Assembly: GCA_965178125.1 (NCBI GenBank)
Contig: OZ237764.1
Coordinates: 744,001 to 808,000, forward strand
Length of the DNA stretch: 64,000 nucleotides
Source: Bilabrum cf. latius
Lineage: Eukaryota
Direction: 5' to 3'
Made by a program: the position numbers and the translations under genes. Positions 1 through 64,000 of this stretch are shown piece after piece. Positions within the stretch are counted from its first letter, which is position 1; each line of letters begins with the position of its first letter. The notes below the pieces were generated by a model that saw only the letters and a list, made by a program, of their open reading frames with translations, was not told the origin of the DNA and ran no database searches.

Positions 1-777
1 ACCGCAAAACATCTGGAAGAGGCCGATGGCACCGGGGTCCTGCCAGAGGGCCCATCCCCTTTCGATGAGCTGTCACGGCGTTTCCTCTTCATCCGCAAAG
101 ATTCCAAAGGCAGGAAAGGCCCAGGCGTAGGATTGCCGCAACGATCCAGTGGTGCGATATCCCTACTTCACGAGAACAGCTTGTCATCGGACCCTGGTCA
201 GGGTGGTGGTCCAGTGCCGGCAGAAATCGCAATCAACTCCGGCTCCGGCCCCGCCCCTTCCAGCACGTGGAGAGGCCGACACGGCCGCTCCTTCGATGCA
301 GCCAAGCTAGAGCAGGCGAGGCAGATCGAGCGGGTCTTCGCGCAGGACCAGGCAGCGAAAGCAAGGCGCGGACGAAAGGCCAAATCCATGGCTGGCAGGC
401 AGCGCGGCACGCAGCGCGGTAGAGGGCAGCGTGGGGTAGGTCACACGCCAGGGCAGGGGTTGCACAATGCAGCTGGTTCTAGCCGTAGTAGAGAGTTAGA
501 GCCCGTGAAACCGCAGCAGCTGCTGCCAGAGGCCATGCGGCACCGGATCATTAGGCACCTGGGTGACGCAGAAGGCCTCCCCTAGAAGGACAGGAAGCAA
601 GCGAGCAGATAGCGGGTTAGGATGGCGGGGGCAGTAGATTCGGAAACTCTGGGGAGATTCAAAGCGGCCGCTGCGGCGGATGCGCGGTTGGTGACTTCAC
701 CCCTCGCGCAGAGCGGGGCCCGCAGCTTGGCGTACGGCAGGGCAGTGCACGGAAGCATCATATCTGGCTCGGACTGA
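1..777 (+). CDS. 3' part of a hypothetical protein (5' end outside window), read through 2 TAG
   Basis: Frame 1 is open from base 1 apart from TAG at 583 and 610; first TAA/TGA is TGA 775-777. No family recognised. Confidence 0.5.
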
Positions 778-963
778 AAAAGTGTTTTGGCTCGGACCAA
801 ATGCGGATATTAGAGAGACGCCGCAATCCGATGCATCGAGACGCTTCCCTGGCGGGTCTGAAACAGGAATCCAACGGTAAGAAGCGTCCAAGTGCTCCGT
901 ATCCTGCTCACCAAGATCGGAAGCACGCCAGAGCATGCAAGTTATCACTCGTCACACCGTTCC

Positions 964-2799
964 TCAGCGCCCTCGGATGCCCTCGCACACGCCAGGCTGC
1001 TGAGCGAGTGCGTAGGCCTGCTGCACCACGTCATTGCGCGCGTCATCGAACCACGGGAAGCACAGCAGCACATCGCCCCTGCAGACGGCCGGCAGGTAGG
1101 CGTCAACCACGGTGCGGTTCGCGTCCCGTGGCACCGATCCCTGCATGAGGTTCACCGAGAACGACTCTGGCCAGGTAAAGTTGCTGGCGATGGGGGTGGT
1201 GAAAGGCGCGGGCTCGTTGTTGGTGAGCGGCGCAGAGACTCTCCGGTAGGCAAGGTCGCTTTCCTCGGGAGCCATGAGTATCCCAGGGACGGCCTTGTAC
1301 ACGAGCTCAAACACATCCGCGTCCAAGGCCCCGCCGCCGGGGCCAGTCACCGTTGAGTCGACGTAGAAGATGCTCAGGTTCTCGCCCCACCGCTTGCGGG
1401 CGTACTGGATCTTGCGGATCAGGTTGTCGGCCACCGCTTGCACGTCGCTGCGCCCGTCGGGCTTCAGCAGAAACTTCTGGTAGTACTTGAAAGGGGCCTA
1501 GTCAGGGGGCTGAGTGGACGAGTGGTTCGGGTTGATGGTGAGCACTTGCGGCCGGAGAGTGAGGCCTCCCCTGAGCCCCGCTCGCTGCATCATCGCGAAT
1601 GCCTCGTCGGCGATGCCATCCATCTCCGGGGCCAGGATGGGGAGCAAGTCTGGGCTGCCTATGTACGTGATGTCCTGAGGGTACTGCTGGCCCTCGATGC
1701 TCCAGATGATGATGCCCTGGCAGTCCAAACCGGACGTAGGCTGCTGCTGCTGCCGATGGGGCCTCCCAGAGGTGCACCGCTCGATGGAGCCGTTGACTTG
1801 CTGCAAGAACGCCTCCTGGAACGCCTTCACCCCCGCGGGGCTGGTCGTGTTGATGGACCCGGGGTCGGGGCCCACGGTCCATCCCCGTGGATTGGGGCAG
1901 TCTTCAGGTGCCAGCGACTTGCAGGAGCACGAGGCGCCGCATTTGCCGGCAGGGAACAGCGTGCCGATGGGTCGGCGGTCCTTCCAGTCCAGTGTCTCGG
2001 GGTGCTTGCGACGGAAATCCGAATAGGTGCTCGCAGCGAGGTCGGTGAGAACGTCGAACGGCCGGCGATTCCTGTCCGTCGCGTTGGGGCCGCTGCCCGC
2101 CCCGAATCTCAGCTCTAATTCGGCGACTGCACTCGCTCCAGGCTCCACGATCGAGTGCCTCAGGGCGATGTGCCAGCCGTCGGGCTCGTAGAACCCAAGT
2201 GTGGTGTTCGGCGGATTTGACGGGAGCTGGACTGCCACGGCGGCATCACCCCAGTCAGCGACAACAGATTTTGGCATTTCATCTGTAGGGAACAGGCTCC
2301 ACTGGTTTCGGAACGATCCGCTAGGGATCTCGTTGTAGTCCTGCGGAACGATCTTGCCGAATGGCCATCTTCCGCCATTGTACACGCCTCTTGGACCTTG
2401 CGCAATCACGAGGCCCATGAAATCAACGATTGTATTGTTTGTATATGATATAAACGTTGACTTTGCCTTCAGGATGTTGCCACTCATCTGGCTATCGTCC
2501 CATTCAACCGTCCATTTGCCCCAATGGTACTAGCTGGTGAAGTGTTTCCCATTTGCCGAGACACTCCAATTGCATTTGTGGGCCCAAACATTGTCAGGGT
2601 GCGATGGAATCCCGGAAGAATTGGTAATCCACCGAAATCCGTTCAATGAGGGCATGCCGGCGATGGAAAATGGGTCTCGGCTGCCATGAACGGTAATGGT
2701 CAGGTTGCCGGTAGTTGTGTTGAAAGAGGCCTCCACATCTGGGTTCGAGGCCAAGCTTAGTGTTGAATACGCGAAAAGGATCGATATAAGCTGCTTCAT
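964..2799 (-). CDS. Secreted hypothetical protein (~611 aa), possibly glycoside-hydrolase-like
   Basis: ORFs 2530-3072, 1498-2487 and 964-1443 share one frame and are separated only by TAG (2530, 1498). Signal peptide MKQLISILFAYSTLSLA from ATG 2799; ends TGA 964-966. Confidence 0.7.
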
Positions 2800-3071
2800 G
2801 CGCACGAATATGATCACAAATGTTTTGGCTAGATCCATGCCTCGCGACGAACCCCAAGAACGAATGTTCGCCCAACTCCGGTTGCCGAAGTTGGGGTACA
2901 AACTTAGAGCTTTGCGCCGCAATTGTAACTCAACAAGCAATTCATAATTGTGGCTATTCCAAGAGCCACTGGGCCCGCATGTGAGGGAAACGGGACTAAC
3001 AAAAACAGCGTGGAAGCCTGCCAGCCGCACCTGCCAGTAAACAACCCACACTACACTGCCAGTGATCAACA

Positions 3072-5733
3072 TCAGATCTCACCCCCTCCGTCGAGATCCT
3101 CGTCATCAAGACCCCCCGTGTCGGCTCCCCCTGCCGCAGACGCCGCCGCATCAGAGGCCTCCCCCACAGCATCGCCAGCACCAGCACCTTTCGCTGGATC
3201 GGCATCGGATGCAGGCGCGGGCGCGGGCGCGGGCGAAGACGAGGATGACCCCACGAACGTTGCGTCTTCCCCCTCCCCCCCAGCACCCGCGCTAGGCCCG
3301 GGCGCAGGCGCCGGCACGGCAGTGCCCTGCACCCGCTGCGCCTCCAGGTCAAGCTCCTTGAGCGCCCCTAGGGCCTCCAGCAACCTTGTTCCCTCGGGCC
3401 CGTTCAGCCCGTGCTTGCGGTGCACGGCCATGGAAGCCGCTCCCTGGCACTTGTCCAGCATGGCGCCCACGCGGAGAGAAGAATCGCCGGCATCCGGTGC
3501 GCCAGCACCGCCGCGCGATGCACCTGCCAGCATCCCCGCGATCTTGCGCCACACGGCTGCTCGGCCCCCGGCCAGCTGCTCGGCCAGCTGCACGTGCTCC
3601 AGCACAGAGTGGGAGACAAACACTCTCCTCCGCATCATGACCCGCCGCATCTCCCTCCGTAGGGACTGCTGGATGTGTCCCAGGTCCTGCTGCCTCTTTG
3701 ACAGCTGCCTCGCGGCTTTGTCTCTCAACCTTTCGGCCTCCTTCACCGTGCCCGGGTCCGTGTCTACCTTCTGCATCGCGACCGCGTGGGCGCGGTCTCG
3801 CCGGCTCTTGAGGGAATAGGTCCGTTCAGTTTGCTCCAGCATAAGCCTGTGCCTGTATCTGGCGTCAGTCAGCATGCGTTCCTGTCTGACCTGGTCCTGC
3901 AGGTCCGCGCCCAACAGACGCTCCAGACGATCCATCCCGTTGCGCTCCACGTGCGCAGCGTGACTCAGCTCCGATCCGATCCTGACGTAGAGGTCTGCAG
4001 CAGACCCGGGTTTGGTCTCGAAGCCTGCCTGCAGGTGCCCGTCTGCCCCAGCCCCCGACGCGGCACCTTCCTCCTCCTCGCCCTCCGAGGGTCCCGCGTC
4101 CACGCCGCCCTCATCGTCCCCATCGGGCGAAGCGAACAGATCTCCCGCGTGATCCTGCGAGTAGACATCCACCCTCTCGGACTGGCTCTTTTTGTGGGTG
4201 GCAAACGCATCCATCGCGTCTTCGTCCACCTTAGTCAGAGCCTGGCTCGGATCCGAGGCACCACCGTGCGATGCACCCGACGTGCCGTCCCCGCCAGCCT
4301 CCGCTGCAGCGGGGGGTTGCCCTTGGCTAGCAGTGCTCGGGCTCACCTTGGAGGCCTGGAACGCCTTGGTTTGTTCCCTGGATCCCGCGTCGAGCGTCCG
4401 CTGCTCCCCATCCTGCTTCTAGAGAGCGGCCTGGGATGCGACGAACGACTCCAGCTCGCTCTCGTGCTGCGCCATGGCGATGAACGTTCCCCCGAGGTTC
4501 TTCAGCTCGTCGCACTCGCGGCGGCGCGCCTGAAAGTACTCGTGGGAGGCAGCGCTGGCCTGCTCCAGCCTCGTCCTGATGTTGTCGTGGTACGCCACCG
4601 CCCGCACGAACGCAGGGTCCTCCTGGCTGGGCATCTGATCGTCTGCCCCGCCCCCATGCAGCAGCTTGGCGAGAAACCCGTCCTCCTCCTCCGCGGTCGC
4701 CTGGGCGAGCGAAACGTACTCCTTGGCGGCAGCAAACACCTTCGGCGCTGCCGTGAGGAAGACGTACAGATCGAAGGAGTGGGACATGATGGGGTGCCTC
4801 GAGACCACCTGCATGAGTGTCTCGAGCGCCTCTCTCCTCTTGGCCCTGAAAGCGGTGTCCTGGAACGCGCTGAAGAGCTTGATGGGCAGCTCGGGAATGA
4901 CGCACGAGGGAAAGGTCTGGCCAAGCCGGGCGTGCAGCCACTCGAAATCGCTGTCTGCGGAACATGAAGAAGAAGAAGAAGAAGAAGAAGAATGCTGGCA
5001 CGGTATAAACAAGGGATACGTGTTCCTGAGCGGCATGACTTCGAAAACGAGATCGTGCCCAGGCTAAAGCTGGGCGGGGGAAAAGCGGGAGTGGTGGGCT
5101 CATGCCAAGGGCGCGCGGGATGATCAGGCGAGAAACACTTTTAAAGTCTATCGTCTCACACCTTCTCTCGACCGTTGCCTTCTTGATGGCGTGCTGCGGC
5201 AGCTTGGAGCTCATGCGGACAGTATACTCGACGTGGCTTCGCACAGCGTTGTCGCGCACCTGCTTCGGATCTGAAACCGACACGATCATGTCGGAATCTG
5301 CAACTTCAGGTGCCTTTGCTATCGTGAAGTCTGGCTCGGCTCCCCAGCGAAAGTCGGCAAGCAAGAGCTCGTCCTGATGCTTTACAAGGTCTTCCAGAGA
5401 TAGGTCATGGTGGCTCTGCTTGCAAGCCACGATCTTGCACGCAAGCAAAAAATCATCTCGTGATAAGGATGGGCTCGATTCTCCCCCGCATGCCAGTTTC
5501 CACACGAGGCCCAAGTCTTCGTCGGACAGCATGCTGCGGCGAAGAAAGATTGCACCTTCGAGGCCACCGACCTGGCCATCGCTGTCGTTGTCAACCGCCC
5601 TGAATATAGCATCATATATCTTAACTTCCTCCTCGGAAAATTTTACCGCCCCAGCAGATGTCGTAACGGCGAAACGTTCATCAGTTGCAGACGCGGCCCC
5701 CCCACCAAAGATTTTGCCAAAGATGGATGCCAT
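3072..5733 (-). CDS. Sorting nexin-like protein: EH domain + PX domain + BAR-like coiled coil
   Basis: EH-like YDAIFRAVDNDSDGQV...LGLVWKLA. Splicing intron 4955-5159 (GTGAG...CGCAG) restores the PX motif RRYSDFEWL...IPELP. In-frame TAG at 4419; ends TGA 3072-3074. Confidence 0.8.
4966..4992. repeat. (GAA)n/(TTC)n microsatellite forming the polypyrimidine tract of the sorting-nexin intron
   Basis: Directly visible just upstream of the CGCAG acceptor on the minus strand. Confidence 0.8.
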
Positions 5734-6213
5734 GCGTCAAAACTACCTTTAAAGTTCCTTGTGGGGCTGTAACCAAACACAATTGACCTGTTTTGGATAA
5801 CAAGCAGACGGTATCCGCTCCGAAACTCGCGTGCAGCTTGGTTGTTTTGCTCACGATGATCGGTTCAGTGGGTGCGCCATGCACTCGTCACATGCGATCA
5901 TTTTTTCTTGCCGGCGTCGACGACGACGTCGACAGCAAGCTCGTCGCGACACTAACACGAGTGAACATTCAAGGAAGCAGCTGAGAAAGAAGTGCTTTCC
6001 CTCCAAGGAGCACAGCAGTGCCCGCGAGAGCCTTCCAGCTGGCATGCCACGAGAGGGAGGATGCCTAGCATCCTAGGTTGATTCGGGCTGTTCTCCGTGT
6101 AGGCAGTGTCTGTACCGCTGATTTCATACTTGAGCGATGGGATAAGGGCATTCAGTCCTGCGTAGTTTTCAGGGGTGCCTCCGGCTTCACGCCTGTTGAT
6201 TGCGGAACTTTTC

Positions 6214-8511
6214 ATGGAGCCGCGCGCGCGGCGGCAAGTTGGTTCCGGAATTTCAACCACGGAAGAAGACATTGCACAGTTTACCCGACCAGCTCCAGAG
6301 ATTGTAATGGCTTCGCTGGAATCAAAGTCGAATGGGCTACCCTTGTTTGAGCTGGCCGAGTCGGCCGGGTCAAGCATGTGGGGCCCGAAGTCGCACGATT
6401 CGGACCTCATGTTCTTGCCTCTAGCTGCAAAGCCGCAAGGATACAGCGACCAAGGAACCATCTGTGAGAATTATTATCGTTACTCCCAGATTTGAGCGTT
6501 TAGTGGTAGCCTGCGTGATTGTATAGGCGGAAGGCCTCCTGAATTGCTAAGTCCTCCTCCAGTGCCCCGCACATATGCATCGCAGCAAAGTTCACCGTGG
6601 ATGACAAGGGCTTCTCCATGGCAACTGCTGCACTCATTTCTAAGTCATAGTCCAAGAGTGAGCTATTTTGGGGTGCACTGTCGCGGCTCTTGCCCTGGAC
6701 CGCGGTATAGGTGATTCAAGCCCGACGGCTTCTTTGCTGCGCAATAGCCAGTCCCGGTTTCCGATGCTTCCAATCCTAAACGCCCGATGGACCCACGACC
6801 ACTCATTGCAGCCGCAAAAGTCACGTACGAGCAAGGCTACCGCCGCGTTCGAGGCCGCGAGAAGGGCGACAAGATCAAGGAGACGATCGGCGTACAGCGC
6901 CACGCCACAGGGGGCCCCAGAAGGGGCGACAAGATCAACCGAAGGCGCCGCATCGCGAGGAACGAGAGCGGCCGCGTCGCCGTGGTGCGCCAGCCCTCCA
7001 TCCGCGTGGACCACGACACGTGGACCCAGCTGGACCGGAGGACCCTGGACGAGCTGGAGGCTAGGTCCGTGGCAACCCCTGCCGGCGAGGACTACGCATG
7101 GGTGGGCTCGCTCAAGCAGTACGCCCAGAGGAGGTTCAGCAGCCTGCAGCCTGCCCTGGGCCGTGTCGTGCTCCCGCACGCGCACGTGAGCTCGTACCTC
7201 AAGCAGAGCTCGGTGGAGGCCCGGGATGATCCGATCATGCGGCGGGCAGTGGAGGCGAGGGAGCAGGCGGAGGAGGACTTCGGGGCTGGCAAGATCAAGG
7301 CAGCGGATTTCAAGAAGCACCCCACCGTGTTTGCCTCAGAGGCGGCCATGTCGGCCATCATGTCGGCCAGGCACAGCTTCATCCCTTGGGACGTGGTGTT
7401 CACCTGCTACAAGGACCTCATCTTCATCGAGAGGAGAGACCCCCACGCGGCACGGGTGCCCACAGTGTGCGAGTCTGCCTCTAGGCCACCGGCAGAGGAC
7501 GCTGCCATCCCAGGGAACCAGACGGAGCTAGGCCTAGAGAGCCTCCTCGTGGAGTCTCTCTTCCAGCAGCAGAGCCTCTACGGGGACAAGCAGCAGAAGA
7601 TCAAGACGGCCAAGGTGCCTGCCGGGAGCAGCAGTGGGGCGGCCACCGGCGGGGCGGCATCGTCTGCCGCATCCTCCTCTGCATCGGGCGCGACCGCCAC
7701 CAAGATCAAGGGGCTAGAGGGCCCGCCGGTGGACAAGGACCCCTTCGCCGCCGCCGTGCCGCCGCAGGCACCCGCCACGCACACCTCCTTCCGTTACAGG
7801 GTGTTCGACCTGGGCGCCGACGACGACGGGCAGCCCATCCGAGTGCTGTCTCGCGGGCGCGTGCATGCAGTGCACTGCAAGGACCCCAAGAAGGCCGCGG
7901 TGAAGCCGGTCAACCTGCACGCCCTGCTGGACTGGGAGCGCCCAGGGAGGGGCAAGGTGGAGAGGCACAACGACTGGCGCAAGACCACCGAGCCCGCGCA
8001 GCTCATGCTGAGCATGCTGGGAGAGAACAAGGCCCAGGTAGGCCGCTGGCTGGCCAACGCAATGCTGGGCGGGGTGGAGGAGCTGAGGCTGGCAGTGGCA
8101 CTGCGGACCAACAAGGGCAGCACTGTGGGTCACGAGGTGCGGTTCTGCTAGAGCACGAGTGTCGAGCAGGTGGCCAAAGACGTGCTCATCTCCAGGGAAC
8201 AGATGTGGGGCATGGTGCAGTGGGCTGTGGCAGCCATCCGCACGTATGTGCGTCTCGCTCGCGCCGCCGCCGGCGTGGAGCACGAGGCCCTCGACAGCAA
8301 CGTCTACTCGTTCGTGCTGATGAGACACCCGAACGAGCCCACCGTGACCATCTACAGGACGGACGGCACGACTGGAGGGGAGCTCTTCGGCGGGGCGGAC
8401 GACGCTGCCTTCCTGGAGGAGGACATCCCGGAGGAGGATGAGGACGAGGGCGAGGACGGTGAGGATGACGCGCTTGCCGGGCTGGATGATCTGCTGGATG
8501 ATGATATGTAA
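6214..8511 (+). CDS. EIF3D: Eukaryotic translation initiation factor 3 subunit D (multi-exon; start ATG 6214 or 6307, 5' exons approximate)
   Basis: N-terminal WGP, RDDPIM, AIMSARHSFIPWDVV, TVCES, GRWLANAMLGGVEELRL, acidic tail. In-frame TAG at 6648 and 8149 (HEVRFC*STS aligns with animal HVILGTQQF). Ends TAA 8509-8511. Confidence 0.85.
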
Positions 8512-8799
8512 GCACCAGTGCGAGCATTGGGATAGAGATAGTCTAGCCGATCAACCGAATTCGGTATGACGATTGGAAAGGCCTTTGCGACCACACATAG
8601 GCCTCTCGGATCTTGATTCAGATGCCAACACGCGCGACGTGGTGCACGAGTGGTCGTTCAATTTTTTCGGTACACGCTTTCACATGTACATAGAGCTCGA
8701 TATGGGTAGATTTTCCTACCCTCTCTTTTCTACTCTAGACGTCTACTGTATGAGTCTGCACTATCTGATTCCGAGTACTGCCTTCATCCTTTGGGATAG

Positions 8800-11536
8800 T
8801 GGTCGGCGCCGCGCCCAGGCAGCGGCGACGGGAGAGGGTTCCGGATTTTTTGCGGCCACTTTCCTCTGCTCCCACTGAATGAATTATTTCGAGAGTATGT
8901 CAATAGGATTGCATTGATTACTTTATTCGATTGGTGCGCTGGATCCGAGGTCATGGATCCGGCAAGTAGCTCCACTGGCCCGTCCGACAAAGTGAGGCGC
9001 TGCTCGCCTGGCACTCAATCGCGATTTTCTCGAGATTGAGGCAATATCTCAAAAACCGCCATTTTTATGTCAGACCGAGTTGTACATTCTATCATTTCGT
9101 CGGGTTATTTTTGTCGGATGTTGAAAAATGGATGGTGCATCGGGTAGTATGTGTACCACTCCCGAGCGAGCTTCCTGGCTGAGCCGAAATCAGTACCTGG
9201 GCAGCTTTCGCATTGGTTTCTCTATGTTTTGCGTAGAAATCTATGATTTAAATTGGAATATACAGCGTTTCGTGCAATTTGTGTCTTCCTTGAGTGTATA
9301 TGGGCGCTGTGCTGATTGTGGGAGCCGAATGAGGGTCTCCTCATGGAGTCTTGGCGTGCCCACGATCCAATTGCACACTTTCTCCGTCCGTGTACTGTAA
9401 CTTCGTATGGTTTCCTTCCGTTCGATGGATTTTGAGCAAAATTCAAGATGACGTATTTTTGCAAACGGGCTTCAAAGGTGGGGGTATGCTGGACAGGTTT
9501 TGGTCGATATGATCGATAAATATGCATATTTGGCGACGTTGATGGCGCTATCTTTAAATTATTTGTAGATTACGTGCTACGGCTCTGTTCCAATGAGTTT
9601 CGCAGATGTAATCCACCTCGATCAAGGCAAGAGATCGAGTAGGCCAACCGGACAGGTCCTTAGGTTTGGACTGTCAGCCTCTAAAACTGGATTCACGGAC
9701 GTAGCAACGCTAGTATAAGCTGAAGGAGGAGGCAATTGTCTAGCAGCAGCAAAATTACCTTGAGGAGGCTCGATGCGCAGTCGCATACGCAGTCGCAGTG
9801 TCTCTGGCGGCCGCTGCACTGTCGGACGTGCGCGGCAAGAGGCCTACCTCTGCATACCTTCGTGTCCTGTAAGTCTGTATCACTAGCTGGACACCTAAAA
9901 ATGTGGCATTGGCGCTTGCAGGAGTTCATCTATAGCTTGGTGGCATATCTGCGGCAGCCTCTGCATGTGCGACCGGGGCTACTTCATCGCTCGTTCTGCA
10001 GCTATGCGACACATCCAAGGAAAGTATGAGGCATCTAAATAATGCAGTGAGAACTAGAAAGCAGCTGTTGAGCTGTGGCACCGCGCGGTCGGCTCCGGGA
10101 CCTGGACCACCGGGCCGGGTGGCAGGGGATCCAGGGCGACCTGAGGTGCTCGTGCTGCGCCCGTGGCGAGGCAGAATGCGAGGTGAGGCGACTGGCGGCC
10201 CAGCGTCTGCGCCGAGCAATGGCAACGGTATGCTCACTTTCTGGCGGAGAGCCTCGCCCAACCAGCGGCGAAGGTCGCTCGATCCAGGGTTGCGCGGCCC
10301 TGCTCGGTGGGGTCGTTGGTGCAGCGTTGGCATGCAGTGCTGTGGATCCTGGCCAACCGAGAGAGACGGTTCGCTAGTGGGGTGCCAGAGCCTAAGAATG
10401 CTGCCCGAGACGCTATTTTGCTGATCGAGTACAGAGAGAAGCGGGAGAGCATCAGATCCTGGACCTGGCCTCGCGGTTGTTCCGGTTTGGCTGGAGGAGA
10501 CTTGCTGGAGGCTGTCGTAGAGAACGCTGGATGGAGCTGTCCCTGGAGCCGTTTCTATTTGTCGTCGCTGACAAGAAGGCATGGGGGTGGAAGGGCGTGA
10601 GCAAGAGCAAGACCAAAAGCGGGGGCAAAGGGCGGGCTGCAGACATTGAAGAAGCAGCGCTGGGCGGGGGGGAGGAGCAGGCGAGCCAAGCGCGGTCTCA
10701 AGCATCACGGCAGGGAGTAAACGCAAACGGTTGCGGTCAGGCATGCACAAGAAAGGGGTTGAACGCTGCGGCAGCGATGGCGAAGACGACCTGAAGGAAC
10801 AGGAAGACGAGCTGGGGGACCAGGAAGCGCAGGACGCAGCCGAGCAGGCACAGGAGCAGGGATTGCAGATAGCAACGGCGACAACGCGGTCCGGGAGGGT
10901 AGTCTCGAGGTTTCGTCTTCAGCCGTCACGGGGTTCTACGGGCTGACATGCGCTCGAAGGGGGCGTTTTGGTTCGGCTCGAACGAAGCCCAGCCGCGCCA
11001 GTGCGGTTCCGGCGGTTCGGCACGAGATCAATTTAACGCATACCGGTACAATGGATGTAAATGAAATCCAAATACACATTTGCGGGCTCAATTTTGCGCA
11101 GTAACTCCTATGAGCCCTGTAATCAGGGGATGTATGTCCCGGACAGGGCAGTGCGATATTGCCTTTGGCAAGGCCTGGCACGACGCTAACCAAAAACGTT
11201 TTCCAGATAATATCACAGTCGATGGCTACTTGGATTTGGGTGCGATTCTAGGCGTTTTGATCAAAAACCCTCTTTGTGTACGTCTGTAGCCGCACCCAAG
11301 CAACAGGGAGTACTGACCCTTCATGGTATCACTGGTGCGCATCACGATGTCTAACAGGATTTTCCACAGCCAATATCACACGATACTATCATATTGAATC
11401 ATTTAATAGGACTAATTATCACGTTGTACCAAAATTACCCGAGATAATGGGCGGTTCCAGATTTGGCCAGAGCCCCGAAATAGTTGCGTGCACTTAAATC
11501 GGTCCCGTCGCCGCTGCCTGGGCGCGGCGCCGACCA
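8800..11536. mobile_element. Non-autonomous or decayed TIR DNA transposon, 2737 bp
   Basis: Perfect 34-bp terminal inverted repeats TGGTCGGCGCCGCGCCCAGGCAGCGGCGACGGGA at 8800-8833 and 11503-11536. Flanked by direct TAG at 8797-8799 and 11537-11539 (3-bp TSD). Interior is AT-richer with frameshifted coding remnants. Confidence 0.8.
10190..10946 (+). pseudogene. Frameshifted coding remnant inside the TIR element (possible transposase C-terminus)
   Basis: Protein-like pieces in successive frames (SLVQRWHAVLWIL; ELSLEPFLFVV; acidic stretch then TTRSGRVV) broken by frameshifts and TGA. Confidence 0.3.
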
Positions 11537-11940
11537 TAGATCTAATATAAAAAAGCGGGATCTGAGAGTTCTTCTGCATACCCGTGGCTATCAAATGCCA
11601 GCAACCCGCAGCCAGTGCCTCGATGTGGAAAGCGACGAGCCTTCGCCGACGACAGTCGTGCACGGTTTGCCTCCCTGAGTCTCTGCCAACCACACGACGC
11701 GGGGGAGATCGACCCATCCGGATGAAGGCCCACAATGGAGAATAATACGGCCTTGACTGCTAGGGCAGGCAGCTTGCATGACTTCAAAGCGGAAGACTCC
11801 AAGTAGGGTTGCCGAGGCCAGGATTCCTCCATGAGGTCGGCGCGAGAGGCAGGTCAGCAGGGCCGGCACCTCGAGTGAACAGGTATGCTATTGTGCGTAG
11901 ATGAACTCAAAGCTGCTTAATACAACGACTTGTGGAGGGG

Positions 11941-13848
11941 AGCCCCCAGCGATGTGGCTCGTCACACATTTTTGTCGCCACGAGACAAACATCTCGGATT
12001 GTCGCTCCCGCGCTGAGCGCCCGCCAAAAACGCGTAGATGAGACACTCCACAGACTATATCACGCACTGCTGCGCCTCTATCGAGAGGAAAAAGGAAGCA
12101 GGGCATTATCGCTGTTTTCTGATCATACTGTCTGATCGTAGCCTTTGGGTTCACTACAGGTTTTCGTTGACATCATGGCAGTTCAACCTCAGGCGTCAGA
12201 AACTTCAACCAGTAAGTGTTTTTGTAATGTATTCGCTTGTGTGCGATGCTTTGCAAGCCAGTACTGTGTACGTGAAGCATGTAATGACACGATAGTACTC
12301 CACATGATACTAAGGAGACAGAGTCTGATTCGTTGTTGACGTCAAACGAGCCGACACCCGTTCGGGGTGAAGCAGGGCTAACCCGAATCTTGCCCTTCTC
12401 GATCCGTACGAGCACGTGCTGCTCGTCGAATGCCGCATATATGATCAATCACGTTGTTTCTCAAACGGGGAAGCAGTTGGTACGTCAACATTCCTTTGGA
12501 CTTTCGACCGCGCAGTTCGGAAAATCCAAGTAGAGATCGACAACGACACCAGCGCTGAAGCTCGTGCAGCTGTAGAAAAACTCGACATCAATGGTGATGG
12601 GCGGATAGCCTTGTCTGAGCTAGTCGTCGCAACCAAGCAAATGGCCAGCCTTGAGCGCCATAACGAAAGCCTGCAGAATTCGATATACGGGCTGACTGCC
12701 ATCACGGTCCTGTCGCTCCTCGCGCTTTTCGGGGCATCGTACCTGGCGATAATCGCCGCGAAGGACTAGTACATTAGTGGGTCCGCAAGGCTTACGAACT
12801 CAGAGGGGCAAACGCTCGTCACGGCCGAGAACTCTAACCGTGACTTCGGAGGCAACGACTATCGCACGCTGCTCGGAACAACGTACAACTCACTGCTGAC
12901 GCTGAAGGATCTCATGATCACGACGCAACATGGCGTAACGAATCTGCAGATCGCCGGTTTTGACCGAATCGAGCAAGACGAAGCTGCTGGCGTCGAAGCG
13001 GAGCTTGTTCTGTATGGTCAATCAGGACACATGCTTAGAGTCACCCCCAACCTGGTGGAGTTTGCCATCCCTGTGATAGCGGGCGGGACAATCTAGACAG
13101 TGGATCTGTCTACGACTGAGAATTCCAACGGACGCCGCACCAAGACTGCATCCACTACGAGAGTCCCTGTGCCGAAGACGCCTCTACTCCGACTGTCTGA
13201 GGAAGACGTGAGGGCGCACTATGACGCAGGCCGTCTTCAGAACCTGCATGAGGACACTCATTACAGCATCTCTATCCCCATTCCGGGACTTGATCACACC
13301 AGCGTGGCACGTCGGCGTTTGCTCGAGGAGGAAGCCGCAACGCATGGCCGGCGTCTGTTCTTCCCTCTGTCCGCACCTCCAGTGGAGTTCAACCAGTTCG
13401 TCTACAGGACGATGGAACCAATACCGCTGAAGGAGCTGCGTGGTCCGAATGAATTCGAGCTCTACTCGCCTTTCTGAGCATGTGGGAGCGGCACAGGCCG
13501 GTCTCCATGCCCAGTTGACCAATCACGTGAGACGACCAGGTATGACCCATCCGTGATCGATCTGCAAGTTGCAGATGTAGCTTTGAGCGTAAGCAACTAC
13601 CCAACGGATCCCGGTCCGGGACTTCCCGGATCAAGCAGGCACGACAGGCTTCACGAGAAGAACGCGCCGGACATACGCGTGTGCTGCAATGGGATTAGTC
13701 TTGCTCGGTGATCCTTAGGGACCACCATGTGTTCGGTCGTTTCTGACTGCAATCCGATCAATCTTATTCTTTGGGTAGCGTACCCGTACAATTTTCTCTT
13801 TGTTCATACGGATATAAGAGCATCGCAACAAACTCACAACGCCGCTGG
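11941..13848 (+). repeat. Segmental duplication copy 1 (~1.9 kb)
   Basis: Direct repeat of 19303-21209; roughly 20 differences by manual comparison (~99% identity). Confidence 0.95.
12304..13477 (+). pseudogene. EF-hand + transmembrane protein, copy 1, with a 1-bp deletion just after the ATG
   Basis: ATGATACT here versus ATGGATACT in copy 2. EF-hand DINGDGRIALSEL and a TM helix; in-frame TAG at 12767 and 13094; TGA 13475-13477. Confidence 0.55.
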
Positions 13849-13898
13849 CACTGTCCCGAGGTACGCTGCAGGGCCAGCGGCGTTGTGAGTTTGTCGCG
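13824..13898. repeat. Hairpin: perfect 22-bp inverted repeat with 23-nt spacer
   Basis: ACAAACTCACAACGCCGCTGGC at 13828-13849 and its reverse complement at 13873-13894. Confidence 0.9.
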
Positions 13899-15611
13899 GA
13901 TGAGCGCCATGGAGAGCCACAAGGGCATGCCGCGCTCGAAGCGCCCGGCAACCGCGTGGACCCGTCAGGCATTCCATTCGTAGGTCCCGATCGAGGACTC
14001 GTGGAGCTCTGGCTGCTTCTTTTCTAGCCAGAGGGCCCTCCACTGGCAGAGGACCCCGAGCGAATGAGGCTCACCCTGCCAGCTGCCGCCCGCCTCGAAG
14101 CTGGTATCGCTGCCGCCGAGTCCAGAGCCGGCCGCAATGGACCGGGGATCCTCACGCTGCGAGGCGCTGAGACCTTGTTGGCCTCTCCAACCACCATGTT
14201 AACCGTGTGATAAATCTTGATACCGCAAGGTTAACATCGCCCAGGACAAGTGCCTCGCAAACAGTCCAGCCTTGCCTGCTAGCCAGAATCAATGTATATT
14301 TTCCCATGCGGCACCGGCAGCCCAGCTACTTCAAGTTGCGTGATCAAAATAAGCTCAACTGGCATGTTGAAGGTGGCCGGTGCTTGGCAAAAGCAGCACC
14401 ATGATGAGTTCCGTGGGTTAGCCTAGCCTTCAAATTACCGCAAATTATCACACTCGAATCATCTTTTTCAGCGAAGCTTCCCGGAGCGATGAGGAGTATG
14501 CAAATGATAGTCCGCTAAACAAGCCGCTAGAGCGTGCCATAGATGATCGGATACCGTGGTGACCTAGATTAACTCAGTGATTTAGTCAGATCTGGATTCA
14601 GTGAATAATACCAGGAACTTAGTAATTGATACTTTGTCTGGTTTTCTACCCTATTAAGTATAAATATCGGATTGACTCGGAGAGATTTCTTGATAGACCC
14701 CGGGCCAGACGGAACTGCAGCCTGCTTGAGTCCACAGAAAATCAAGGTTCGTTCGTCCGTTCCTTCGTATCCACATCAAAATCACCACTCCATACTTGCC
14801 ATGTCCAAGCCACTTTGCTGTAAGTTTATGCACATGTATATTGCATGTTTATTTCGCTTGCGTTGCTTTCGAGGTGCGCCAAGATTCCACGTCCTCTGGT
14901 ACTATTATCATCAGGCAAACCCCTTGACTATTGCAGCCTATGACCGAATCGGATGGATGAATGCTACAGTACAACCAAAGCCAGATCCCGGGTCGCACCA
15001 TTGCTCCGTGAGATATCAATTTTGGACTGAGAAGCTTGAGCACTGTTGGGTTCGCGTGCGAATTGCAGCAAGCCGGGAGCACCGAATCAACCAAAGGATC
15101 CGACATGCTTCCGCGGCTATGATGGTAATATTGTCTTGAAGTATGATGGTAGCCCAACATTGCTTCATTATTGTCCTTCTGGTCCGCATTATCGTGATGG
15201 GTGGGTGCTTCGCAGCACCTGGAGAATGGCTTAGTCTTGCTTAGGCAGACCGCTCTGGGTACAATAGTGCATTGAGTAATGTTGCGAATATTGATTACGC
15301 ACAGCTGTGCTCCAAATTGACTCAATGCTGCGAGTTGTATAGTGGTTTGAGGTTCGAGTGATGGTGTAAGGAGACCGAGTCTGATTCGTTGTTAACGTCA
15401 TATGAGATTATAGACGTCTGTGCAATGAGGATGGCTATGGGAAAAAGGAGATCGCGGCAACACCTTGTCCGTAGGTGGGAAGATAAATTGCTGCGTTAGA
15501 CATCGTAAAGTGATAAACGGAAGAGGGCAGGCCACAAAGTTTGCTGCCTGCATTCGGGGTGGAAGAGCTCAGGACTGTCAAATCGTCTTATGGTCTTTTG
15601 ATTTTGACCGC

Positions 15612-18586
15612 ATGGCTTCTATTGCATGTGCAGACGCAGTCCGCTTGGTGTATTGCCGCGATGTGCGAGCCCGGCTCAAGCAGTTTTTCTGTCGTGCTTT
15701 GAATGTTTGCGAGGCCGAGTGCCACCAGCTTGGACTTGTTGCGTCCCGGGTATCCGAATCAGACTGTGTTATTATTTTATACCTTATCAATGCGCTACCA
15801 TTGGACTTGCGTTGCGTATCTAGTGGAAGCTCAGGCTCAGAGCATCGAGTGAGCTGCCGACTTCGACAGTTGTGGATAAAGTTGATACAACGCGTGCTCT
15901 TTAGTAGTGCTCCATATCGCAGGGGGTGTTGCTGACCCTCTGCATCCCTGTGGTCATTGCCATTTATATCGTGTCTGTGGTTGCGGAGCTGGACATCAAT
16001 CCGTTCGAGAATACGGCCGAGACTTTCGTGACCAGCGATCCTCGCACAGTTCAGATCATCTGCGAGGCACCGGGAGGTTGCCTGCTGGAGCGCAAGTACA
16101 CGTACACGTCCGGGCCATCGCGCGACTGCGCCCCCCCTCGCGCGTGAGCAAGCATGTCATCTCTGCTTGGCCAGGCCACAAGTGCCGGACGTAGGTTCTC
16201 TCTTTGCTCTGTCTTCAAACAACGCTCTTGTGCCACACAACACCTTGCTCTTGTATAATTGCCTGTTACATATATCAATCCGTTTGAATCGCAGCAAGGA
16301 TGCCGGTGTTTGCATCTCGCTTGCCTACAAGCGAGCGCTGCGCCTGCCCATCTGCGCCAGTCCCGCCGCCAACGACGGCATCATCGTATACTGGAACAGG
16401 ACCGCCAACGTGGCTGCCCTGAAGAGAACCACCACCGCGACGACCACGCGCCGCCTGGCTCGCATCCAGTCCCGTGACACCCCCGTGCACGAAGTCAATA
16501 CCATCAGCGGTGCGCAGAGCAGGCTGGACTGGGCCTGGGTGCGGCCAGCTTCCTTCCCTGGCCACCTGTATCCAGTCACCGAGGACACTCGCATCGCCGC
16601 TGTGGACGTGCAGCAGGACGAAGCGGAGCGCGTACAGATACGTGCAGGCATCCTGCGGGCCTTGCGTCGCCGCGCAGCGATCAAGGCGCGCCGGCTGGCT
16701 GACGACACTGGCGTAGGCGGCGGTGATGACACTGGCGCAGGCGGCGGTGATGACACTGGCGCAGGCGGCGGTGATGACACTGGCGTAGGCGGCGGTGATG
16801 ACACTGGCGTAGGCGGCGGTGATGACACTGGCGCAGGCGGCGGTGATGACACTGGCGTAGGCGGCGGTGATGACACTGGCGTAGGCGGCGGTGATGACAC
16901 TGGCGTAGGCGGCGGTGATGACACTGGCGCAGGCGGCGGTGATGACACTGGCGTAGGCGGCGGTGATGACACTGGCGTAGGCGGCGGTGATGACACTGGC
17001 GTAGGCGGCGGTGATGACACTGGCGTAGGCGGCGGTGATGACACTGGCGTAGGCGGCGGTGATGACACTGGTGACGACTCTTTCGGTGGGCCCGGCGGTG
17101 CAGTGAGCTGTTTCTTTGTATAGGGTCCACGCCTACACAGCCTGGTGTGCATGCTCACATTGTACGATTTGCTTCCTCGTGTCTCCTTCTCTATGCCTGC
17201 CAGCAGGACGACTTTTTCGATGACGACTTTTTCGATGACGACTTCTTCCGCTTCGACCCTGGTGAGTGGATGCGCCCTTCGCTGGAGTGATGCTGTGAAT
17301 CTCTTGCACATCGGCAGTCAGTATGCCGCGAGATATTGCAAGCCCTGTTTCGTCAATGTTGCACGTGCTCGCGCAGGTGCCGGCTTCCAGGACGACTACT
17401 ATGGCGGTCTTGAGACCCTCTCCGACGAGGAGCTTGGCCAGTTCTTTGGGGAGGACTTCGGCGGCGCGGACGGATTCGGCGGCGCATACGGTGACGACGA
17501 GTGGCAGACGGACCTAAACCCCAACACGTGGAACCAGTGGGATGACGGGGAGGCGCCTCCCGTGGAGTCCTAGTCTGCGCTGAGCGAAGCCAAGAAGGAA
17601 GGGTGAGAGCCGACATGAGCCAGTGCATAGTGGTACAAGCATGTGAATTGTCTCTCGTGCGCGAGCAGCCTTGACAGGTGTTTGCACATCTTCTGCCTTG
17701 AGCACGGTCACTCTTCTCCTCATTCCCCTCTAATCGTGCACACCTAGTCCGCAGCTTCGACACCGAGTACTCGTACACGGACTTCAACCGCGGCCGTCCC
17801 ACCGCCGAGGTTGGCATCTCCATCCGCTCCGAGATCCTGTCCCTGCGAGACAACCCTTCAGGCAAGAAGGAGCTGCTGCGGTCAGTGGGTGGCGTGCCCA
17901 TCGCCCGTGGTCGTGTGCTGCTCCAGCACCACTCGTCCTCGTACAAGGAGGGCGGCAGCCTCAACAGTGACCCCCAGGGGGCCCGCCTGTCCACTGGCTA
18001 CCTCGCCATCGCCACCGACCGCTCGTCCACATTCAGCAATGACGACATCAAGGAGACACTCGGGACGCAAAACCGGACGTCGTGCCTGTGGAGGGTCATC
18101 AGGGCCGTCAACCGCACCATAATCTCGGCCACCGACGCTGGCTTCATCCGGTTGGAAGGCAAGAACGCCGCAGTGCCCGTGCCCGTGCCGGCAATCGAAG
18201 CTTTGAACGACATCAACGGAGACTACTCCATGGCTCAGGTGGTGCTGTCGGGGCAGCGGTCCAGTGGCACCATCGTAAAGCGGTCCTGGGAGTACATTCT
18301 GGGTGCGGCCGGTGGTTTCGTGACCCTCATCATGGGTACCTTTGCCAGTGTGGCAGGGGGCATCCGGACCTTTGACGCGATGGTATGCGGTGGGTGTCTG
18401 AGCTGCGGGTCTATCGAGCCCACCAAGGACGAGCTAACCAAGAAGACCAAAGACGCCGACGACGGGGGGGACAGCAAGCCGGCCGAGGGCTCATCCTAGA
18501 GCACGGTGGCTCCGCCTACCGCACCGGCCCCCCAGACCATAAACCCGCAGATAGATGCGAAGGCCGGTCTCGCGGATGAGGTGTGA
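15612..18586 (+). CDS. Multi-exon membrane protein with two TM helices and a large extracellular loop (5' start uncertain)
   Basis: TM1 GVLLTLCIPVVIAIYIVSVV and TM2 YILGAAGGFVTLIMGTFASV. Several GTGAG..CAG introns join in phase. In-frame TAG at 17571 and 18497; ends TGA 18584-18586. Confidence 0.65.
16701..17072 (+). repeat. 24-bp coding minisatellite, 15.5 copies, encoding DDTG(V/A)GGG
   Basis: Unit GAYGACACTGGCGYAGGCGGCGGT; essentially a single T/C polymorphism between units. Confidence 0.95.
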
Positions 18587-19302
18587 CCCCGAGACTACGG
18601 GGCCTCTAGCACGCATCGATCAACTGTAATAGTCTACGTGCTTGGGTCGGAGGCTCAGTGGGGCTCGTCCGCCGCGACTCCGCTTGTTCGGTTGGTGGAC
18701 AACCTTACCCAACGCTGGGCCTACCTGGCTCTTGCTTCATCATTACACACTTTTGACTGGGTTTGAATGCCCGTCGGGCATGCATTAGCTTGCTTGGAAC
18801 TGAGATTTCCGGCATGTTTCGGTTCCCCTCACTGGGGGGGGAGGGGGGGACTATCGCTTATGATGCCTCTACAGGCCCTGGCGTGTGTAGTCCATTGGAT
18901 TCCACCAGCGGGTTCCCTGTTTAGGTGCGCGTTATTTTAGCTACAGTTTTTGGATTCTCGCATTTGTGAGCTACGTGCTAAAACTCAATCTGACCACTCT
19001 CTCACCAGCTGCTGCTGCAGGATAGCTGTCTAGCTATCCAATATGATGAAGTTGGTGTGGGCGGCGGCACTGAATGCAATCCAAAGCGTGTATTAACACA
19101 GGACGCACAGCAGCGTGCATCAAGCAATGTCGCTCCTCCGCGGAGGCGTATCCCAGCTTACATGCTGTGCGGCGTGACCCAATGGCCGAGAGCCTGTTGA
19201 TCCGTTCAACCTATGCAGCGCGGGGTCCCCTCGGGTTGGTCGTTGTAGCCAGCGTATTACTTGACAGTCCTGCCGCAGCGTGCCTGCATGAATTAGCCTC
19301 CC

Positions 19303-21209
19303 AGCTCCCAACAATGTGGCTCGTCACACATTTTTGTCGCCACGAGACAAACATCTCGGATTGTCGCTCCCGCGCTGAGCGCCCGCAAAACGCGTAGATG
19401 AGACACTCCACAGACTATATCACGCACTGCTGCGCCTCTATCGAGAGGCAAAAGGAAGCAGGGCATTATCGCTGTTTTCTGATCATACTGTCTGATCGTA
19501 GCCTTTGGGTTCACTACAGGTTTTCGTTGACATCATGGCAGTTCAACCTCAGGCGTCAGAAACTTCAACCAGTAAGTGTTTTTGTACTGTATTCGCTTGT
19601 GTGCGATGCTTTGCAAGCCAGTACTGTGTACGTGAAGCATGCAATGGCACGATAGTACTCCACATGGATACTAAGGAGACAGAGTCTGATTCGTTGTTGA
19701 CGTCAAACGAGCCGACACCCGTTCGGGGTGAAGCAGGGCTAACCCGAATCTTGCCCTTCTCGATCCGTACGAGCACGTGCTGCTCGTCGAATGCCGCATA
19801 TATGATCAATCACGTTGTTTCTCAAACGGGGAAGCAGTTGGTACGTCAACATTCCTTTGGACTTTCGACCGCGCAGTTCGGAAAATCCAAGTAGAGATCG
19901 ACAACGACACCAGCGCTGAAGCTCGTGCAGCTGTAGAAAAACTCGACATCAATGGTGATGGGCGCATAGCCTTATCTGAGCTAGTCGTCGCAACCAAGCA
20001 AATGGCCAGCCTTGAGCGCCATAACGAAAGCCTGCAGAATTCGATATACGGGCTGACTGCCATCACGGTCCTGTCGCTCCTCGCGCTTTTCGGGGCATCG
20101 TACCTGGCGATAATCGCCGCGAAGGACTAGTACATTAGTGGGTCCGCCAGGCTTACGAACTCAGATGGGCAAACGCTCGTCACGGCCGAGAACTCTAACC
20201 GTGACTTCGGAGGCAGCGACTATCGCACGCTGCTCGGAACAACGTACAACTCACTGCTGACGCTGAAGGATCTCATGATCACGACGCAGCATGGCGTAAC
20301 GAATCTGCAGATCGCCGGTTTTGACCGAATCGAGCAAGACGAAGCTGCTGGCGTCGAAGCGGAGCTTGTTCTGTATGGTCAATCAGGACACATGCTTAGA
20401 GTCACCCCCAACCTGGTGGAGTTTGCCATCCCTGTGATAGCGGGCGGGACAATCTAGACAGTGGATCTGTCTACGACTGAGAATTCCAACGGACGCCGCA
20501 CCAAGACTGCATCCACTACGAGAGTCCCTGTGCCGAAGACGCCTCTACTCCGACTGTCTGAGGAAGACGTGAGGGCGCACTATGACGCAGGCCGTCTTCA
20601 GAACCTGCATGAGGACACTCATTACAGCATCTCTATCCCCATTCCGGGACTTGATCACACCAGCGTGGCACGTCGGCGTTTGCTCGAGGAGGAAGCCGCA
20701 ACGCATGGCCGGCGTCTGTTCTTCCCTCTGTCCGCACCTCCAGTGGAGTTCAACCAGTTCGTCTACAGGACGATGGAACCAATACCGCTGAAGGAGCTGC
20801 ATGGTCCGAATGAATTCGAGCTCTACTCGCCTTTCTGAGCATGTGGGAGCGGCACAGGCCGGTCTCCATGCCCAGTTGACCAGTCACGTGAGACGACCAG
20901 GTATGACCCATCCGTGATCGATCTGCAAGTTACAGATGTAGCTTCGGGCGTAAGCAACTACCCAACGGATCCCGGTCCGGGACTTCCCGGATCAAGCAGG
21001 CACGACAGGCTTCACGAGAAGAACGCGCCGGACATACGCGTGTGCTGCTATGGGATTAGTCTTGCTCGGTGATCCTTAGGGACCACCATGTGTTCGGTCG
21101 TTTCTGACTGCAATCCGATCAATCTTATTCTTTGGGTAGCGTACCCGTACAATTTTCTCTTTGTTCATACGGATATAAGAGCATCGCAACAAACTCACAA
21201 CGCCACTGG
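19303..21209 (+). repeat. Segmental duplication copy 2 (~1.9 kb)
   Basis: Direct repeat of 11941-13848. Confidence 0.95.
19664..20838 (+). CDS. EF-hand + transmembrane protein, copy 2 (apparently intact)
   Basis: MDTKETESDSLL... joined by inferred intron 19728-19876 to RKIQVEID...DINGDGRIALSEL and a TM helix. In-frame TAG at 20128 and 20455; TGA 20836-20838. Confidence 0.65.
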
Positions 21210-21532
21210 GCTTGCTCCATTCTTGGATCCGGATCCTGGATCCATCTCGCTTTCCAGATCAAGCGAAAGACTGTGGTCCGGCGATTTATTGGGCCAAAGG
21301 GCCGGATGGTCAGCTGGTGGCGGCTAGGTTTATGTAATCTACGGGACCAAAAGTTCGTGCAATTACTCGGTCTCCTCATACGGGACATTAAAGTCAACAC
21401 TGGCGAGCGCTGCCCCTTGCCTCCCGCAGCAGCTTATTATCGCTCAGCGCTTTCTCTGTGACCGCTGCTTCCTCAGTCTGCCACCCGTCGGATCCAGGAT
21501 CATTAAGCAAAAACGAACAACCAGCGGCATTT

Positions 21533-23678
21533 TCAGCCTTTCTTTCCATTCATACTCGAAGTACTCGGCCATCTGGATCTAGATTCCAGATGTCGCACCC
21601 CTGCTTTTTCGCTCGGTTTCTGCCCTAGCCATGGCGTCCAATACCCGCTGTGGTTGTCTGGATTCGACTCAGGCACCGTTGGGCCGTGTCCATCAGGCAG
21701 CGACTGATCGATGTACTCGTCCAGCCGAGCCAGCATGCGCTGGGCCACCTCGGGGTACTGAAGGATCACGTCCTTCTCCTAGTATGGGTCACTCGTCACA
21801 TCGAATAGGTACGTGATCCGAGCGTCGGGCCCCAGCCGCACGAACCCATCCGACCCTACCGGAGAGGGCGACGAGAAGGCAGGCAGCTGACCCCGCCGCT
21901 CCGTACGCCCCCTGACCTCCTGTACCAGCCTATGGCCCCACTCGCCCCATCGGATGGACCTCTCCCGGCGAAGCAGATCCCAGCTGTCGAGCTGCCGCAG
22001 TGCGTTGCACTCCCGATCCACTCGGGCCGCCAGGTTCGCCGTGTTCTCCGCGCCGTCACTCGTCACGCGCTCCACTAGCGCGGCGGAGCACTCTCTGAAC
22101 TCGCGCAGAGCCTCCGGGCCCGTGGGAATAGAGGGGTCTGGGTAGCGCCTCTGGCCACCGTGATGCACACTCGTCACACCACAATCAACGGCAGCGTCAG
22201 CCGAGAACGGGTCGGGCCCCAGACCCACCTCGGAGGGAGGCACGCTGGACGAGGAACCGGGAGGATACCACCCGTCCGGCTCCCCAGGATCGATCAGAAG
22301 CTTCCACTGCCTGGTGCTGGTACCGGCATCGGGGGCAGGATCACCACTCCCCAAGTGACCACCACTCTCCAACTGCACCCACACCAGCCCGGCGTACCCG
22401 CAGCAGCCACGCGGGCCGGGTGTGGCCAGCGGGTCGTAGTTCAGCAGCGTTTCATTCCGGACGGCGTCCCGGCTGTTCGCGAGCCCGGTCACGGCAGACC
22501 ACACCCTAGACGGTGCGGCACCGTCCAGCGGAAAACCGGAACTCCTGTTCCCCGCCCCGGCCGCCTCCACTGCCAGCTGGAAGAGATCAACTGCGTGCAT
22601 GAGGGCGCCCGTCTCCTGCCCCCGCGCCCTGGCAGGCACTCCGGCGCCCCACACGAAGGCCAGGCCGTCTCCCCACAGGGTGTGCTTGGAGCCCCGCTGT
22701 GGGTAGTTGGAGCCACCGATGGCCGTGTTGGTCGCGTTTGGGCCTGTGGGCGGGGTGGGGGCTGGGTTCTCGTTGGTGAAGATGACGAGCGTGTCGTTCA
22801 AGTACCCCGCCTCCTCGAGCGCACTCGTCACGTTGGCGAGCTGCTCGTCTACGGCCCGGACCATGCCTGAGAAAGCCCTGCGGTTCTCGTCCGGGATGCT
22901 TGCGTTGGGGTAGCCCGCAGGAGGCTCCTGCGGCGAGTGGTTGTCCTGGCAGGCGTAGTACATGAACAGGGGCTTGTCGCTTCCGCTGGACTTGTGCGCC
23001 TAGATCACCTCTCTTGCACCCCTGACGTACGTGAATGCACTGTACTCGCCGGTGACAGGGGCGGGGCTGGTCCAGTTGCGGGCGTCGATTCCCTTCATCT
23101 TGCCTTGACCAGTGACGCGAGTGTAGTAATCTTCCTCTCCCGCCAGAAAATACGCAGGCGCGTAGTCAAAGCTCCTTCCGGGGGGCGTCATGCCCCAGTG
23201 AGACGACCCGATGTGCATCTTGCCGATAGCTGCCGTTGCGTATCCCGCCTGCTACATTGCGACTGACAGGAGCGTCTCGTTCAGGTATAGCCCGAAGACC
23301 TCATTCATGTTGTAAGTGTGATGGAGCAAACCATATCGGATCGGATATCGCGATGTAAGAAAGCTGGTGCGGGACGGGCTACACCTGCGAAACGAGTCGA
23401 ACAGCTGCATGGTCCAGACCAACGAGCATGTGCGCTCCACACTAGCGCACGAGCCACTCCAAGCGGTCGAACTGTGCCTCTTACACTGGTTGGACGTAGT
23501 AGTTTGACAAGCGAACCGCTTCTCCCGCGAATTTGTCAATCGTGGGCGTCTGGATGTCTGGCGATCCCAAGTACGAAAGGTCTGCTGTGCCGGTGTCATC
23601 CGTGACAAAGAATAAAACATGCGGGGACTTTCTGGCTAGACTAGTAGCTGCAAGAAAAGCGATTGCGGATACAAGCAT
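21533..23678 (-). CDS. Arylsulfatase (formylglycine-dependent, ARSB-like)
   Basis: Signal peptide and PHVLFFVTDD. Intron 23385-23484 restores YVQPVCSPSR (CxPSR motif); also AGYATAAIGKMH and KPLFMY. In-frame TAG at 23252, 23000, 21779; ends TGA 21533-21535. Confidence 0.9.
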
Positions 23679-23845
23679 AAGCAGCGCAGTGTTGTCTGCG
23701 CGATCTTCTGTGCCGAAGTGCACAAAGGCTTTGTGCAGAATTACGACTCCGAACGAGACACACTGGTGGGGATCTACTAGTGTATAGGCCTACCACTTGC
23801 TTGCTCGCAACCATTAAACTCATCCACGATCCCCTGATACTGTCC

Positions 23846-24868
23846 TTACGAGCTGGCCCCACCGGAAGCACCGCCCCCTGCACCATCTGCACCCCCATCA
23901 TGATCAAGCTCAGCCAGTCCCCCCTCCTTCACGAACGCTTCATGAAGCTTCCTTCTAGCCGTAGTGTCCTCCACCGTCCGCCGAGCACACACGGTAGCCC
24001 CCGGCACACCCGTCGCTTTGCTCCGCAGTGCAGCCAGGGCTTCCTCGCCGAAGTTGCGACCGATCGCGTCCCGCACAGAGGCGCACCCCTCGGGCAGCGG
24101 GTCGGGCACCGTCAGGGCGGCGTCCCACGGGGGGAAATCGAGAGGCAGATGATCCGGGGCACACCCGGGCTTCTAAAGCGGGATGACGGCGTCCAGGCCT
24201 TTGGTGCATCGCACAGCAGCGAGGATAGCACCGGCCAGCAGCCGGCCCGCCGCCCCGCCGCCGAGGTGCAGGCCATCGAAGAGCAGCTGCTTCCACTGGT
24301 CCCCGTCGCTCCCGGCACTGGCACTGCCACCCGAAGCTGCAGGTGCCGAAGTTGATTCTTCGGGAGAGTCTGGTTTCCACGACATGAACAGAGACATGGT
24401 GTCGACGAAAGCAGCGCCCAGCTTGGCTGCGACCCGGCCGGCGGCTGCCGCGTACCGCGCTGCTCGCTCGTTGCTCCGGTCCGCCCAGTCTTCTTGCTCC
24501 ACCGGCGGCGGAGCCACGATAACCAAGTGTCGGCAGACAGATGCGAGCATCCTTCTACCTAGCTCTTCCAAGTTCGCTTCGTACTCTACCAGTGGGACCC
24601 CTTGGAGTTTGTTTTCAGCTCCGTCGTTAGCACCCAGGAACAAAGTCGCGACCAGTGCCTTCTCGGCGTCCGGGGTATCAGTCCTGAATAACTTTGGAAA
24701 CATGGATAGCGCTGTTCGTGTGGTGTATCCACTGAAACCGTAGTTCAGAACGTCTGCCTTCCGCTGGTAGTGGTTAGCAAGGACTGCACCCCACCCCCCT
24801 TCAATGAAAGACATTTGCGTGATGGAGTCGCCGAATAGAACAACTTTGGGGCGATTGAACGCGAACAT
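23846..24868 (-). CDS. IAH1: SGNH/GDSL esterase, isoamyl acetate-hydrolyzing esterase 1-like
   Basis: LFGDSITQ, GFSGYTTR, GAND and DGLH motifs. The C-terminal LPLDFPPW motif lies beyond in-frame TAG 24173; ends TAA 23846-23848. Confidence 0.85.
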
Positions 24869-24991
24869 GCAGGACCTCGGATGCGTAGGAGTTTCGTTGT
24901 GAGTGCATCCCGGCTCGGTTGGTCATCGAATGTGGATCCGAGTTGCACACGAACTGACGCCACATATCTGCTTTAAGGAGACAAAAAAGGA

Positions 24992-26124
24992 ATGGCGTCT
25001 CTGACCGGTGTGATCACTGCGGATACCAGCATGCTGAGCGTGAGCGAACACATCTACGCAAGCCTCTAAAGGATGCATCAAATAGCAATCTCTGCTCTGC
25101 CTCGGTCGCGGCCATTCGTGCGCAGTCAACGCTCACTGAGAGCTTAGTCTTGCAACGGTCACGCTAGCCGTCGCTTGATTAGGTCGTAAAACTTAACATG
25201 TGGGGCGCTGGGCTCTCTAATGTAGACGTTCTGGCGCTGTGCGACAACGCTGAAGTTTTGAGTTTGTCTTTGAATCGTATAAGTTCGATCAAGCCTTTCA
25301 GCAGCTGTAAGAACCTTCGAGAGCTGTACCTTAGAAAGAACATAGTCGATGATCTGTCCGAGTTGGGACACCTATGCGGGCTAGAACAGCTCCGCATCCT
25401 GTGGCTAGTTTCGAATCCGTGCGCCGACCGGGACCCCGAGCTATACAGAGAGGTCGCCCTCCGGCTGCTGCCAACGCTCGAGCGGCTAGACAGCACGGTT
25501 ATTACCGTGGAAGAGCGCCAGAGAATCGCCTCCATCGCTCCTTCCACGGCCGCGGCCGAAGTGATCGCCAAGGCCCACGCCCTCGCTGGACCGACCGCCA
25601 CCGCCACCTCCAAGCGACTGACAGCGTCGATCCGGGAAGTTGTCGACGCCGCGGACAAAGAGCCAGGGGCAGTGGCTAGCGGGGCCGCTGGCGGCTCTGG
25701 GGACCAGACCGAAGCCAAGGAGGAGCAATTAGGTTCCGGATCCAAGACGGCGGATCCCTCGTCTGCTCGCGCGGGTGGGGGAGCCGGCGGGTCCGGGTCA
25801 GGGCGCCCCGGTCGTGTGACGAGTGATGGTGTGACGAGTGGCACGCGGGCCAGCGCCGACAGCGCATCGAGCAGCAGCCCCAGCAAGCGCGGTGCGGCTG
25901 CGCGACGGAACATATCTGCGCGGCGCCGCGCGGGTGCCACGTAGAGCCGTATCCTCACCGCTGTTCTGACCTTGCTGGCAGAACTGGACGGGGATGGGCT
26001 GCGCATGGTGCAGGAAAAATGCGAAGAGCTGCAAGAGGAGCAGGAGGGGGGCGGGGTGGATGGCGGGAGCAAGGGCGCTTCGCCGTCAGTTGCACGTACG
26101 AGGGGCGGGGCGGGAGGCAGGTAA
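24992..26124 (+). CDS. CFAP410: Leucine-rich-repeat ciliary protein CFAP410/C21orf2-like
   Basis: LTESLVLQ...KLNMWG, LSLSLNRI, LRELYLRKN, NPC; C-terminal ILTAVLTLLAELD motif follows TAG 25942. Further TAG at 25165 and 25180; intron 25040-25125; ends TAA 26122-26124. Confidence 0.8.
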
Positions 26125-26511
26125 AGGTACTGGTATGTGGATTGAAATGTTGTTTTAGACCTGGTCGTTGTGTTTGCTTTAGATGAAATCACATAGAACC
26201 CGCGCGCCTGCTGCTGTTCCAGTGCACGGAAAATTGTGGCCCGTCTGCTACGTAGCCTACGCTCGTCACCATCCCCCGCGAAGGACGAGTCCGGCCAACG
26301 GCGCTTGACTCGAGCTATCCCAAGCGAGAGCTGCGGATCCCACGCTCAAAGAGGGTCTTGCCAGAGGAAGAGGGGCAGTGGAAGCGCTTCTCGCTCCGAG
26401 TCACCAGCATCTAGGCTGTTTAGCATAATAGTGGACGGAGCTGCAGCTGCACATGACCTGCAAGAAGCCTCCTGCTCTGCTCAGGCAACTCGACTCGTCC
26501 TGCAGCCTCTG

Positions 26512-26587
26512 CACCTGATCCCGCCAGCTGCATCTGCTCCCGCCGGCTGCATCTGCTCCCGCCAGCTGTACCTGATCCCGCCAGGGG
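26512..26587. repeat. Four imperfect 19-bp tandem repeats, intergenic
   Basis: Unit approximately CA(C/T)CTG(A/C)TCCCGCC(A/G)GCTG, visible directly. Confidence 0.7.
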
Positions 26588-26907
26588 ACCCGGTGATGAG
26601 GGAAGCAGACCAGCTGGTGCCCTCGTGGCATCAAATGCAGTATCGAGATCATCCCACCCTGCACAGCCATCTATTGTGCACATCATCGCTAGCCGGTCAT
26701 AGCAATGCAACGCAGGGCCCGCGGGCAGACGCAGCGTTGGAGGACAGCTGGCAATGGGCAAGCGAGTTCTCTTGGGGACAAGAAGGCAAGTAGGACAAAT
26801 ATGCCGTCGCTTTTCGTTGGCGGGGCCGTCGCTCAGCCACTCCAGATCCAGAGCCGAGTTCCGGACCCTGCATGGAACTTATGACGTTTGGCCGTACTTG
26901 CTGGGAG

Positions 26908-29900
26908 TTAGCGATAGCACTGCACGCGCACAATAGCCGCAAGCGATACCAGCACGTGCACAATCACGACTGGCACTGCAACACCCAGCTCCTGCAGCCG
27001 CTGCATACCGACTAGCCTCGGATCCAGACCATACACAGCCGCAGCCCCCGAGTCATGCAGAGCAGATCGCACGAGCACATTGGACCCCACCTCACTGTTC
27101 GATGCGATGGCAAGCGCACCCAGCGAGCACTGCTCCCAGCCGCATATGCCCAGCACGCAAACACATGCCCAAGCCACCACAGCCAACACCCCGATATCTT
27201 CGAGTGCTCGCATCCACCATCCCGTGCGGTGCACGTACTTCACGTGCAGGTCGAGCTGCAGCTGAAACTTGGATCGGGCGGCAGATCTTCTGTTGCGGCC
27301 GTCGGTGTGCACGGATGAGACTGTCTCTGCATCGCTATTGAGGGTCATCCCCCCAGCAGGAGGCCCTTGGGTTCCGGGTTGGCTTTCAGCACCGCGAAGC
27401 CAGCTTGTGCCTTTGGGCGTGCCGATACCTTCCTCGGCCTGCCCAGCTTCAGTTGGGCTTGGGCTTGCTGTGGAGTGCTTGCTGCTATCAGCTTGCAGCA
27501 GCGGTACATGCAAGGATGTGTCCTTAGTTGCGAGCTCATCTTCGAAGGCTATCTCTGCAGCGACGCACTGGACTTCCCATGACAACACGGTGAAGCCCTG
27601 AATGATAGCGCTGAGTGATGGTGATGTTGCCAGTAGCCTGGCAATGCTGCTCACTGGCCTGCCACGGATGGTGCTTTGACTGCCAACTGGAATCCAGGGG
27701 CTCTCGCTTGCACTAGACAGCAGCGACGGGTGGAATGACACAGCTTTGGGTGACGCGCGGCTTGATGACTCTCTGACTCCGCGAATTGCTTCTCTGGTCG
27801 GCCGTTGTATGACCTCAGAGTTCGGCTCACGCAGTAGCCACACCCTGCGCGTTGCCGCTTGATTACCGCTGCCGACTGCCTGCTTGAGCTTCTGCGGCTC
27901 CTTTCTATTGCTTATCAAGGACTCTTTATCACTGCAAACCTTCACTTCAGCTGAGTCAAGCGTCCCCTAGGGTCCTGGGTCACCACCTTCAGATCGGGCA
28001 GAAGAGGGGATTCCGAAGGAGCTGGTATCATCGTAAGAATGCGAGCTCGTTGTCGCGCCCTCCTAAAACGTATCCTCCTCGTTGGAACATGCTAGCCGAA
28101 CCACTGGTATTCGACGAAGCCCGTGATCAGAGTCCTACCCCATTGCATGGCTCGTGACATTCGGCCGAGATGAGGTACCACCGCCTTGCACTTGCTCCGA
28201 GCTTGCAGCGCTCCCATCGGGCATTGCCTCTACATCGTAACCCGGGTCGGAACCTTTGGCCCCTCTTGTGTCTAGTTTGGTGGGGTCATCTGCCGGTTGC
28301 TATCGCCCTGCGTCTAAATCCTTCCCGTCGTCACCAGCTCGCGTGCCAGCGACTGCCCCTGAGCTTTGTACCATTCTAAGCAGACCCCCACTACTTGTCG
28401 AATCATTGCCTGCCACAGCACCGGAAACCACAACCGCGATGCCGTCGTCGCTAGCGACAGAGTCCCCGGACGCACCCTCAGATTGGCCAGTGTCGCTCTG
28501 TGTGCTCACGTCCAGCTGCGTGCTGGTTCGAACCACACGGTCAGGCTCGGGCATGACGCCTCGAGGAATGGGCGGCACATTCACACTCGTAGTACTCTCT
28601 TCACGAGAAAAGAACGGCGGGCCCGGCATGAGCTCAGGCTCTGTCCAATCGGAATCCAGAGAGGCTGCCTGGCCGTGCTTCCGCAGCGAGATGGCAGGCT
28701 GATCCCCCCTCTTTGCGAGCGCACCGTGTTGCCATGCACCTGTAGCATCACTCTGCAGCCGCCGATGGCGAGAACGGGCATACATCATGCCTACGTTCTT
28801 TCCACGCGATTCCGGGTGTCGGACGGTGATTCTGCAGCACAGAACAGGACACAGCATAGCAGTCGCCCGGTTTGACCCGCCCGTCATCGTATCATCCAGA
28901 AGGACTGCAGTGCCACCAAGCAAATCCCAGTGCAGAGCCAGTACCATAATCAAGCGTATCAGCACAAACAATATCATCCATATTGCCAGAGCAAGTGAAG
29001 CGAGAGTGCAATTCGCGTACGATAAAGCAGCCACCAGCACCCAGACCCAAGCTAGCCGCTGCAGCAACAACCAAGTCACAACCATATGCTCAACAGATCG
29101 CGCCTTGCATGCTTTGCATCTCATGCATACTCCTAGCACAACTGCAAATAGGGACGTCGCGACCAACACTATCTACGGAACACCACGTCCACTGCGTATC
29201 CATGTGAACACGTGTTGGATGCACGTATCGCCGTTCCTGTTACCAACGATGCAGGGAAGTACCACACGGTACTGCACCGTTGATGCATCCACAGCCAGCA
29301 GCCAGGTCCCGCCCTCACTCCCTGGACGCATCCCGCGCAAGGTGGCTGCAAGTCGCTGTGCTACAGCACCTGCCGACCGCGCCCGCTGCATCAGTAGGTT
29401 CTCCTACTCTCGCTCATTCGGTCCCACAGCCCCATGCAGGCTAACAGGGAAGATGTCTGCCCTCACTGTGATGCGCATCAGCAGCTGCGGTGCGGGCGTG
29501 CAAAGCGTGCTGTTCCACACCAGTGGATCCAAGGGATCTTGAGTGCCGATGGCTTGCACAGCCAGCACGTCCGTTCTCCACACGCGGTCGGAAGACTCAT
29601 CGCCTGCTAGGTCCATTAAGTCGTCGCGGACATCCTGCAACATCCAATCCAGCTGCTATCGGCCCGGTGATGGGTATGCGAGGCCAGGGGCTGCGTCCGG
29701 ACCATAGAACTCGGCGTTCGCCTGGGCCGGAAGCCACGCGTTCCTATCAAACACGAGGTCAAACTGGAGCTGCCCGCGGCCCACCGGCTCCCGGGCGGCC
29801 CAGGGCTCGTTGTATCCCAGCACGCGCCAGGACGGCGATGGCTTTGACTCTGGCAGGCACTGCATGGCAGGAGTGGCGGTGCGACCGCCTGCGAGGTCGT

Positions 29901-32101
29901 ACTTTGGGAACCCAGGCTGAATGTCACCGGGATTCCAGCCCGCGGCAATGGGCACGCGCATCGGCGCCCGGCTCAGCTGATCGGTTTGCAGCATGCGCGG
30001 TGACTGGCGGAGCACTGGGTGCCCGATCCACGAGGCATACCACACCCGGACAATGCTGGCAACTTGCTTCCAGCCATTGGTGGTCTTGCCTGCTTCGGGT
30101 GCCTCAATCCCTGGATCGACAGCAATACGCGCCACGTCGTCGCATGTAGCGACGCACACTGGCCTTCCAACGAAATTCCCGACCTTGCTCGATCGATGGC
30201 AGACCCACGTGCCGTGCCGTATGGTTGGCAAAGAGGCGTTTGGGTGAGGCGGGTATGTTCTGCTTGTCCGAGCCCCGCGATACATGGCCAACGGACCAGT
30301 CACTCCGTACTCCCACGCCTGGATGCCGAGATCACTCGTCACATTGGGAGCTGGCACATCCATAACTCGTCGCGTGTCGAGGATAACCTCATAATTGTTC
30401 GTTAGGTTGGACGGGGTGCCTGGTGGCACGGGGAAGCGCCCGCGAACGGCCGGTATGGTCAAACGATCATGCGGAGTGTACCGTCTGCCAACACTGTACT
30501 GTCCGGCTATTCCAAGCCCCCTAGAGTTTTGCGAGGCAGGCAGGTCAATCGGCACAATGTCAGTGTTGGAGGCGTCATGATTAACGTTGTAAAGCGGAGC
30601 GCAGCCGATCCGCACTCGCGACACGGGGGCATTGACTTCCTCCGTCTTGCCGTACTCCTCCAGAATATCACCCAGATATGGATTTGACTGCCAGGTTGCG
30701 TTGCCGACGTTTGGACGGCAAGACCGTTGCGCAACGCACTCGGGATCATCTAGCAGTACCCTGGGAATGTCGTGGGTGAAGTAGTTGATGCAATCCAGCC
30801 GAGTCGCGGATGTGCCATTCAGTCTCGCCATAATACCGTTGGTCGGAGTGTCCAGCACGATGGAGATGATATGCCCTCGATTCACGCGCCAGCTGTAGTC
30901 AGGACTGTCTCCCTTCACAGGCGATCTCCGACTCAATGGTAGAACTGCCACGGTACCGGGGGGATACACTGTCATGACGGTCTGGTGCCAGCGAGGCGTC
31001 GGAGCGTACGCCTTCACGTTGCTCCTTTGAGTCAGCGGAGCTGCGATAACGGCTGATGCCTGCACCGTGATTCGGGTCATTGTAGGGGGTTCCGGTGTCT
31101 CGAAAGAGTCCAAATTGGGACCGTCATACCTCTTGCAGCTGGAACTGGTCCCGTTGTCGTGTTGCTTCCCTGACAGTGAGGTGGAGTCAGGCTCTGCACG
31201 TGCACGTTGTTGGCCTGAAGGAGAATGCGAGTCGTTTGGACTCATGGGAGTACCTGTAGAGGTATTGCCAAGCTATCCGGCGGCCATAGTCCCACTAACG
31301 GCTGACGGCCGCGGCCACACTGTCAGCTGAGTCACCCGCGATGGTCATGTTGAACGGGGTTGTCTTCGAGTCGTAGATGGACCTGGGACACACCGCAAAT
31401 GACATCCACACACGAATCGATACATAGCCGTCCATGACTCGGAGCCGGAACACGGAGTCTGCGTAGGGAAAGCTCCTCTGGAACACCGTCCGCGGGGCGA
31501 AGCCCTCTCTCAAACCCCCACTGGCCTTGCTAGGAGTCGTGAGGTACACCTGGGGCGAGTCGAAGTAGGTGTCCCATGTACCCTGATTGTTGACTATTGC
31601 AAACCACTGCTCAACCGTCCACGGCTCTGCCGAACGGAACGGGAGCCGAAGAGCGGCTCGCTCTGGCTGGAAACCGAGGTGGGCGGGCATCTCCTGGGGT
31701 GTTGCCAGTGCCGCGCCTGCGTAGCCCACGGATGGAGACATACCATTGAGATATGATAGTTGATTTTGTTCCGAGGCTGGATCTTCGCTCGAGGGGGAAG
31801 CTGCTACAGCCAGAGCAGGCTGGCTCGGCATCCCGGGTCCAATCGGCCAGCAGAATCTGTAGTTTGCTCTCGATTGGTACGTGCCGACTTCCCATCCTTC
31901 CCATGCACGTCTTACCATCTGGCACGATGTCGATGCGTTTTCTGTTCGAAGAACTGAGTTTGATGCGTTCAGGATGCGGTTTCGTTTGCAGCAATCGGGG
32001 CAAATGCCTAGCTCCCTCGGTGATCCAGGTCCAAACCACGTATCTGCGACGGGAAACGGGATGTGCAAGCCCACAGACACAATGAATAGTAATAAAAACA
32101 T
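26908..32101 (-). CDS. Very large (~1700 aa) signal-peptide, multi-TM protein of unknown function; one frameshift near 31335
   Basis: Single frame 26908-31344 with 8 TAG (27967, 28063, 28135, 28300, 29173, 29404, 29656, 31273) and no internal TAA/TGA. Signal peptide at 32101 is in an adjacent frame. Ends TAA 26908-26910. Confidence 0.65.
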
Positions 32102-32592
32102 GCAATGCTGTTCCTTAGCAGCGATTGTCCCTTATTTTGAGGTCAACAACAGGAAATCTAGAGCAGACCTGATCATAGCCTCTTACTATTGCACCACACA
32201 CCGATCATTGCTTCATTTGAATTGGACAGGTGTTCTGAGCCGCTACCTACACTTATCTGAGGGATTGCTTCGATAATACCGTGCTAGATAGACCCTTGTT
32301 TGAGAGTGTATGCTCGGGCTAGCACCACGAACAGTGCTGACATGCCAACGATCAGCGCCTTTAATGTTGCCGTTCGCATTACAAAAGATGTGCAAATCAG
32401 TTTGTCGTAAAATCGCTGCAATGTCAAAGTGGCTCGGAAGTGTATGATCGACCACCCACACAGGCGCGTCGCAAACCGTGGTCGCAGGCCGTTCCCGTCG
32501 TCACACCGATCGGATCCTGACGCGAGTATCCATGGATAGTGTGCGCGCACCACATGAAACAAGGCCGCTACGCTGATCTGATCCCTCAGTTA

Positions 32593-35500
32593 TCAATCTC
32601 TCTCGAACAGCGCAACAAGCTCACAGTGCTCCGTATGCGGGAACATGTCCACAGGTACCACACGCACCAAACGAAACGGATCTCCCCGAATCAGGCTCTT
32701 GCGGCTGCTTGTCGCAAGTTTGCACAGCCTGATCGTGTCCTGCACAAAAGAGCCCGTGGGATTGCACGACACGTACACCAGCCTGCGGACGGACCGCAGC
32801 TGCCGGATGGCCGTGATGACCTGGGGGTGCAGCCCACTGCGGGGCGGGTCCACCACCGCCACAACCCGGCTACCGGCAGGGGGTACGAATACTTCAGGCT
32901 CCGAGTCAACGCTGGGAATAGCAGTCGCAGCTACGGCGCCAGACGTGGCGGCCGACTCTGATCCAGGTGATGACACTCCATCTGCCCCGCCGGCAGCGCC
33001 GGCCATGGGCATCAGACCCATCCTAATCGCCCGCTGAGCCGCCTCTTTTCGCTTCTGCTCTGCTTCTCTCCAGAACTGGAGGGTCTGTGACGAGTGCTCA
33101 CTCCCGCTCCTCCGGTCCCCTGCGTTGGCGAACGCGCCCAGCTGCCCCGCCACATCCTCCGCCTTGCTCGCGATGAAGGCCGCACTCGTCACACCCGCAA
33201 CGGCCGCGTTGACCCACGCGTCCTCGATCGCCTGCTCGCTGATGTCCACCCCGATCACCGCCTGCACCTCCCGGGCGAGGCCCAGCCCGATCGCACCCGT
33301 GCCGCAGCACACGTCCAGCAGCACAGTGGGCTGCACCTTCTGCTCCTCTCCTCCCTCAACACCATCCACTCCAGGCTCCGATCGGATCACCGCAGTCGCC
33401 GCAGATGCCTCACCGAACCTGTCGCCCCCCTCCACGTCAAGATCACCCGAGCGCACGAAGGACCCGGCGATTCCGAAGAGACGGGCCGCGCCGGGCGCGT
33501 TCGTCTGGAAGAACGCGCCCGGGCTAACCCGGAACTGCTGCCCCCTCAGCGTCTCCACCACGTGCCCGCTCCCGGCCAGCGTCACGAAGTCGGCGTCTCC
33601 AGCCGTCTGCATGACGTGGTTGGCGGGGGCAAAGTGGGCGATGACGCCCGTCACGCGGACCGGCGAGGCCTCCAGCTTGGTCGGGGACTCGCCGGGTGTG
33701 ACGAGCGCGGCCCTCCGCAGCTCGATAGGCCCCACCGTGGGGGCGCCGGTGACCCTCAGGAACTCCTCGGGGGGCTCCTCCAGGTACCCCCCGGGTGATT
33801 GCGCGGCGACCTATGGTTCCGCAGCGCCTGCGTCCGACTCCATCGGGGCCTGCCCCTTGGATCCAGTGGGTTGGGTTGTTCCTTGGCTTGTTGCCTCGGC
33901 TGATACCGCTGCCTCGTCTGTCTGCTCCGCTTGTCCGCCACTGCTGCTGCTACTGCTGCTGCTGCCTGCTGGGTTTGTGAAACTATGGGACTCTCCCCTG
34001 CTGCTACTGCTGCCTGCTGATACCTCCGTGCGCGCCCTCTTGGCAGCGGGCTGGGTGTCACTCTCCCCGGTTTGACCACTCTGGCTAGGCGTACCCTGAT
34101 GGCCGGTCGGGCCTTGCTTGCTCGAGCTGGGGCCCTCAGCAACTGCCCCTGCCCCTGCCCCTGCCCCTGCCCCTGCCCCTGCTTCTGCCTCGCCCTTTGC
34201 AGCCCTTGCTCTCGCCTCCTCCTCAGCCCGGCGATTGGCGGCCTTCGCCTCCTCGTTCTCTCGCATGAGGCGGAGGATGCCACAGTTGCTCTCGGAGGGA
34301 ACAGGGGCGGGGCAGCAATCCACCGGTGGATGCGGTATTTCCATCAGCGCTTTGGCCACCCTCTCCAGCTCGGGCATCACCTCCTCAGCCGTGGGGATGT
34401 GATGTGCCTCGCCACCGCCCGGCTATCCTGGGGCCGGGACTGCCACGCCTGCGGCAGAGACCGGTGCTGTGGCAGGAGCTGCAGCAGAGGTAGCGGGGCC
34501 AGAGGAAACGGCACTCGATGAAGATGCCGCTGATGAAGACGGCGCCGAAGAAGGTGATACGTCAGAACCAGCTGATGGTGCCGCCGCACCCCCGGTCTCT
34601 TTGCCCACCCTCTGTTCCCCGGAAGCAGCCACCGGTGCGTGTGCCCTCACGTGCAGCACCACGAGCACCCCACCGGATGCACCCTCCGTTGTCCTGATCG
34701 TGGCCTGCCTCCAGAACCCAGTGCTGGCCGTGTCGTCGCTCGGTTCCAGAGGGGAGGCCTCGAGCAGCTGCTCCAGCGTGGCAAGCACTGCCTTGGCCTC
34801 CCAGGGGGTGGGCAAAGTGGACGCAGCGCTCACCACGGGGGCCTGGGAAGTCCCATCGTGCGTTCCGCTGCGGTACCCCACGACCATTCTCCGGCCCGCG
34901 GCATGCTCTGCGGAACCGGTGCGCGGCGCCTCGATGGAGAAGGAGCACTTGTTCCTTGTGCCAACGAGGTGCGGCGAGGGGACGATCCGGAGCATCTCCA
35001 CGTTGCAGCCGATGTCCATGCGGGAGCGAAGCGAGGCCGCCTCGAGAGTCAGCGGGCCCGTGCCCGAGGATCCACCGGTGGATTGGGCCTTGGCTGCAGC
35101 CGTTGCTGTTGCTGCCGATGAAGATGAGGATGAGGACGAGGGTGATACTCCACTGGCACCACCACTGGCGGCAACTGCCCCCGCCGTTTCCCCTGCCCCC
35201 GCATGTGCACGTGCCTTTGCCTTTTCGCGCTCTCTCGCGGCCAGTTCTTGCGCGGGCACGAACGTGAACCGCTCCTTAAGCCACTCGGGCAGCTGCTCCT
35301 CTGCCTCCCTAGGCTTCAGGTTGAGCTGCCTGCGGGTCTGGTCCAGGACCTCGAGCCGGAGCTTGCGGAGCATCTTCTTGAGGGCGCGCCGGACGCCCGC
35401 CGACTTGATCCTGAGCTGGTCGTCGTAGGGGCGCCCCCACAGCGGGGTTATAGCGTCGTGCAGGCTTAGTTTGGGGGCCTCGCTCATGTTTTTGATCGGA

Positions 35501-35985
35501 ATTCGTTTCGGGCCAGGGCCCCTAGAATCGTCCCTGGACCGCTTCCGACGCTGCTGCGCCTTCTATGACCGCTCTTTCTTCACCACCTAGCGTGCGCTCA
35601 GGCTTCCACGTGCACCTTTTGCGGTCAAACGGACACCATGCAGTTTTTCGGCGCCAGCTTTGGCATTTTCTGAGCTGTCATAGTTGATGAACGCCGAGTA
35701 CTTCTTCATCTACTTTTCCACAGAAGAAATGCCATCTCCAGCGAGTGGGACGATATACTCCTGTACTTTCTTCTTGCTCCAAAATTGAGGTACGCCAGTT
35801 ACTAGTACAGTCTTGCTGTCAGCAGCATCTTTGTCCTGATCTCTACTCGAGGAAGAACCCTAACTCTTTGGTGATGATGGGCCGGTCAACTGCGATCCGC
35901 GAGGCGAAGATGAATCCCCCGCAGACATTGCAGCACTGGCACCATCTGCTGCTGCAACCATGGCTTTCTTCTACTCGCCCTCCAT
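32593..35985 (-). CDS. TRMT2A: tRNA (uracil-5-)-methyltransferase TRMT2A-like with N-terminal RRM
   Basis: [57 protein letters not shown]. The RRM (KTVLVTGVP...SAFINY) appears only on TAG readthrough. TAG at 33811, 34423, 35563, 35587, 35710, 35860, 35971; ends TGA 32593-32595. Confidence 0.9.
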
Positions 35986-36088
35986 TGGGTCCCTGCTATC
36001 AATCTGCCAAACCGCAAAGTTGCACCGCTTGTGCGGCTCCGAGTTTAGCTCCAAGACGCGGACAAAATTGCATTCAGCTCCTGGACTG

Positions 36089-36724
36089 ATGGCACTCCTC
36101 CACTTGGCGACAGTTCCGCTGGCTATAGCAGGCGTGTGGTACCTCGGCAGGGGGGCTGAAGCGTCTGGGAAGCTCATGTATGTCGTCTCGCGAGGCGCAC
36201 TCGAGGTGAAGGGATACGATTGGGAGCACAGCAGGGTGGATTGGAAGTCTATCAAGTTCGGTGTGCGACCTGCAGTATTGTTAGCTTCATTAGGGGTAGC
36301 GAAGGTGGCAGACACCTCGTTACGGCGATACTTGATAGCTCCTACACGGCTAATCAATGCCCAGTTAGCGGAACGAGTGTGGCGGGACGCCTTTTTGCAG
36401 CGGAAGCTTACATTAAGGGAAGCTTGGAAGAGTCTTGGGCCAAGCGCGACGAATCCATCCATCATGCAGTTTGTGCGGCGGCATGGAGCCAGGCTTGCGA
36501 TTGGGGGGGTCTCCATCATTTGCGGTGGGATTTTCTTCTCCTTGACCTTGCCGTACCTGGAGGCCCCGTTTGTAGTGAAAGGCAAGCCAGTCATTGACAT
36601 GCAACGGGCTAGGAATAGGCAATTCAAGCGAGAACGCAACGAGCGGATATTGGAAGAGGGCAAGGAGCAGGGCGGATACAAGAAGGAGCACGCCATGTCG
36701 AGCCGAGTTGGCCCGTCTGGGTGA
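36089..36724 (+). CDS. Small hypothetical membrane protein (~211 aa)
   Basis: Open frame with three hydrophobic segments, divergent from TRMT2A; ends TGA 36722-36724. The only model here without a TAG. Confidence 0.55.
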   Translation: MALLHLATVPLAIAGVWYLGRGAEASGKLMYVVSRGALEVKGYDWEHSRVDWKSIKFGVRPAVLLASLGVAKVADTSLRRYLIAPTRLINAQLAERVWRDAFLQRKLTLREAWKSLGPSATNPSIMQFVRRHGARLAIGGVSIICGGIFFSLTLPYLEAPFVVKGKPVIDMQRARNRQFKRERNERILEEGKEQGGYKKEHAMSSRVGPSG

Positions 36725-36881
36725 CTGGAATCCTTTGGTGAATGCATGTTGAACAGATCCCAGTGCGACGGAAATGTAGAGTTAGACATAACGACTGGAG
36801 CGATCGGCCGCCCTTTCGTACACGTACATGCAACCTAGAACCGGTCCAACGGAGACCCGCGCCACTGCCCCTGTTCACTGT

Positions 36882-39800
36882 TCACTCCACGTCTGGGAGA
36901 CTCGACCTGCACACAGGGCACTCTTGCTTGACGCCCATCCACTCCCTGAGGCACTCCGCGTGAAAGAGGTGGTGACACGGAGTCACCATGTACTAGCCCC
37001 TCTGCAGCGGCAGCTCCATTGGCTCGAGGCACACAACGCACGTGGGCTGGGAGGACTCGCCCCCGCCGGCATCCCCCGCACCAGCACTCGCACCCGCGTC
37101 AGCACTTGCACCGGCCGCGCTGGAAGGTCCTGCCCCCGAAGCCCCGTCTCTTGCACCCTCCCGCCCTGCATTGGCCCTCTGTCTCCCCAGCCGCATGGAG
37201 GCCCCCCCCGGCGCGCCCCCCTCCTCCACGTCACCGTGCCCGCCCTGCCTCGCACCCCCACCCACGCCTCCAGGCCGCACAGCCGCACCCCCGTTGGCGC
37301 CCCCATCGGTCGCAAGGGCGGGCATGGCCTCGGCTCTCTCGGACTCCCCTGCGCGGTTGGGCTCGGGCAGCCGCGAATACACCTGCCTGCCTCCGGGGCC
37401 GCGACGCACAGCTGCGTCACCGTTGCACCAACGCCGCAGGTATCGCGACCCGCGGCGCCACACGCGGCGACCCACCCGCATAGCCCCATAGAACGACCCA
37501 ACCCAGCCAGTGTACCTCACCCCATTCGGGTCACGCCCGAACACTGCGGCGCGCCGCTCCTGCTGCTGGCCCTGTCCCTGACCCTGACCCTCGCCCCCTT
37601 CCTGCTGCTAATCTCCGCCCTCACCCTCAGCCTAGCCATCATCGCCACCTCCCTACTGCTACCCGTTGGCACCGCCCGCCCCACCACCGACTGCACCCGC
37701 GGGCGCTCCCTCGGCATCGGACTCGCTGCCCGCGGCGTCCTCGTCCACAAGCACCCGGCCGTTCTCGTCCACCTCGATCTCGCGGAAGAAATCGTACTTC
37801 CGGGGCAGGCAAATCGAGGGAACAAAGAAACGAGGCCCCAGGAACTGCTACAACAGCACCACCGTGCACTGCAGCAGCATCCATACCGAGATGGAGACAG
37901 CAAGGTGCTGGTTGTAGGCACCCACCACAATCTGTGTTACGAAGTTTACCGGGCAGCCGTAGAAGTACACCACCGGCAGCATACGAGTGAGGGTGATAGT
38001 GACAACCTGATGCGTCGGCAGCACTTCCTTCTTGTTGCTGGCCGCCTGGTGCACGATCTGTGGCACCCAGAAGCTGGAGGTGAGCACAACGAGGATGGTG
38101 ATGCCGTCCCCGGTGTAGTAGATCACCAGCATGCCCGCTATTAGGGCAGCGTAGAACTGAGCGTACACCACCCCGAGTTCTCGCCTGACGTTGTCCCAAC
38201 CTCCAGCAAATGCCTCCGGCCTCTGCGCCTTGAGGAGCGTAAGCAGGAGCCGCATCTCTAGAATGCTGAACAGCACCAGCTGGAAGAAGGCAAGGATCGC
38301 GAATGGACCCAGGAGACTGCCCCCGATCACGGAGAAAGTGATGTGGATCAGGGTAAGGAAGGCGTCCTGCAGGGCTTGGATCCCCACGCTCATCATGCTG
38401 GAGCCCTCCGCCACTCTGGAGTGCATCATGGCGCTGTACAGGTGCGCGAGGGTCAGCCCCACCTGCACCACCACAGCCACGGTGGAGATCATCGCATAGG
38501 CCTGCGAGTCGCGGGAGAGTCGATCCACATTGATCAATACGGCCGCGGTGGTTATGTTTGCGCTGTAGTTGCAGTTGGGGGAGCCCACTGTTCCCTGGAA
38601 CACGTCGACCTGGGGGCCGGTGAAGCCCTTGCGGCCCGAGATGCGCTCAAAGCCGATGGACCCGTGGAGGGAGTGCATCACGGCACGGGCTCGGGCCCTG
38701 GCCGCGGTAAGGGCCTTTTCTGCCTGTTCCCTGGTGACTGCCACCCCATCACCTTGTTCCTTGGAGGAACCGGGGTCGTTCTCCCCCTCCAGAAGTCGAG
38801 ACGAAACCGCAGGGCGCAGAGAGGCCGCCCTGGCCAAAGTCGCGTCCAGCGATCCGATTCCGACCGCAATCTTGTTGTCATCCCCTGATCCTGCCTCCGT
38901 CCCGGCTCCTGCAGCTCCCATCGGCCCAGGTCCCGAGATGATGGAGGCTGATGCCATGCCTTTGCCGGCCGGCCGGAAGGACAGGGGCACCGATTTTGAG
39001 GCAGGCGCACTCTTAGAGCTCGAGGGACCACCACTCTCAGGGAACAGGACCTCGTCAGGGAACACGCGCGGGGCTCCCTGGGGCACGACGCCCCGCTCCC
39101 CCCTGACCCCTTCCGACGTCGCCTGCAGCATGGCCAGGACGCTCACTGCCACGTGTGCCGAGCCGCGGCGTAGGGAGCCAGCTCCCCTGGCAGAGGACGA
39201 AGCGGCGCGGGCAACACCGGCGGCAAAGTGGTGGACCATGCTCCTCGCGTGTGCCGTCCACGCCGCAGAGTCCAGCCAGCTGGCTCCAGAGTCGAGGGGG
39301 AGGGGAATGTCCGGTGCAAGCGTGGAATCGGCCATGAGCCGCCTGCCCCTACCCGGACTCGAACCTGCGCCTGCCCCCTCTTCAATCGCTTGCATGGCCC
39401 TAATCCTATGCTCGGCCAGGTACACTTCGTCTATCAGGATGGGCATGGCCTGTGCCCGCACCACCATCTGGCAGCGGGACCCCACCTCGGGGGCATTGAG
39501 GGTCCATTCGGGGTGCTCACTGGCGTCGAAATCAGAAGCGGAGGAGGAGGACTGGAGAACTCGCCCGTGAGCAGGACCCGCCACCGTGAGACCGTCCATC
39601 TGTGTGCACTCGTCACATGGAGAGTGCCTACCCTCGAGGTGGTGGGCGCGGCCCCCTTTCGGGTCGTGGTCGAAGCCGCCCTTGGGCTGCATCTGCATCA
39701 GGTGCTGGCCCAGGATCGCATCCACACTGACATCTTGCGGATTCTCGACATCGTCATCATGATCATCATCGCGAGTGCTTGCATCGCTGCCAGTCCCGCC

Positions 39801-40538
39801 ATCACTGCCAGTCGTGTCCTAGCCACTACCCCCGTTACTACTGGCACCCTCCCTACCTAACTTTGAGTCTTCCTTGAGGCGCTTTTTCATGTCGCCGGCG
39901 GGTCTGTTCTTGGCGCGGATCAGCAGCTCGAACCTGTGTGGGGCGGAGGCCATCACCAGCTCGCCAGTGGCAGGCATGTAGGTACCTATCATGCGCCGCG
40001 TGGCGATTCCTGGCAGGCGGATGGGATCCAAAGGTGAAAAATGGCCATCTACGACATCTGCAACCAATTCAAGGCCGCCATGTACCTGCAAAACACCCGG
40101 CTGGGAGGTCGGAAACGACTGCACCGAAATGAGCGATTGGCCGTGGCTGGGGGGGATCCCAAGCTGGTGCTTCGGAGCAGACCCATTGAATAACACCATT
40201 GCTGAAATATTCCACGGCGAGTCCTTTCGATACAACCCCATGCCAAAATCGCCTTTATACAGCCCGAAAAAATGGCCAGTTATGTTGTTGTCGTGCGTAA
40301 GCAGCCCCCGGGCTCGATTCAACTCCTCCTCTACCCAAGGCGCACCTCCCCCGGTGTACTCGCCCGGCACAACACTTGTATCGCCCTCCTCACCATCCTT
40401 CTTGTCGGATTTACGGAGGCCAAGCGCCTCCAGCACCCCGTCATCCGTCAGAAACATACTAACGATAAAAAACGAGAAGATAGCTGCGACAAAGTACTAC
40501 CTTCGTCTCTGCTGGTTATCATCATCATCTAGTTGCAT
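36882..40538 (-). CDS. Transmembrane RING-H2 E3 ubiquitin ligase, Tul1/Dsc1/FLY1-like (~1218 aa)
   Basis: Multi-TM block, SFWVPQI, LL*QFLGPRFFVP, RING CVVC...TPCHHLFHAECL..W...CPVCR. 8 TAG (40497, 39819, 37848, 37659, 37653, 37632, 37608, 36993); ends TGA 36882-36884. Confidence 0.9.
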
Positions 40539-40958
40539 AATTTTGTACCGATAATTCGATACTCGGTGAGGTGAAATGCTTTTTTTGCGGTCAGGCGCGG
40601 GCTTTTCCTGGTCAGCAAAATATGAAGATAAAGCCAAATTGTGGCGTGTGCGGGACCCTTCGGCCCAGGCGGCCGTTGATTGGATGGGATTACCTAGGGC
40701 CTGACCGTATTCTTAATGGGAGTACGGAACACTTGATGGCGAATCCTCGCCCCTCGTGAGGTCCCCCCAGGCTCGGGAACGGCCCGTGGTCCTGGCTTGA
40801 TTGAGACGTTTGGTTGCAACCGCCTTGCGGCTTTGAAGCTGCAGGTCCAGCGATACTACATCCGCCCTGGGTTTCTGTTGAGCCTGTAATTCCCCCAGTC
40901 TGAGCTGCTTCTAAACTTTACCATAGCGTCTGCTCCGCCAGGTGACACCGTCTTTGAC

Positions 40959-41826
40959 ATGGAGCTTCCTGGCTTCGCACCCCACGTCGTAGCTGCCGGG
41001 CTGGCTCCAGCTACGTCAAGCAACTTTTTGCGACGATTATGGCGATAGGACATCGATGTAGATAGCTCAGTTTATTAGATTGAATAGTTGCTCCGACTAA
41101 ACCCGGATCGAGTGTGAGAGAAGCCTGCCAGAGACGCACTTTGCGAACTGCAGAGTCCTAACATTGCTTGTTTGAGTGATCATGCGACTCCATTGGCATT
41201 TATTGATGAGCTTGTATTCCGTATCGTTGCGCAGATACAAGCTAACGTAGCATCAAAAGCAGACCAGGAACCAGTGGTCTCGCGAGGACCCTGGGTTCAC
41301 CGCTATCGTGTGCGCGCTAACGGCCGGAACGGCCATTGCTTGGGGATTTGCATGTGGGGGCGGAATTTGGGGTGCGCTGCGCAGCTTGCTCGTGCTGGTT
41401 GCTGCGTTCACCGTCGGCGGGGCGCTGGTTGCAACGTTGCACTGGCAGGTGACGAACAAATGCCTGCGGGCGCCGACCCAGCCGCATGCAGTGGAGCAGG
41501 TTGTGGAGTGGGGCTTTTGCTTCGACGTGCACGCCAACTCTTGGGTCCCCATGGCGGCCATCGGGCTGGTGGGGCACTTGCTCCTGCTGCCACTCACCCT
41601 GAGGCCGGGGCTGCTCCCCGTTCTGGTGGCCAACTCAGTCATGGCCGTGGCGGCCGGTGCGTATGTGCATGTTACATTCAGGGGGTTCTCGATCCTGCCA
41701 TTTTTGGATCGCGTGAATTCGTACCTGTATCCGCTGGTGGCGGTAGCGGCTGTGTGGGCGCTCAGCATCGCTCTGGGCTGGAATGCGAGCTTCTTGTTGC
41801 GGTGGATTCTGGTTGGAATTGCGTAA
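40959..41826 (+). CDS. UNC50: UNC-50/Gmh1 family Golgi membrane protein
   Basis: FLRRLWR, KQTRNQWSREDPGF, VEWGFCFDVHANS; intron 41114-41234. TAG at 41046, 41076, 41085, 41248; ends TAA 41824-41826. Confidence 0.9.
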
Positions 41827-42005
41827 TGTAAAGGGAATGAGCTCATACCTGCGCCAGTATTCCGCTGCTTTTGCCAGCCGTGGGAGCAATGCAGCTTCGC
41901 CGCAACCCCCGCACCGAACCCAAGATGAAGGTTCGTATCATCCGGAGCCGAATCGGAGAGACAATTCTCCGTTCACAATTCACTCCGCTGGCAGCCAAGA
42001 GGAGA

Positions 42006-45000
42006 ATGAGTGGATCCAACAAAGTCGGGCTGAATAGTATTCACTAGTTACATGGTGATATTGAGGGTCAGCTTCCCGTTTTGGACTTACATGTGAAGGG
42101 CCTCACGGTTCTGGGACGGAGTGCGGCGGTTGCGGAGGAAGACGTGAACGCGTTTTCTGTCTTGTGTCAATGCAGGTGTGACGCATCATAGCCTGTAAAA
42201 CTACTTGATAATGTTTCAGCTACCTTTCCTAGCGGGGAACTCACGCTGGTAAGCTCTCAGATGACGTCCGCATGCCGGTTGACAAGCCACGTCGCTCCTC
42301 GAGCTTTGCATCGGAATATCTTATTGCGCACACCCTGATACCGACTCGCAGGTGATTGCGCCTCCAGGAGCAGGTAAAACTACTCTACTTCGCACATTGT
42401 CCGGAGCCATGGAGATGAAACCGACATCGGAGCTCGAACAAGCCATGACCAACCCACCGTCCGCTCCTGTAGCCTTCGGCGAGTACACCCTCGGCGGCAA
42501 GTCGGCCCTGGAGCTCGGTGGCTCCCGTGTAAGCAGACTTGTCAGCCGTGTAGTTCAAGATGATGAACACTACGGGCTTATCACCGTGCGGGAAACGGCA
42601 GAGCTTGCCGTGCGCCTGAGCAATCCACCGGAATCACCGGAGCAGAAGACGGCGGCCGGAGTGGACCCTGCCGAAACACCAGCGCAGGAAGCTGCCAGGA
42701 AGGCTGCACTTTTGCTTGAAGAGCTCGGTATTGATAATGTTGCCGATACTGTTCTCGGGAATGAGACCGTTCGTGGCGTCAGCGGTGGCGAGGTGAGAGT
42801 GTCGCCTTGTCCGTTCCACAGCAAACATTGTTGCTTCGACTTCAAGCGAAGGCGTCCCCATCCCAACTAACTTAATTTCATGATTCATTTCTCTGTCTAG
42901 TTGCGCAGGCGAAGCGCGTCACGATCATGGAGGCTCTTGCGACCCCCTTAAGAGCCCTGGTGCTGGACGACGCCTCGAACGGCCTGGACGGTGCTCGCAC
43001 GAAGGCAATCGTCGCAAAGCTGAAGGAATTTGCTCGGGAGCTGCGGATTCCCATCGTGATGGCCCTGCAGCAGCCATCAAGGGAGGTGTTCGACCTCTTC
43101 CACCGCATCGTGCTCATGCGCCACGGCCGCGTGCTCTACGAGGGCCCGCGGGACGAGGCTGGGGCCTTCTTGGCCTCGATCGGCCTGGCGCCGCCCTCTC
43201 ACCAGTCAGTCCCCGACTGGCTGCTGGAGGTGGCATCCAGCCCCTCTTTGTTCTCTCCCTCTGTGGCCGTGCTGCAGGACGGGGCCCGCCCCGATGGTCT
43301 CGAGCGGTTCAAGTTCGCGCCGACGCTCGACGGGTCTCGGACCGGGGACCCTGCAGATTCCAAGGCGAGCGGCAAGGGAGGGGCGGCCCGCGCCTCTCCC
43401 ACCGAGGGCAAGGTGGACGCAGGATCGGATCAGTCCACCAGTGGAGTGGCCGTGCACCTGGACGAGGAGGGCGGCCTGGAAGAGGAGCTGGCCTCTGCCG
43501 CCTCGGGGCGCGGGGAGCTGCCCGGGTTCGACCCCCTGGCGGCGGTGCAGGCGCTCCCCGCCCTCACCACGCGGGGCATCTCTGAGCACTTCTATGCCAA
43601 GTGGGCCCCTGCCAGGCCAGCGGCGGGTCGTCCTGCGGGCGGGAGGATCCCCGGGGTCCGGCTGGCGGCAGCGGCCCCCGTGCAGCATCCCAAGGAGCTG
43701 GCCTGGCCCAAGAGCCAGGCCACGGACCTCCTCTTCGGGGAGGGATACGCGGCTGATTCGTGCACTCAGATGGGTCTCCTGCTATGGAGAGACACGATGC
43801 TCATGCTCAGGGACACGGAGTTCCTGGCCACGCACCTCGTGAACTCGGTCATCGTGGCGCTGCTGCTGGGCGGCGTCTTCTACCAGCTGGGACAGGAGGA
43901 CTTCCAGCAGTACGTGTCGCTGATCTTCTTCGCGTCGCTGTTCCTTGGTATGGGCAATTTCAGTTCACTTCCGGTTACTATTTAGTACCGGGCTGTGGCG
44001 GACAAGCAGGTGCTGGCGGGCATGTACCACCCGACGCTGTACGCTCTGTCACAGGCGCTCGTCAGCATCCCGATCGCCGTCCTGGAGACGCTCATCTTCA
44101 TCTCGATCGTGTACTGGATGTGCGGGTTTGCCAATGATGTCGGTCGTTTCCTCATCATGGCGGCCATGTCTCTCTCGATCAACCTGTTCATGGCGGCGTA
44201 CTTCCGGTCCGTCGCGTGGATCAGCGGCAATGCGGGATTCGCTGCGGCACAGGGCATGGCCATCGGCCCCTTCGCGCTACTAATGGTTACCAATGGCTTC
44301 GTGGTGACCCGCGAGAACCTGTCGGATGCCCTCTGGTGGTTCAGCTACGTCAACCCGCTGGCATACGGCATCAGGGGACTGGTGGTGAACGAGTTCTCGG
44401 ATCCCAGCTACGACAACTAGATCCCGATCGTGGAGGAGTCCGTCCTACCCAACGGCACGCAGGTCACCAGCATCCTGGGCACGAGGCGCATCGGCGACGC
44501 CTACCTCGAGTCGTATGACATGCCCACGGAGGACTGGAGCTTCTGGATCACGCTGGGCTTCCTGGTGGTGCTCGGCGAGATGCTGCTCTGCGTGGCGGGA
44601 GGCACCACTGCCTACAGCTGCATCCGGACGTACGGATCAAGGGGCACTGCCCGGGAGGAGAACACCAAGGAGGAGGAAAAGGCCGCGCGGAAGATCTCCA
44701 AGAGAGTCATTGACGGGGTTGCATCAGGCAGGCTCACCCCCGAGATCGAGATGGCGAGGGCAAGGAGCTCCCCCTCGGAGGAAGCTGCCCGCGGGAAGGC
44801 CAGCGGCGCATCGGCTGGTTCGACCCACGGCAGCTCCATGGTGTGGGACAACGTCAAGTACACTGTCAAGCTGACTGACGGCTCTGACAAGACTCTCCTG
44901 CACGGCATCTCGGGCTGGGCCAAGCCGGGCCAGATCACTGCGCTGCTGGGCGAGTCTGGTGCGGGCAAGAGCACGCTGCTGGACTGCCTGGCGGGCCGCA

Positions 45001-46709
45001 AGAACCAGGGCAAGCTCGAGGGCTCGATCCTGCTGGACGGCAAGCCCGCCACTCGGGATGCCATCAACCTCGTGGCATCGTACGTGGAGCAGTTCGACCA
45101 CCACGTGCCGCAGCAGACCGTCAGGGAGGCCCTCGAGTTCTCGGCAGACCTGCGGCTCCCCGCGGGCACCCCTGCCAGTGAGCGAGCCAAGGTGGTCGAA
45201 CGCGTGCTGGACCTGCTGGAGCTGACCAGCATCCAGAACTCGAGGATCGGCCTGCCCGGGGCCAGCGGCATCAGCGCGGGCGAGAGAAAACGGCTGTCGA
45301 TCGCGGTGGAGCTCGTGTCCCAGCCGAGGATCATCTTCCTGGACGAGCCCACGACCGGGCTGTCTAGCCTGCAGGCACTGGGGCTCATGAGGGCTTTGAG
45401 GAGGATCGCCGATGCGGGGCACTCGATCGTGGCCACGGTGCACCAGCCCAGTGCCTCCATCTTCTTTTAGATGGACAGGCTGCTGCTGCTGCGGAGGGGC
45501 GGCGCCACTGTGTATTTTGGCCCCCTGGGTGACAAGGGCTCTGCTCTGATCAAATACATGGAGAGCTGCAAGGGGGTGAGGCCGCTGCCGCTGGGCACCA
45601 ACCCGGCCGACTGGATGCTCGAGGTCGTGGGCGAGGCGGGGAGGGCCAGCCAGGGCAAGGGAGGGGAGGCGGGGGACATCGAGAGCAAGGGAGAGACCGT
45701 CCCGGATCTAGCCGTTCAGTTCGATGGATCGCAGGCCGCCAACGTGATGAAGGCGGGCCTGGCCGCCCTGAGGTCGGGTGAGGGGCTGAGCGCCGCCCCC
45801 GCCGCGCCCGAGCACCCCAGCTGGCTGCAAGAGTTTGGCGTCGTCATGAGCCGAACAGCCACGGTGTCGTGGCGGGACGTTGACTACAACACTTCGAGGA
45901 CGATCGCAGTGCCCTTTTTGGCCACCATGTTTGGGCTGACGTTCCTGCAGCTGGACGACGTGGACCAGGCGGGGGTGTTCTCCGTCATCGGGGCGTCCTT
46001 CATGGGAGCGACTTTCCTGGCCATCGTGCTGCTCAACCTGTCCATCCCGCCGCTGATGACGGTGAGGCCTTCTCTATACCGCGAGCTGGACGCGGGTTTC
46101 TTCACGCCCGAGTCGTGGGCGCTTGCAACAACCCTCATGGAGGTGCCGTGGGTGGCATGCCTCTCTGCTGCGTTCTCCGCCATCCTCTACTTTATGGTGG
46201 GACTGGACCCGGCCAACTACGGGGAGTTCTACGCCACTCTGCTGACCCTGTCGCTGGCCATGACCATGATGGGGCACGCCGTAGCCATGGGAAGCGGCTC
46301 TTAGCAGACAGCTACTGCCATCGCTGGGTCTAGTTCCTCCATTATGTTCCTCTTCGGGGGCTTCTTGGTGACTGGGCCCGACATGGACCCGGGGTGGAAA
46401 TGGCTGCACTACATCGTGCCCATCAGGTACGGACTAGCCGGGCTCGTTACACCAGCCTTCCACTGTCCGGAGGAGGGGCTGGAAGGGCCCGACATGCCCG
46501 CGGGGGAGCGAGGCCCTTGCTCGACTGTGACGATTGTGAGGGATGGGCAGCTGCAGGCGGGCGTGGTCAAGTCCGACTACATCGATAACTTCATGGGGTT
46601 CCGGTTCGATGACATCGGGTTCTACACTGGGATGCTGGTGGGGTACTTTGTGCTGTTCGCGGCGCTCAAGATGCTGCTGCTCCGATTCGTGAGGCACCAG
46701 AGCAGGTGA
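42006..46709 (+). CDS. Full-size ABCG (PDR-type) transporter, NBD-TMD-NBD-TMD
   Basis: PPGAGKTT, VSGGE-AKRV, ALQQPS, GESGAGKST, ISAGERKR, LDEPTTG, HQPS; introns 42249-42351 and 42793-42908. TAG at 42045, 42189, 43983, 44418, 45468, 46302; ends TGA 46707-46709. Confidence 0.92.
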
Positions 46710-46954
46710 TCCGAAAAGCATCAACATGGTGAATTTGCACAGAGCTAGAGCACTTTGCCCGCATTGAGACAAATTAGATGACGGTGAATTGCCGAGTATG
46801 AAACTGAATCTTGTAGCTCACTCGCAGAGCAGTGGCTCATTGCCAGCAGCCGTATATGAATGTGAAAGACCACGGTACTACCCAGGATCCTGCCAGTGGT
46901 CGTTTTTGAGACATCGCAACACTCCGAGCATACTCAAACTTACCCGCGACAGCC

Positions 46955-47341
46955 TACGGCTGGCCCTTCCCGGCACCTACCACCTCTATCCAGCATGCAG
47001 TCAGTCAGTACGATTGAGACGCTGGAGAGGGCCTGCGCAAGCGCCTGGTGTACAGCGTCACGGTCCTGTGGTTCGTGCCTCTGCCAGCACCAGGAAGCCC
47101 AGCATGATGCAGAAGGCCCAGTGCTCCGTGTGCATGTCTAACTCCGAGCATGAGCATAGTGTCTCTCCACAGCAGGAGACCCATCTGAGTGCACGAATCA
47201 GCGGCGTATCCCTCCCCAAAGAGGAGGTCCGTGGCCTGGCTCTTGGGCCAGGCCAGCTCCTTGGGATGCTGCACGGGGGCTGATGCCGCCAGCCGGACCC
47301 CGGGGATCCTCCCGCCCGCAGGACGACCCGCCGCTGGCCTG
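46955..47341 (-). pseudogene. Inverted, internally deleted fragments of an ABCG gene copy
   Basis: 47146-47341 is the reverse complement of 43613-43808 (6 substitutions); ~47085-47138 resembles 44517-44570; ~46955-47002 weakly resembles 45609-45650. Confidence 0.8.
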
Positions 47342-47608
47342 ACAATGGCGGGGTCCCAGTCACAGGATCAGAGTACTTCCGAAGGTTCGTACGCCATGAT
47401 CAATTTTCGAAGATGAAATCGTAATATGCGATCCCATGAACCACAATCGTCCTGACGATAGGCAATTCAACGGCTGGTTCATTGCGATTAAGGAATTCAA
47501 TTTCCTAACCATTGTACCTTTAAACTAAGGAGCCGAGCTTCTCCCTGTGCTACGGATTGACCGAGTGCCAACGACTACGGGTCGGACAACGTGAACGCTT
47601 CGAGTATC

Positions 47609-50600
47609 ATGGCCTCGGAAGGCAGTCAGCGCAGCTCCAGGCGCCCTAGTAAATTGCTAGGATCGACAACACTTGCAGGTGGGATATCTGCCTCAGAACT
47701 CGAAGCTCTATCGTAGCAATCGGCGGAAGCTACCCCTGATCAAGAAGTCCTTGCCACATCCGGTGTCTGGCAAAAGATTTACGATGCCAACGAGTAGAAG
47801 CCATTCTATTACAATTTAAAGACGGAGGAATCCATGTGGGAGCGCCCGGCGTCCTTCGGGTGGGAATCAGCGGCCGACGAGGAGTCTGGTGAGCGGTTCT
47901 GGCTTTTTGAGGACGACGATCAAGCCTACCTGTGGGCCAATCCAGCGTGGCAAGCAGGTGTAGACGAGGAATCCGGCAATCGGTACTGGCACAACGTCGA
48001 CACGGACGAGAGCACGTGGGACAGGCCGGACGACTACGCATCGGACACCGAAACCGAGCGAGTTTCGATGGAAGAGGGCGCCAAGCAGAGGCGAGCACTC
48101 AAGGAGGCAGCTGCTCGCAAGGCCAAGTAGGCTAGCAAACTACCCCCACCCCCGCCCCCGCCTCCGCCTGCGGCCGGCCCAGCCGGGCCTGGGAGCTCTC
48201 CCGGCACTGGCAGCAGAGACGGCACCACTCTGCCGTCTTCCAGGGGCGGCCAGGCCTAGAAGGCCGTCCGCAAGGCCGCTGTCGTGGTGCTAGCCAGCGA
48301 TTCGGAAGCCTCAGATTTCGAGGATGGTGAGGAGGACCATGTACACGCTACTGTAACCCGCCGGGTCACCAAGGTCAGCCGGGGGTCCGGCGTGACGGTG
48401 AAGAGAAAGAAGGCGGCAGGTGCAGCTGCGGGCAAAGCAGGCACTACTGCAGTTCCCGGTGGTGCAACAAAGGGATAGGGGCAGGGAACAGCTGACCCAT
48501 AGAGCACAGGGGTGCCGGAGGAAGCAAGTCTGCTGCCCCCGCCCCCGCCTCCTCCGGGAAGCGGCGGCGGGCAAATTTCAGGTGCATCGCACGAAGGTGC
48601 ACCCCCACCGCCGCCCGCCGCACCTTCCAGCACCGATGCACTCCCGCCCCCCCCGGCAGCCCCTGCCCCTGCCCCTGCACCCGCACCCGCACCTGCACCT
48701 GCATCTGCTGCAGTCGCCTCCAGCGAGCCGCTGCCTCCCCTCAACGACGCGCTCAGCACGCGGCTCCTGCAGCGCATTGCCACGGACAGCACCCTCCGGC
48801 AGGGCATACCCATCCTCAAGTTCGCGGGACCATCCGACCTGACCGCCGCCCGGCAGGTGCTCAGTGACTCGGTGGCTCGGGTGGGCCCCGGGGAGGAGGT
48901 GGCGGCGGAGGGCGAGCTGGCGGCGGGCGGGGCCGTGCTGGTGCTGGACGGGGACATGGATGTGACGAGTGAGGGAACAACAAGGGCTGCCGGGCCGGGC
49001 ACTGTGCTCTTTGGCGACACGCTGCTCTCGGGCTCGTCTCGCTACGAAGGCTCGCTCAGGGCCAGGGAACAAGGGCGGGGGGCCTATGTGGCGCGGCTGG
49101 CCCTGCACGCGATGCAGGCAGCGCTCGGGCAGGACTGGCTGGTGCAGCGGGGGAGGCAGGCGCTGGAGAGCGATGCCTCCATGCTTCCCACGCTGCTGCA
49201 GCCTGTGCCCTTCTTGGCCGCACACAGGGAGGCCTCGGCGCCCGTCCTGATGGAGCTGTCGCTGGTGGTGCAGAGGCCCGCGCTGCACCTGGTGATCCAG
49301 GAGGGCGCCCCTGTGGACGGGTTCTTCGTGCTGCTGCTGGGCAGCGCCAGGGTGGCCGTGGAGGGTCGCGTGGTGGCGGAGTGCGGGCCAGGGGCCTTCT
49401 TCGGAGAGATGTCCATGCTGGGGACAGGCGGGCATAGTGGCAGTGGCGGTGCGGCGGCAGCAGGGGCCGGAGCAGGGTCGCTGCCGTCGTCGTCCTCTTC
49501 CGGTGGTAAGCTCGCCAGCGCCTCGGTGGTGACGACGAGCCCCTCGCTGCTGCTGTGCGTCCCCCGGCGTTCCTTTGGCGAGCTACTCGAGAGGTGTCCT
49601 GGAGTGGCGGACGAGCTGCAGAAGCACGCCATACGCCGCACCGCTCTGAATCTCAAGGGACTTGGCGCCGCGAGTCCCCTCGCACTCGCCACGGAAGCCC
49701 AGCTGCAGGCCCTGGCGGCTCGGGCCTCGATAGAGACCGTCCCAGCAGGCCGACCAGTGGCAAGGCGGGGCGACCCTAGGGGACATGTGACCGTCGTGCT
49801 CTCCGGAACAGTGGAGGAACAGGGATTCGAACCCGCGAGCCCGTCCTCTTCAGACCCCATGCCTGCGCTCACGGGGGAGACGAAGCAGCGCAAGCCCGGA
49901 GATATCGTGTCCGCGTCGGTGCTCTTCGAGGACTGCCCCTCGTCGGTTCCGGCGGATGCTGTCGTGGCTGGGGGCGAGCCCGCCCGGCTGATGCGGTTCG
50001 GTTCGCAGGACTTTGCAGCTGCAATGGGAGGTGCGGGCAGCGCCGCGATGGCTGCTGTGCTGCTGCGGCTGCGCGGCGGCTCCCCGCGAGCGAGGGACAT
50101 CGCCGCGGTGCCTGCCCTAGCCGAGGCTCTCATCAAGTTCGGCGGGAGCAGCAAGGTCAGAAAGGGGTCCGTGCAGCTGCTGGGCGCCGCCAAGAAGTTC
50201 CGCTTGCTAGCCCGTGGACTGGCGCCGCGCGCGGGCGTGGTGGACGTGCCATCGCCGGACATGGTGGCCGCAGCTCGGGCCGTGGAAGCCATGCTGCAGG
50301 ACCCGGTGGAGGGTCCCGCCCTGCAGGCCATCATGGGGTAGCCCCTGTATGACGAGTGCAGCAAGAAGCTACACGCCTCGCTGCACGCAGCCCACCGCAG
50401 GCGATTCTCGATGATGCCCGGCGGCAGAGCTGCTTCCGGGGCGGGTGCAGGGGGCGGGGCATCGGGAGGCGACGGGCAGCGGGCGGGGCCCATGCCAGTG
50501 ACCCTGTTTGACCGGGCCGCTGCCGCGCTAGACGCCCACCTGGCGGAGATCGTGAGCGAGTTCGTGGACTCGCCCATGTACGCTGCCTGCATGCGACGGG

Positions 50601-53600
50601 TGGCCGAGTCGCTCGCTGACGGCGGGGCGGATGCTGCGGGGGCCGACGGGGACTCGGCGACTGGCGGGGACGGGCTGGGTGGCAGCAGGCGGTCCTCGAA
50701 GCTGGACGGAGGAGCCATGAAGGAACCTTCGTTTTCGCAGTGGTTCGGCGTGGAGAAGCTGAACCGGTACGGGCAGTGGCAGGCCAGAGCGCTCCGGCTG
50801 CATCTTGTCGAGAGGCAGCTGCTCGTGCACCGCTCCAAGACGGAGGCGGAGCAGCACAACTTCGAAGCCACGGACGTGGCCAAAGTCGTCAGGGTGGCCA
50901 CGGAACAGCGGGATCAGCTGCGGCTGGGCTTCCGCCCGGAGCTAGAGGAGAAGGACTACGATCTCAAGTTCGAGGGAGGGGAGACGGGGCGGGATGACTT
51001 CGTGCGGATGCTGCAGATGCTCGGGGGCAGCACCCTGCTTGTGGAGGACGAGGGAGAGGACTACTCCAGCCAGGGAACAGGGCTGTTCCTCACCCAGAAA
51101 GTGGGTAAAGGCGCGCTCTTCGTGGCCGTGCAGCCGGACGCCCGCATCCTCGTGCACGGGTCGGACCGAGGCGCGGTGCAGGCATCAGCCAGGGCAGCAG
51201 AGGACGCTGCGCTCCTGGGGAGCGGAGACCCCCTGAGTGCGGCTGCGCACGCTGCCGTGAGTATGGGCTCCGCCGGCTCGGACGTGAAGTCTGTCCGCAT
51301 CACGTGGCGCACGTTGATCCACCCGTGCAACCTCGATCCCACCCGCGCCGTGGTGTGCCCTCATGGCGAAGAGGCGCCCGTCCCGCGCGCCCCAGTGGCG
51401 CCGCAGCGCCAGTCCACGGCCCCCCGTTCGGGACGCCGCCTTTCCTCGCTGATCGATATCATGGGGAACAAGTCGGGGGGCCCCCTCTGGGGGGCGGCAC
51501 ACCCGGGCGGGGCTGACAAGGGCAGCATGGAGCTGATCTTCTCCTCCCCGCAAGCCAGGGACAGGTTCACAGGGCTGCTGCGGGCCGTGTCCGAGGGCAT
51601 CGACATCCCGCTGGCTAGAGCCACTGGGGTGCGCCGACTGGCGGCTGCGGCGGCCCAGGAGCCCGGTAGAGAGACGGCCACTGCGCAGCGGCTCACGCGG
51701 GAGGGCGCGCTGGTGTGCGCGGCCACGTGGAACGTGGGCGACTCGAAGCCGCCCAAGGACCCCTCCGAGCTGTGGCCCTGGCTGCCCCCCGGTCGCTTTG
51801 ACATCTACGCCATCGGTCTGCAGGAGTGCTCGAGCCTGCAGTCATGGGTGAGCACCATCTGCGATGCCATCTCCTCCAGCGACACATCCTCAGCGACGGG
51901 GGCTGGGCCGGGCGCAGCGGCAGGTGGTGCCAAGTCCGCCCCCAGTGCCGATGCCAACGGGGCCCCAGCCGACGCGCTGGAGTACCTCAAGAGCAGGCCG
52001 GGCAACTTCGCGCTGGTTGCGAGCCACTCGCTTTGGGAGATGCAGCTGCTCGTATTCGCGCGAGAGGACGTGGCGCGCACGGTTAGCCAGCTGAAGCAGT
52101 CCTCCGTGGCGACCGGGCTGGGCGGGATCATCGGGAACAAGGGGGGTGTGGCCTGCGGCATGGTGCTGGGTGGCACCACCCGCCTGTGCTTCATGACGTG
52201 TCACCTCGCGGCACGGGCCACGAGGCTCCGCACCCGCGCCAGCAATTTCGCCGAGATCCTCCGCCGGCTGGAGGTGGGTCTCACCGCCCAGGGGACCCCT
52301 GCCAACCAGGCGCTGCACGATTACGACCATTTCTTCGTGATGGGAGACCTCAACTACAGGGTGGATCTAGGGTTCCACGGGTCACCGACCGAGTTCCAGA
52401 CGGTGCAGCAGCACATTGACGCGATGGACTTTGCTCCTCTCGAGGCAGCCGACCAGCTGGTGCACTAGAAGGTGAGGGGCAACGTCTTTGCTGGGTTCGA
52501 TGAGCAGCCCATCCGGTTTGCGCCGACGTACCGCATGGTCAAGGGGAAGGCGCTCACCTACAGCAACAAGCGGAACCAGAACATGAGCTGGACCGACAGG
52601 GTGCTATGGAGGTCGGCGGGGGCACTCCGGGGCGGCGTGCAGCCGGTCTTCTACGCCTCGTGCTTCTCGCTGGACAACTCCGACCACAGGCCCGTGTCCG
52701 CGGGGGTGCGCGTGCCGATGCGGCAGCCCTACCTGCACCTGGACCGTGGACTCGGAGCCGGATCAGCTCGGCAGGTGGTGCTGGAGCTGGGCGGGGCCGA
52801 GTTGTGCGATGCTCCGTTGTCTCCCACGGAGCAGGAAGCGGCCGACGCGGGGATGGGCGCTGCCACCGGCTCCCCCGTGTCGCGCTCTCAGTGCCCCAAG
52901 GGACTGATGGAGTTGGCAGGGCCAGACAAGGCGGTCAAAGCGGCGGCCGAGCTGGCCAGCGACAAGAAGGCCAGCAAGAAGGGCAAGCAATCCGCCGTTG
53001 CGCCGCCCAAGCCGGGCAAGATGCCAGACGCAAAGTCCGCGGCAAGGATGGCGGCTGAGGCCCAGGGGGTGGCGCTGGACGCCGGCGGGATCCCGCGGAG
53101 CTGTGGGCCCTCGGGCAAGCGTAAGGGCTTCGATTTCAAGGCGGGCGAGGGGCTGTTCCTCACCGTGTCGGCCCCCTTCGTGGGGTCCACGGCAGCGTCG
53201 GGTGTGGTCCCTGCGCAGGACGCGGGGACTCTGGTCGCGCGATGGAGCGGGGCGCAGCTGCCCCACGCCGTGATGCGGCTGGCAGACGAGTCCTGGATCG
53301 CCGATCAGAACGTGCTACTGACGGTGCGGCGTTCCACGGGCCAGATCGTTGGGCAGGCGGAGCTTCCTCTGCTGGACGCGCGGGCGTATGCCTCGGACCC
53401 CTACGGCTCCATCGATGGGCTCACCCTTGCGCGCGTGCTCGAGCATCCCACTCTGCTGCGAGCGCTGGCTGCCTTCCTCCAGATGGAGCAGACGCCCGAG
53501 CACCTCGCCTTTCTGCTCGTCACACGGTGGTACAGAGAGGCCGTGCTGGAGGTGGGTCACATGGTGAGGGAGGGTGCCGGGCCAGATGTGGTGGCCAGCG

Positions 53601-54709
53601 CCATGGCCGGTGCGGTAGGGATCGCTGCCATGCGCGGGGCTGCCAAAGAGGCGAAGGAGGATGCACAGGCGGCTGCCAAGAGCAAGAGCAAAGGCAAGGC
53701 AAAGGGCAAGAAGAAGGGCAAATCTGCTGCAAGTCTAGGACTGGGTGGGACTGACGAGGCCAGCACGCCGGGGCTGGGCGGCAAGTGGCTGGGCCAGATG
53801 GTGCGGCGCGCGAGGCACAAGGGCAAGGCCGCCATCGCGGTGCGGGTGCAATCCAACCGTGGATCTGCAGCGGCTGCTACTGGTGCTGGGTCGGGAGACG
53901 GGGTGGATCTCCCCGTGTGGGCGCTGAGCCATGTGCATGCGGCGGCCCGCGCCATTGCGCAGGAATACGTGGGCGGGGGCATGCCCTCGGAGGTGAACGT
54001 GCCCGGGTCCATGTCCAAGGCCACCCGGGCTGTGGTTTTGGAGGATATGCTGGGGGCTTGTTCCCTGGGAGGGGCGGAGCCGGGGTCCGATTCCGGATGG
54101 ACGGCAGAGCGCGCGGCTGGCGTGTTCGACACATGCGCAGGGGAGGTGCTAGCGCTGCTGGAGCGGGACAATTTCCCCCGGTTCCAGTCGGCGCTGCAGG
54201 AGAGGGACAGGGCAGGGGCCAGGGCTGCGTACGGCAAAGGGGGTGGCGTCGCCGCGCTGGGCCAGGGTGCGCCATTCTGCGTGCAGCTGGTGCGTGACGG
54301 GAGGTCGGTGGGGTCCCTCCGAGGTAAGGCTCGTCTCCTGACGGTGGGTGCATCGTGCTGCAGGGCAGAGACAGCGAGGGAGTGCAGACAGCTCGAGTCC
54401 AGGAGGCAGCTCATCAGCGCGGAGAGCTCCATGGCCAGTCTGGCGGCAGCACAGGCGATGGGGGCTGGGCTGGCTGGAGGCGGGGCGGCCGGGGCAGCGG
54501 AGGGCGGCGCCGTGGAGGTGGAGGGGGAGGGGGCGGATGACCTGGAGCTGGGGAGCGACGATGACGAGGACCTGATGGCTGGCCTGCTGCAGGGGGGCTC
54601 CTCGCTCAAGAAAGTCGAGGTTGCAACCGGCGGCGGGACGGACGCGGACTTGGACCCCGGCTCGGAGATGGAGGATGAGGACGATGAGGATGATGATGAC
54701 GATGAGTGA
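47609..54709 (+). CDS. Giant inositol polyphosphate 5-phosphatase (~2366 aa): WW repeats, Pro-rich, cNMP-binding domains, RGS-like, PH-like, 5-phosphatase, second RGS-like
   Basis: TWNVG, IGLQE, GNKGGV, CHLAA, GDLNYR, FAPTY, SWTDRVLW, SDHRPV; cNMP motif FFGEMSML; WW motif YWHNVDTDESTWDRP. One 7.1-kb frame with 8 TAG (47714, 47795, 48128, 48257, 48476, 48500, 50339, 52466); ends TGA 54707-54709. Confidence 0.88.
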
Positions 54710-54933
54710 GGTGGGCTCGAAGCGGCATGTGTCGGCTTGCTTTGAACCAATATAGGTGATTGATGCGGCCCGGGTGCGCCCGCACTTCTCGCGCGCTGGA
54801 CCCGAGGCTGCAATGTGCGTGTGACTGTGACTGGTTGTGTTGACGACAGACGAACTGATTCACTCTTCTTCCGGTTTCCCAGCTTGCGTGCCGTTGGTGC
54901 AGCCGTAGCGTCTCTAAGCAGCTGCAAGGCACC

Positions 54934-57900
54934 ATGTCTTGTTTAACTTTCAGTTTGTATATTGCAGTTGTACTGTCTACTGGCATTATCGCGGGGGTTA
55001 CCGCACTATTGCTGGAAGATGCCTATCAAGACGTCGGCCGTGTATGGCAGTTGGTCTTGCCATCATCTGTGCTGGCCGCAGATTTGCTGATTCAAGGTAG
55101 GAACCCTGCCGCAAGCCATACAATTGTATAATTTAGGGGAGTACCGTCGTGTCTAGCTTACTCACTCGCTAGCTCTTCCTACCGCAGCTGGATGCATTAT
55201 TTGTGTGTGGTCCAACATTGTGCCACAGCACCCTGCATTCATGTCACTCCGCTGGGCCGTCGTTCCAGTTCGTATGGCTACAGCTGTTTGGATAGGAATT
55301 GCAGACGCCTAGCTGTACGGCAGCGCGCTGAATCCGACTGGCGCTGTCCCGGAGTTCGTGCTTCGGGGCCTTGTGGCCGGGACTGTCGCCGTACCTGGAA
55401 GCACCCTCGATTTTATCTTTGTGACTGCAGCACAGAGTGCTTCAATGAAAGATGAGGAAACAAGCGATGGGTCTTCCAGCGATCGCGCTGCGGCTACCGC
55501 CCCCCTGCTCTCGGACGTAAGTGGCATCACGACGCCGGGCGACGGCACCGAGGCAGAGTCACTGGCGGAGGCAGGCGCGAGAGTGCCGATCCTTGCACGA
55601 GATGAGAGCGTTGAACAGGCAGACAGTGCATTCGTCTCGCTGACAAGCGCCAACAGAGGCTTGGAATCGAACCTGGTGGACGAGGACGATGACGGACACA
55701 GGCGCAGCAGAGGCGGAGCACCTGCTAGTGCGATTGGGGCAGCTGTGCACCACCACGTTCGATTCAGCTCCGATCGGATGGTGAGACATTGCACACTCAA
55801 CGGAGACCCATCATCGCCGCCAACCGGCAGTGGATCCACCGAGGAAGAGCCCCGCCAGCAGTGCAGGGCGCCTGCCCTCAGAGCCGGTGTGTTGATGGAC
55901 GATGTGCAGGGGCATGGACAGCAACATGAACCTGATGAATGCTATGGTGGCTTGCAGAGGAGCTGGATCGCTGTGCAGCAGCAATGGGAAGAGGAGCAGA
56001 CCGAGGCAGAGGCTGCAGGGCATTCAGATTGCCGCCTGCACGAGGACAAGCAGCCTAGTCCTGGCACGCCCGCCACCCTCATCCAGGGGCCGGAGGGATA
56101 TCATCTGCTGCAGACTGCCTAGCCCGCGCAGGGCCCCACTGACGGAAGCTCGGGTCGCGAGAGCCAGCGCTCCTCCCCTGCCTCCACCCCATCAGCTGAA
56201 AGGGCCTCCCCCGCCACCTCCCCCTCGCCCTCGGCGACTGAAACCAGCGAGAGAGGAGAGGAAACCCCCTGCCTCCCGCCGAGCCTACCCGGCTCACCCG
56301 ATGGGGCCGGGGCTCTCGAGGACAGCAACAAGATCGGGAGGAGCCTCTCCCCCGGGAAAGGCGTGTCGAAATCCACCGGTGGATCACCGCTGACTCGCGC
56401 CCCAGGTCTCGTGCCGAGCACTGCCGTGAAGCGGACAGGACTTCTTGCTCCCTTGCTGCTGGACCACAGGCAGCAGCAAGAAGAGGATGATAGGGAGAAC
56501 ATGTGCAGGGAACAACAGTGTGAGACCCGTGGTACTGGGCGGGCCCCACGACGCCGGTCCTCCGGGTCACCCACCTCCAGCTCAACCTCAACCTCCCCAG
56601 GAAGGTCGGGCGGGACAGACCTGCTTGCAGGGGCCCGGCTGACCCCGGCAACCGTCCCTCTGGCCCTGCCGTCATCCACCGGTGGGCTCGTGAACAGACC
56701 GGGCGATGAGCTGCACTAGGGTGGCAGCGGCGCACCATCGTGCGATGCATCGATGCCAGCAGAGTCAGGCCGAACTACGCCCCCGCAAGCAGCCCAAGGT
56801 ACTAGCGACGAGGCAAGTGGACCGCAGGTGCAGCTTGGGAGCATACCCCCCGCGTCTGCCCGCAGCAAGGGCGGCAGGAGCATGGGCGGAGTCACAGCGC
56901 CCACCGTGCCTCTGTTCCTCAGTCCACCGGTGGATTCAGGCAGGGAGCGCAGTTAGGCAGGGGAGTCAACTGGATCCCGCGCCAAGTTCGCCCCTGCCCG
57001 CACTGCCTCTTTCTCTGGAGCTGCATCAGGTGACTCAGGTGAAGAGGCCGAAAATCACGCACCTGTCCCATCATCGCATGCAAACAGTATTGGAGAAGCA
57101 CTAGACACATCCAGCAGCAATAAAGGGGGCTATCACCGTGGTATCCAATAGGCCAAGTCCAGCGGCAAGGCAGTGGTGGTATCCAGTGGCACTCATCACG
57201 AGGACCAATCCGATCGACCCAGCCCAGCCACTGCGGGCCGGGAGATGGCTGCTTCCCTGGTGCAATCGTACGTCGATGCCCGCCGGGTGGCACAGGGGGC
57301 GGGCCTGCCCCCGTCCCCTCCTGAGACCCAGACTGAGGCATCCGCAAGGAGCAGTCCCGCAGTGTCGGGGATGGGGTACCTTGCAGTGGGCGGGAAGGAT
57401 GGGGCAGAGGGCAGCATAGTTGAAGAAAACGGAGATGAGGGCGAGGCTGGACCTACGATGGCAAAGGTCAAGCCCGAAGCAGGGGCCGGGGCCGGGGCCG
57501 GGGCACAGTCGCTGTTCCCCCAGGCCCGGAAGGGTGGCACACATGTGCACTTCGATCACGAAGCCGAGTCGATGAGCAGTACGCCGTCCGATGGCGATGC
57601 GATGGGTGTCAATGTGACGGGTCAACAGGCTGAATCATCATCGGTAGGCCAGCAGCCATCTCCGGCGACGGTCGCATCGGCTGGCAACGGCAGGACACCG
57701 CTGGCCGACGTGCCTGCAGGCAGCCTGCCATCGAGCGGGGAGTCCTCTCCGAAGCATGAAGGGAGTGGCCCCGGGCTTGGGCTGGGAGTGCACGTGAGAC
57801 TGCCTGTGGGGCTAGATCTGGCGCTGGCTCACGGAGGCCTGCTTGCGGAGAGAGGTGCAGGTGTCCCGGCTGCGGCTGGAAGCGGTGATGCAAGGAGTGT

Positions 57901-58294
57901 AGGGCTCAGAGCGAAGACACCCCTTGCCGGGGTGATGGGGAGTCCCTCATTGGACTTTGACAGCCCTTACTCTGATGACGACGACTTCCAGTCGCTGTAC
58001 CCCGATGGGGACGGAGATGGGGGGAGCGGTGGGTCGCCGGCTCGATCGAGGGGGGCAAGGAGCAGGCGCAGCGCCAGGTCCCGAGGGGGGAGGAGCGCCG
58101 GTGGCAGATCAAGGAGGAAATCCGATGACAGCATCCATGCGTTTTCCAGTTTAGGCGCAGGTGCAGACATGCCGGGGAGCTTGCCATCGGATACAGTGCC
58201 CAGCTCGCCGACCAGAAGCAGGCAAGGGCCCAGGCGAGCGCTGATGGGGTCTCCTCTGGCGAGGGGGTTACCCGTGGAGGGCGATACGCACTGA
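54934..58294 (+). CDS. Hypothetical protein: N-terminal TM helices + long Ser/Gly/Pro-rich disordered tail
   Basis: Intron 55097-55187, then one frame with TAG at 55310, 56120, 56717, 56954, 57149; ends TGA 58292-58294. Confidence 0.65.
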
Positions 58295-58423
58295 CAATGG
58301 CTTGCTTGGAAACACTGTTTGTCGTGAAATCTGTGCAAATCGGGTGCACTGCATGATTGCCTCTCTCGGATGGCCCGCCAGGAGTACGTCAACTATTCAA
58401 GCGCACAGCCTGGCGTTCGCAAT

Positions 58424-59532
58424 ATGGCTGATGTGGATTCCTTTGCAAGTGCAATTATTGGCGGACCAGAGGGTGAGCTTCCATCTACGAGGGTAATAGT
58501 TCTGATTCCATGCACCATAAGTCCTCGTGCCACACTCGCGGTACGGATCCCGCAGGTTTTCACACTTCGGGTGTGAAATCGCTCAGCAGGGTATTATTAG
58601 AGTAGCCAAATTATGGCCGTGATATCGTGAGCTAGGCAACTCGCCCAAAGTCTCGCTGATGATGTGGATCAGTGCGCATCTCGTTTGGTATCTACATGCA
58701 GCACCAGAATCGCAGGCAATGTACGCCACCCGAGCAGAGCAGCGTATTTCTGGTAACATTGGACGACCAGTAAGTCCCAAACGATCACCGCTGCTTTTCA
58801 ATATTTTGCCGTTTTGCTGTCAAGCAAGTAGCAAGCAAGTAGCAAGCAACGCGCGCCCCCTCCCGCTCCGCAGACTGCACCCACTACCATGCCAGCGGCC
58901 GTGTGCTATGAAGCCGTGGAGACTGCGCGTTTTATTGTTGGGTGGGTAGCATACATTTACTCTCTGCATATCACCATGCCATTTTGAATCGGCTGCCCAT
59001 GTCCATCGTTGCAACAACATCGGATCGCTTGCTGCTTTCCCGCAGGTCTGCACTCCGCGCCGGGTGCTCGCCCGCAGACATGTAGTCCCAGCTACAGGAT
59101 GAAACCGACCTGTCTCCCGCAGCAATTGCATCGCTACGGTCGGCCATGGAGAGATGCTCGGTCAAAGGGCCGGAGGCAGCCAGCAGCGGGGCAGGAGCTG
59201 CGGGCGAGGTGGCTGCACCTTCGGGCAGCGGCAGCGGCAGAGCGGGAGCCAGCACCCCTTCTATCGGGCGCCTGCACGACGTCAGCTGGTCTGTGGCGGC
59301 CGTGGTGGCATCATCGAAGCGACCCACGGCAGGCGGCATCGCAGCTGCAGTCACGCTGGCCATCGATGTGGCAGACCCGGACGGTGCGGAGGGCTATGAC
59401 CGGGGGAGCGGGGAGGGTGCCGATGGAGACGTGGGTGGGGTGCGGAGGGCGGCCATGGAGCTGTCTGTGGAGGAGCTGAGGCAGCTGCGTAGGGAGCTGG
59501 GGCGAGTACAAGCTGCCATGGCAAGGGTGTGA
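58424..59532 (+). CDS. COMM-domain (COMMD family) protein; 5' exons uncertain
   Basis: Last exon GRLHDVSWSVAAVVASS...MELSVEELRQLRRELGRV fits the COMM domain pattern. In-frame TAG 59083; ends TGA 59530-59532. Confidence 0.65.
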
Positions 59533-59625
59533 CATGTTGTCCATGCGCCAGAATCTGCATGAACGGTTCAATCATCGCGTTTCAACCACGCCATGCGAGG
59601 AGTTTAATTGCAAAATGCCTACCAT

Positions 59626-62377
59626 TTAGCGGCTTGGCTGGGACCCTCTCGCTATGCGCAGCACGACCGGCACAAGGGGGGGCAAGTCCACCACCAAGCG
59701 ACCCGTTGCAGGGCCTGCTGCGCATCCTCCCGACGATATATTTCCATAAGACACACCTTGGCCAATGTTAGCGTCGCACTGGCGCCACTCGATCAAATCG
59801 AATGCGCTGCTTGCCGCAACGGACGACACACCAGGTCCAACAAACACATTCACGGACACTGCGGCAGCGCGCAGATTCTGTAGCACCAGCGTCGGGCCGG
59901 CAGCTGGCCCTTGCCTTGGTGCCTGCAATGCCCCAACGATCCCAGCCGGTCTCCCCTCGGTTGCACCGCAGTACACCCCGAATGCGGGGCTGGGCGCATC
60001 TGCAAGCGAGTCATCTCCCGCTGCCAGAGCACACAGCAAAGTCTGATTGTCTCCCTGGAGAGCATTAGCAGCCGACCGGTCCAGCAGCCCTCCCGGCGCT
60101 GCCATGGCTCTCGATCCGCCATCCATGTCAATCTGGCCGTACGAAGCACCCTACTGCAGCCATGCAAGGGCAGAGTCATTCCGCGGTCGGCCCTGCGAGT
60201 CGTACCGAAGCGCTGCTGAATCTGGGGCAAGCACGTCCGATCCGTTGCCGAACACCAGCAGCTCATGGCTTGACTCACTCTCTCCTGCTGCCGAATCCAA
60301 TGTGCCTGCCCACTGCTGCATCGCCTGCATCGCCGCATCGCTCACGTGCGACGAGCCAGGTACCACCAGCAGCCTGGTGTCCCTCGGAATGCCCCAAGCA
60401 CCCCGCGCACTCAGGTCAGACTCGGCCACCCACCCCAACGGATACCCGCGCAGGTGGAAAAACACTGCTTGCGCTACAACTGCCGTGCGAGACGTGGCCA
60501 GCTCATCCGAGATGAACGAAGACTCGGAGTACAAAATCCTCACAGGCCTGACGGTCCTCTGCCCGTGTCCCATCGCATCCATGCCAAGCGACGAGATCTC
60601 GATCCCGGCCCTCTAATACCCGTCCATAGCTCCTGGCAGCATGGCCATCGACCACGTGGTGTGAGTCAGCGGGTCAAGCAGAGCCGCAGGCGGGCTGTTG
60701 CGCATGCACACATCCTGCTGCAGGGCTCCCCTGGCCCACACCCAGGCCTCTGCCCCTGCGAGCCCCTGCGATGCCCCGAACCACAGCGCGCCCCTCACGT
60801 AAGATGGCGTGATCTCGCCGTGTGCCCCCCTGTATCGAGAGGTGGAGATGTCGTGCCATTCCGTGTCCAGGAGAGGCTTGTTAGGCGCAATGCTGCGACT
60901 CAGGGTGTAGCCCATGGCGGTGCTGACCCAGTCCACCGCCCAGTAGCTCGCGTTCCAGGCCCACTGTTCCCTGGGCAGGATCAGGTGCACCCCGGCATCG
61001 TCGGCGGGCAAGAATCTAGAGTCCATGGCAGACACGTCCATGGCCCGAGTGAGCGCCACGCGGTCGATGCCGAAGCGGGAGGGGGCAGCGAAGGCCAGCT
61101 GGTTCTGGACCTTTACCATGCAGGACGGAGGGGGCAGCGAGGGAGCACTACCGTGTGCTGCACCTGCCAGATCATCTGCATAGGCGGCCGCAGCCTTCAT
61201 GGCCGTGAACCACTTCGTGACCCTGTCGTTGTTGAACCGGGCCCAGTCCGACCAGCGGCCCGCCACTCCCGGCCTGTTGCTGGGGTCTACCCCAGTGCCC
61301 AGAGCTGGGGGCGGGTACGGGGGCACCTGGGCGGGAATGTCTTTAAAATAGGCGAAGCTTGTGTTCCAGGCATCGTTCATGGCCTAAATGATGCCATTGT
61401 ACTTGCGATCCATGGCCGATCTGAACTTGTCGAACGTGAAAGGGGACGCTGTGGAGGTGAACCCCGGCTCATTGGCAAGAAGGTAGGGGCGGAACTGGCG
61501 ACCAACCGCTGCAGCAGCCTGTCGCTCGATGGACACGCTGATGTTGTACACCAGCTGCACCGCGGGAACTGCTCCCGGGTTGTCAATGTCGATCCCGATG
61601 AAGTGCTGCTTCCACCCCGGGCCGGTTACATTGTTAATGCCAGGGTACTTTGCCTCGAACCAGGGGGGCAGGTGATCTGCCAGCGAAAAGAAACGCGCGG
61701 GAAGGTCACCGACGGCTCCGTGCACCTCCATCTCTGCCTGGTAGCGGGAAGCCCCTTCAGGGTCAGGGGCTGGCCCTCGCGGCACGAGCTGCCACGGTGC
61801 CGTCTTGACGTCTGCGAGCACAGAACGCATTCCCTGAGCCGTGCCGTCAGCGCAGGACGGGCCCTGGTTGTACCCCGTGAGAAATAGTGGGGACATTACT
61901 GTCGTGGTGTTCGACTGCCGCAGACCACTGGCAACTGACCAGAAGACCCCTCCCAGCTGGACGATGCCACCTCTCGAGCCGTTGGCCGGCGGTACCGTAA
62001 AGCGCGAAGACGGCTGTTCCATGGCGATCTCACCCGCACGAATGGCGCTCTCAATCAAATACAGTGTCTATTTTGTTTCGTTCTTGGGAAGCGACACCGC
62101 AAGGGCCTGGTCCCTCTGTGGATCCACGGACTTTGGCCCAAACCACTACTCGAATGCAGCCTGTGACGCACTCACGTGGGCAGAATCGTATGTTATGTAC
62201 TAACAAAAGAGATTTGCAACTAAGAGAGTCGACTCCTCAAAGCCTGAGTCAATAGCACGCGCCTACAATTGCTATGGCGCTCTACACTTCGGGTACTTCG
62301 CATGAACTCCCCTGCTTGCATGCAAGCAATACCACTGGCAGCGCTATTATTATGCTACTAGGAATTACGCGACCCAT
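59626..62377 (-). CDS. Secreted clan GH-A glycoside hydrolase, GH42 beta-galactosidase-like; apparent frameshift near 62270
   Basis: LANEP acid/base motif, KY..I*AMNDAWNTSF, DWARFN, DTEWH. TAG at 60151, 60613, 61384, 62068, 62146, 62200, 62263; ends TAA 59626-59628. Signal peptide from ATG 62377 is in an adjacent frame. Confidence 0.75.
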
Positions 62378-62539
62378 ACTACCAATTTGACGTATCTGAG
62401 AGGTGCCGAAGGGCTGAATGTCCATTCGGCCGAATCTTCATCTTGAACGATTGCGGCACACAAACTTTGGCTGGGCATACAACGAAACGGCTAAACATGT
62501 ATTCCCACAAATTCCACTGCAGACCCTGTAAAACGAGCA

Positions 62540-63329
62540 TCATGAGCCCCCACTCGCCGCACCAGCCCCGGTCGCTGCCCCGGACCCCTTCTTGCCCTTG
62601 CTCTGCTTGACGTTGAGCTCTCTCGCCACCTTGTCCATGAACTCCCTCACCTTTGTAGCGCTCGCCTTCTCATCGACGTCCGCAGAGCGCACGGCAGCTC
62701 GCAGGGCGCCCTCCATGGCCGCAGCCCCGCCGTCCAGCGCCTCGAACTTCCCGATCAGCTCGTCCAGGTCGGACGGCTGCACGTCGCGGCCAATGGCACT
62801 CTTCACAATAACCAAGGACTTCTCCTAGTCCAACTCAGCGTCCAACACGCCAGCGTACTTTGCCTTCAGCACAAGCTCCTCTACCTCATCGGTGTCCTTC
62901 AGATCCAAGTCCTTGCTTAGCTGATCGTAAGATAGCTCGCGGCTAGATTGTGCCATCGTCACAATGGAAAGTTGTTTAAGTTTCGATATGTGCTTGTCGG
63001 TTAGGTCGGGCATTTCTCGTTCCTTGGCTGCGATGGCGGTGCACGCATGATCCGCACTCGCAACATTTGCTACACTTCTTGCGCACTCACTGAACAAATG
63101 TTCCGAATTTCTTACCCTTATAATCTGAATATGTTCCAAAAGCAAACAATTCTAACGCCTTTTTCCACTTGCTCGTAACGACGTGCTTCATTCCATCGTG
63201 GTCAAGAAGCTCGCCAAACACCAGCACCTTTGGATCGGCAAGAGCCTACCGGATTGCCCCATCGATACCGCCTGCCGATGATGCTGAATCAAACAACACG
63301 AAATACTTTTCTAAGGCACCCGCTGACAT
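62540..63329 (-). CDS. COPS7: COP9 signalosome subunit 7 (PCI domain)
   Basis: VFGELL, LELFAFGTYSDY, KLKQLSIVTMA, LD*EK...IGRDV; intron 63028-63115. TAG at 63246 and 62825; ends TGA 62540-62542. Confidence 0.88.
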
Positions 63330-63591
63330 GATATGCTTGAAATGGAATCGTTCTTACCGAGAATGCGGAACCTATCTAGGCCCGTGAAATGCGCGGCGCC
63401 TGACCATCGGTGGTACTGCTGTTTATTCCACAAGAAACCCACCACTGGCCACTACAATCACCAAGAATCGTATGGTTTATGAGTCAATACGGGTTTAAGA
63501 TTACATCTTGAAGTGCTGTGTCGCTAGATCACCCGCTTGGGCAGAGCGAGCGGGTGTCCCAAGTTTTGTTAGCTTTGCAACCCAGCCTGAC

Positions 63592-64000
63592 ATGCTGGTG
63601 CAACGAATGGCCTTTGTGCTATTATTATTAGTGTGTATGCGGGATACAGAATCATCGTAGCGATAGCAGCTGCAGGTTTTGGTCGAAGGCTGGTCATCGT
63701 ACTTGCATAGCTACGCAATTGTAGGCAAGTCGCTCACTGTGGGTCTCTTGCAGCAAAGGGGTGCTTCCGTCCGGTTCAGAGAAGTAGGCCAAGGGCCACA
63801 CACGACACTTTCGCCACATTAGAATGTCTCCGCGCTTCCTACTCTAGAGGAAGCCCAATTCGATTCAGTTCCGACAGCGTGTTTTCCAGATGAGTGCACT
63901 CGCGGACCGAGCGCTGGGAGCGTTTTCCCTATCAAATTGACAGGAAACGAATCAAATACTAAATCGTCTTAGAATGGAGAGATCGTACGATGGGAGCCAC
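63592..64000 (+). CDS. 5' part of a putative glycosyltransferase with signal anchor (runs off window; absent from ORF track)
   Basis: MLVQRMAFVLLLLVC...VLVEGWSSYLHSYAIV; frame open to the window end apart from TAG at 63658, 63664, 63820, 63970. The VEGW..HSYAIV motif recalls bacterial GT4-like N-termini (from memory). Confidence 0.55.

Follow-up and report, generated by a model that had tools for sequence, protein, structure and literature searches.

The 64-kb window analyzed here, by which we mean the whole 64,000-nucleotide stretch of DNA, carries 21 gene models (Table 1), including those for a Dsc/Tul1-type membrane E3 ligase, COP9 signalosome subunit 7 (CSN7), eIF3 subunit D (eIF3d), an UNC-50 family protein, a full-size ABCG/PDR transporter, a large protein with an inositol 5-phosphatase domain, and an arylsulfatase B-like sulfatase. 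The named homologs found in searches with the window proteins are scattered among Amoebozoa, fungi, oomycetes, and brown and green algae, at 25–37% identity.

Table 1. Gene models of the window and two TAG sites discussed in the text (window positions; TAG are in frame).
Feature	Position	Strand	Support	TAG	End codon
Gene model	1-777	+		1-2 past start	
Gene model	964-3078	-		1-2 past start	
PX/EH gene	3072-5736	-	Pfam	1-2 past start	
eIF3 subunit D	6715..8511	+	Pfam eIF-3_zeta 2e-47; identity confirmed by Atlas look-up	8149-8151	TAA
Duplicate pair	12371-13477 and 19732-20838	both +		1-2 each past start	
Small gene models	16032-17606 and 17702-18586	both +		1-2 each past start	
Arylsulfatase B-like sulfatase	21533..23740	-	Pfam Sulfatase; PDB 1fsu 8e-41	23252, 23000, 21779, plus one 5' of first ATG	TGA
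GDSL gene	23846-24922	-	Pfam	1-2 past start	
LRR gene	24958-26124	+	Pfam	1-2 past start	
1459-codon ORF, family unassigned	26908..31344	-	No Pfam match	8	TAA
TRM2-type tRNA (uracil-5) methyltransferase, long N-terminal extension	32593..37098	-	Pfam tRNA_U5-meth_tr, Methyltransf_31	7 past first ATG	TGA
Dsc/Tul1-type membrane E3 ligase (DUF2921 + RING-H2)	36882..40712	-	Pfam DUF2921 2.5e-52, zf-RING_2 (residues 1224-1269)	8	TGA
TAG in RING finger of Dsc E3 (residue 1240), 36 codons before TGA	36993..36995	-			
TAG at nearly invariant Gln of DUF2921, directly before GPRFF motif	37848..37850	-			
UNC-50 family gene, exons 40959-41113 + 41235-41826	40959..41826	+	Pfam UNC-50 6.5e-50	41046, 41076, 41085, 41248	TAA
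Full-size ABCG/PDR transporter, exons to 42248; 42352-42792; 42909-46709	41889..46709	+	Pfam ABC2_membrane, ABC_tran; PDB CDR1/Pdr5 1e-111	42045, 42189, 43983, 44418, 45468, 46302	TGA
2366-codon protein: 2 WW, cNMP-binding, inositol 5-phosphatase, RGS	47561..54709	+	Pfam; PDB SHIP1/synaptojanin	8 (e.g. 47795 in WW, 52466 in phosphatase)	TGA
1017-codon ORF	55091..58294	+	No Pfam match	5 past first ATG	TGA
COMM-like gene	58912-59532	+	Pfam	1-2 past start	
ORF	59626..62346	-	No Pfam match	3 past first ATG (9 stop to stop)	TAA
CSN7 (PCI domain), last exon	62540..63187	-	PDB CSN7a/7b/Arabidopsis CSN7, E 1e-14	62825-62827	TGA

The first important finding of this study is that TAG, alone among the three stop triplets, recurs within the reading frames of this window. 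Each of the 21 models contains at least one in-frame TAG, and their 14,408 codons hold 63 of them (counted 3' of the first ATG or of an observed exon start) and no in-frame TAA or TGA, against about 293 expected by chance from the off-frame TAA+TGA density of 0.0203 per codon. Five more, in exons farther upstream in ABCG and UNC-50, bring the total to 68 in 21 genes, while counting from stop to stop gives 78 in 21 frames, or 79 if the overlapping frame at 4231-5736 is included as a 22nd. The initial annotation had reported about 80 in-frame TAG in 21 of 22 models; the first figure agrees with our stop-to-stop count, and the second becomes 21 of 21, with 63 TAG after the start. The four long frames that it had singled out (47609-54709, 36882-40538, 26908-31344, and 32593-35985) contain eight TAG each from stop to stop, and in-frame TAA/TGA at similar rates, which it had named as contrary evidence, were not seen.

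Two further analyses separate TAG from the other stop triplets. With TAG as a sense codon, six ORFs reach at least 1000 amino acids (2382, 1501, 1478, 1277, 1276, and 1067), compared with none under the standard code, none with TAA as sense, and one with TGA as sense. The long TGA-sense frames, of 725 up to 1034 amino acids with 6-39 TGA each, must be off-frame or antisense because their codon scores are negative, and the other two listed TGA-sense frames are real exons that gain either nothing or a short low-scoring tail. In a test independent of ORFs, in which we looked for stop triplets with coding-like codon usage on both flanks, 25 of 905 TAG were coding flanked, against 0/463 TAA and 0/1685 TGA. 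Split-half cross-validation, with separate training and test halves of the window, gave 17/620 and 9/285 for TAG versus 0/1428 and 0/720 for the other triplets (Fisher p of 1.3e-9 and 1.1e-5). Neither UAA, which lengthens no long ORF when read as sense, nor UGA, whose long frames lie out of register, therefore behaves as an in-frame sense codon.

In-frame TAG are also found inside conserved domains. Nine Pfam matches have an internal TAG—zf-RING, DUF2921, WW, PCI, Exo_endo_phos2 (the 5-phosphatase domain), Sulfatase, ABC2_membrane, eIF-3_zeta, and UNC-50—and alignments with homologs pass directly through these codons. TAG had been placed beforehand in RING, WW, PCI, 5-phosphatase, and sulfatase domains, all of which we recovered, and also in an RRM, for which there was no Pfam match at E<=0.001, and in an ABC nucleotide-binding domain, where the ABC_tran match has no internal TAG, the nearest lying 38 residues past it. 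The 51-residue first exon of the UNC-50 gene, which has three TAG, gives no Pfam match on its own whatever the code, and the P-loop and ABC signature of the ABCG transporter are restored by splicing. That TAG alone occurs inside coding-like sequence and conserved domains supports reassignment rather than pseudogenization, as originally proposed.

Our analysis of gene ends indicates that UGA and UAA have remained terminators. The end codons of the 21 models are TGA in 15 and TAA in 6, as first reported, but the accompanying argument that no gene ends on TAG falls away as circular, because a TAG-sense frame can end only on TGA or TAA. The codon at homolog C termini, a check proposed at the same time, is TGA or TAA in the Dsc E3, eIF3d, UNC-50, and sulfatase genes, and in none of these four does a TAG directly precede the homolog C terminus. 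The TGA of the Dsc E3 lies 8 residues past the last RING Cys, and 32 of 34 homologs end after 7-8; the UNC-50 profile is followed to position 213 of 221 eleven residues before the TAA; the C terminus of eIF3d is identical to that of P0108, an ortholog 97% identical to it; and the conserved end of the sulfatase, checked against homologs, precedes its TGA. The CSN7 end coincides with that of P0109, a 99%-identical gene call that is probably from the same organism and hence offers weaker support.

These ends bear on the alternative that the code is ambiguous, with UAG read as glutamine within genes yet terminating some of them according to position or context. Codes in which one codon is both sense and terminator are found in Condylostoma, karyorelict ciliates, and Blastocrithidia (UAA). 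The circularity of the end-codon count leaves room for such a code, as do the two small gene models, in which a TAG precedes the TGA by 10 and 28 codons and could be the real stop, nothing showing that the tail is translated. However, the TAG in the RING finger must be read through because a stop there would cut the RING, despite its proximity to the terminator, the last TAG lies at least 36 codons from the end in 19 of the 21 models, and the conserved ends that we checked adjoin TGA or TAA (with CSN7 again the weaker case). We therefore regard an ambiguous code as improbable.

The second important finding concerns the amino acid, on which the initial annotation was silent; comparison with homologs makes glutamine the most likely one. 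At the TAG in DUF2921, 33 of 34 homologs have Gln and one has His, and the Pfam score is 190.0 with Gln versus 181.3-184.0 with 14 other residues, placing Gln ahead by at least 6 bits (scores from the two sequence contexts used for this domain are not comparable; Gln, Glu, Lys, Leu, and Tyr were also scored in the short one). In CSN7, where the site is Gln in both human CSN7b and Arabidopsis CSN7, the column of 150 representatives reads Gln 119, Pro 8, His 7, Thr 6, Ser 3, Glu 3, Ala 2, and gap 2. The eIF3d site is Gln in P0108, as well as in human and Nasonia. Summed over nine Pfam families, the five residues scored in all of them rank as Gln 1213.8, Lys 1200.6, Glu 1197.1, Tyr 1181.9, and Leu 1178.2, with Gln first of the five in six families (Cys, Phe, Ile, Pro, and Val lay outside the scoring). 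Moreover, four TAG are interspersed with CAG and CAA in a Q/G-rich tract. TAG occurs at about 4.4 per 1000 codons and would account for about 11% of Gln codons if it encodes glutamine.

The correspondence with glutamine holds at the best-conserved sites, while some less conserved ones align with Glu, Leu, or Gly. Part of this bears on a second alternative, in which UAG is sense but specifies a different amino acid, with glutamate and lysine (GAG and AAG, each one base from TAG) as the leading candidates. Sulfatase site 21779 is Glu in both of the PDB sulfatases whose alignments extend that far, and Lys slightly outscores Gln for Pfam Sulfatase (96.0 versus 95.5); the 5-phosphatase site is Glu in SHIP1, although Gln in synaptojanin; and one ABCG site shows Glu 11, Ser 7, and Gln 3 among the best 47 of 73 homologs, another Leu 19, Gln 6, and Glu 2, these homologs being at about 30% identity too distant to settle the residue. 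A TAG in an acidic low-complexity linker corresponds to Glu in 25 of 34 homologs, in a region where the alignment is unreliable, and the WW site scores highest with Gly (65.9), followed by Asn (62.9) and Gln (62.5). Against this, Glu is found in 0/34 and 3/150 homologs at the two best-conserved sites, compared with the 33/34 and 119/150 for Gln; the closest eIF3d ortholog has Gln; and the summed scores of Lys and Glu fall 13.2 and 16.7 bits below that of Gln. Glutamate or lysine is thus very unlikely, and glutamine remains the preferred assignment. Recoding of the pyrrolysine or selenocysteine type was considered and rejected, as TAG occurs in all 21 genes and at ordinary Gln positions.

Contigs from public sequencing runs (X5, X7, and X8, from two studies) lack three GT..AG intervals of 103-121 nt: the UNC-50 intron 41114-41234 is spliced out in contigs of all three runs, and the two ABCG introns in those of X5 and X8. 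From these three joints we infer that the contigs with removed introns are of RNA origin. An automated guess at library type suggests that X5 may be DNA. The TAG are unchanged on these joined contigs, as had been suggested should be looked for in transcripts. One intron-less X5 contig carries eight TAG without a single difference, the listed X5 pieces cover 19 of 26 TAG in four genes, again without differences, and no variants occur at TAG sites among the listed pieces; those at 36993, 48128, and 48257 lie outside listed contigs. Because TAG persists on intron-less contigs, neither editing nor hidden introns nor assembly error is a likely explanation. Accordingly, the notion that the TAG go untranslated—whether through pseudogenization, misassembly, small introns that escaped recognition, or mRNA editing—is scarcely credible: no support for it was found beyond the fact that the runs are themselves deduced to be RNA, and it is contradicted by the restriction to one stop triplet where some 293 TAA/TGA were expected, by the involvement of all 21 genes, by identical TAG in independently assembled contigs of several runs, intron-less ones included, and by homolog alignments that cross TAG within domains.

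Diverged relatives may share this reading. An 88%-identical CSN7 gene call stops exactly at the codon corresponding to the window's TAG, and a contig from either a relative or a paralog, about 92% identical with 28 of 369 bases differing, retains the TAG at 45468. A Gln codon occupies the eIF3d site in the 97%-identical relative. Metagenome scans for a 57%-identical CSN7 relative returned nothing in one case and one 40%-identical 1.3-kb contig in the other.

Taken together, our data suggest, with a probability of roughly 0.86, that the window comes from the nuclear genome of a eukaryote with few introns and a high GC content (about 60%), one that reads UAG as sense, most likely as glutamine, and uses UAA and UGA as terminators. 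A genome-wide stop-to-sense reassignment of UAG, with UAA and UGA still stops, is the sole reading that fits the data of the 64 kb seen, and the proposal to this effect in the initial annotation is supported by frames, domains, the codon-usage test, and spliced contigs. By analogy with other codes, UAG would be decoded by a tRNA-Gln with anticodon CUA, and eRF1 would have lost or weakened its recognition of UAG while keeping that of UAA and UGA. Scans of the 64-kb window gave no tRNA gene and no Rfam match, and the window contains no eRF1 gene. In practice, annotating this genome with the standard code will break up or shorten virtually every gene, and the database fragments P0109 and P0110, the two halves of CSN7 split around its TAG, are already such products.

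Reassignment nearly always affects UAA and UAG as a pair, and uncoupled cases are natural experiments on how eRF1 can ignore one of two codons that differ at the third base. In UAR = Gln codes (NCBI table 6), used by many ciliates, hexamitid diplomonads, some ulvophytes, oxymonads, and an aphelid, UAG is likewise Gln, but TAA in the window is not sense (none is coding flanked, and reading it as such lengthens no long ORF) and stands where UNC-50 and eIF3d have their conserved ends. The window's high GC and 103-121-nt GT..AG introns are not known to be typical of ciliate macronuclear DNA, and no named ciliates were among the named homologs in our searches. McGowan et al. (2024, PMC11687900) describe the identical variant, UAG alone as Gln, in the ciliate Protocruzia tuzeti and in two lineages of phyllopharyngeans, which shows that it arises repeatedly. 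According to the same source, UAG is also uncoupled in the rhizarian exLh (Leu) and in Scotinosphaera (Ser), which share with the window a sense UAG and a UAA stop; here, however, Leu trails Gln by 35.6 bits across the nine families, and Ser scores below Gln in PCI (33.5/35.6), DUF2921 (182.7/190.0), and WW (60.3/62.5). NCBI table 15 (TAG = Gln) would translate the window correctly but is a table rather than a lineage: its first attribution, to Blepharisma, is called erroneous in PMC5304391, and the phages for which it is also predicted (PMC9523058) are unrelated to a eukaryotic nucleus.

A close parallel is the nuclear code of the fornicate Iotanema spirale, a non-ciliate: Panek et al. (2017, PMC5304391) report that it reads UAG, and no other stop codon, as sense at positions matching Gln, keeps UAA and UGA as terminators, and has T32G in its eRF1. 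A full-text literature search, with subscription journals and supplements outside its scope, returned no other non-ciliate with UAG = Gln, nor the UAG claim for a bicosoecid stramenopile that had been mentioned at the outset. Nothing points to our organism being Iotanema, and its opposite stop-codon usage argues against this: Iotanema genes are reported to end mostly on UAA (104, versus 15 on UGA; n=119), unlike the window with its 15 TGA, 6 TAA, and 60% GC. The window therefore probably represents a new lineage with an already known code variant. Whether uncoupled UAG = Gln arose here independently, as an origin not reported before, in a GC-rich, non-ciliate, non-fornicate eukaryote and is common to diverged relatives, we judge to be evenly balanced. 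If so, TAG/CAG turnover and changes in tRNA(CUA) and eRF1 could be traced among close relatives for which there are an assembly and transcripts. The Iotanema code is known from a transcriptome; the genomic contigs, spliced transcripts, and close relatives of a GC-rich lineage would supply a further, independent case from the opposite base-composition regime, and the main stop in the window is TGA rather than TAA.

The central finding of this study is that UAG is read as a sense codon inside the genes of this region. The initial annotation had proposed this, with UAA and UGA as the stops, and we confirm its observation and support its interpretation. Counted from first ATG (or observed exon start) to stop, 21 gene models contain 63 in-frame TAG in 14,408 codons, at least one in each of the 21, and not a single TAA or TGA, whereas the density of TAA plus TGA in the +1 and +2 frames of the same DNA (0.0203 per codon) predicts about 293 by chance. 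TAA or TGA recurring in frame at a similar rate, which the annotation had named as evidence against its reading, is therefore absent. Counted from stop to stop, the 21 frames hold 78 TAG, and another five come from exons further upstream in ABCG and UNC-50. Frames of at least 1000 residues number six with TAG as sense, none under the standard code, none with TAA as sense and one with TGA as sense. Long TGA-sense frames (725 to 1034 residues, each containing 6-39 TGA) have codon scores below zero and were rejected as genes, being chance frames opposite or beside real ones; the remaining two listed TGA-sense frames represent exons of the genuine 5-phosphatase gene. Because ORF-based counts are partly circular, we also used an ORF-independent test, in which every stop triplet in six frames was asked whether the 60 codons on either side were both coding-like by codon usage. 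This was the case for 25/905 TAG, 0/463 TAA and 0/1685 TGA. When one half was used for training and the other for testing, the result was 17/620 and 9/285 for TAG against 0/1428 and 0/720 for TAA plus TGA (Fisher p = 1.3e-9 and 1.1e-5).

The window has a G+C content of about 60%, and its proteins, judged by their sequences, are ordinary eukaryotic nuclear proteins (see table of features). The domain architecture of the 2366-codon protein, encoded by a single exon, is unusual. Neither a tRNA scan nor an Rfam scan of the 64 kb returned a match.

Features of the window, with the observations attached to them
Feature	Position	Strand	Basis or observation
eIF3 subunit D	window		Pfam/PDB searches
COP9 signalosome subunit 7 (CSN7)	window		Pfam/PDB searches
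UNC-50	window		Pfam/PDB searches
Full-size ABCG/PDR transporter	window		Pfam/PDB searches
Dsc/Tul1-type membrane RING ligase	window		Pfam/PDB searches
TRM2-type methyltransferase	window		Pfam/PDB searches
Arylsulfatase B-like sulfatase	window		Pfam/PDB searches
GDSL lipase	window		Pfam/PDB searches
PX/EH, LRR, COMM-like proteins	window		Pfam/PDB searches
2366-codon protein: two WW, cNMP-binding, inositol 5-phosphatase, RGS	47561-54709	+	Pfam/PDB searches
Intron, GT..AG	41114-41234		absent from contigs of X5, X7, X8 (two studies)
Intron, GT..AG	42249-42351		absent from contigs of X5, X7, X8
Intron, GT..AG	42793-42908		absent from contigs of X5, X8
EH frame (4231-5736) overlapping PX frame (3072-5099)	3072-5736	-	different reading frames; probably one gene with an unmapped intron or frame change
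Region of lower G+C (0.52-0.55)	8000-16000		few convincing genes
330-aa frame	9926-10918		no Pfam match, no TAG
Segmental duplication	11941-13848 and 19303-21209		98.8% identity (1909 nt, with 20 mismatches and 2 gaps); both copies contain a 368-codon frame, family unknown, in which codons 133 and 242 are TAG
Gly/Gln/Glu-rich linker of E3 ligase	37608-37661	-	4 TAG in 18 codons among CAG/CAA; suggestive of TAG and CAG replacing each other in a Q-rich stretch

The TAG codons are also kept in independently assembled sequence. Contigs from four public sequencing runs (X5 to X8) were aligned to 36800-56700, which holds the E3 ligase, UNC-50, ABCG and 5-phosphatase genes, and document three introns of 103-121 nt in the window. 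In the first ATP-binding domain, excising the second and third joins in frame what we take to be its P-loop and its ABC signature. Eight TAG (41046, 41076, 41085, 41248, 42045, 42189, 43983 and 44418), every one without a difference, lie on a single X5 contig that has each of the three joints. The four genes contain 26 TAG: listed X5 pieces cover 19, again with no differences, and X7 or X6 pieces a further four; none of the TAG has a difference listed against it. The library type is unrecorded and X5 is possibly DNA, but intron-shaped joints, together with a depth between genes that is lower by a factor of about 25, suggest that the contigs are RNA-derived. To that extent, the comparison with RNA proposed in the initial annotation came out in favor of unchanged TAG. 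A second, diverged version of 45268-45636 in the ABCG gene, found in X5 and X7, has 28 differences in 369 nt, keeps TAG at 45468, and is a paralogue or comes from a related strain. Only 60-100 nt separate the UNC-50 stop (41824-41826) from the first ABCG ATGs (41889, 41925) and one contig spans both genes, which implies very tight packing or overlapping transcripts. The gene of the 2366-codon protein is near-complete in runs under three organism labels and partial (0.29 of words) under a fourth, across four studies, so the organism may accompany or contaminate other cultures.

Gene ends agree with TAA and TGA as stops. In the E3 ligase the TGA comes eight residues past the last RING cysteine, a distance that is 7-8 residues in 32/34 homologues; UNC-50 reaches profile position 213/221 eleven residues before its TAA; and the C terminus of eIF3d (TAA) is the exact end of a 97%-identical relative. 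These homologue C termini, a comparison that the annotation had suggested, fit the three genes. CSN7 (TGA) ends where P0109 does, which adds little because P0109, a 99%-identical library protein, is probably the same organism's gene call, and the sulfatase extends 30 residues beyond the end of human ARSB. The reported tally of 15 TGA and 6 TAA ends was reproduced, although the count does not in itself show that TAG never terminates. The TAG 36 codons before the end of the E3 ligase sits within the RING and must therefore be read through, whereas two small genes, at 16032-17606 (+) and 17702-18586 (+), have their last TAG 10 and 28 codons short of the end, respectively, and there it could be a real stop. 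The first of these encodes an extended array of an imperfect, Gly/Asp/Thr-rich peptide repeat of 8 residues, and its last TAG precedes TGA by 10 codons.

Given that TAG is sense, we put the probability that it encodes Gln at about 0.9. Whole-protein Pfam scores were compared between readings of the same DNA that assign TAG to different residues, the comparison being a likelihood ratio of the TAG columns emitting a given residue; Q, E, K, L and Y were scored in all nine families, and every residue except C, F, I, P and V in at least one.

Whole-protein Pfam scores with TAG read as each of five residues
Family	Q	E	K	L	Y
Sulfatase	95.5	93.5	96.0	91.2	91.7
Exo_endo_phos2	196.9	196.4	195.4	193.4	193.9
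PCI	35.6	33.3	32.6	30.0	30.7
eIF-3_zeta	165.3	163.5	163.6	162.1	162.1
ABC2_membrane	256.1	255.9	254.9	252.7	253.7
DUF2921	187.5	181.1	181.4	178.7	179.5
zf-RING_2	43.0	43.2	43.1	43.1	43.3
UNC-50	171.4	171.0	171.3	169.2	171.8
WW	62.5	59.2	62.3	57.8	55.2
Sum, nine families	1213.8	1197.1	1200.6	1178.2	1181.9

With the sequence context kept constant, Q gives DUF2921 a score of 190.0, and 14 other residues (D, K, E, R, N, G, H, S, T, A, W, Y, M and L) give 181.3-184.0. Conserved sites point the same way. TAG 37848, in the DUF2921 domain immediately before the GPRFF motif, faces Gln in 33/34 homologues and His in 1/34; TAG 62825 in CSN7 falls in a column that, in 150 representatives, holds Q 119, P 8, H 7, T 6, S 3, E 3, A 2 and gap 2, with Q in human CSN7b and Arabidopsis CSN7; and at TAG 8149 of eIF3d the sole database match, a 584-residue protein with 97% identity, has Gln, as do human and Nasonia eIF3d. 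Other sites are less uniform: the two PDB sulfatases whose alignment extends to TAG 21779 both have Glu there, the phosphatase site is Glu in SHIP1 and Gln in synaptojanin, Gly is favored by Pfam score at the WW site, and the ABCG sites face variable residues. Glu and Gln often substitute for each other, and at the invariant sites the evidence favors Gln.

Protein-library relatives of CSN7 bear on the same site. P0109 and P0110 are gene calls covering two parts of CSN7 around the TAG; P0110 (88% identity) ends immediately before it and P0109 begins seven residues after it, whereas the 57% relative P0111 has Gln there. The end of P0110 suggests, from the protein call, an in-frame stop at the same codon in at least one diverged relative.

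The code in which UAG is Gln while UAA and UGA stay stops is NCBI table 15. A full-text search (excluding subscription journals and supplements) found no report of UAG alone as Gln in a stramenopile, bicosoecid or other GC-rich protist. Decoding would involve a tRNA-Gln(CUA) and an altered eRF1, a mechanism that we infer; in Iotanema spirale, eRF1 carries T32G. The same assignment is described for Protocruzia tuzeti and two phyllopharyngean ciliate lineages (PMC11687900) and for Iotanema spirale (PMC5304391), which the window resembles in this respect; unlike Iotanema, where UAA ends 104/119 genes (PMC5304391), TGA is the main gene end here. The code is of a known but rare kind, in a lineage that is probably new for it.

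Follow-up and report, generated by a model that had tools for sequence, protein, structure and literature searches.

The locus raises the question of whether TAG is read as glutamine. In the stretch of DNA analysed, which is 64 kb long and is called the window here, one minus-strand reading frame holds four TAG triplets within 18 codons, amid CAG codons. A sequence-only reading had proposed from this interleaving that TAG is synonymous with CAG, and had held that the argument relied on no database.

A Tul1-like ligase with in-frame TAG codons

The minus-strand ORF at 36882-40712 contains eight TAGs and no other internal stop. When TAG is read as Gln, one frame encodes both the membrane domain PF11145 (185.5 bits; 735-967 in the numbering of protein P0001) and, C-terminal to it, a RING (41.7 bits; 1224-1269). 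This is the PF11145-then-RING architecture of Tul1-like ligases. We take a ligase with these two domains to be of the Tul1/Dsc1-type family (Pfam label: Transmembrane E3 ligase/DUF2921). The domain order and the motifs FWVPQI, PRFFVP and YMVTPC are common to this family and the window protein, which differs by its long Gly/Ala/Gln-rich linkers and is otherwise an ordinary member. No matching solved structure was found for the membrane domain, and folding from the single sequence gave a low-confidence model (pLDDT 42). The gene is intron-free wherever transcript contigs reach.

The codon positions of the cluster were confirmed on the minus strand (Table 1). The four TAGs correspond to residues 1018-1035, the nine CAG codons of the tract fall between 37658 and 37562, and a fifth TAG begins at 37850. 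The tract starts with G#Q#GGGDDG#AEGEGGD# (# being TAG), and CAG adjoins three of the four clustered TAGs, the exception being 37634, which is flanked by GGC and GCT. At the average TAG rate, a run of four within 18 codons has p ~1e-3 (corrected for ~734 windows), whereas 4 TAGs among the 13 Gln-type codons of the tract, against a general share of 11%, give only p=0.05. Because this conditional value is only 0.05, the cluster is the ordinary outcome of a Gln-rich tract once TAG means Gln, with no special structure. Taken alone, the tract is weak evidence for that meaning.

The fifth TAG had been placed at the Q of the family motif LLQxxLGPRFFVP, and this was borne out, with Q found at its column in all six homologues. 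Moreover, the DUF2921 score at this site is 92.0 bits with Q, and none of six other residues brings it above 86.1. The G#GQG also mentioned in that reading is present at 48473-48487 (TAG 48476), with another TAG at 48500; none of the long transcript contigs among those listed covers 48473..48502. The surrounding gene is an intron-free frame of 2366 aa with WW, cyclic-nucleotide-binding, inositol 5-phosphatase and RGS domains.

Table 1. Positions of the genes, codons and segments discussed in the text
Feature	Positions	Strand	Details
eIF3d TAG at Gln column	8149..8151	+	gene frame 6715-8511, TAA end
Tul1/Dsc1-like transmembrane RING E3 ligase	36882..40538	-	1218 aa with TAG=Gln, 8 in-frame TAG, TGA end
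TAG within RING domain	36993..36995	-	Q in 1/6 homologues; Pfam uninformative
Gly/Gln low-complexity linker	37560..37661	-	4 TAG (37661, 37655, 37634, 37610) and 9 CAG
TAG in invariant Gln column before GPRFFVP	37848..37850	-	residue 955, VVLL#QFLGPRFFVP
UNC-50 gene	40867..41826	+	PF05216; ATG 40959, intron 41114-41234, TAA 41824-41826
ABCG transporter 3' frame	42876..46709	+	upstream introns 42248-42350, 42791-42906; TGA end
CAG/TAG swap site	45372..45374	+	window CAG (Gln833); TAG in aligned expressed copy, X5 and X7
WW/cNMP/5-phosphatase/RGS gene	47561-54709	+	8 TAG; G#GQG and second TAG within 48473..48502
CSN7-like PCI protein TAG at LDQ position	62825..62827	-	Q in 3/3 alignments shown (CSN7b chains)

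TAG across the window and the residue it specifies

The evidence on the code covers this one 64-kb window, which has a GC content of 60%, introns of spliceosome type (GT-AG, 103-121 nt) and genes of eukaryotic housekeeping character (eIF3d, CSN7, UNC-50, PX, ABCG, tRNA methyltransferase). Sixteen genes were curated by eye from the list of ORFs with TAG as sense, 11 with clear Pfam matches, one with a weak match and four with none. The second copy of a duplicated gene and ORFs lacking clear frame evidence are not among them; left out were 1-777, 16032-17606, 17702-18586, 58912-59532 and an EH exon. The 13215 codons of these genes include 62 TAG, 403 CAG and 87 CAA, and TAG makes up 62 of the 552 Gln-type codons (11%). 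All 16 genes have in-frame TAG. No in-frame TAA or TGA and no frameshift was found in the 13215 codons, against ~33 TAA and ~240 TGA per shadow frame. The code change extends over the window and is not peculiar to the Tul1-like ligase.

Under the standard code the window has 7 ORFs of at least 500 aa. Treating TAG as sense raises this number to 19; treating TAA as sense leaves it at 7. With TGA as sense there are 21, but the longest reaches 1034 aa, compared with 2382, and shadow frames often contain TGA. The genes that end in TGA hold 42 TAG and no TAA in 9483 codons, where ~9 TAA are expected at the CAA:CAG ratio if TAA meant Gln.

An improbable alternative is that TAG is ambiguous by context, acting as sense internally and also as a gene end. 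The lack of any TAG in the last 36 codons before the stops speaks in its favour, yet with 0 of 16 Gln-type codons (p=0.15) the gap falls short of significance, and the genes end in TGA (10) or TAA (6), never in TAG.

Some further features of the window can be described. A direct duplication of 1.9 kb (11941-13848 and 19303-21209, 98.8% identical) carries a family-less gene with two TAGs; among the seven codon differences of the pair no CAG/TAG swap was seen, and one is a CAA/CAG swap. A tandem repeat at 16688-17071 reads (GGGDDTGV/A)n on the plus strand and (SVITAAYA)n on the minus strand. A putative two-exon gene at 3072-5736 (minus strand) has an EH domain at its N-terminus and a PX domain after it. 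The protein encoded at 59626-62346 (minus strand) matches beta-galactosidase (GH42) weakly (E=5e-4), and its gene has six TAGs and a TAA end.

Few TAGs lie in clearly conserved columns (Tul1, eIF3d and CSN7), and all three of these are Gln. At the eIF3d site both alignments shown to solved structures have Q, as does the 98%-identical relative P0009. This relative finishes at the same residue as the window protein, whose gene ends there in TAA. This eIF3d (6715-8511, plus strand) is very divergent, with one match among 8000 scored candidates and ~49 bits to solved eIF3d chains. In the CSN7-like protein the PCI domain score is highest with Q. TAG occupies Gln positions, as a code giving UAG alone to Gln specifies, and the conserved sites are few.

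In a Pfam test 14 segments were scored under the seven residues that lie one base from TAG, and 12 gave scores; UNC-50 exon 1 and the C-terminal segment of the sulfatase matched Pfam under no code. Summed over the 12 segments, Q is ahead of K by 13.3 bits, of E by 17.5, of S by 19.9, of Y by 29.7, of L by 32.5 and of W by 43.3. Without the Tul1 segment Q leads K by 7.4 bits, and Q ranked first in only 5 of the 12 segments. Homologue residues at other TAG sites are mixed: K/Q, T/K and E/E in two homologues of the sulfatase, P, E, N and Y (Q at none of four) in one distant homologue of UNC-50, V and R at the two sites of the LRR gene, and E in both homologues of the 5-phosphatase. In the four TAG columns of ABCG, Q accounts for only 3-9%, and the homologue alignment of the GDSL gene stops short of its TAG.

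The proposal that TAG and CAG are synonymous is supported by the conserved columns, the Pfam scores and a codon swap described below. The part of it that was to stand without any database turned out weaker than had been held. TAG is indeed enriched beside Gln codons in the 16 window genes, 11 of the 62 having a CAG or CAA neighbour, which is the top share of all residue classes (p=0.004), but with the ligase gene excluded the count is 7 of 54 (p=0.08), and a classifier based on neighbour context places Lys first by 7.4 log units, with Gln second.

This classifier result speaks for TAG as Lys or Glu, or as an ambiguous Gln plus another residue, a reading that we regard as very unlikely. Glu would agree with the E seen in homologues at two sites (5-phosphatase and sulfatase), and a ciliate with UAG=Glu is described in PMC10553269. 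Against Lys and Glu stand the three conserved Gln columns, the summed Pfam bits and the fact that TAG swaps with CAG, not with AAG or GAG. Moreover, in trials on true Gln the classifier gives the right residue just 10 times out of 40. Its Lys lead was reached by none of 150 unmatched true-Gln samples and by 4% of GC-matched ones; it drops from 7.4 to 2.4 once a single Lys-rich gene is removed, and true CAA sites likewise drift towards K. Local GC3 is 0.63 around TAG, 0.66 around CAA and 0.77 around CAG. We consider the Lys lean to be mostly an effect of composition, with a small residue unexplained.

Transcript contigs and related gene copies

Contigs of three sequencing runs cover parts of the window, X5 and X7 coming from one study and X6 from another. 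None of the runs listed as carrying the sequence is recorded as RNA. The RNA status of these three was guessed, X5 being flagged as 'probably DNA', and we judged all three to be transcript-derived because the contigs show splice joints. The introns 41114-41234 and 42248-42350 are skipped in X5, X6 and X7, and 42791-42906 in X5 and X6, while the contigs thin out in the intergenic interval 46982-47538. The UNC-50 gene has its in-frame TAGs at 41046, 41076, 41085 and 41248, and its splice joint is found in all three runs. Single contigs (37256-40577, 37331-40380 and 37520-39138) cover parts of the ligase gene with no differences and no gaps. Since contigs of X5, X6 and X7, runs that splice neighbouring introns, cross the Gly/Gln tract unchanged, splicing and bulk editing are excluded there. 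The tract is unspliced and unedited in the main transcript, where rare variants would escape the contigs; removal of this segment from the mRNA, named beforehand as fatal to the argument, is not what the contigs contain.

One X5 contig (40867-44907, plus strand) joins UNC-50 to the ABCG gene with three introns spliced. The two genes are ~100 nt apart, and the joint contig may represent overlapping UTRs merged in assembly.

The ABCG transporter gene has TAGs at 43983, 44418, 45468 and 46302 in its 3' frame and two more upstream. The polymorphism between CAG and TAG that had been suggested as a check was found between copies of this gene. A diverged expressed copy has T at 45372 (depth 49 in X5, 4 in X7), a swap that is read from 9 of the 28 differences of the X7 contig, those listed, with the second and third codon bases assumed unchanged. 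Each of the eight further differences listed for this copy affects a third position and is silent. At 45372, C is retained in X6 and in the relative X8. In addition, the database proteins P0010 and P0160, which come from different contigs and are 71% identical to ABCG, terminate exactly before the Gln833 codon, and both have Q where the window protein has TAG at residue 515. We infer from the position that their end is a TAG misread as a stop by a standard gene caller. In a tree of the best 90 of 150 matches the window protein groups with P0010 and P0012. Downstream of the gene, in the gap at 47146-47344, lies a 199-nt inverted copy (96.5%) of the ABCG coding segment 43610-43808.

These data bear on the reading of the TAGs as real stops of pseudogenes, sequencing errors, intron sequence or RNA-edited sites, which is largely refuted already and which we hold to be extremely improbable. 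Partial editing would be hidden in contigs, which omit rare variants, and the guessed RNA status of X5-X7 also leaves this reading some room. On the other side, the contigs splice three GT-AG introns, thin out between genes and cross TAGs unchanged, the 13215 codons are free of in-frame TAA, TGA and frameshifts, and most of the differences that set related copies apart are silent (33 of 40, these 40 being the ones listed among 1283). As for editing, Trp, the product of A-to-I editing, has the worst Pfam score. Reading both UAA and UAG as Gln (NCBI table 6) was rejected, TAA not being reassigned: TAA as sense brings no gain in ORFs and internal TAA is absent.

Code, host lineage and significance

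We are confident that the window belongs to the nuclear genome of a protist, GC-rich, poor in introns and probably flagellated, in which UAG means Gln while UAA and UGA are stops, as in NCBI table 15. The 16 genes hold TAG in intact frames (retained in spliced contigs where these reach) and have UAA or UGA as stops. TAG would then be a rare third Gln codon, concentrated where genes are richer in AT and weakly biased, and a Gln-rich linker may for that reason gather several. By analogy with Iotanema and the ciliates, a duplicated tRNA-Gln(CUG) may have acquired the anticodon CUA by one base change, and such a tRNA would pair with UAG without wobble to UAA; eRF1 would have lost efficient recognition of UAG. 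The change would be common to relatives down to 71% protein identity. No tRNA genes were found within the 64-kb window, and the eRF1 gene is absent from it.

PMC11687900 (McGowan et al. 2024) lists four taxa in which UAG alone became Gln, namely the fornicate Iotanema spirale and the ciliates Hartmannula sinica, Trochilia petrani and Protocruzia tuzeti, other UAG-only cases being Leu or Ser. Iotanema has the same codon meanings as the window, and UAG is a minor Gln codon in both (~8% there, 11% here; Panek et al. 2017, PMC5304391). However, this anaerobic fornicate of the gut ends its genes mainly in UAA (104 against 15 UGA; PMC5304391), whereas the window, at 60% GC, has UGA in the lead (10 against 6 UAA). 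The relatives of Iotanema retain the standard code (PMC9161772), and the eRF1 of Iotanema carries T32G in the GTS motif (PMC5304391, PMC9161772). The table 15 ciliates resemble the window in UAG=Gln, in the retained UAA stop and in having in-frame UAG in most genes, but the phyllopharyngeans have a GC content of 27-54%, UGA at the end of at most 13% of genes and UAG as 18-32% of Gln codons, and genes of Hartmannula sinica and Trochilia petrani end mostly in UAA (PMC11687900). From its 60% GC and mostly UGA stops the window is therefore probably from none of these ciliates. Table 6, in which UAR means Gln, is attributed to many ciliates, hexamitins, ulvophytes, Streblomastix and Amoeboaphelidium in PMC11687900; it has TAG=Gln in common with the window, but not the reassignment of TAA.

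The host was sought among named sequences and metagenomes. Named homologues among 23 database proteins are only distant (Umbelopsis, two Salpingoeca and two GILJ01 transcripts), no relative was matched in the genome-contig and viral-contig collections scanned, and a metagenome scan gave a single distant, intron-rich locus (L001). Sequence X8, from an algal-culture metagenome, covers 32500-49200 as a relative of ~90% DNA identity with shared gene order over several kb. The Ala/Gly/Ser-rich linkers of the window are, in our estimation, like those of Cafeteria-type stramenopiles. Cafeteria has 70% GC and fewer than two introns per gene (PMC6972860), and the window is likewise GC-rich and intron-poor, which is a likeness only. 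We give an even chance to the host being a stramenopile, and lean towards a host lineage without a published code change. In the literature searched, with subscription journals, supplements and database metadata outside its scope, no nuclear UAG reassignment in stramenopiles was found. The code itself is known, and the host lineage is probably new. An independent and unreported origin of UAG-only-to-Gln, clade-wide, in a lineage without a printed nuclear code change and plausibly the first in stramenopiles, we consider slightly favoured.

A nuclear code seldom gives UAG a meaning other than that of UAA, and the one seen here has been described so far only in a few unrelated protists. If the clade-wide reading is true, the change is common to relatives at ~90% DNA and 71% protein identity and belongs to a GC-rich genome with UGA as main stop, unlike the UAA-dominated cases described so far. 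Standard gene callers truncate the proteins of such a genome, P0163 lacking the UNC-50 N-terminus and P0010 and P0160 stopping at a Gln codon, and the lineage is thereby hidden in databases. Hosts also exist for the eukaryotic viruses reported with TAG=Gln. Transcript data come from two studies or more, and there are CAG/TAG sites that segregate or are paralogous, which makes the tRNA, eRF1 and the timing of the change accessible to direct study. Moreover, a further origin in a GC-rich, UGA-ending organism tests the idea that AT pressure and disuse of a stop underlie stop reassignment.

Follow-up and report, generated by a model that had tools for sequence, protein, structure and literature searches.

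The window, by which we mean the whole 64-kb stretch of DNA that was analysed, has a G+C content of 60.3% and contains no N. It carries a gene for subunit 7 of the COP9 signalosome (CSN7), which consists of two exons separated by a short intron with the ends GTAAG...CAG. Joining of the two exons gives a coding sequence of 702 nt, comprising 233 codons and a stop codon. Two TAG codons are located within this reading frame, one in each exon (Table 1). The earlier note had placed them at 63246 and 62825 in CSN7, and both are indeed present there and in frame.

Table 1. Coordinates of the CSN7 gene, of its in-frame TAG codons and of the TAG codon in eIF3 subunit d, as positions within the window
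Feature	Position	Strand	Remarks
CSN7 coding span, ATG to TGA	62540..63329	-	two exons, 233 codons
CSN7 exon 1	63116..63329	-	214 nt; residues 1-71 and the first base of codon 72
CSN7 intron	63028..63115	-	88 nt, GT..AG, phase 1; predicted, then found to be skipped exactly by contigs
CSN7 exon 2	62540..63027	-	includes the TGA terminator at 62542-62540
In-frame TAG 1, CSN7 residue 28	63246..63248	-	codon 28, counted from the ATG at 63329
In-frame TAG 2, CSN7 residue 139	62825..62827	-	inside the PCI domain match; frame ends with TGA at 62542-62540
Pfam PCI match	62801..63007	-	PF01399, exon-2 residues 7-75; coordinates converted from residue numbers
757-nt contig of run X5, longest of the spliced, transcript-like contigs	62489..63333	-	contigs cannot prove true RNA ends
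In-frame TAG, eIF3 subunit d	8149..8151	+	aligns to Q of solved eIF3d chains

The identity of the gene was established by searches against Pfam and against solved structures, in which TAG was read as X, so that these searches are blind at both sites. In exon 2, the PCI domain of Pfam (PF01399) is recognised with an E value of 1.2e-07 and a score of 32.3 bits (cut-off 22), in a match that covers positions 16-83 of the 84 positions of the profile. Against the solved structures, exon 2 matches CSN7B with an E value of 3.9e-14 and CSN7A with 2e-11, in addition to the chains 9is6_G and 3chm_A (6.2e-13 and 7.2e-12), which are named only 'COP9 signalosome complex subunit 7'. Other PCI proteins among the solved chains are far behind, with E values of 0.041 for eIF3m and 0.45 for RPN9. 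Exon 1 alone (71 amino acids) aligns with residues 11-82 of CSN7A and CSN7B at E values from 2.9e-05 to 8.3e-05, and a CSN7-type N-terminal helical region is thus present ahead of the PCI domain. The CSN7 homology runs on at both sides of each TAG. The earlier note had aligned AIR(TAG)ALADP with LIHQVLEAP of animal CSN7 and ELD(TAG)EK with the LDQ motif of the PCI domain. Both alignments are reproduced by the searches, as the X of exon 1 lies under the Q of 'lihqvleap' or 'lisqvleap' in human CSN7A/CSN7B and the X of exon 2 lies under the Q of 'kldq' in the solved CSN7 chains. Compared to the known CSN7 proteins, such as human CSN7A and CSN7B and the other solved chains, the protein is of ordinary length (233 aa), and its N-terminal helical part, PCI domain and next helix are all alignable. 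Its identity to the nearest homologs outside its close relatives is about 30-39%, among the best 150 of 942 homologs. What differs is that two presumed glutamines are written UAG in the window gene.

Transcript-like contigs covering the gene were found in three public sequencing runs from two studies, the first with X5 and X6 and the second with X7. One contig from each of these runs skips positions 63028-63115 exactly, the exon 1 pieces ending at 63116. The three contigs are 757, 740 and 618 nt long (X5, X6 and X7, respectively), with no other letter than those of the window and with both TAGs unchanged. The contigs of X5 and X6 extend 34-51 nt beyond the TGA of CSN7, to 62506 and 62489, and the X7 contig ends within exon 2, at 62594. 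A DNA-type run, X1, carries the unspliced CSN7 with the intron kept. None of the runs listed for this sequence is recorded as RNA. The label 'RNA?' for X5-X7 is a guess, and their transcript origin is argued from the intron-less joint: the precise loss of a GT..AG intron indicates that these contigs are derived from transcripts. Both UAGs therefore occur in the mature spliced CSN7 message. In addition, the ends of the X5 and X6 contigs shortly after the TGA fit this codon as the real terminator of CSN7.

The residues found by other organisms at the two TAG positions were collected by a search with exon 2, with TAG read as Q, over 1.84 billion cluster representatives, resulting in 942 homologs at E<=1e-3. 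From the best 150 of these 942, the window's own fragment (P0001) was dropped and two close relatives (P0002 and P0003) were set aside, and the remaining 147 were aligned to the spliced protein, in which each TAG was written as X. The Q in the search query might favour Q-bearing homologs by a couple of bits; the X-based searches of solved structures agree with the outcome. At residue 139, glutamine is found in 127 of the 147 homologs, followed by H (6), T (5), S (3), A (2), P (2) and E (2). At residue 28, 38 of the 147 rows are gapped or too short, and the other 109 show Q in 43, D in 12, R and K in 11 each, E in 9 and S in 6, with N (5), L, T and A (3 each) and G, V and P (1 each) as the rarer residues. 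When the 230 columns that hold 50 or more residues are ranked by their richness in glutamine, residue 139 is the first and residue 28 the fifth, against a background of 5.5% Q. The chance that two random columns would both reach the top five for Q is about 4e-4. Pairwise alignment by phmmer, which is independent of the multiple alignment, yields Q in 127 of 147 homologs at residue 139 and in 42 of 98 at residue 28 for the same set. Over the two CSN7 columns the log-odds against background are +4.64 nats for Q, compared with -0.84 for T, -1.47 for S and -1.49 for E. The claim that both TAGs sit on conserved glutamines holds fully for residue 139, whereas at residue 28 glutamine is only the commonest residue, at 39-43% of these homologs. 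Neither of the two columns is dominated by a residue other than glutamine among the 147.

The two close relatives also bear on residue 139. P0002, which comes from other assemblies and is 65% identical to the window protein by BLASTP, carries a normal sense Q at residue 139. The second, P0003, shares 89% identity with the window protein and terminates at the residue just before this column, indicating that a near relative also has a stop-type codon there; its contig differs from that of P0273, which is the window's own fragment. A stop-type codon in P0003 and a sense glutamine in P0002 form the pattern that would be expected if TAG and CAR were synonymous in this lineage. The protein collection holds the CSN7 of the window only as fragments cut at TAG (P0001 and P0273), and in a word-indexed protein search with exon 2 two of 358 candidates passed, namely the window's own fragment and P0002.

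In-frame TAG codons are found throughout the window. With TAG read through, the ten longest frames together grow from 5,803 to 12,323 aa. Fifteen frames with 13,587 codons contain 68 in-frame TAGs, up to 9 per gene, but no TAA and no TGA; part of this zero follows from the use of TAA and TGA as the limits of the frames. The rate of TAG in these 15 frames is 5.0 per 1000 in frame versus 5.7 off-frame, and the off-frame rates of TAA and TGA in the same TAG-containing frames are 2.7 and 18.0 per 1000, respectively. In each of 14 frames GC3 holds at 0.60-0.92 past the final TAG, and thus no TAG looks like a terminator. The TAG-containing frames encode recognizable domains, including those of a PDR-type ABCG transporter, a TRM2-type methyltransferase, a DUF2921-RING E3 ligase, a sulfatase, eIF3d and a PX protein, in addition to a frame of 2,382 codons that encodes a WW / cNMP-binding / inositol 5-phosphatase / RGS protein. 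An internal duplication of 1.9 kb has produced a paralog pair with 98.8% identity; both TAGs are kept in both copies, so the copies offer no TAG/sense difference. Neither tRNA genes (ARAGORN) nor Rfam matches at the gathering score were found in the 64-kb window, and a gene for eRF1 is not among its contents. That UAG is a sense codon in the genes of the window we regard as virtually certain.

The frames end with TGA in 10 of 14 cases and with TAA in 4 of 14, and in the best reading TGA still terminates. An alternative that agrees on UAG as glutamine holds that UAA is also read as glutamine, with TGA as the sole stop and TAA kept rare by the high GC content. Among the published deviant nuclear codes this one is much the most frequent, the preponderance of TGA among the terminators is in line with it, and the choice of frame limits explains part of the zero count of in-frame TAA. 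However, reading through TAA on top of TAG adds just 682 aa to the ten longest frames and leaves the frames of 2,382, 1,501 and 1,067 codons unchanged. From the CAA/CAG ratio of 0.24, about 16 in-frame TAAs would be expected if TAA encoded glutamine, compared with 0 observed. TAA closes the four frames mentioned above, and directly after the TAA of eIF3d GC3 drops from 0.80 to 0.44. UAA is therefore probably still a stop, on the basis of the small gain by readthrough and the one drop in GC3, and we consider the joint reassignment of UAG and UAA unlikely, though it is the best surviving of the alternatives.

TAG sites in other genes of the window were compared with their homologs to examine which residue UAG encodes. 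The eIF3d frame matches Pfam eIF-3_zeta with an E value of 2e-47, and its TAG, read as X, aligns with the first glutamine of 'ilgtqqfkp' (human-type chains) and of 'iletqqykp' (a wasp chain). The remaining sites are more variable. The TAG in the 5-phosphatase corresponds to Q in synaptojanin and to E in SHIP1. At four TAG columns of the ABCG transporter, the commonest residues are E at column 370 (12/44), P and D (7/35 each) at another, L at column 865 (19/48) and I (6/44) at the last, and Q is found 3, 1, 6 and 1 times at the same four columns. Two sulfatase TAG sites show K/Q/N and T/K/N in five solved homologs, and the TAG sites of the TRM2-type methyltransferase were not alignable to homologs. 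For the neighbouring 906-codon frame (orf906) a single relative was found, P0271, which is 57% identical and was the one match among 8,000 candidates; opposite the orf906 TAGs it has L at one site and a gap region at the other. A search of metagenomes for ABCG-like DNA gave 577 stretches, of which 80 were kept, with a best identity of 35% (best segments to 44%) and no close relative among them. Over six aligned columns the log-odds are +6.04 nats for Q, +0.57 for E, -0.88 for T, -4.07 for S, -6.55 for L, -8.39 for K and -10.63 for Y. In these alignments, wherever a TAG falls on a conserved column, that column is one of glutamine, and the variable columns are undecided; their mixed residues, mostly polar but in part hydrophobic, are as expected for weakly constrained positions. 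The discrimination in favour of glutamine comes mostly from residue 139 of CSN7, and the variable sites (ABCG, sulfatase, 5-phosphatase and orf906) by themselves slightly favour Glu or Leu.

Glutamate has precedents as the meaning of a stop codon, since UAR is read as Glu in peritrich ciliates and Blastocrithidia, and UAG as Glu in one uncultured ciliate. In the window, a sense UAG encoding glutamate would agree with E as the most frequent residue of ABCG column 370, with the E of fungal PDR chains at two of the ABCG TAG sites and with the E of SHIP1 in the 5-phosphatase, and the four ABCG columns alone give 2.07 nats for E versus 1.40 for Q. This is outweighed at the conserved sites. Among the homologs from the best 150 of 942, E occupies residue 139 of CSN7 in 2 of 147 as against 127 of 147 for Q, and residue 28 in 9 as against 43; the relative P0002 has Q at residue 139, and the solved eIF3d chains have Q at their site. 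The combined score of +0.57 for E against +6.04 for Q makes glutamate quite improbable.

The same holds, if anything a little more strongly, for a sense UAG that encodes some other residue, be it Ser, Leu, Tyr or Lys. Nuclear codes with UAG as Ser and UAG as Leu have been published, and leucine is more frequent than any other residue in ABCG column 865 and stands opposite one orf906 TAG in P0271. At residue 139 of CSN7, however, L is found in 0 and S in 3 of the 147 homologs from the best 150 of 942, and the combined log-odds of all four residues, from -4.07 for S down to -10.63 for Y, are opposed to those of Q. That the TAGs are untranslated at all, as the result of a pseudogene, an assembly or sequencing error, a hidden intron, RNA editing or rare leaky readthrough of a genuine stop, is barely credible: the standard code does break CSN7 twice, but the identical spliced sequence with both TAGs in independent runs of two studies excludes a hidden intron, RNA editing and an assembly error and largely a pseudogene, the CSN7 homology continues on either side of each TAG, the 98.8%-identical paralog pair retains both of its TAGs, and low-efficiency readthrough cannot yield proteins from 15 frames with 68 TAGs and maintained GC3.

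Therefore, we propose, with a probability of roughly 0.85, that the locus carries an intact and expressed two-exon CSN7 gene of a GC-rich eukaryote, in which nuclear UAG most probably encodes glutamine and UGA and apparently UAA act as stops. The assignment of UAG to glutamine in the earlier note is in this way upheld by the CSN7 columns, the Q of the relative P0002, the spliced contigs, the TAG codons across the window and the Q of the eIF3d chains. By analogy with the published cases, a putative tRNA-Gln with a CUA anticodon might decode UAG, and by the wobble rules such an anticodon would not read UAA. Similarly, a putative change in eRF1 may have the effect that UAG is no longer recognised efficiently. 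For the UAG-only reassignments, two papers propose this combination of a tRNA-Gln(CUA) with an eRF1 without UAG recognition (PMC5304391, PMC11687900).

As the frames of the standard code stop at TAG, gene prediction for this organism should read TAG as glutamine; annotation with the standard code breaks most of the long genes of the genome. Reassignments of nuclear stop codons are rare, and those in which UAG has changed while UAA is still a stop are rarer. The accessible part of one paper names only a few UAG-only cases, that is, Iotanema, Protocruzia, some phyllopharyngean ciliates, a rhizarian and Scotinosphaera (PMC11687900). A new independent case would test whether UAG and UAA become uncoupled via a tRNA with the CUA anticodon, and also how the GC content of a genome shapes which stop codon is captured. 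We tentatively suggest, as a possibility that we would not put at even odds, that the window comes from a lineage new to deviant codes, in which a UAG-only glutamine code with UAA and UGA as stops has originated independently. This lineage would be GC-rich and intron-bearing and neither ciliate nor metamonad, and at least two related organisms would share the code, a nearer one with a stop-type codon in the CSN7 column of residue 139 and a more distant one with a CAR-type glutamine in that column. In the open-access literature, no report of a UAG-only glutamine code in a GC-rich eukaryote outside the ciliates and metamonads was found.

The glutamine code in which both UAA and UAG are reassigned is reported from green algae, where the ulvophytes concerned are the Dasycladales and the Trentepohliales together with the Cladophorales and Blastophysa, and from many ciliates, hexamitid diplomonads (Hexamita), the oxymonad Streblomastix and the aphelid Amoeboaphelidium protococcarum. 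Similar to these systems, the window has UAG as a probable glutamine codon and TGA as its commonest terminator. It differs from them in the behaviour of TAA, which is absent in frame from 13,587 codons, against an expectation of about 16, and which ends 4 of 14 frames. With respect to Amoeboaphelidium, the window has 60.3% GC compared with the approximately 40% given for published genomes of this genus in Table 1 of PMC10608142. The genus was excluded as the source of the window on account of this difference, and no near-identical named proteins were found.

UAG is also reported to have been captured by other amino acids while UAA is kept as a stop, by Ser in the green alga Scotinosphaera and by Leu in some ciliates and one sainouroid rhizarian. 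The window has in common with these lineages that UAG alone is apparently reassigned and UAA probably serves as a stop, whereas its UAG columns are without a preference for Ser or Leu. The closest counterparts are the systems with UAG-only glutamine codes (the pattern of NCBI table 15), which PMC5304391 and PMC11687900 report for Iotanema spirale, Protocruzia tuzeti and two phyllopharyngean ciliate lineages. Similar to the window, these systems have UAG at conserved glutamine columns, UAA and UGA at the ends of frames, and neither UAA nor UGA in frame. The published cases come with tRNA and eRF1 evidence, whereas the code of the window is proposed from sequence comparisons and its UAA stop is less firmly based. 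Among named proteins, none exceeds about 32-37% identity to the ABCG transporter of the window, and in a protein atlas the matches were at the level of families only (eIF3d, DUF2921) and came from mixed phyla. In contrast to the table 15 systems, the code is found here in a genome with 60% GC, with spliceosomal introns and with very long genes rich in low-complexity sequence.

The window contains a direct duplication of 1.9 kb, the two copies of which share 98.8% identity with 20 mismatches (see the table). Each copy carries a frame of 368 codons, for which no Pfam match was found, and the same two in-frame TAGs are retained in both. The two frames differ from each other at four synonymous and three non-synonymous codons.

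Features in the window, with positions and strand
Feature	Window positions	Strand	Description
Direct duplication, 1.9 kb	11941-13848 and 19303-21209		98.8% identity, 20 mismatches
Tandem array	16685-17071		Period about 24 nt or multiples of 24 nt
Sulfatase frame	21533-23740	minus	Pfam Sulfatase profile match
Four TAGs in 18 codons	37608-37661	minus	Residues 1018-1035 of the 36885-40712 frame
Inverted repeat, 196 bp	43613-43808 and 47146-47341		97% identity
2,382-codon frame	47561-54709	plus	Uninterrupted

The TAG cluster of the DUF2921-RING E3 gene is located in a low-complexity tract rich in Gly, Gln and Glu. Its four TAGs adjoin stretches in which Gln is written with its usual codons, one example being a segment of 10 residues. 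This arrangement suggests that TAGs may have arisen from CAG inside Gln-rich tracts. The 2,382-codon frame contains eight in-frame TAGs and encodes two WW domains together with cyclic-nucleotide-binding, inositol polyphosphate 5-phosphatase and RGS domains, an unusual combination in a single frame.

The spliced CSN7 sequence (62489-63333) was also found, identical, in public runs under three coded organism labels from three studies. In the two longest spliced contigs, from the runs X5 and X6, the ATG is preceded by just 4 nt; therefore, either the 5' UTR of CSN7 is very short or these contigs are cut.

Two further repeats were found. The tandem array lies within a 524-codon frame, giving repeated DDTG[A/V]GGG units in the protein, and this frame yielded no Pfam match. 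One arm of the inverted repeat falls in the part of the ABCG frame that precedes the first membrane domain, and the other is in the spacer separating the ABCG gene from the 5-phosphatase gene; a mobile element may have left the pair as its footprint, or a fragment may have been duplicated.

The Pfam match of the sulfatase frame begins only at position 48 of the 301 profile positions, so the very start of the domain is probably encoded by an upstream exon. The frame contains an active-site-like motif, 'cspsr', and aligns at this motif to solved sulfatases.
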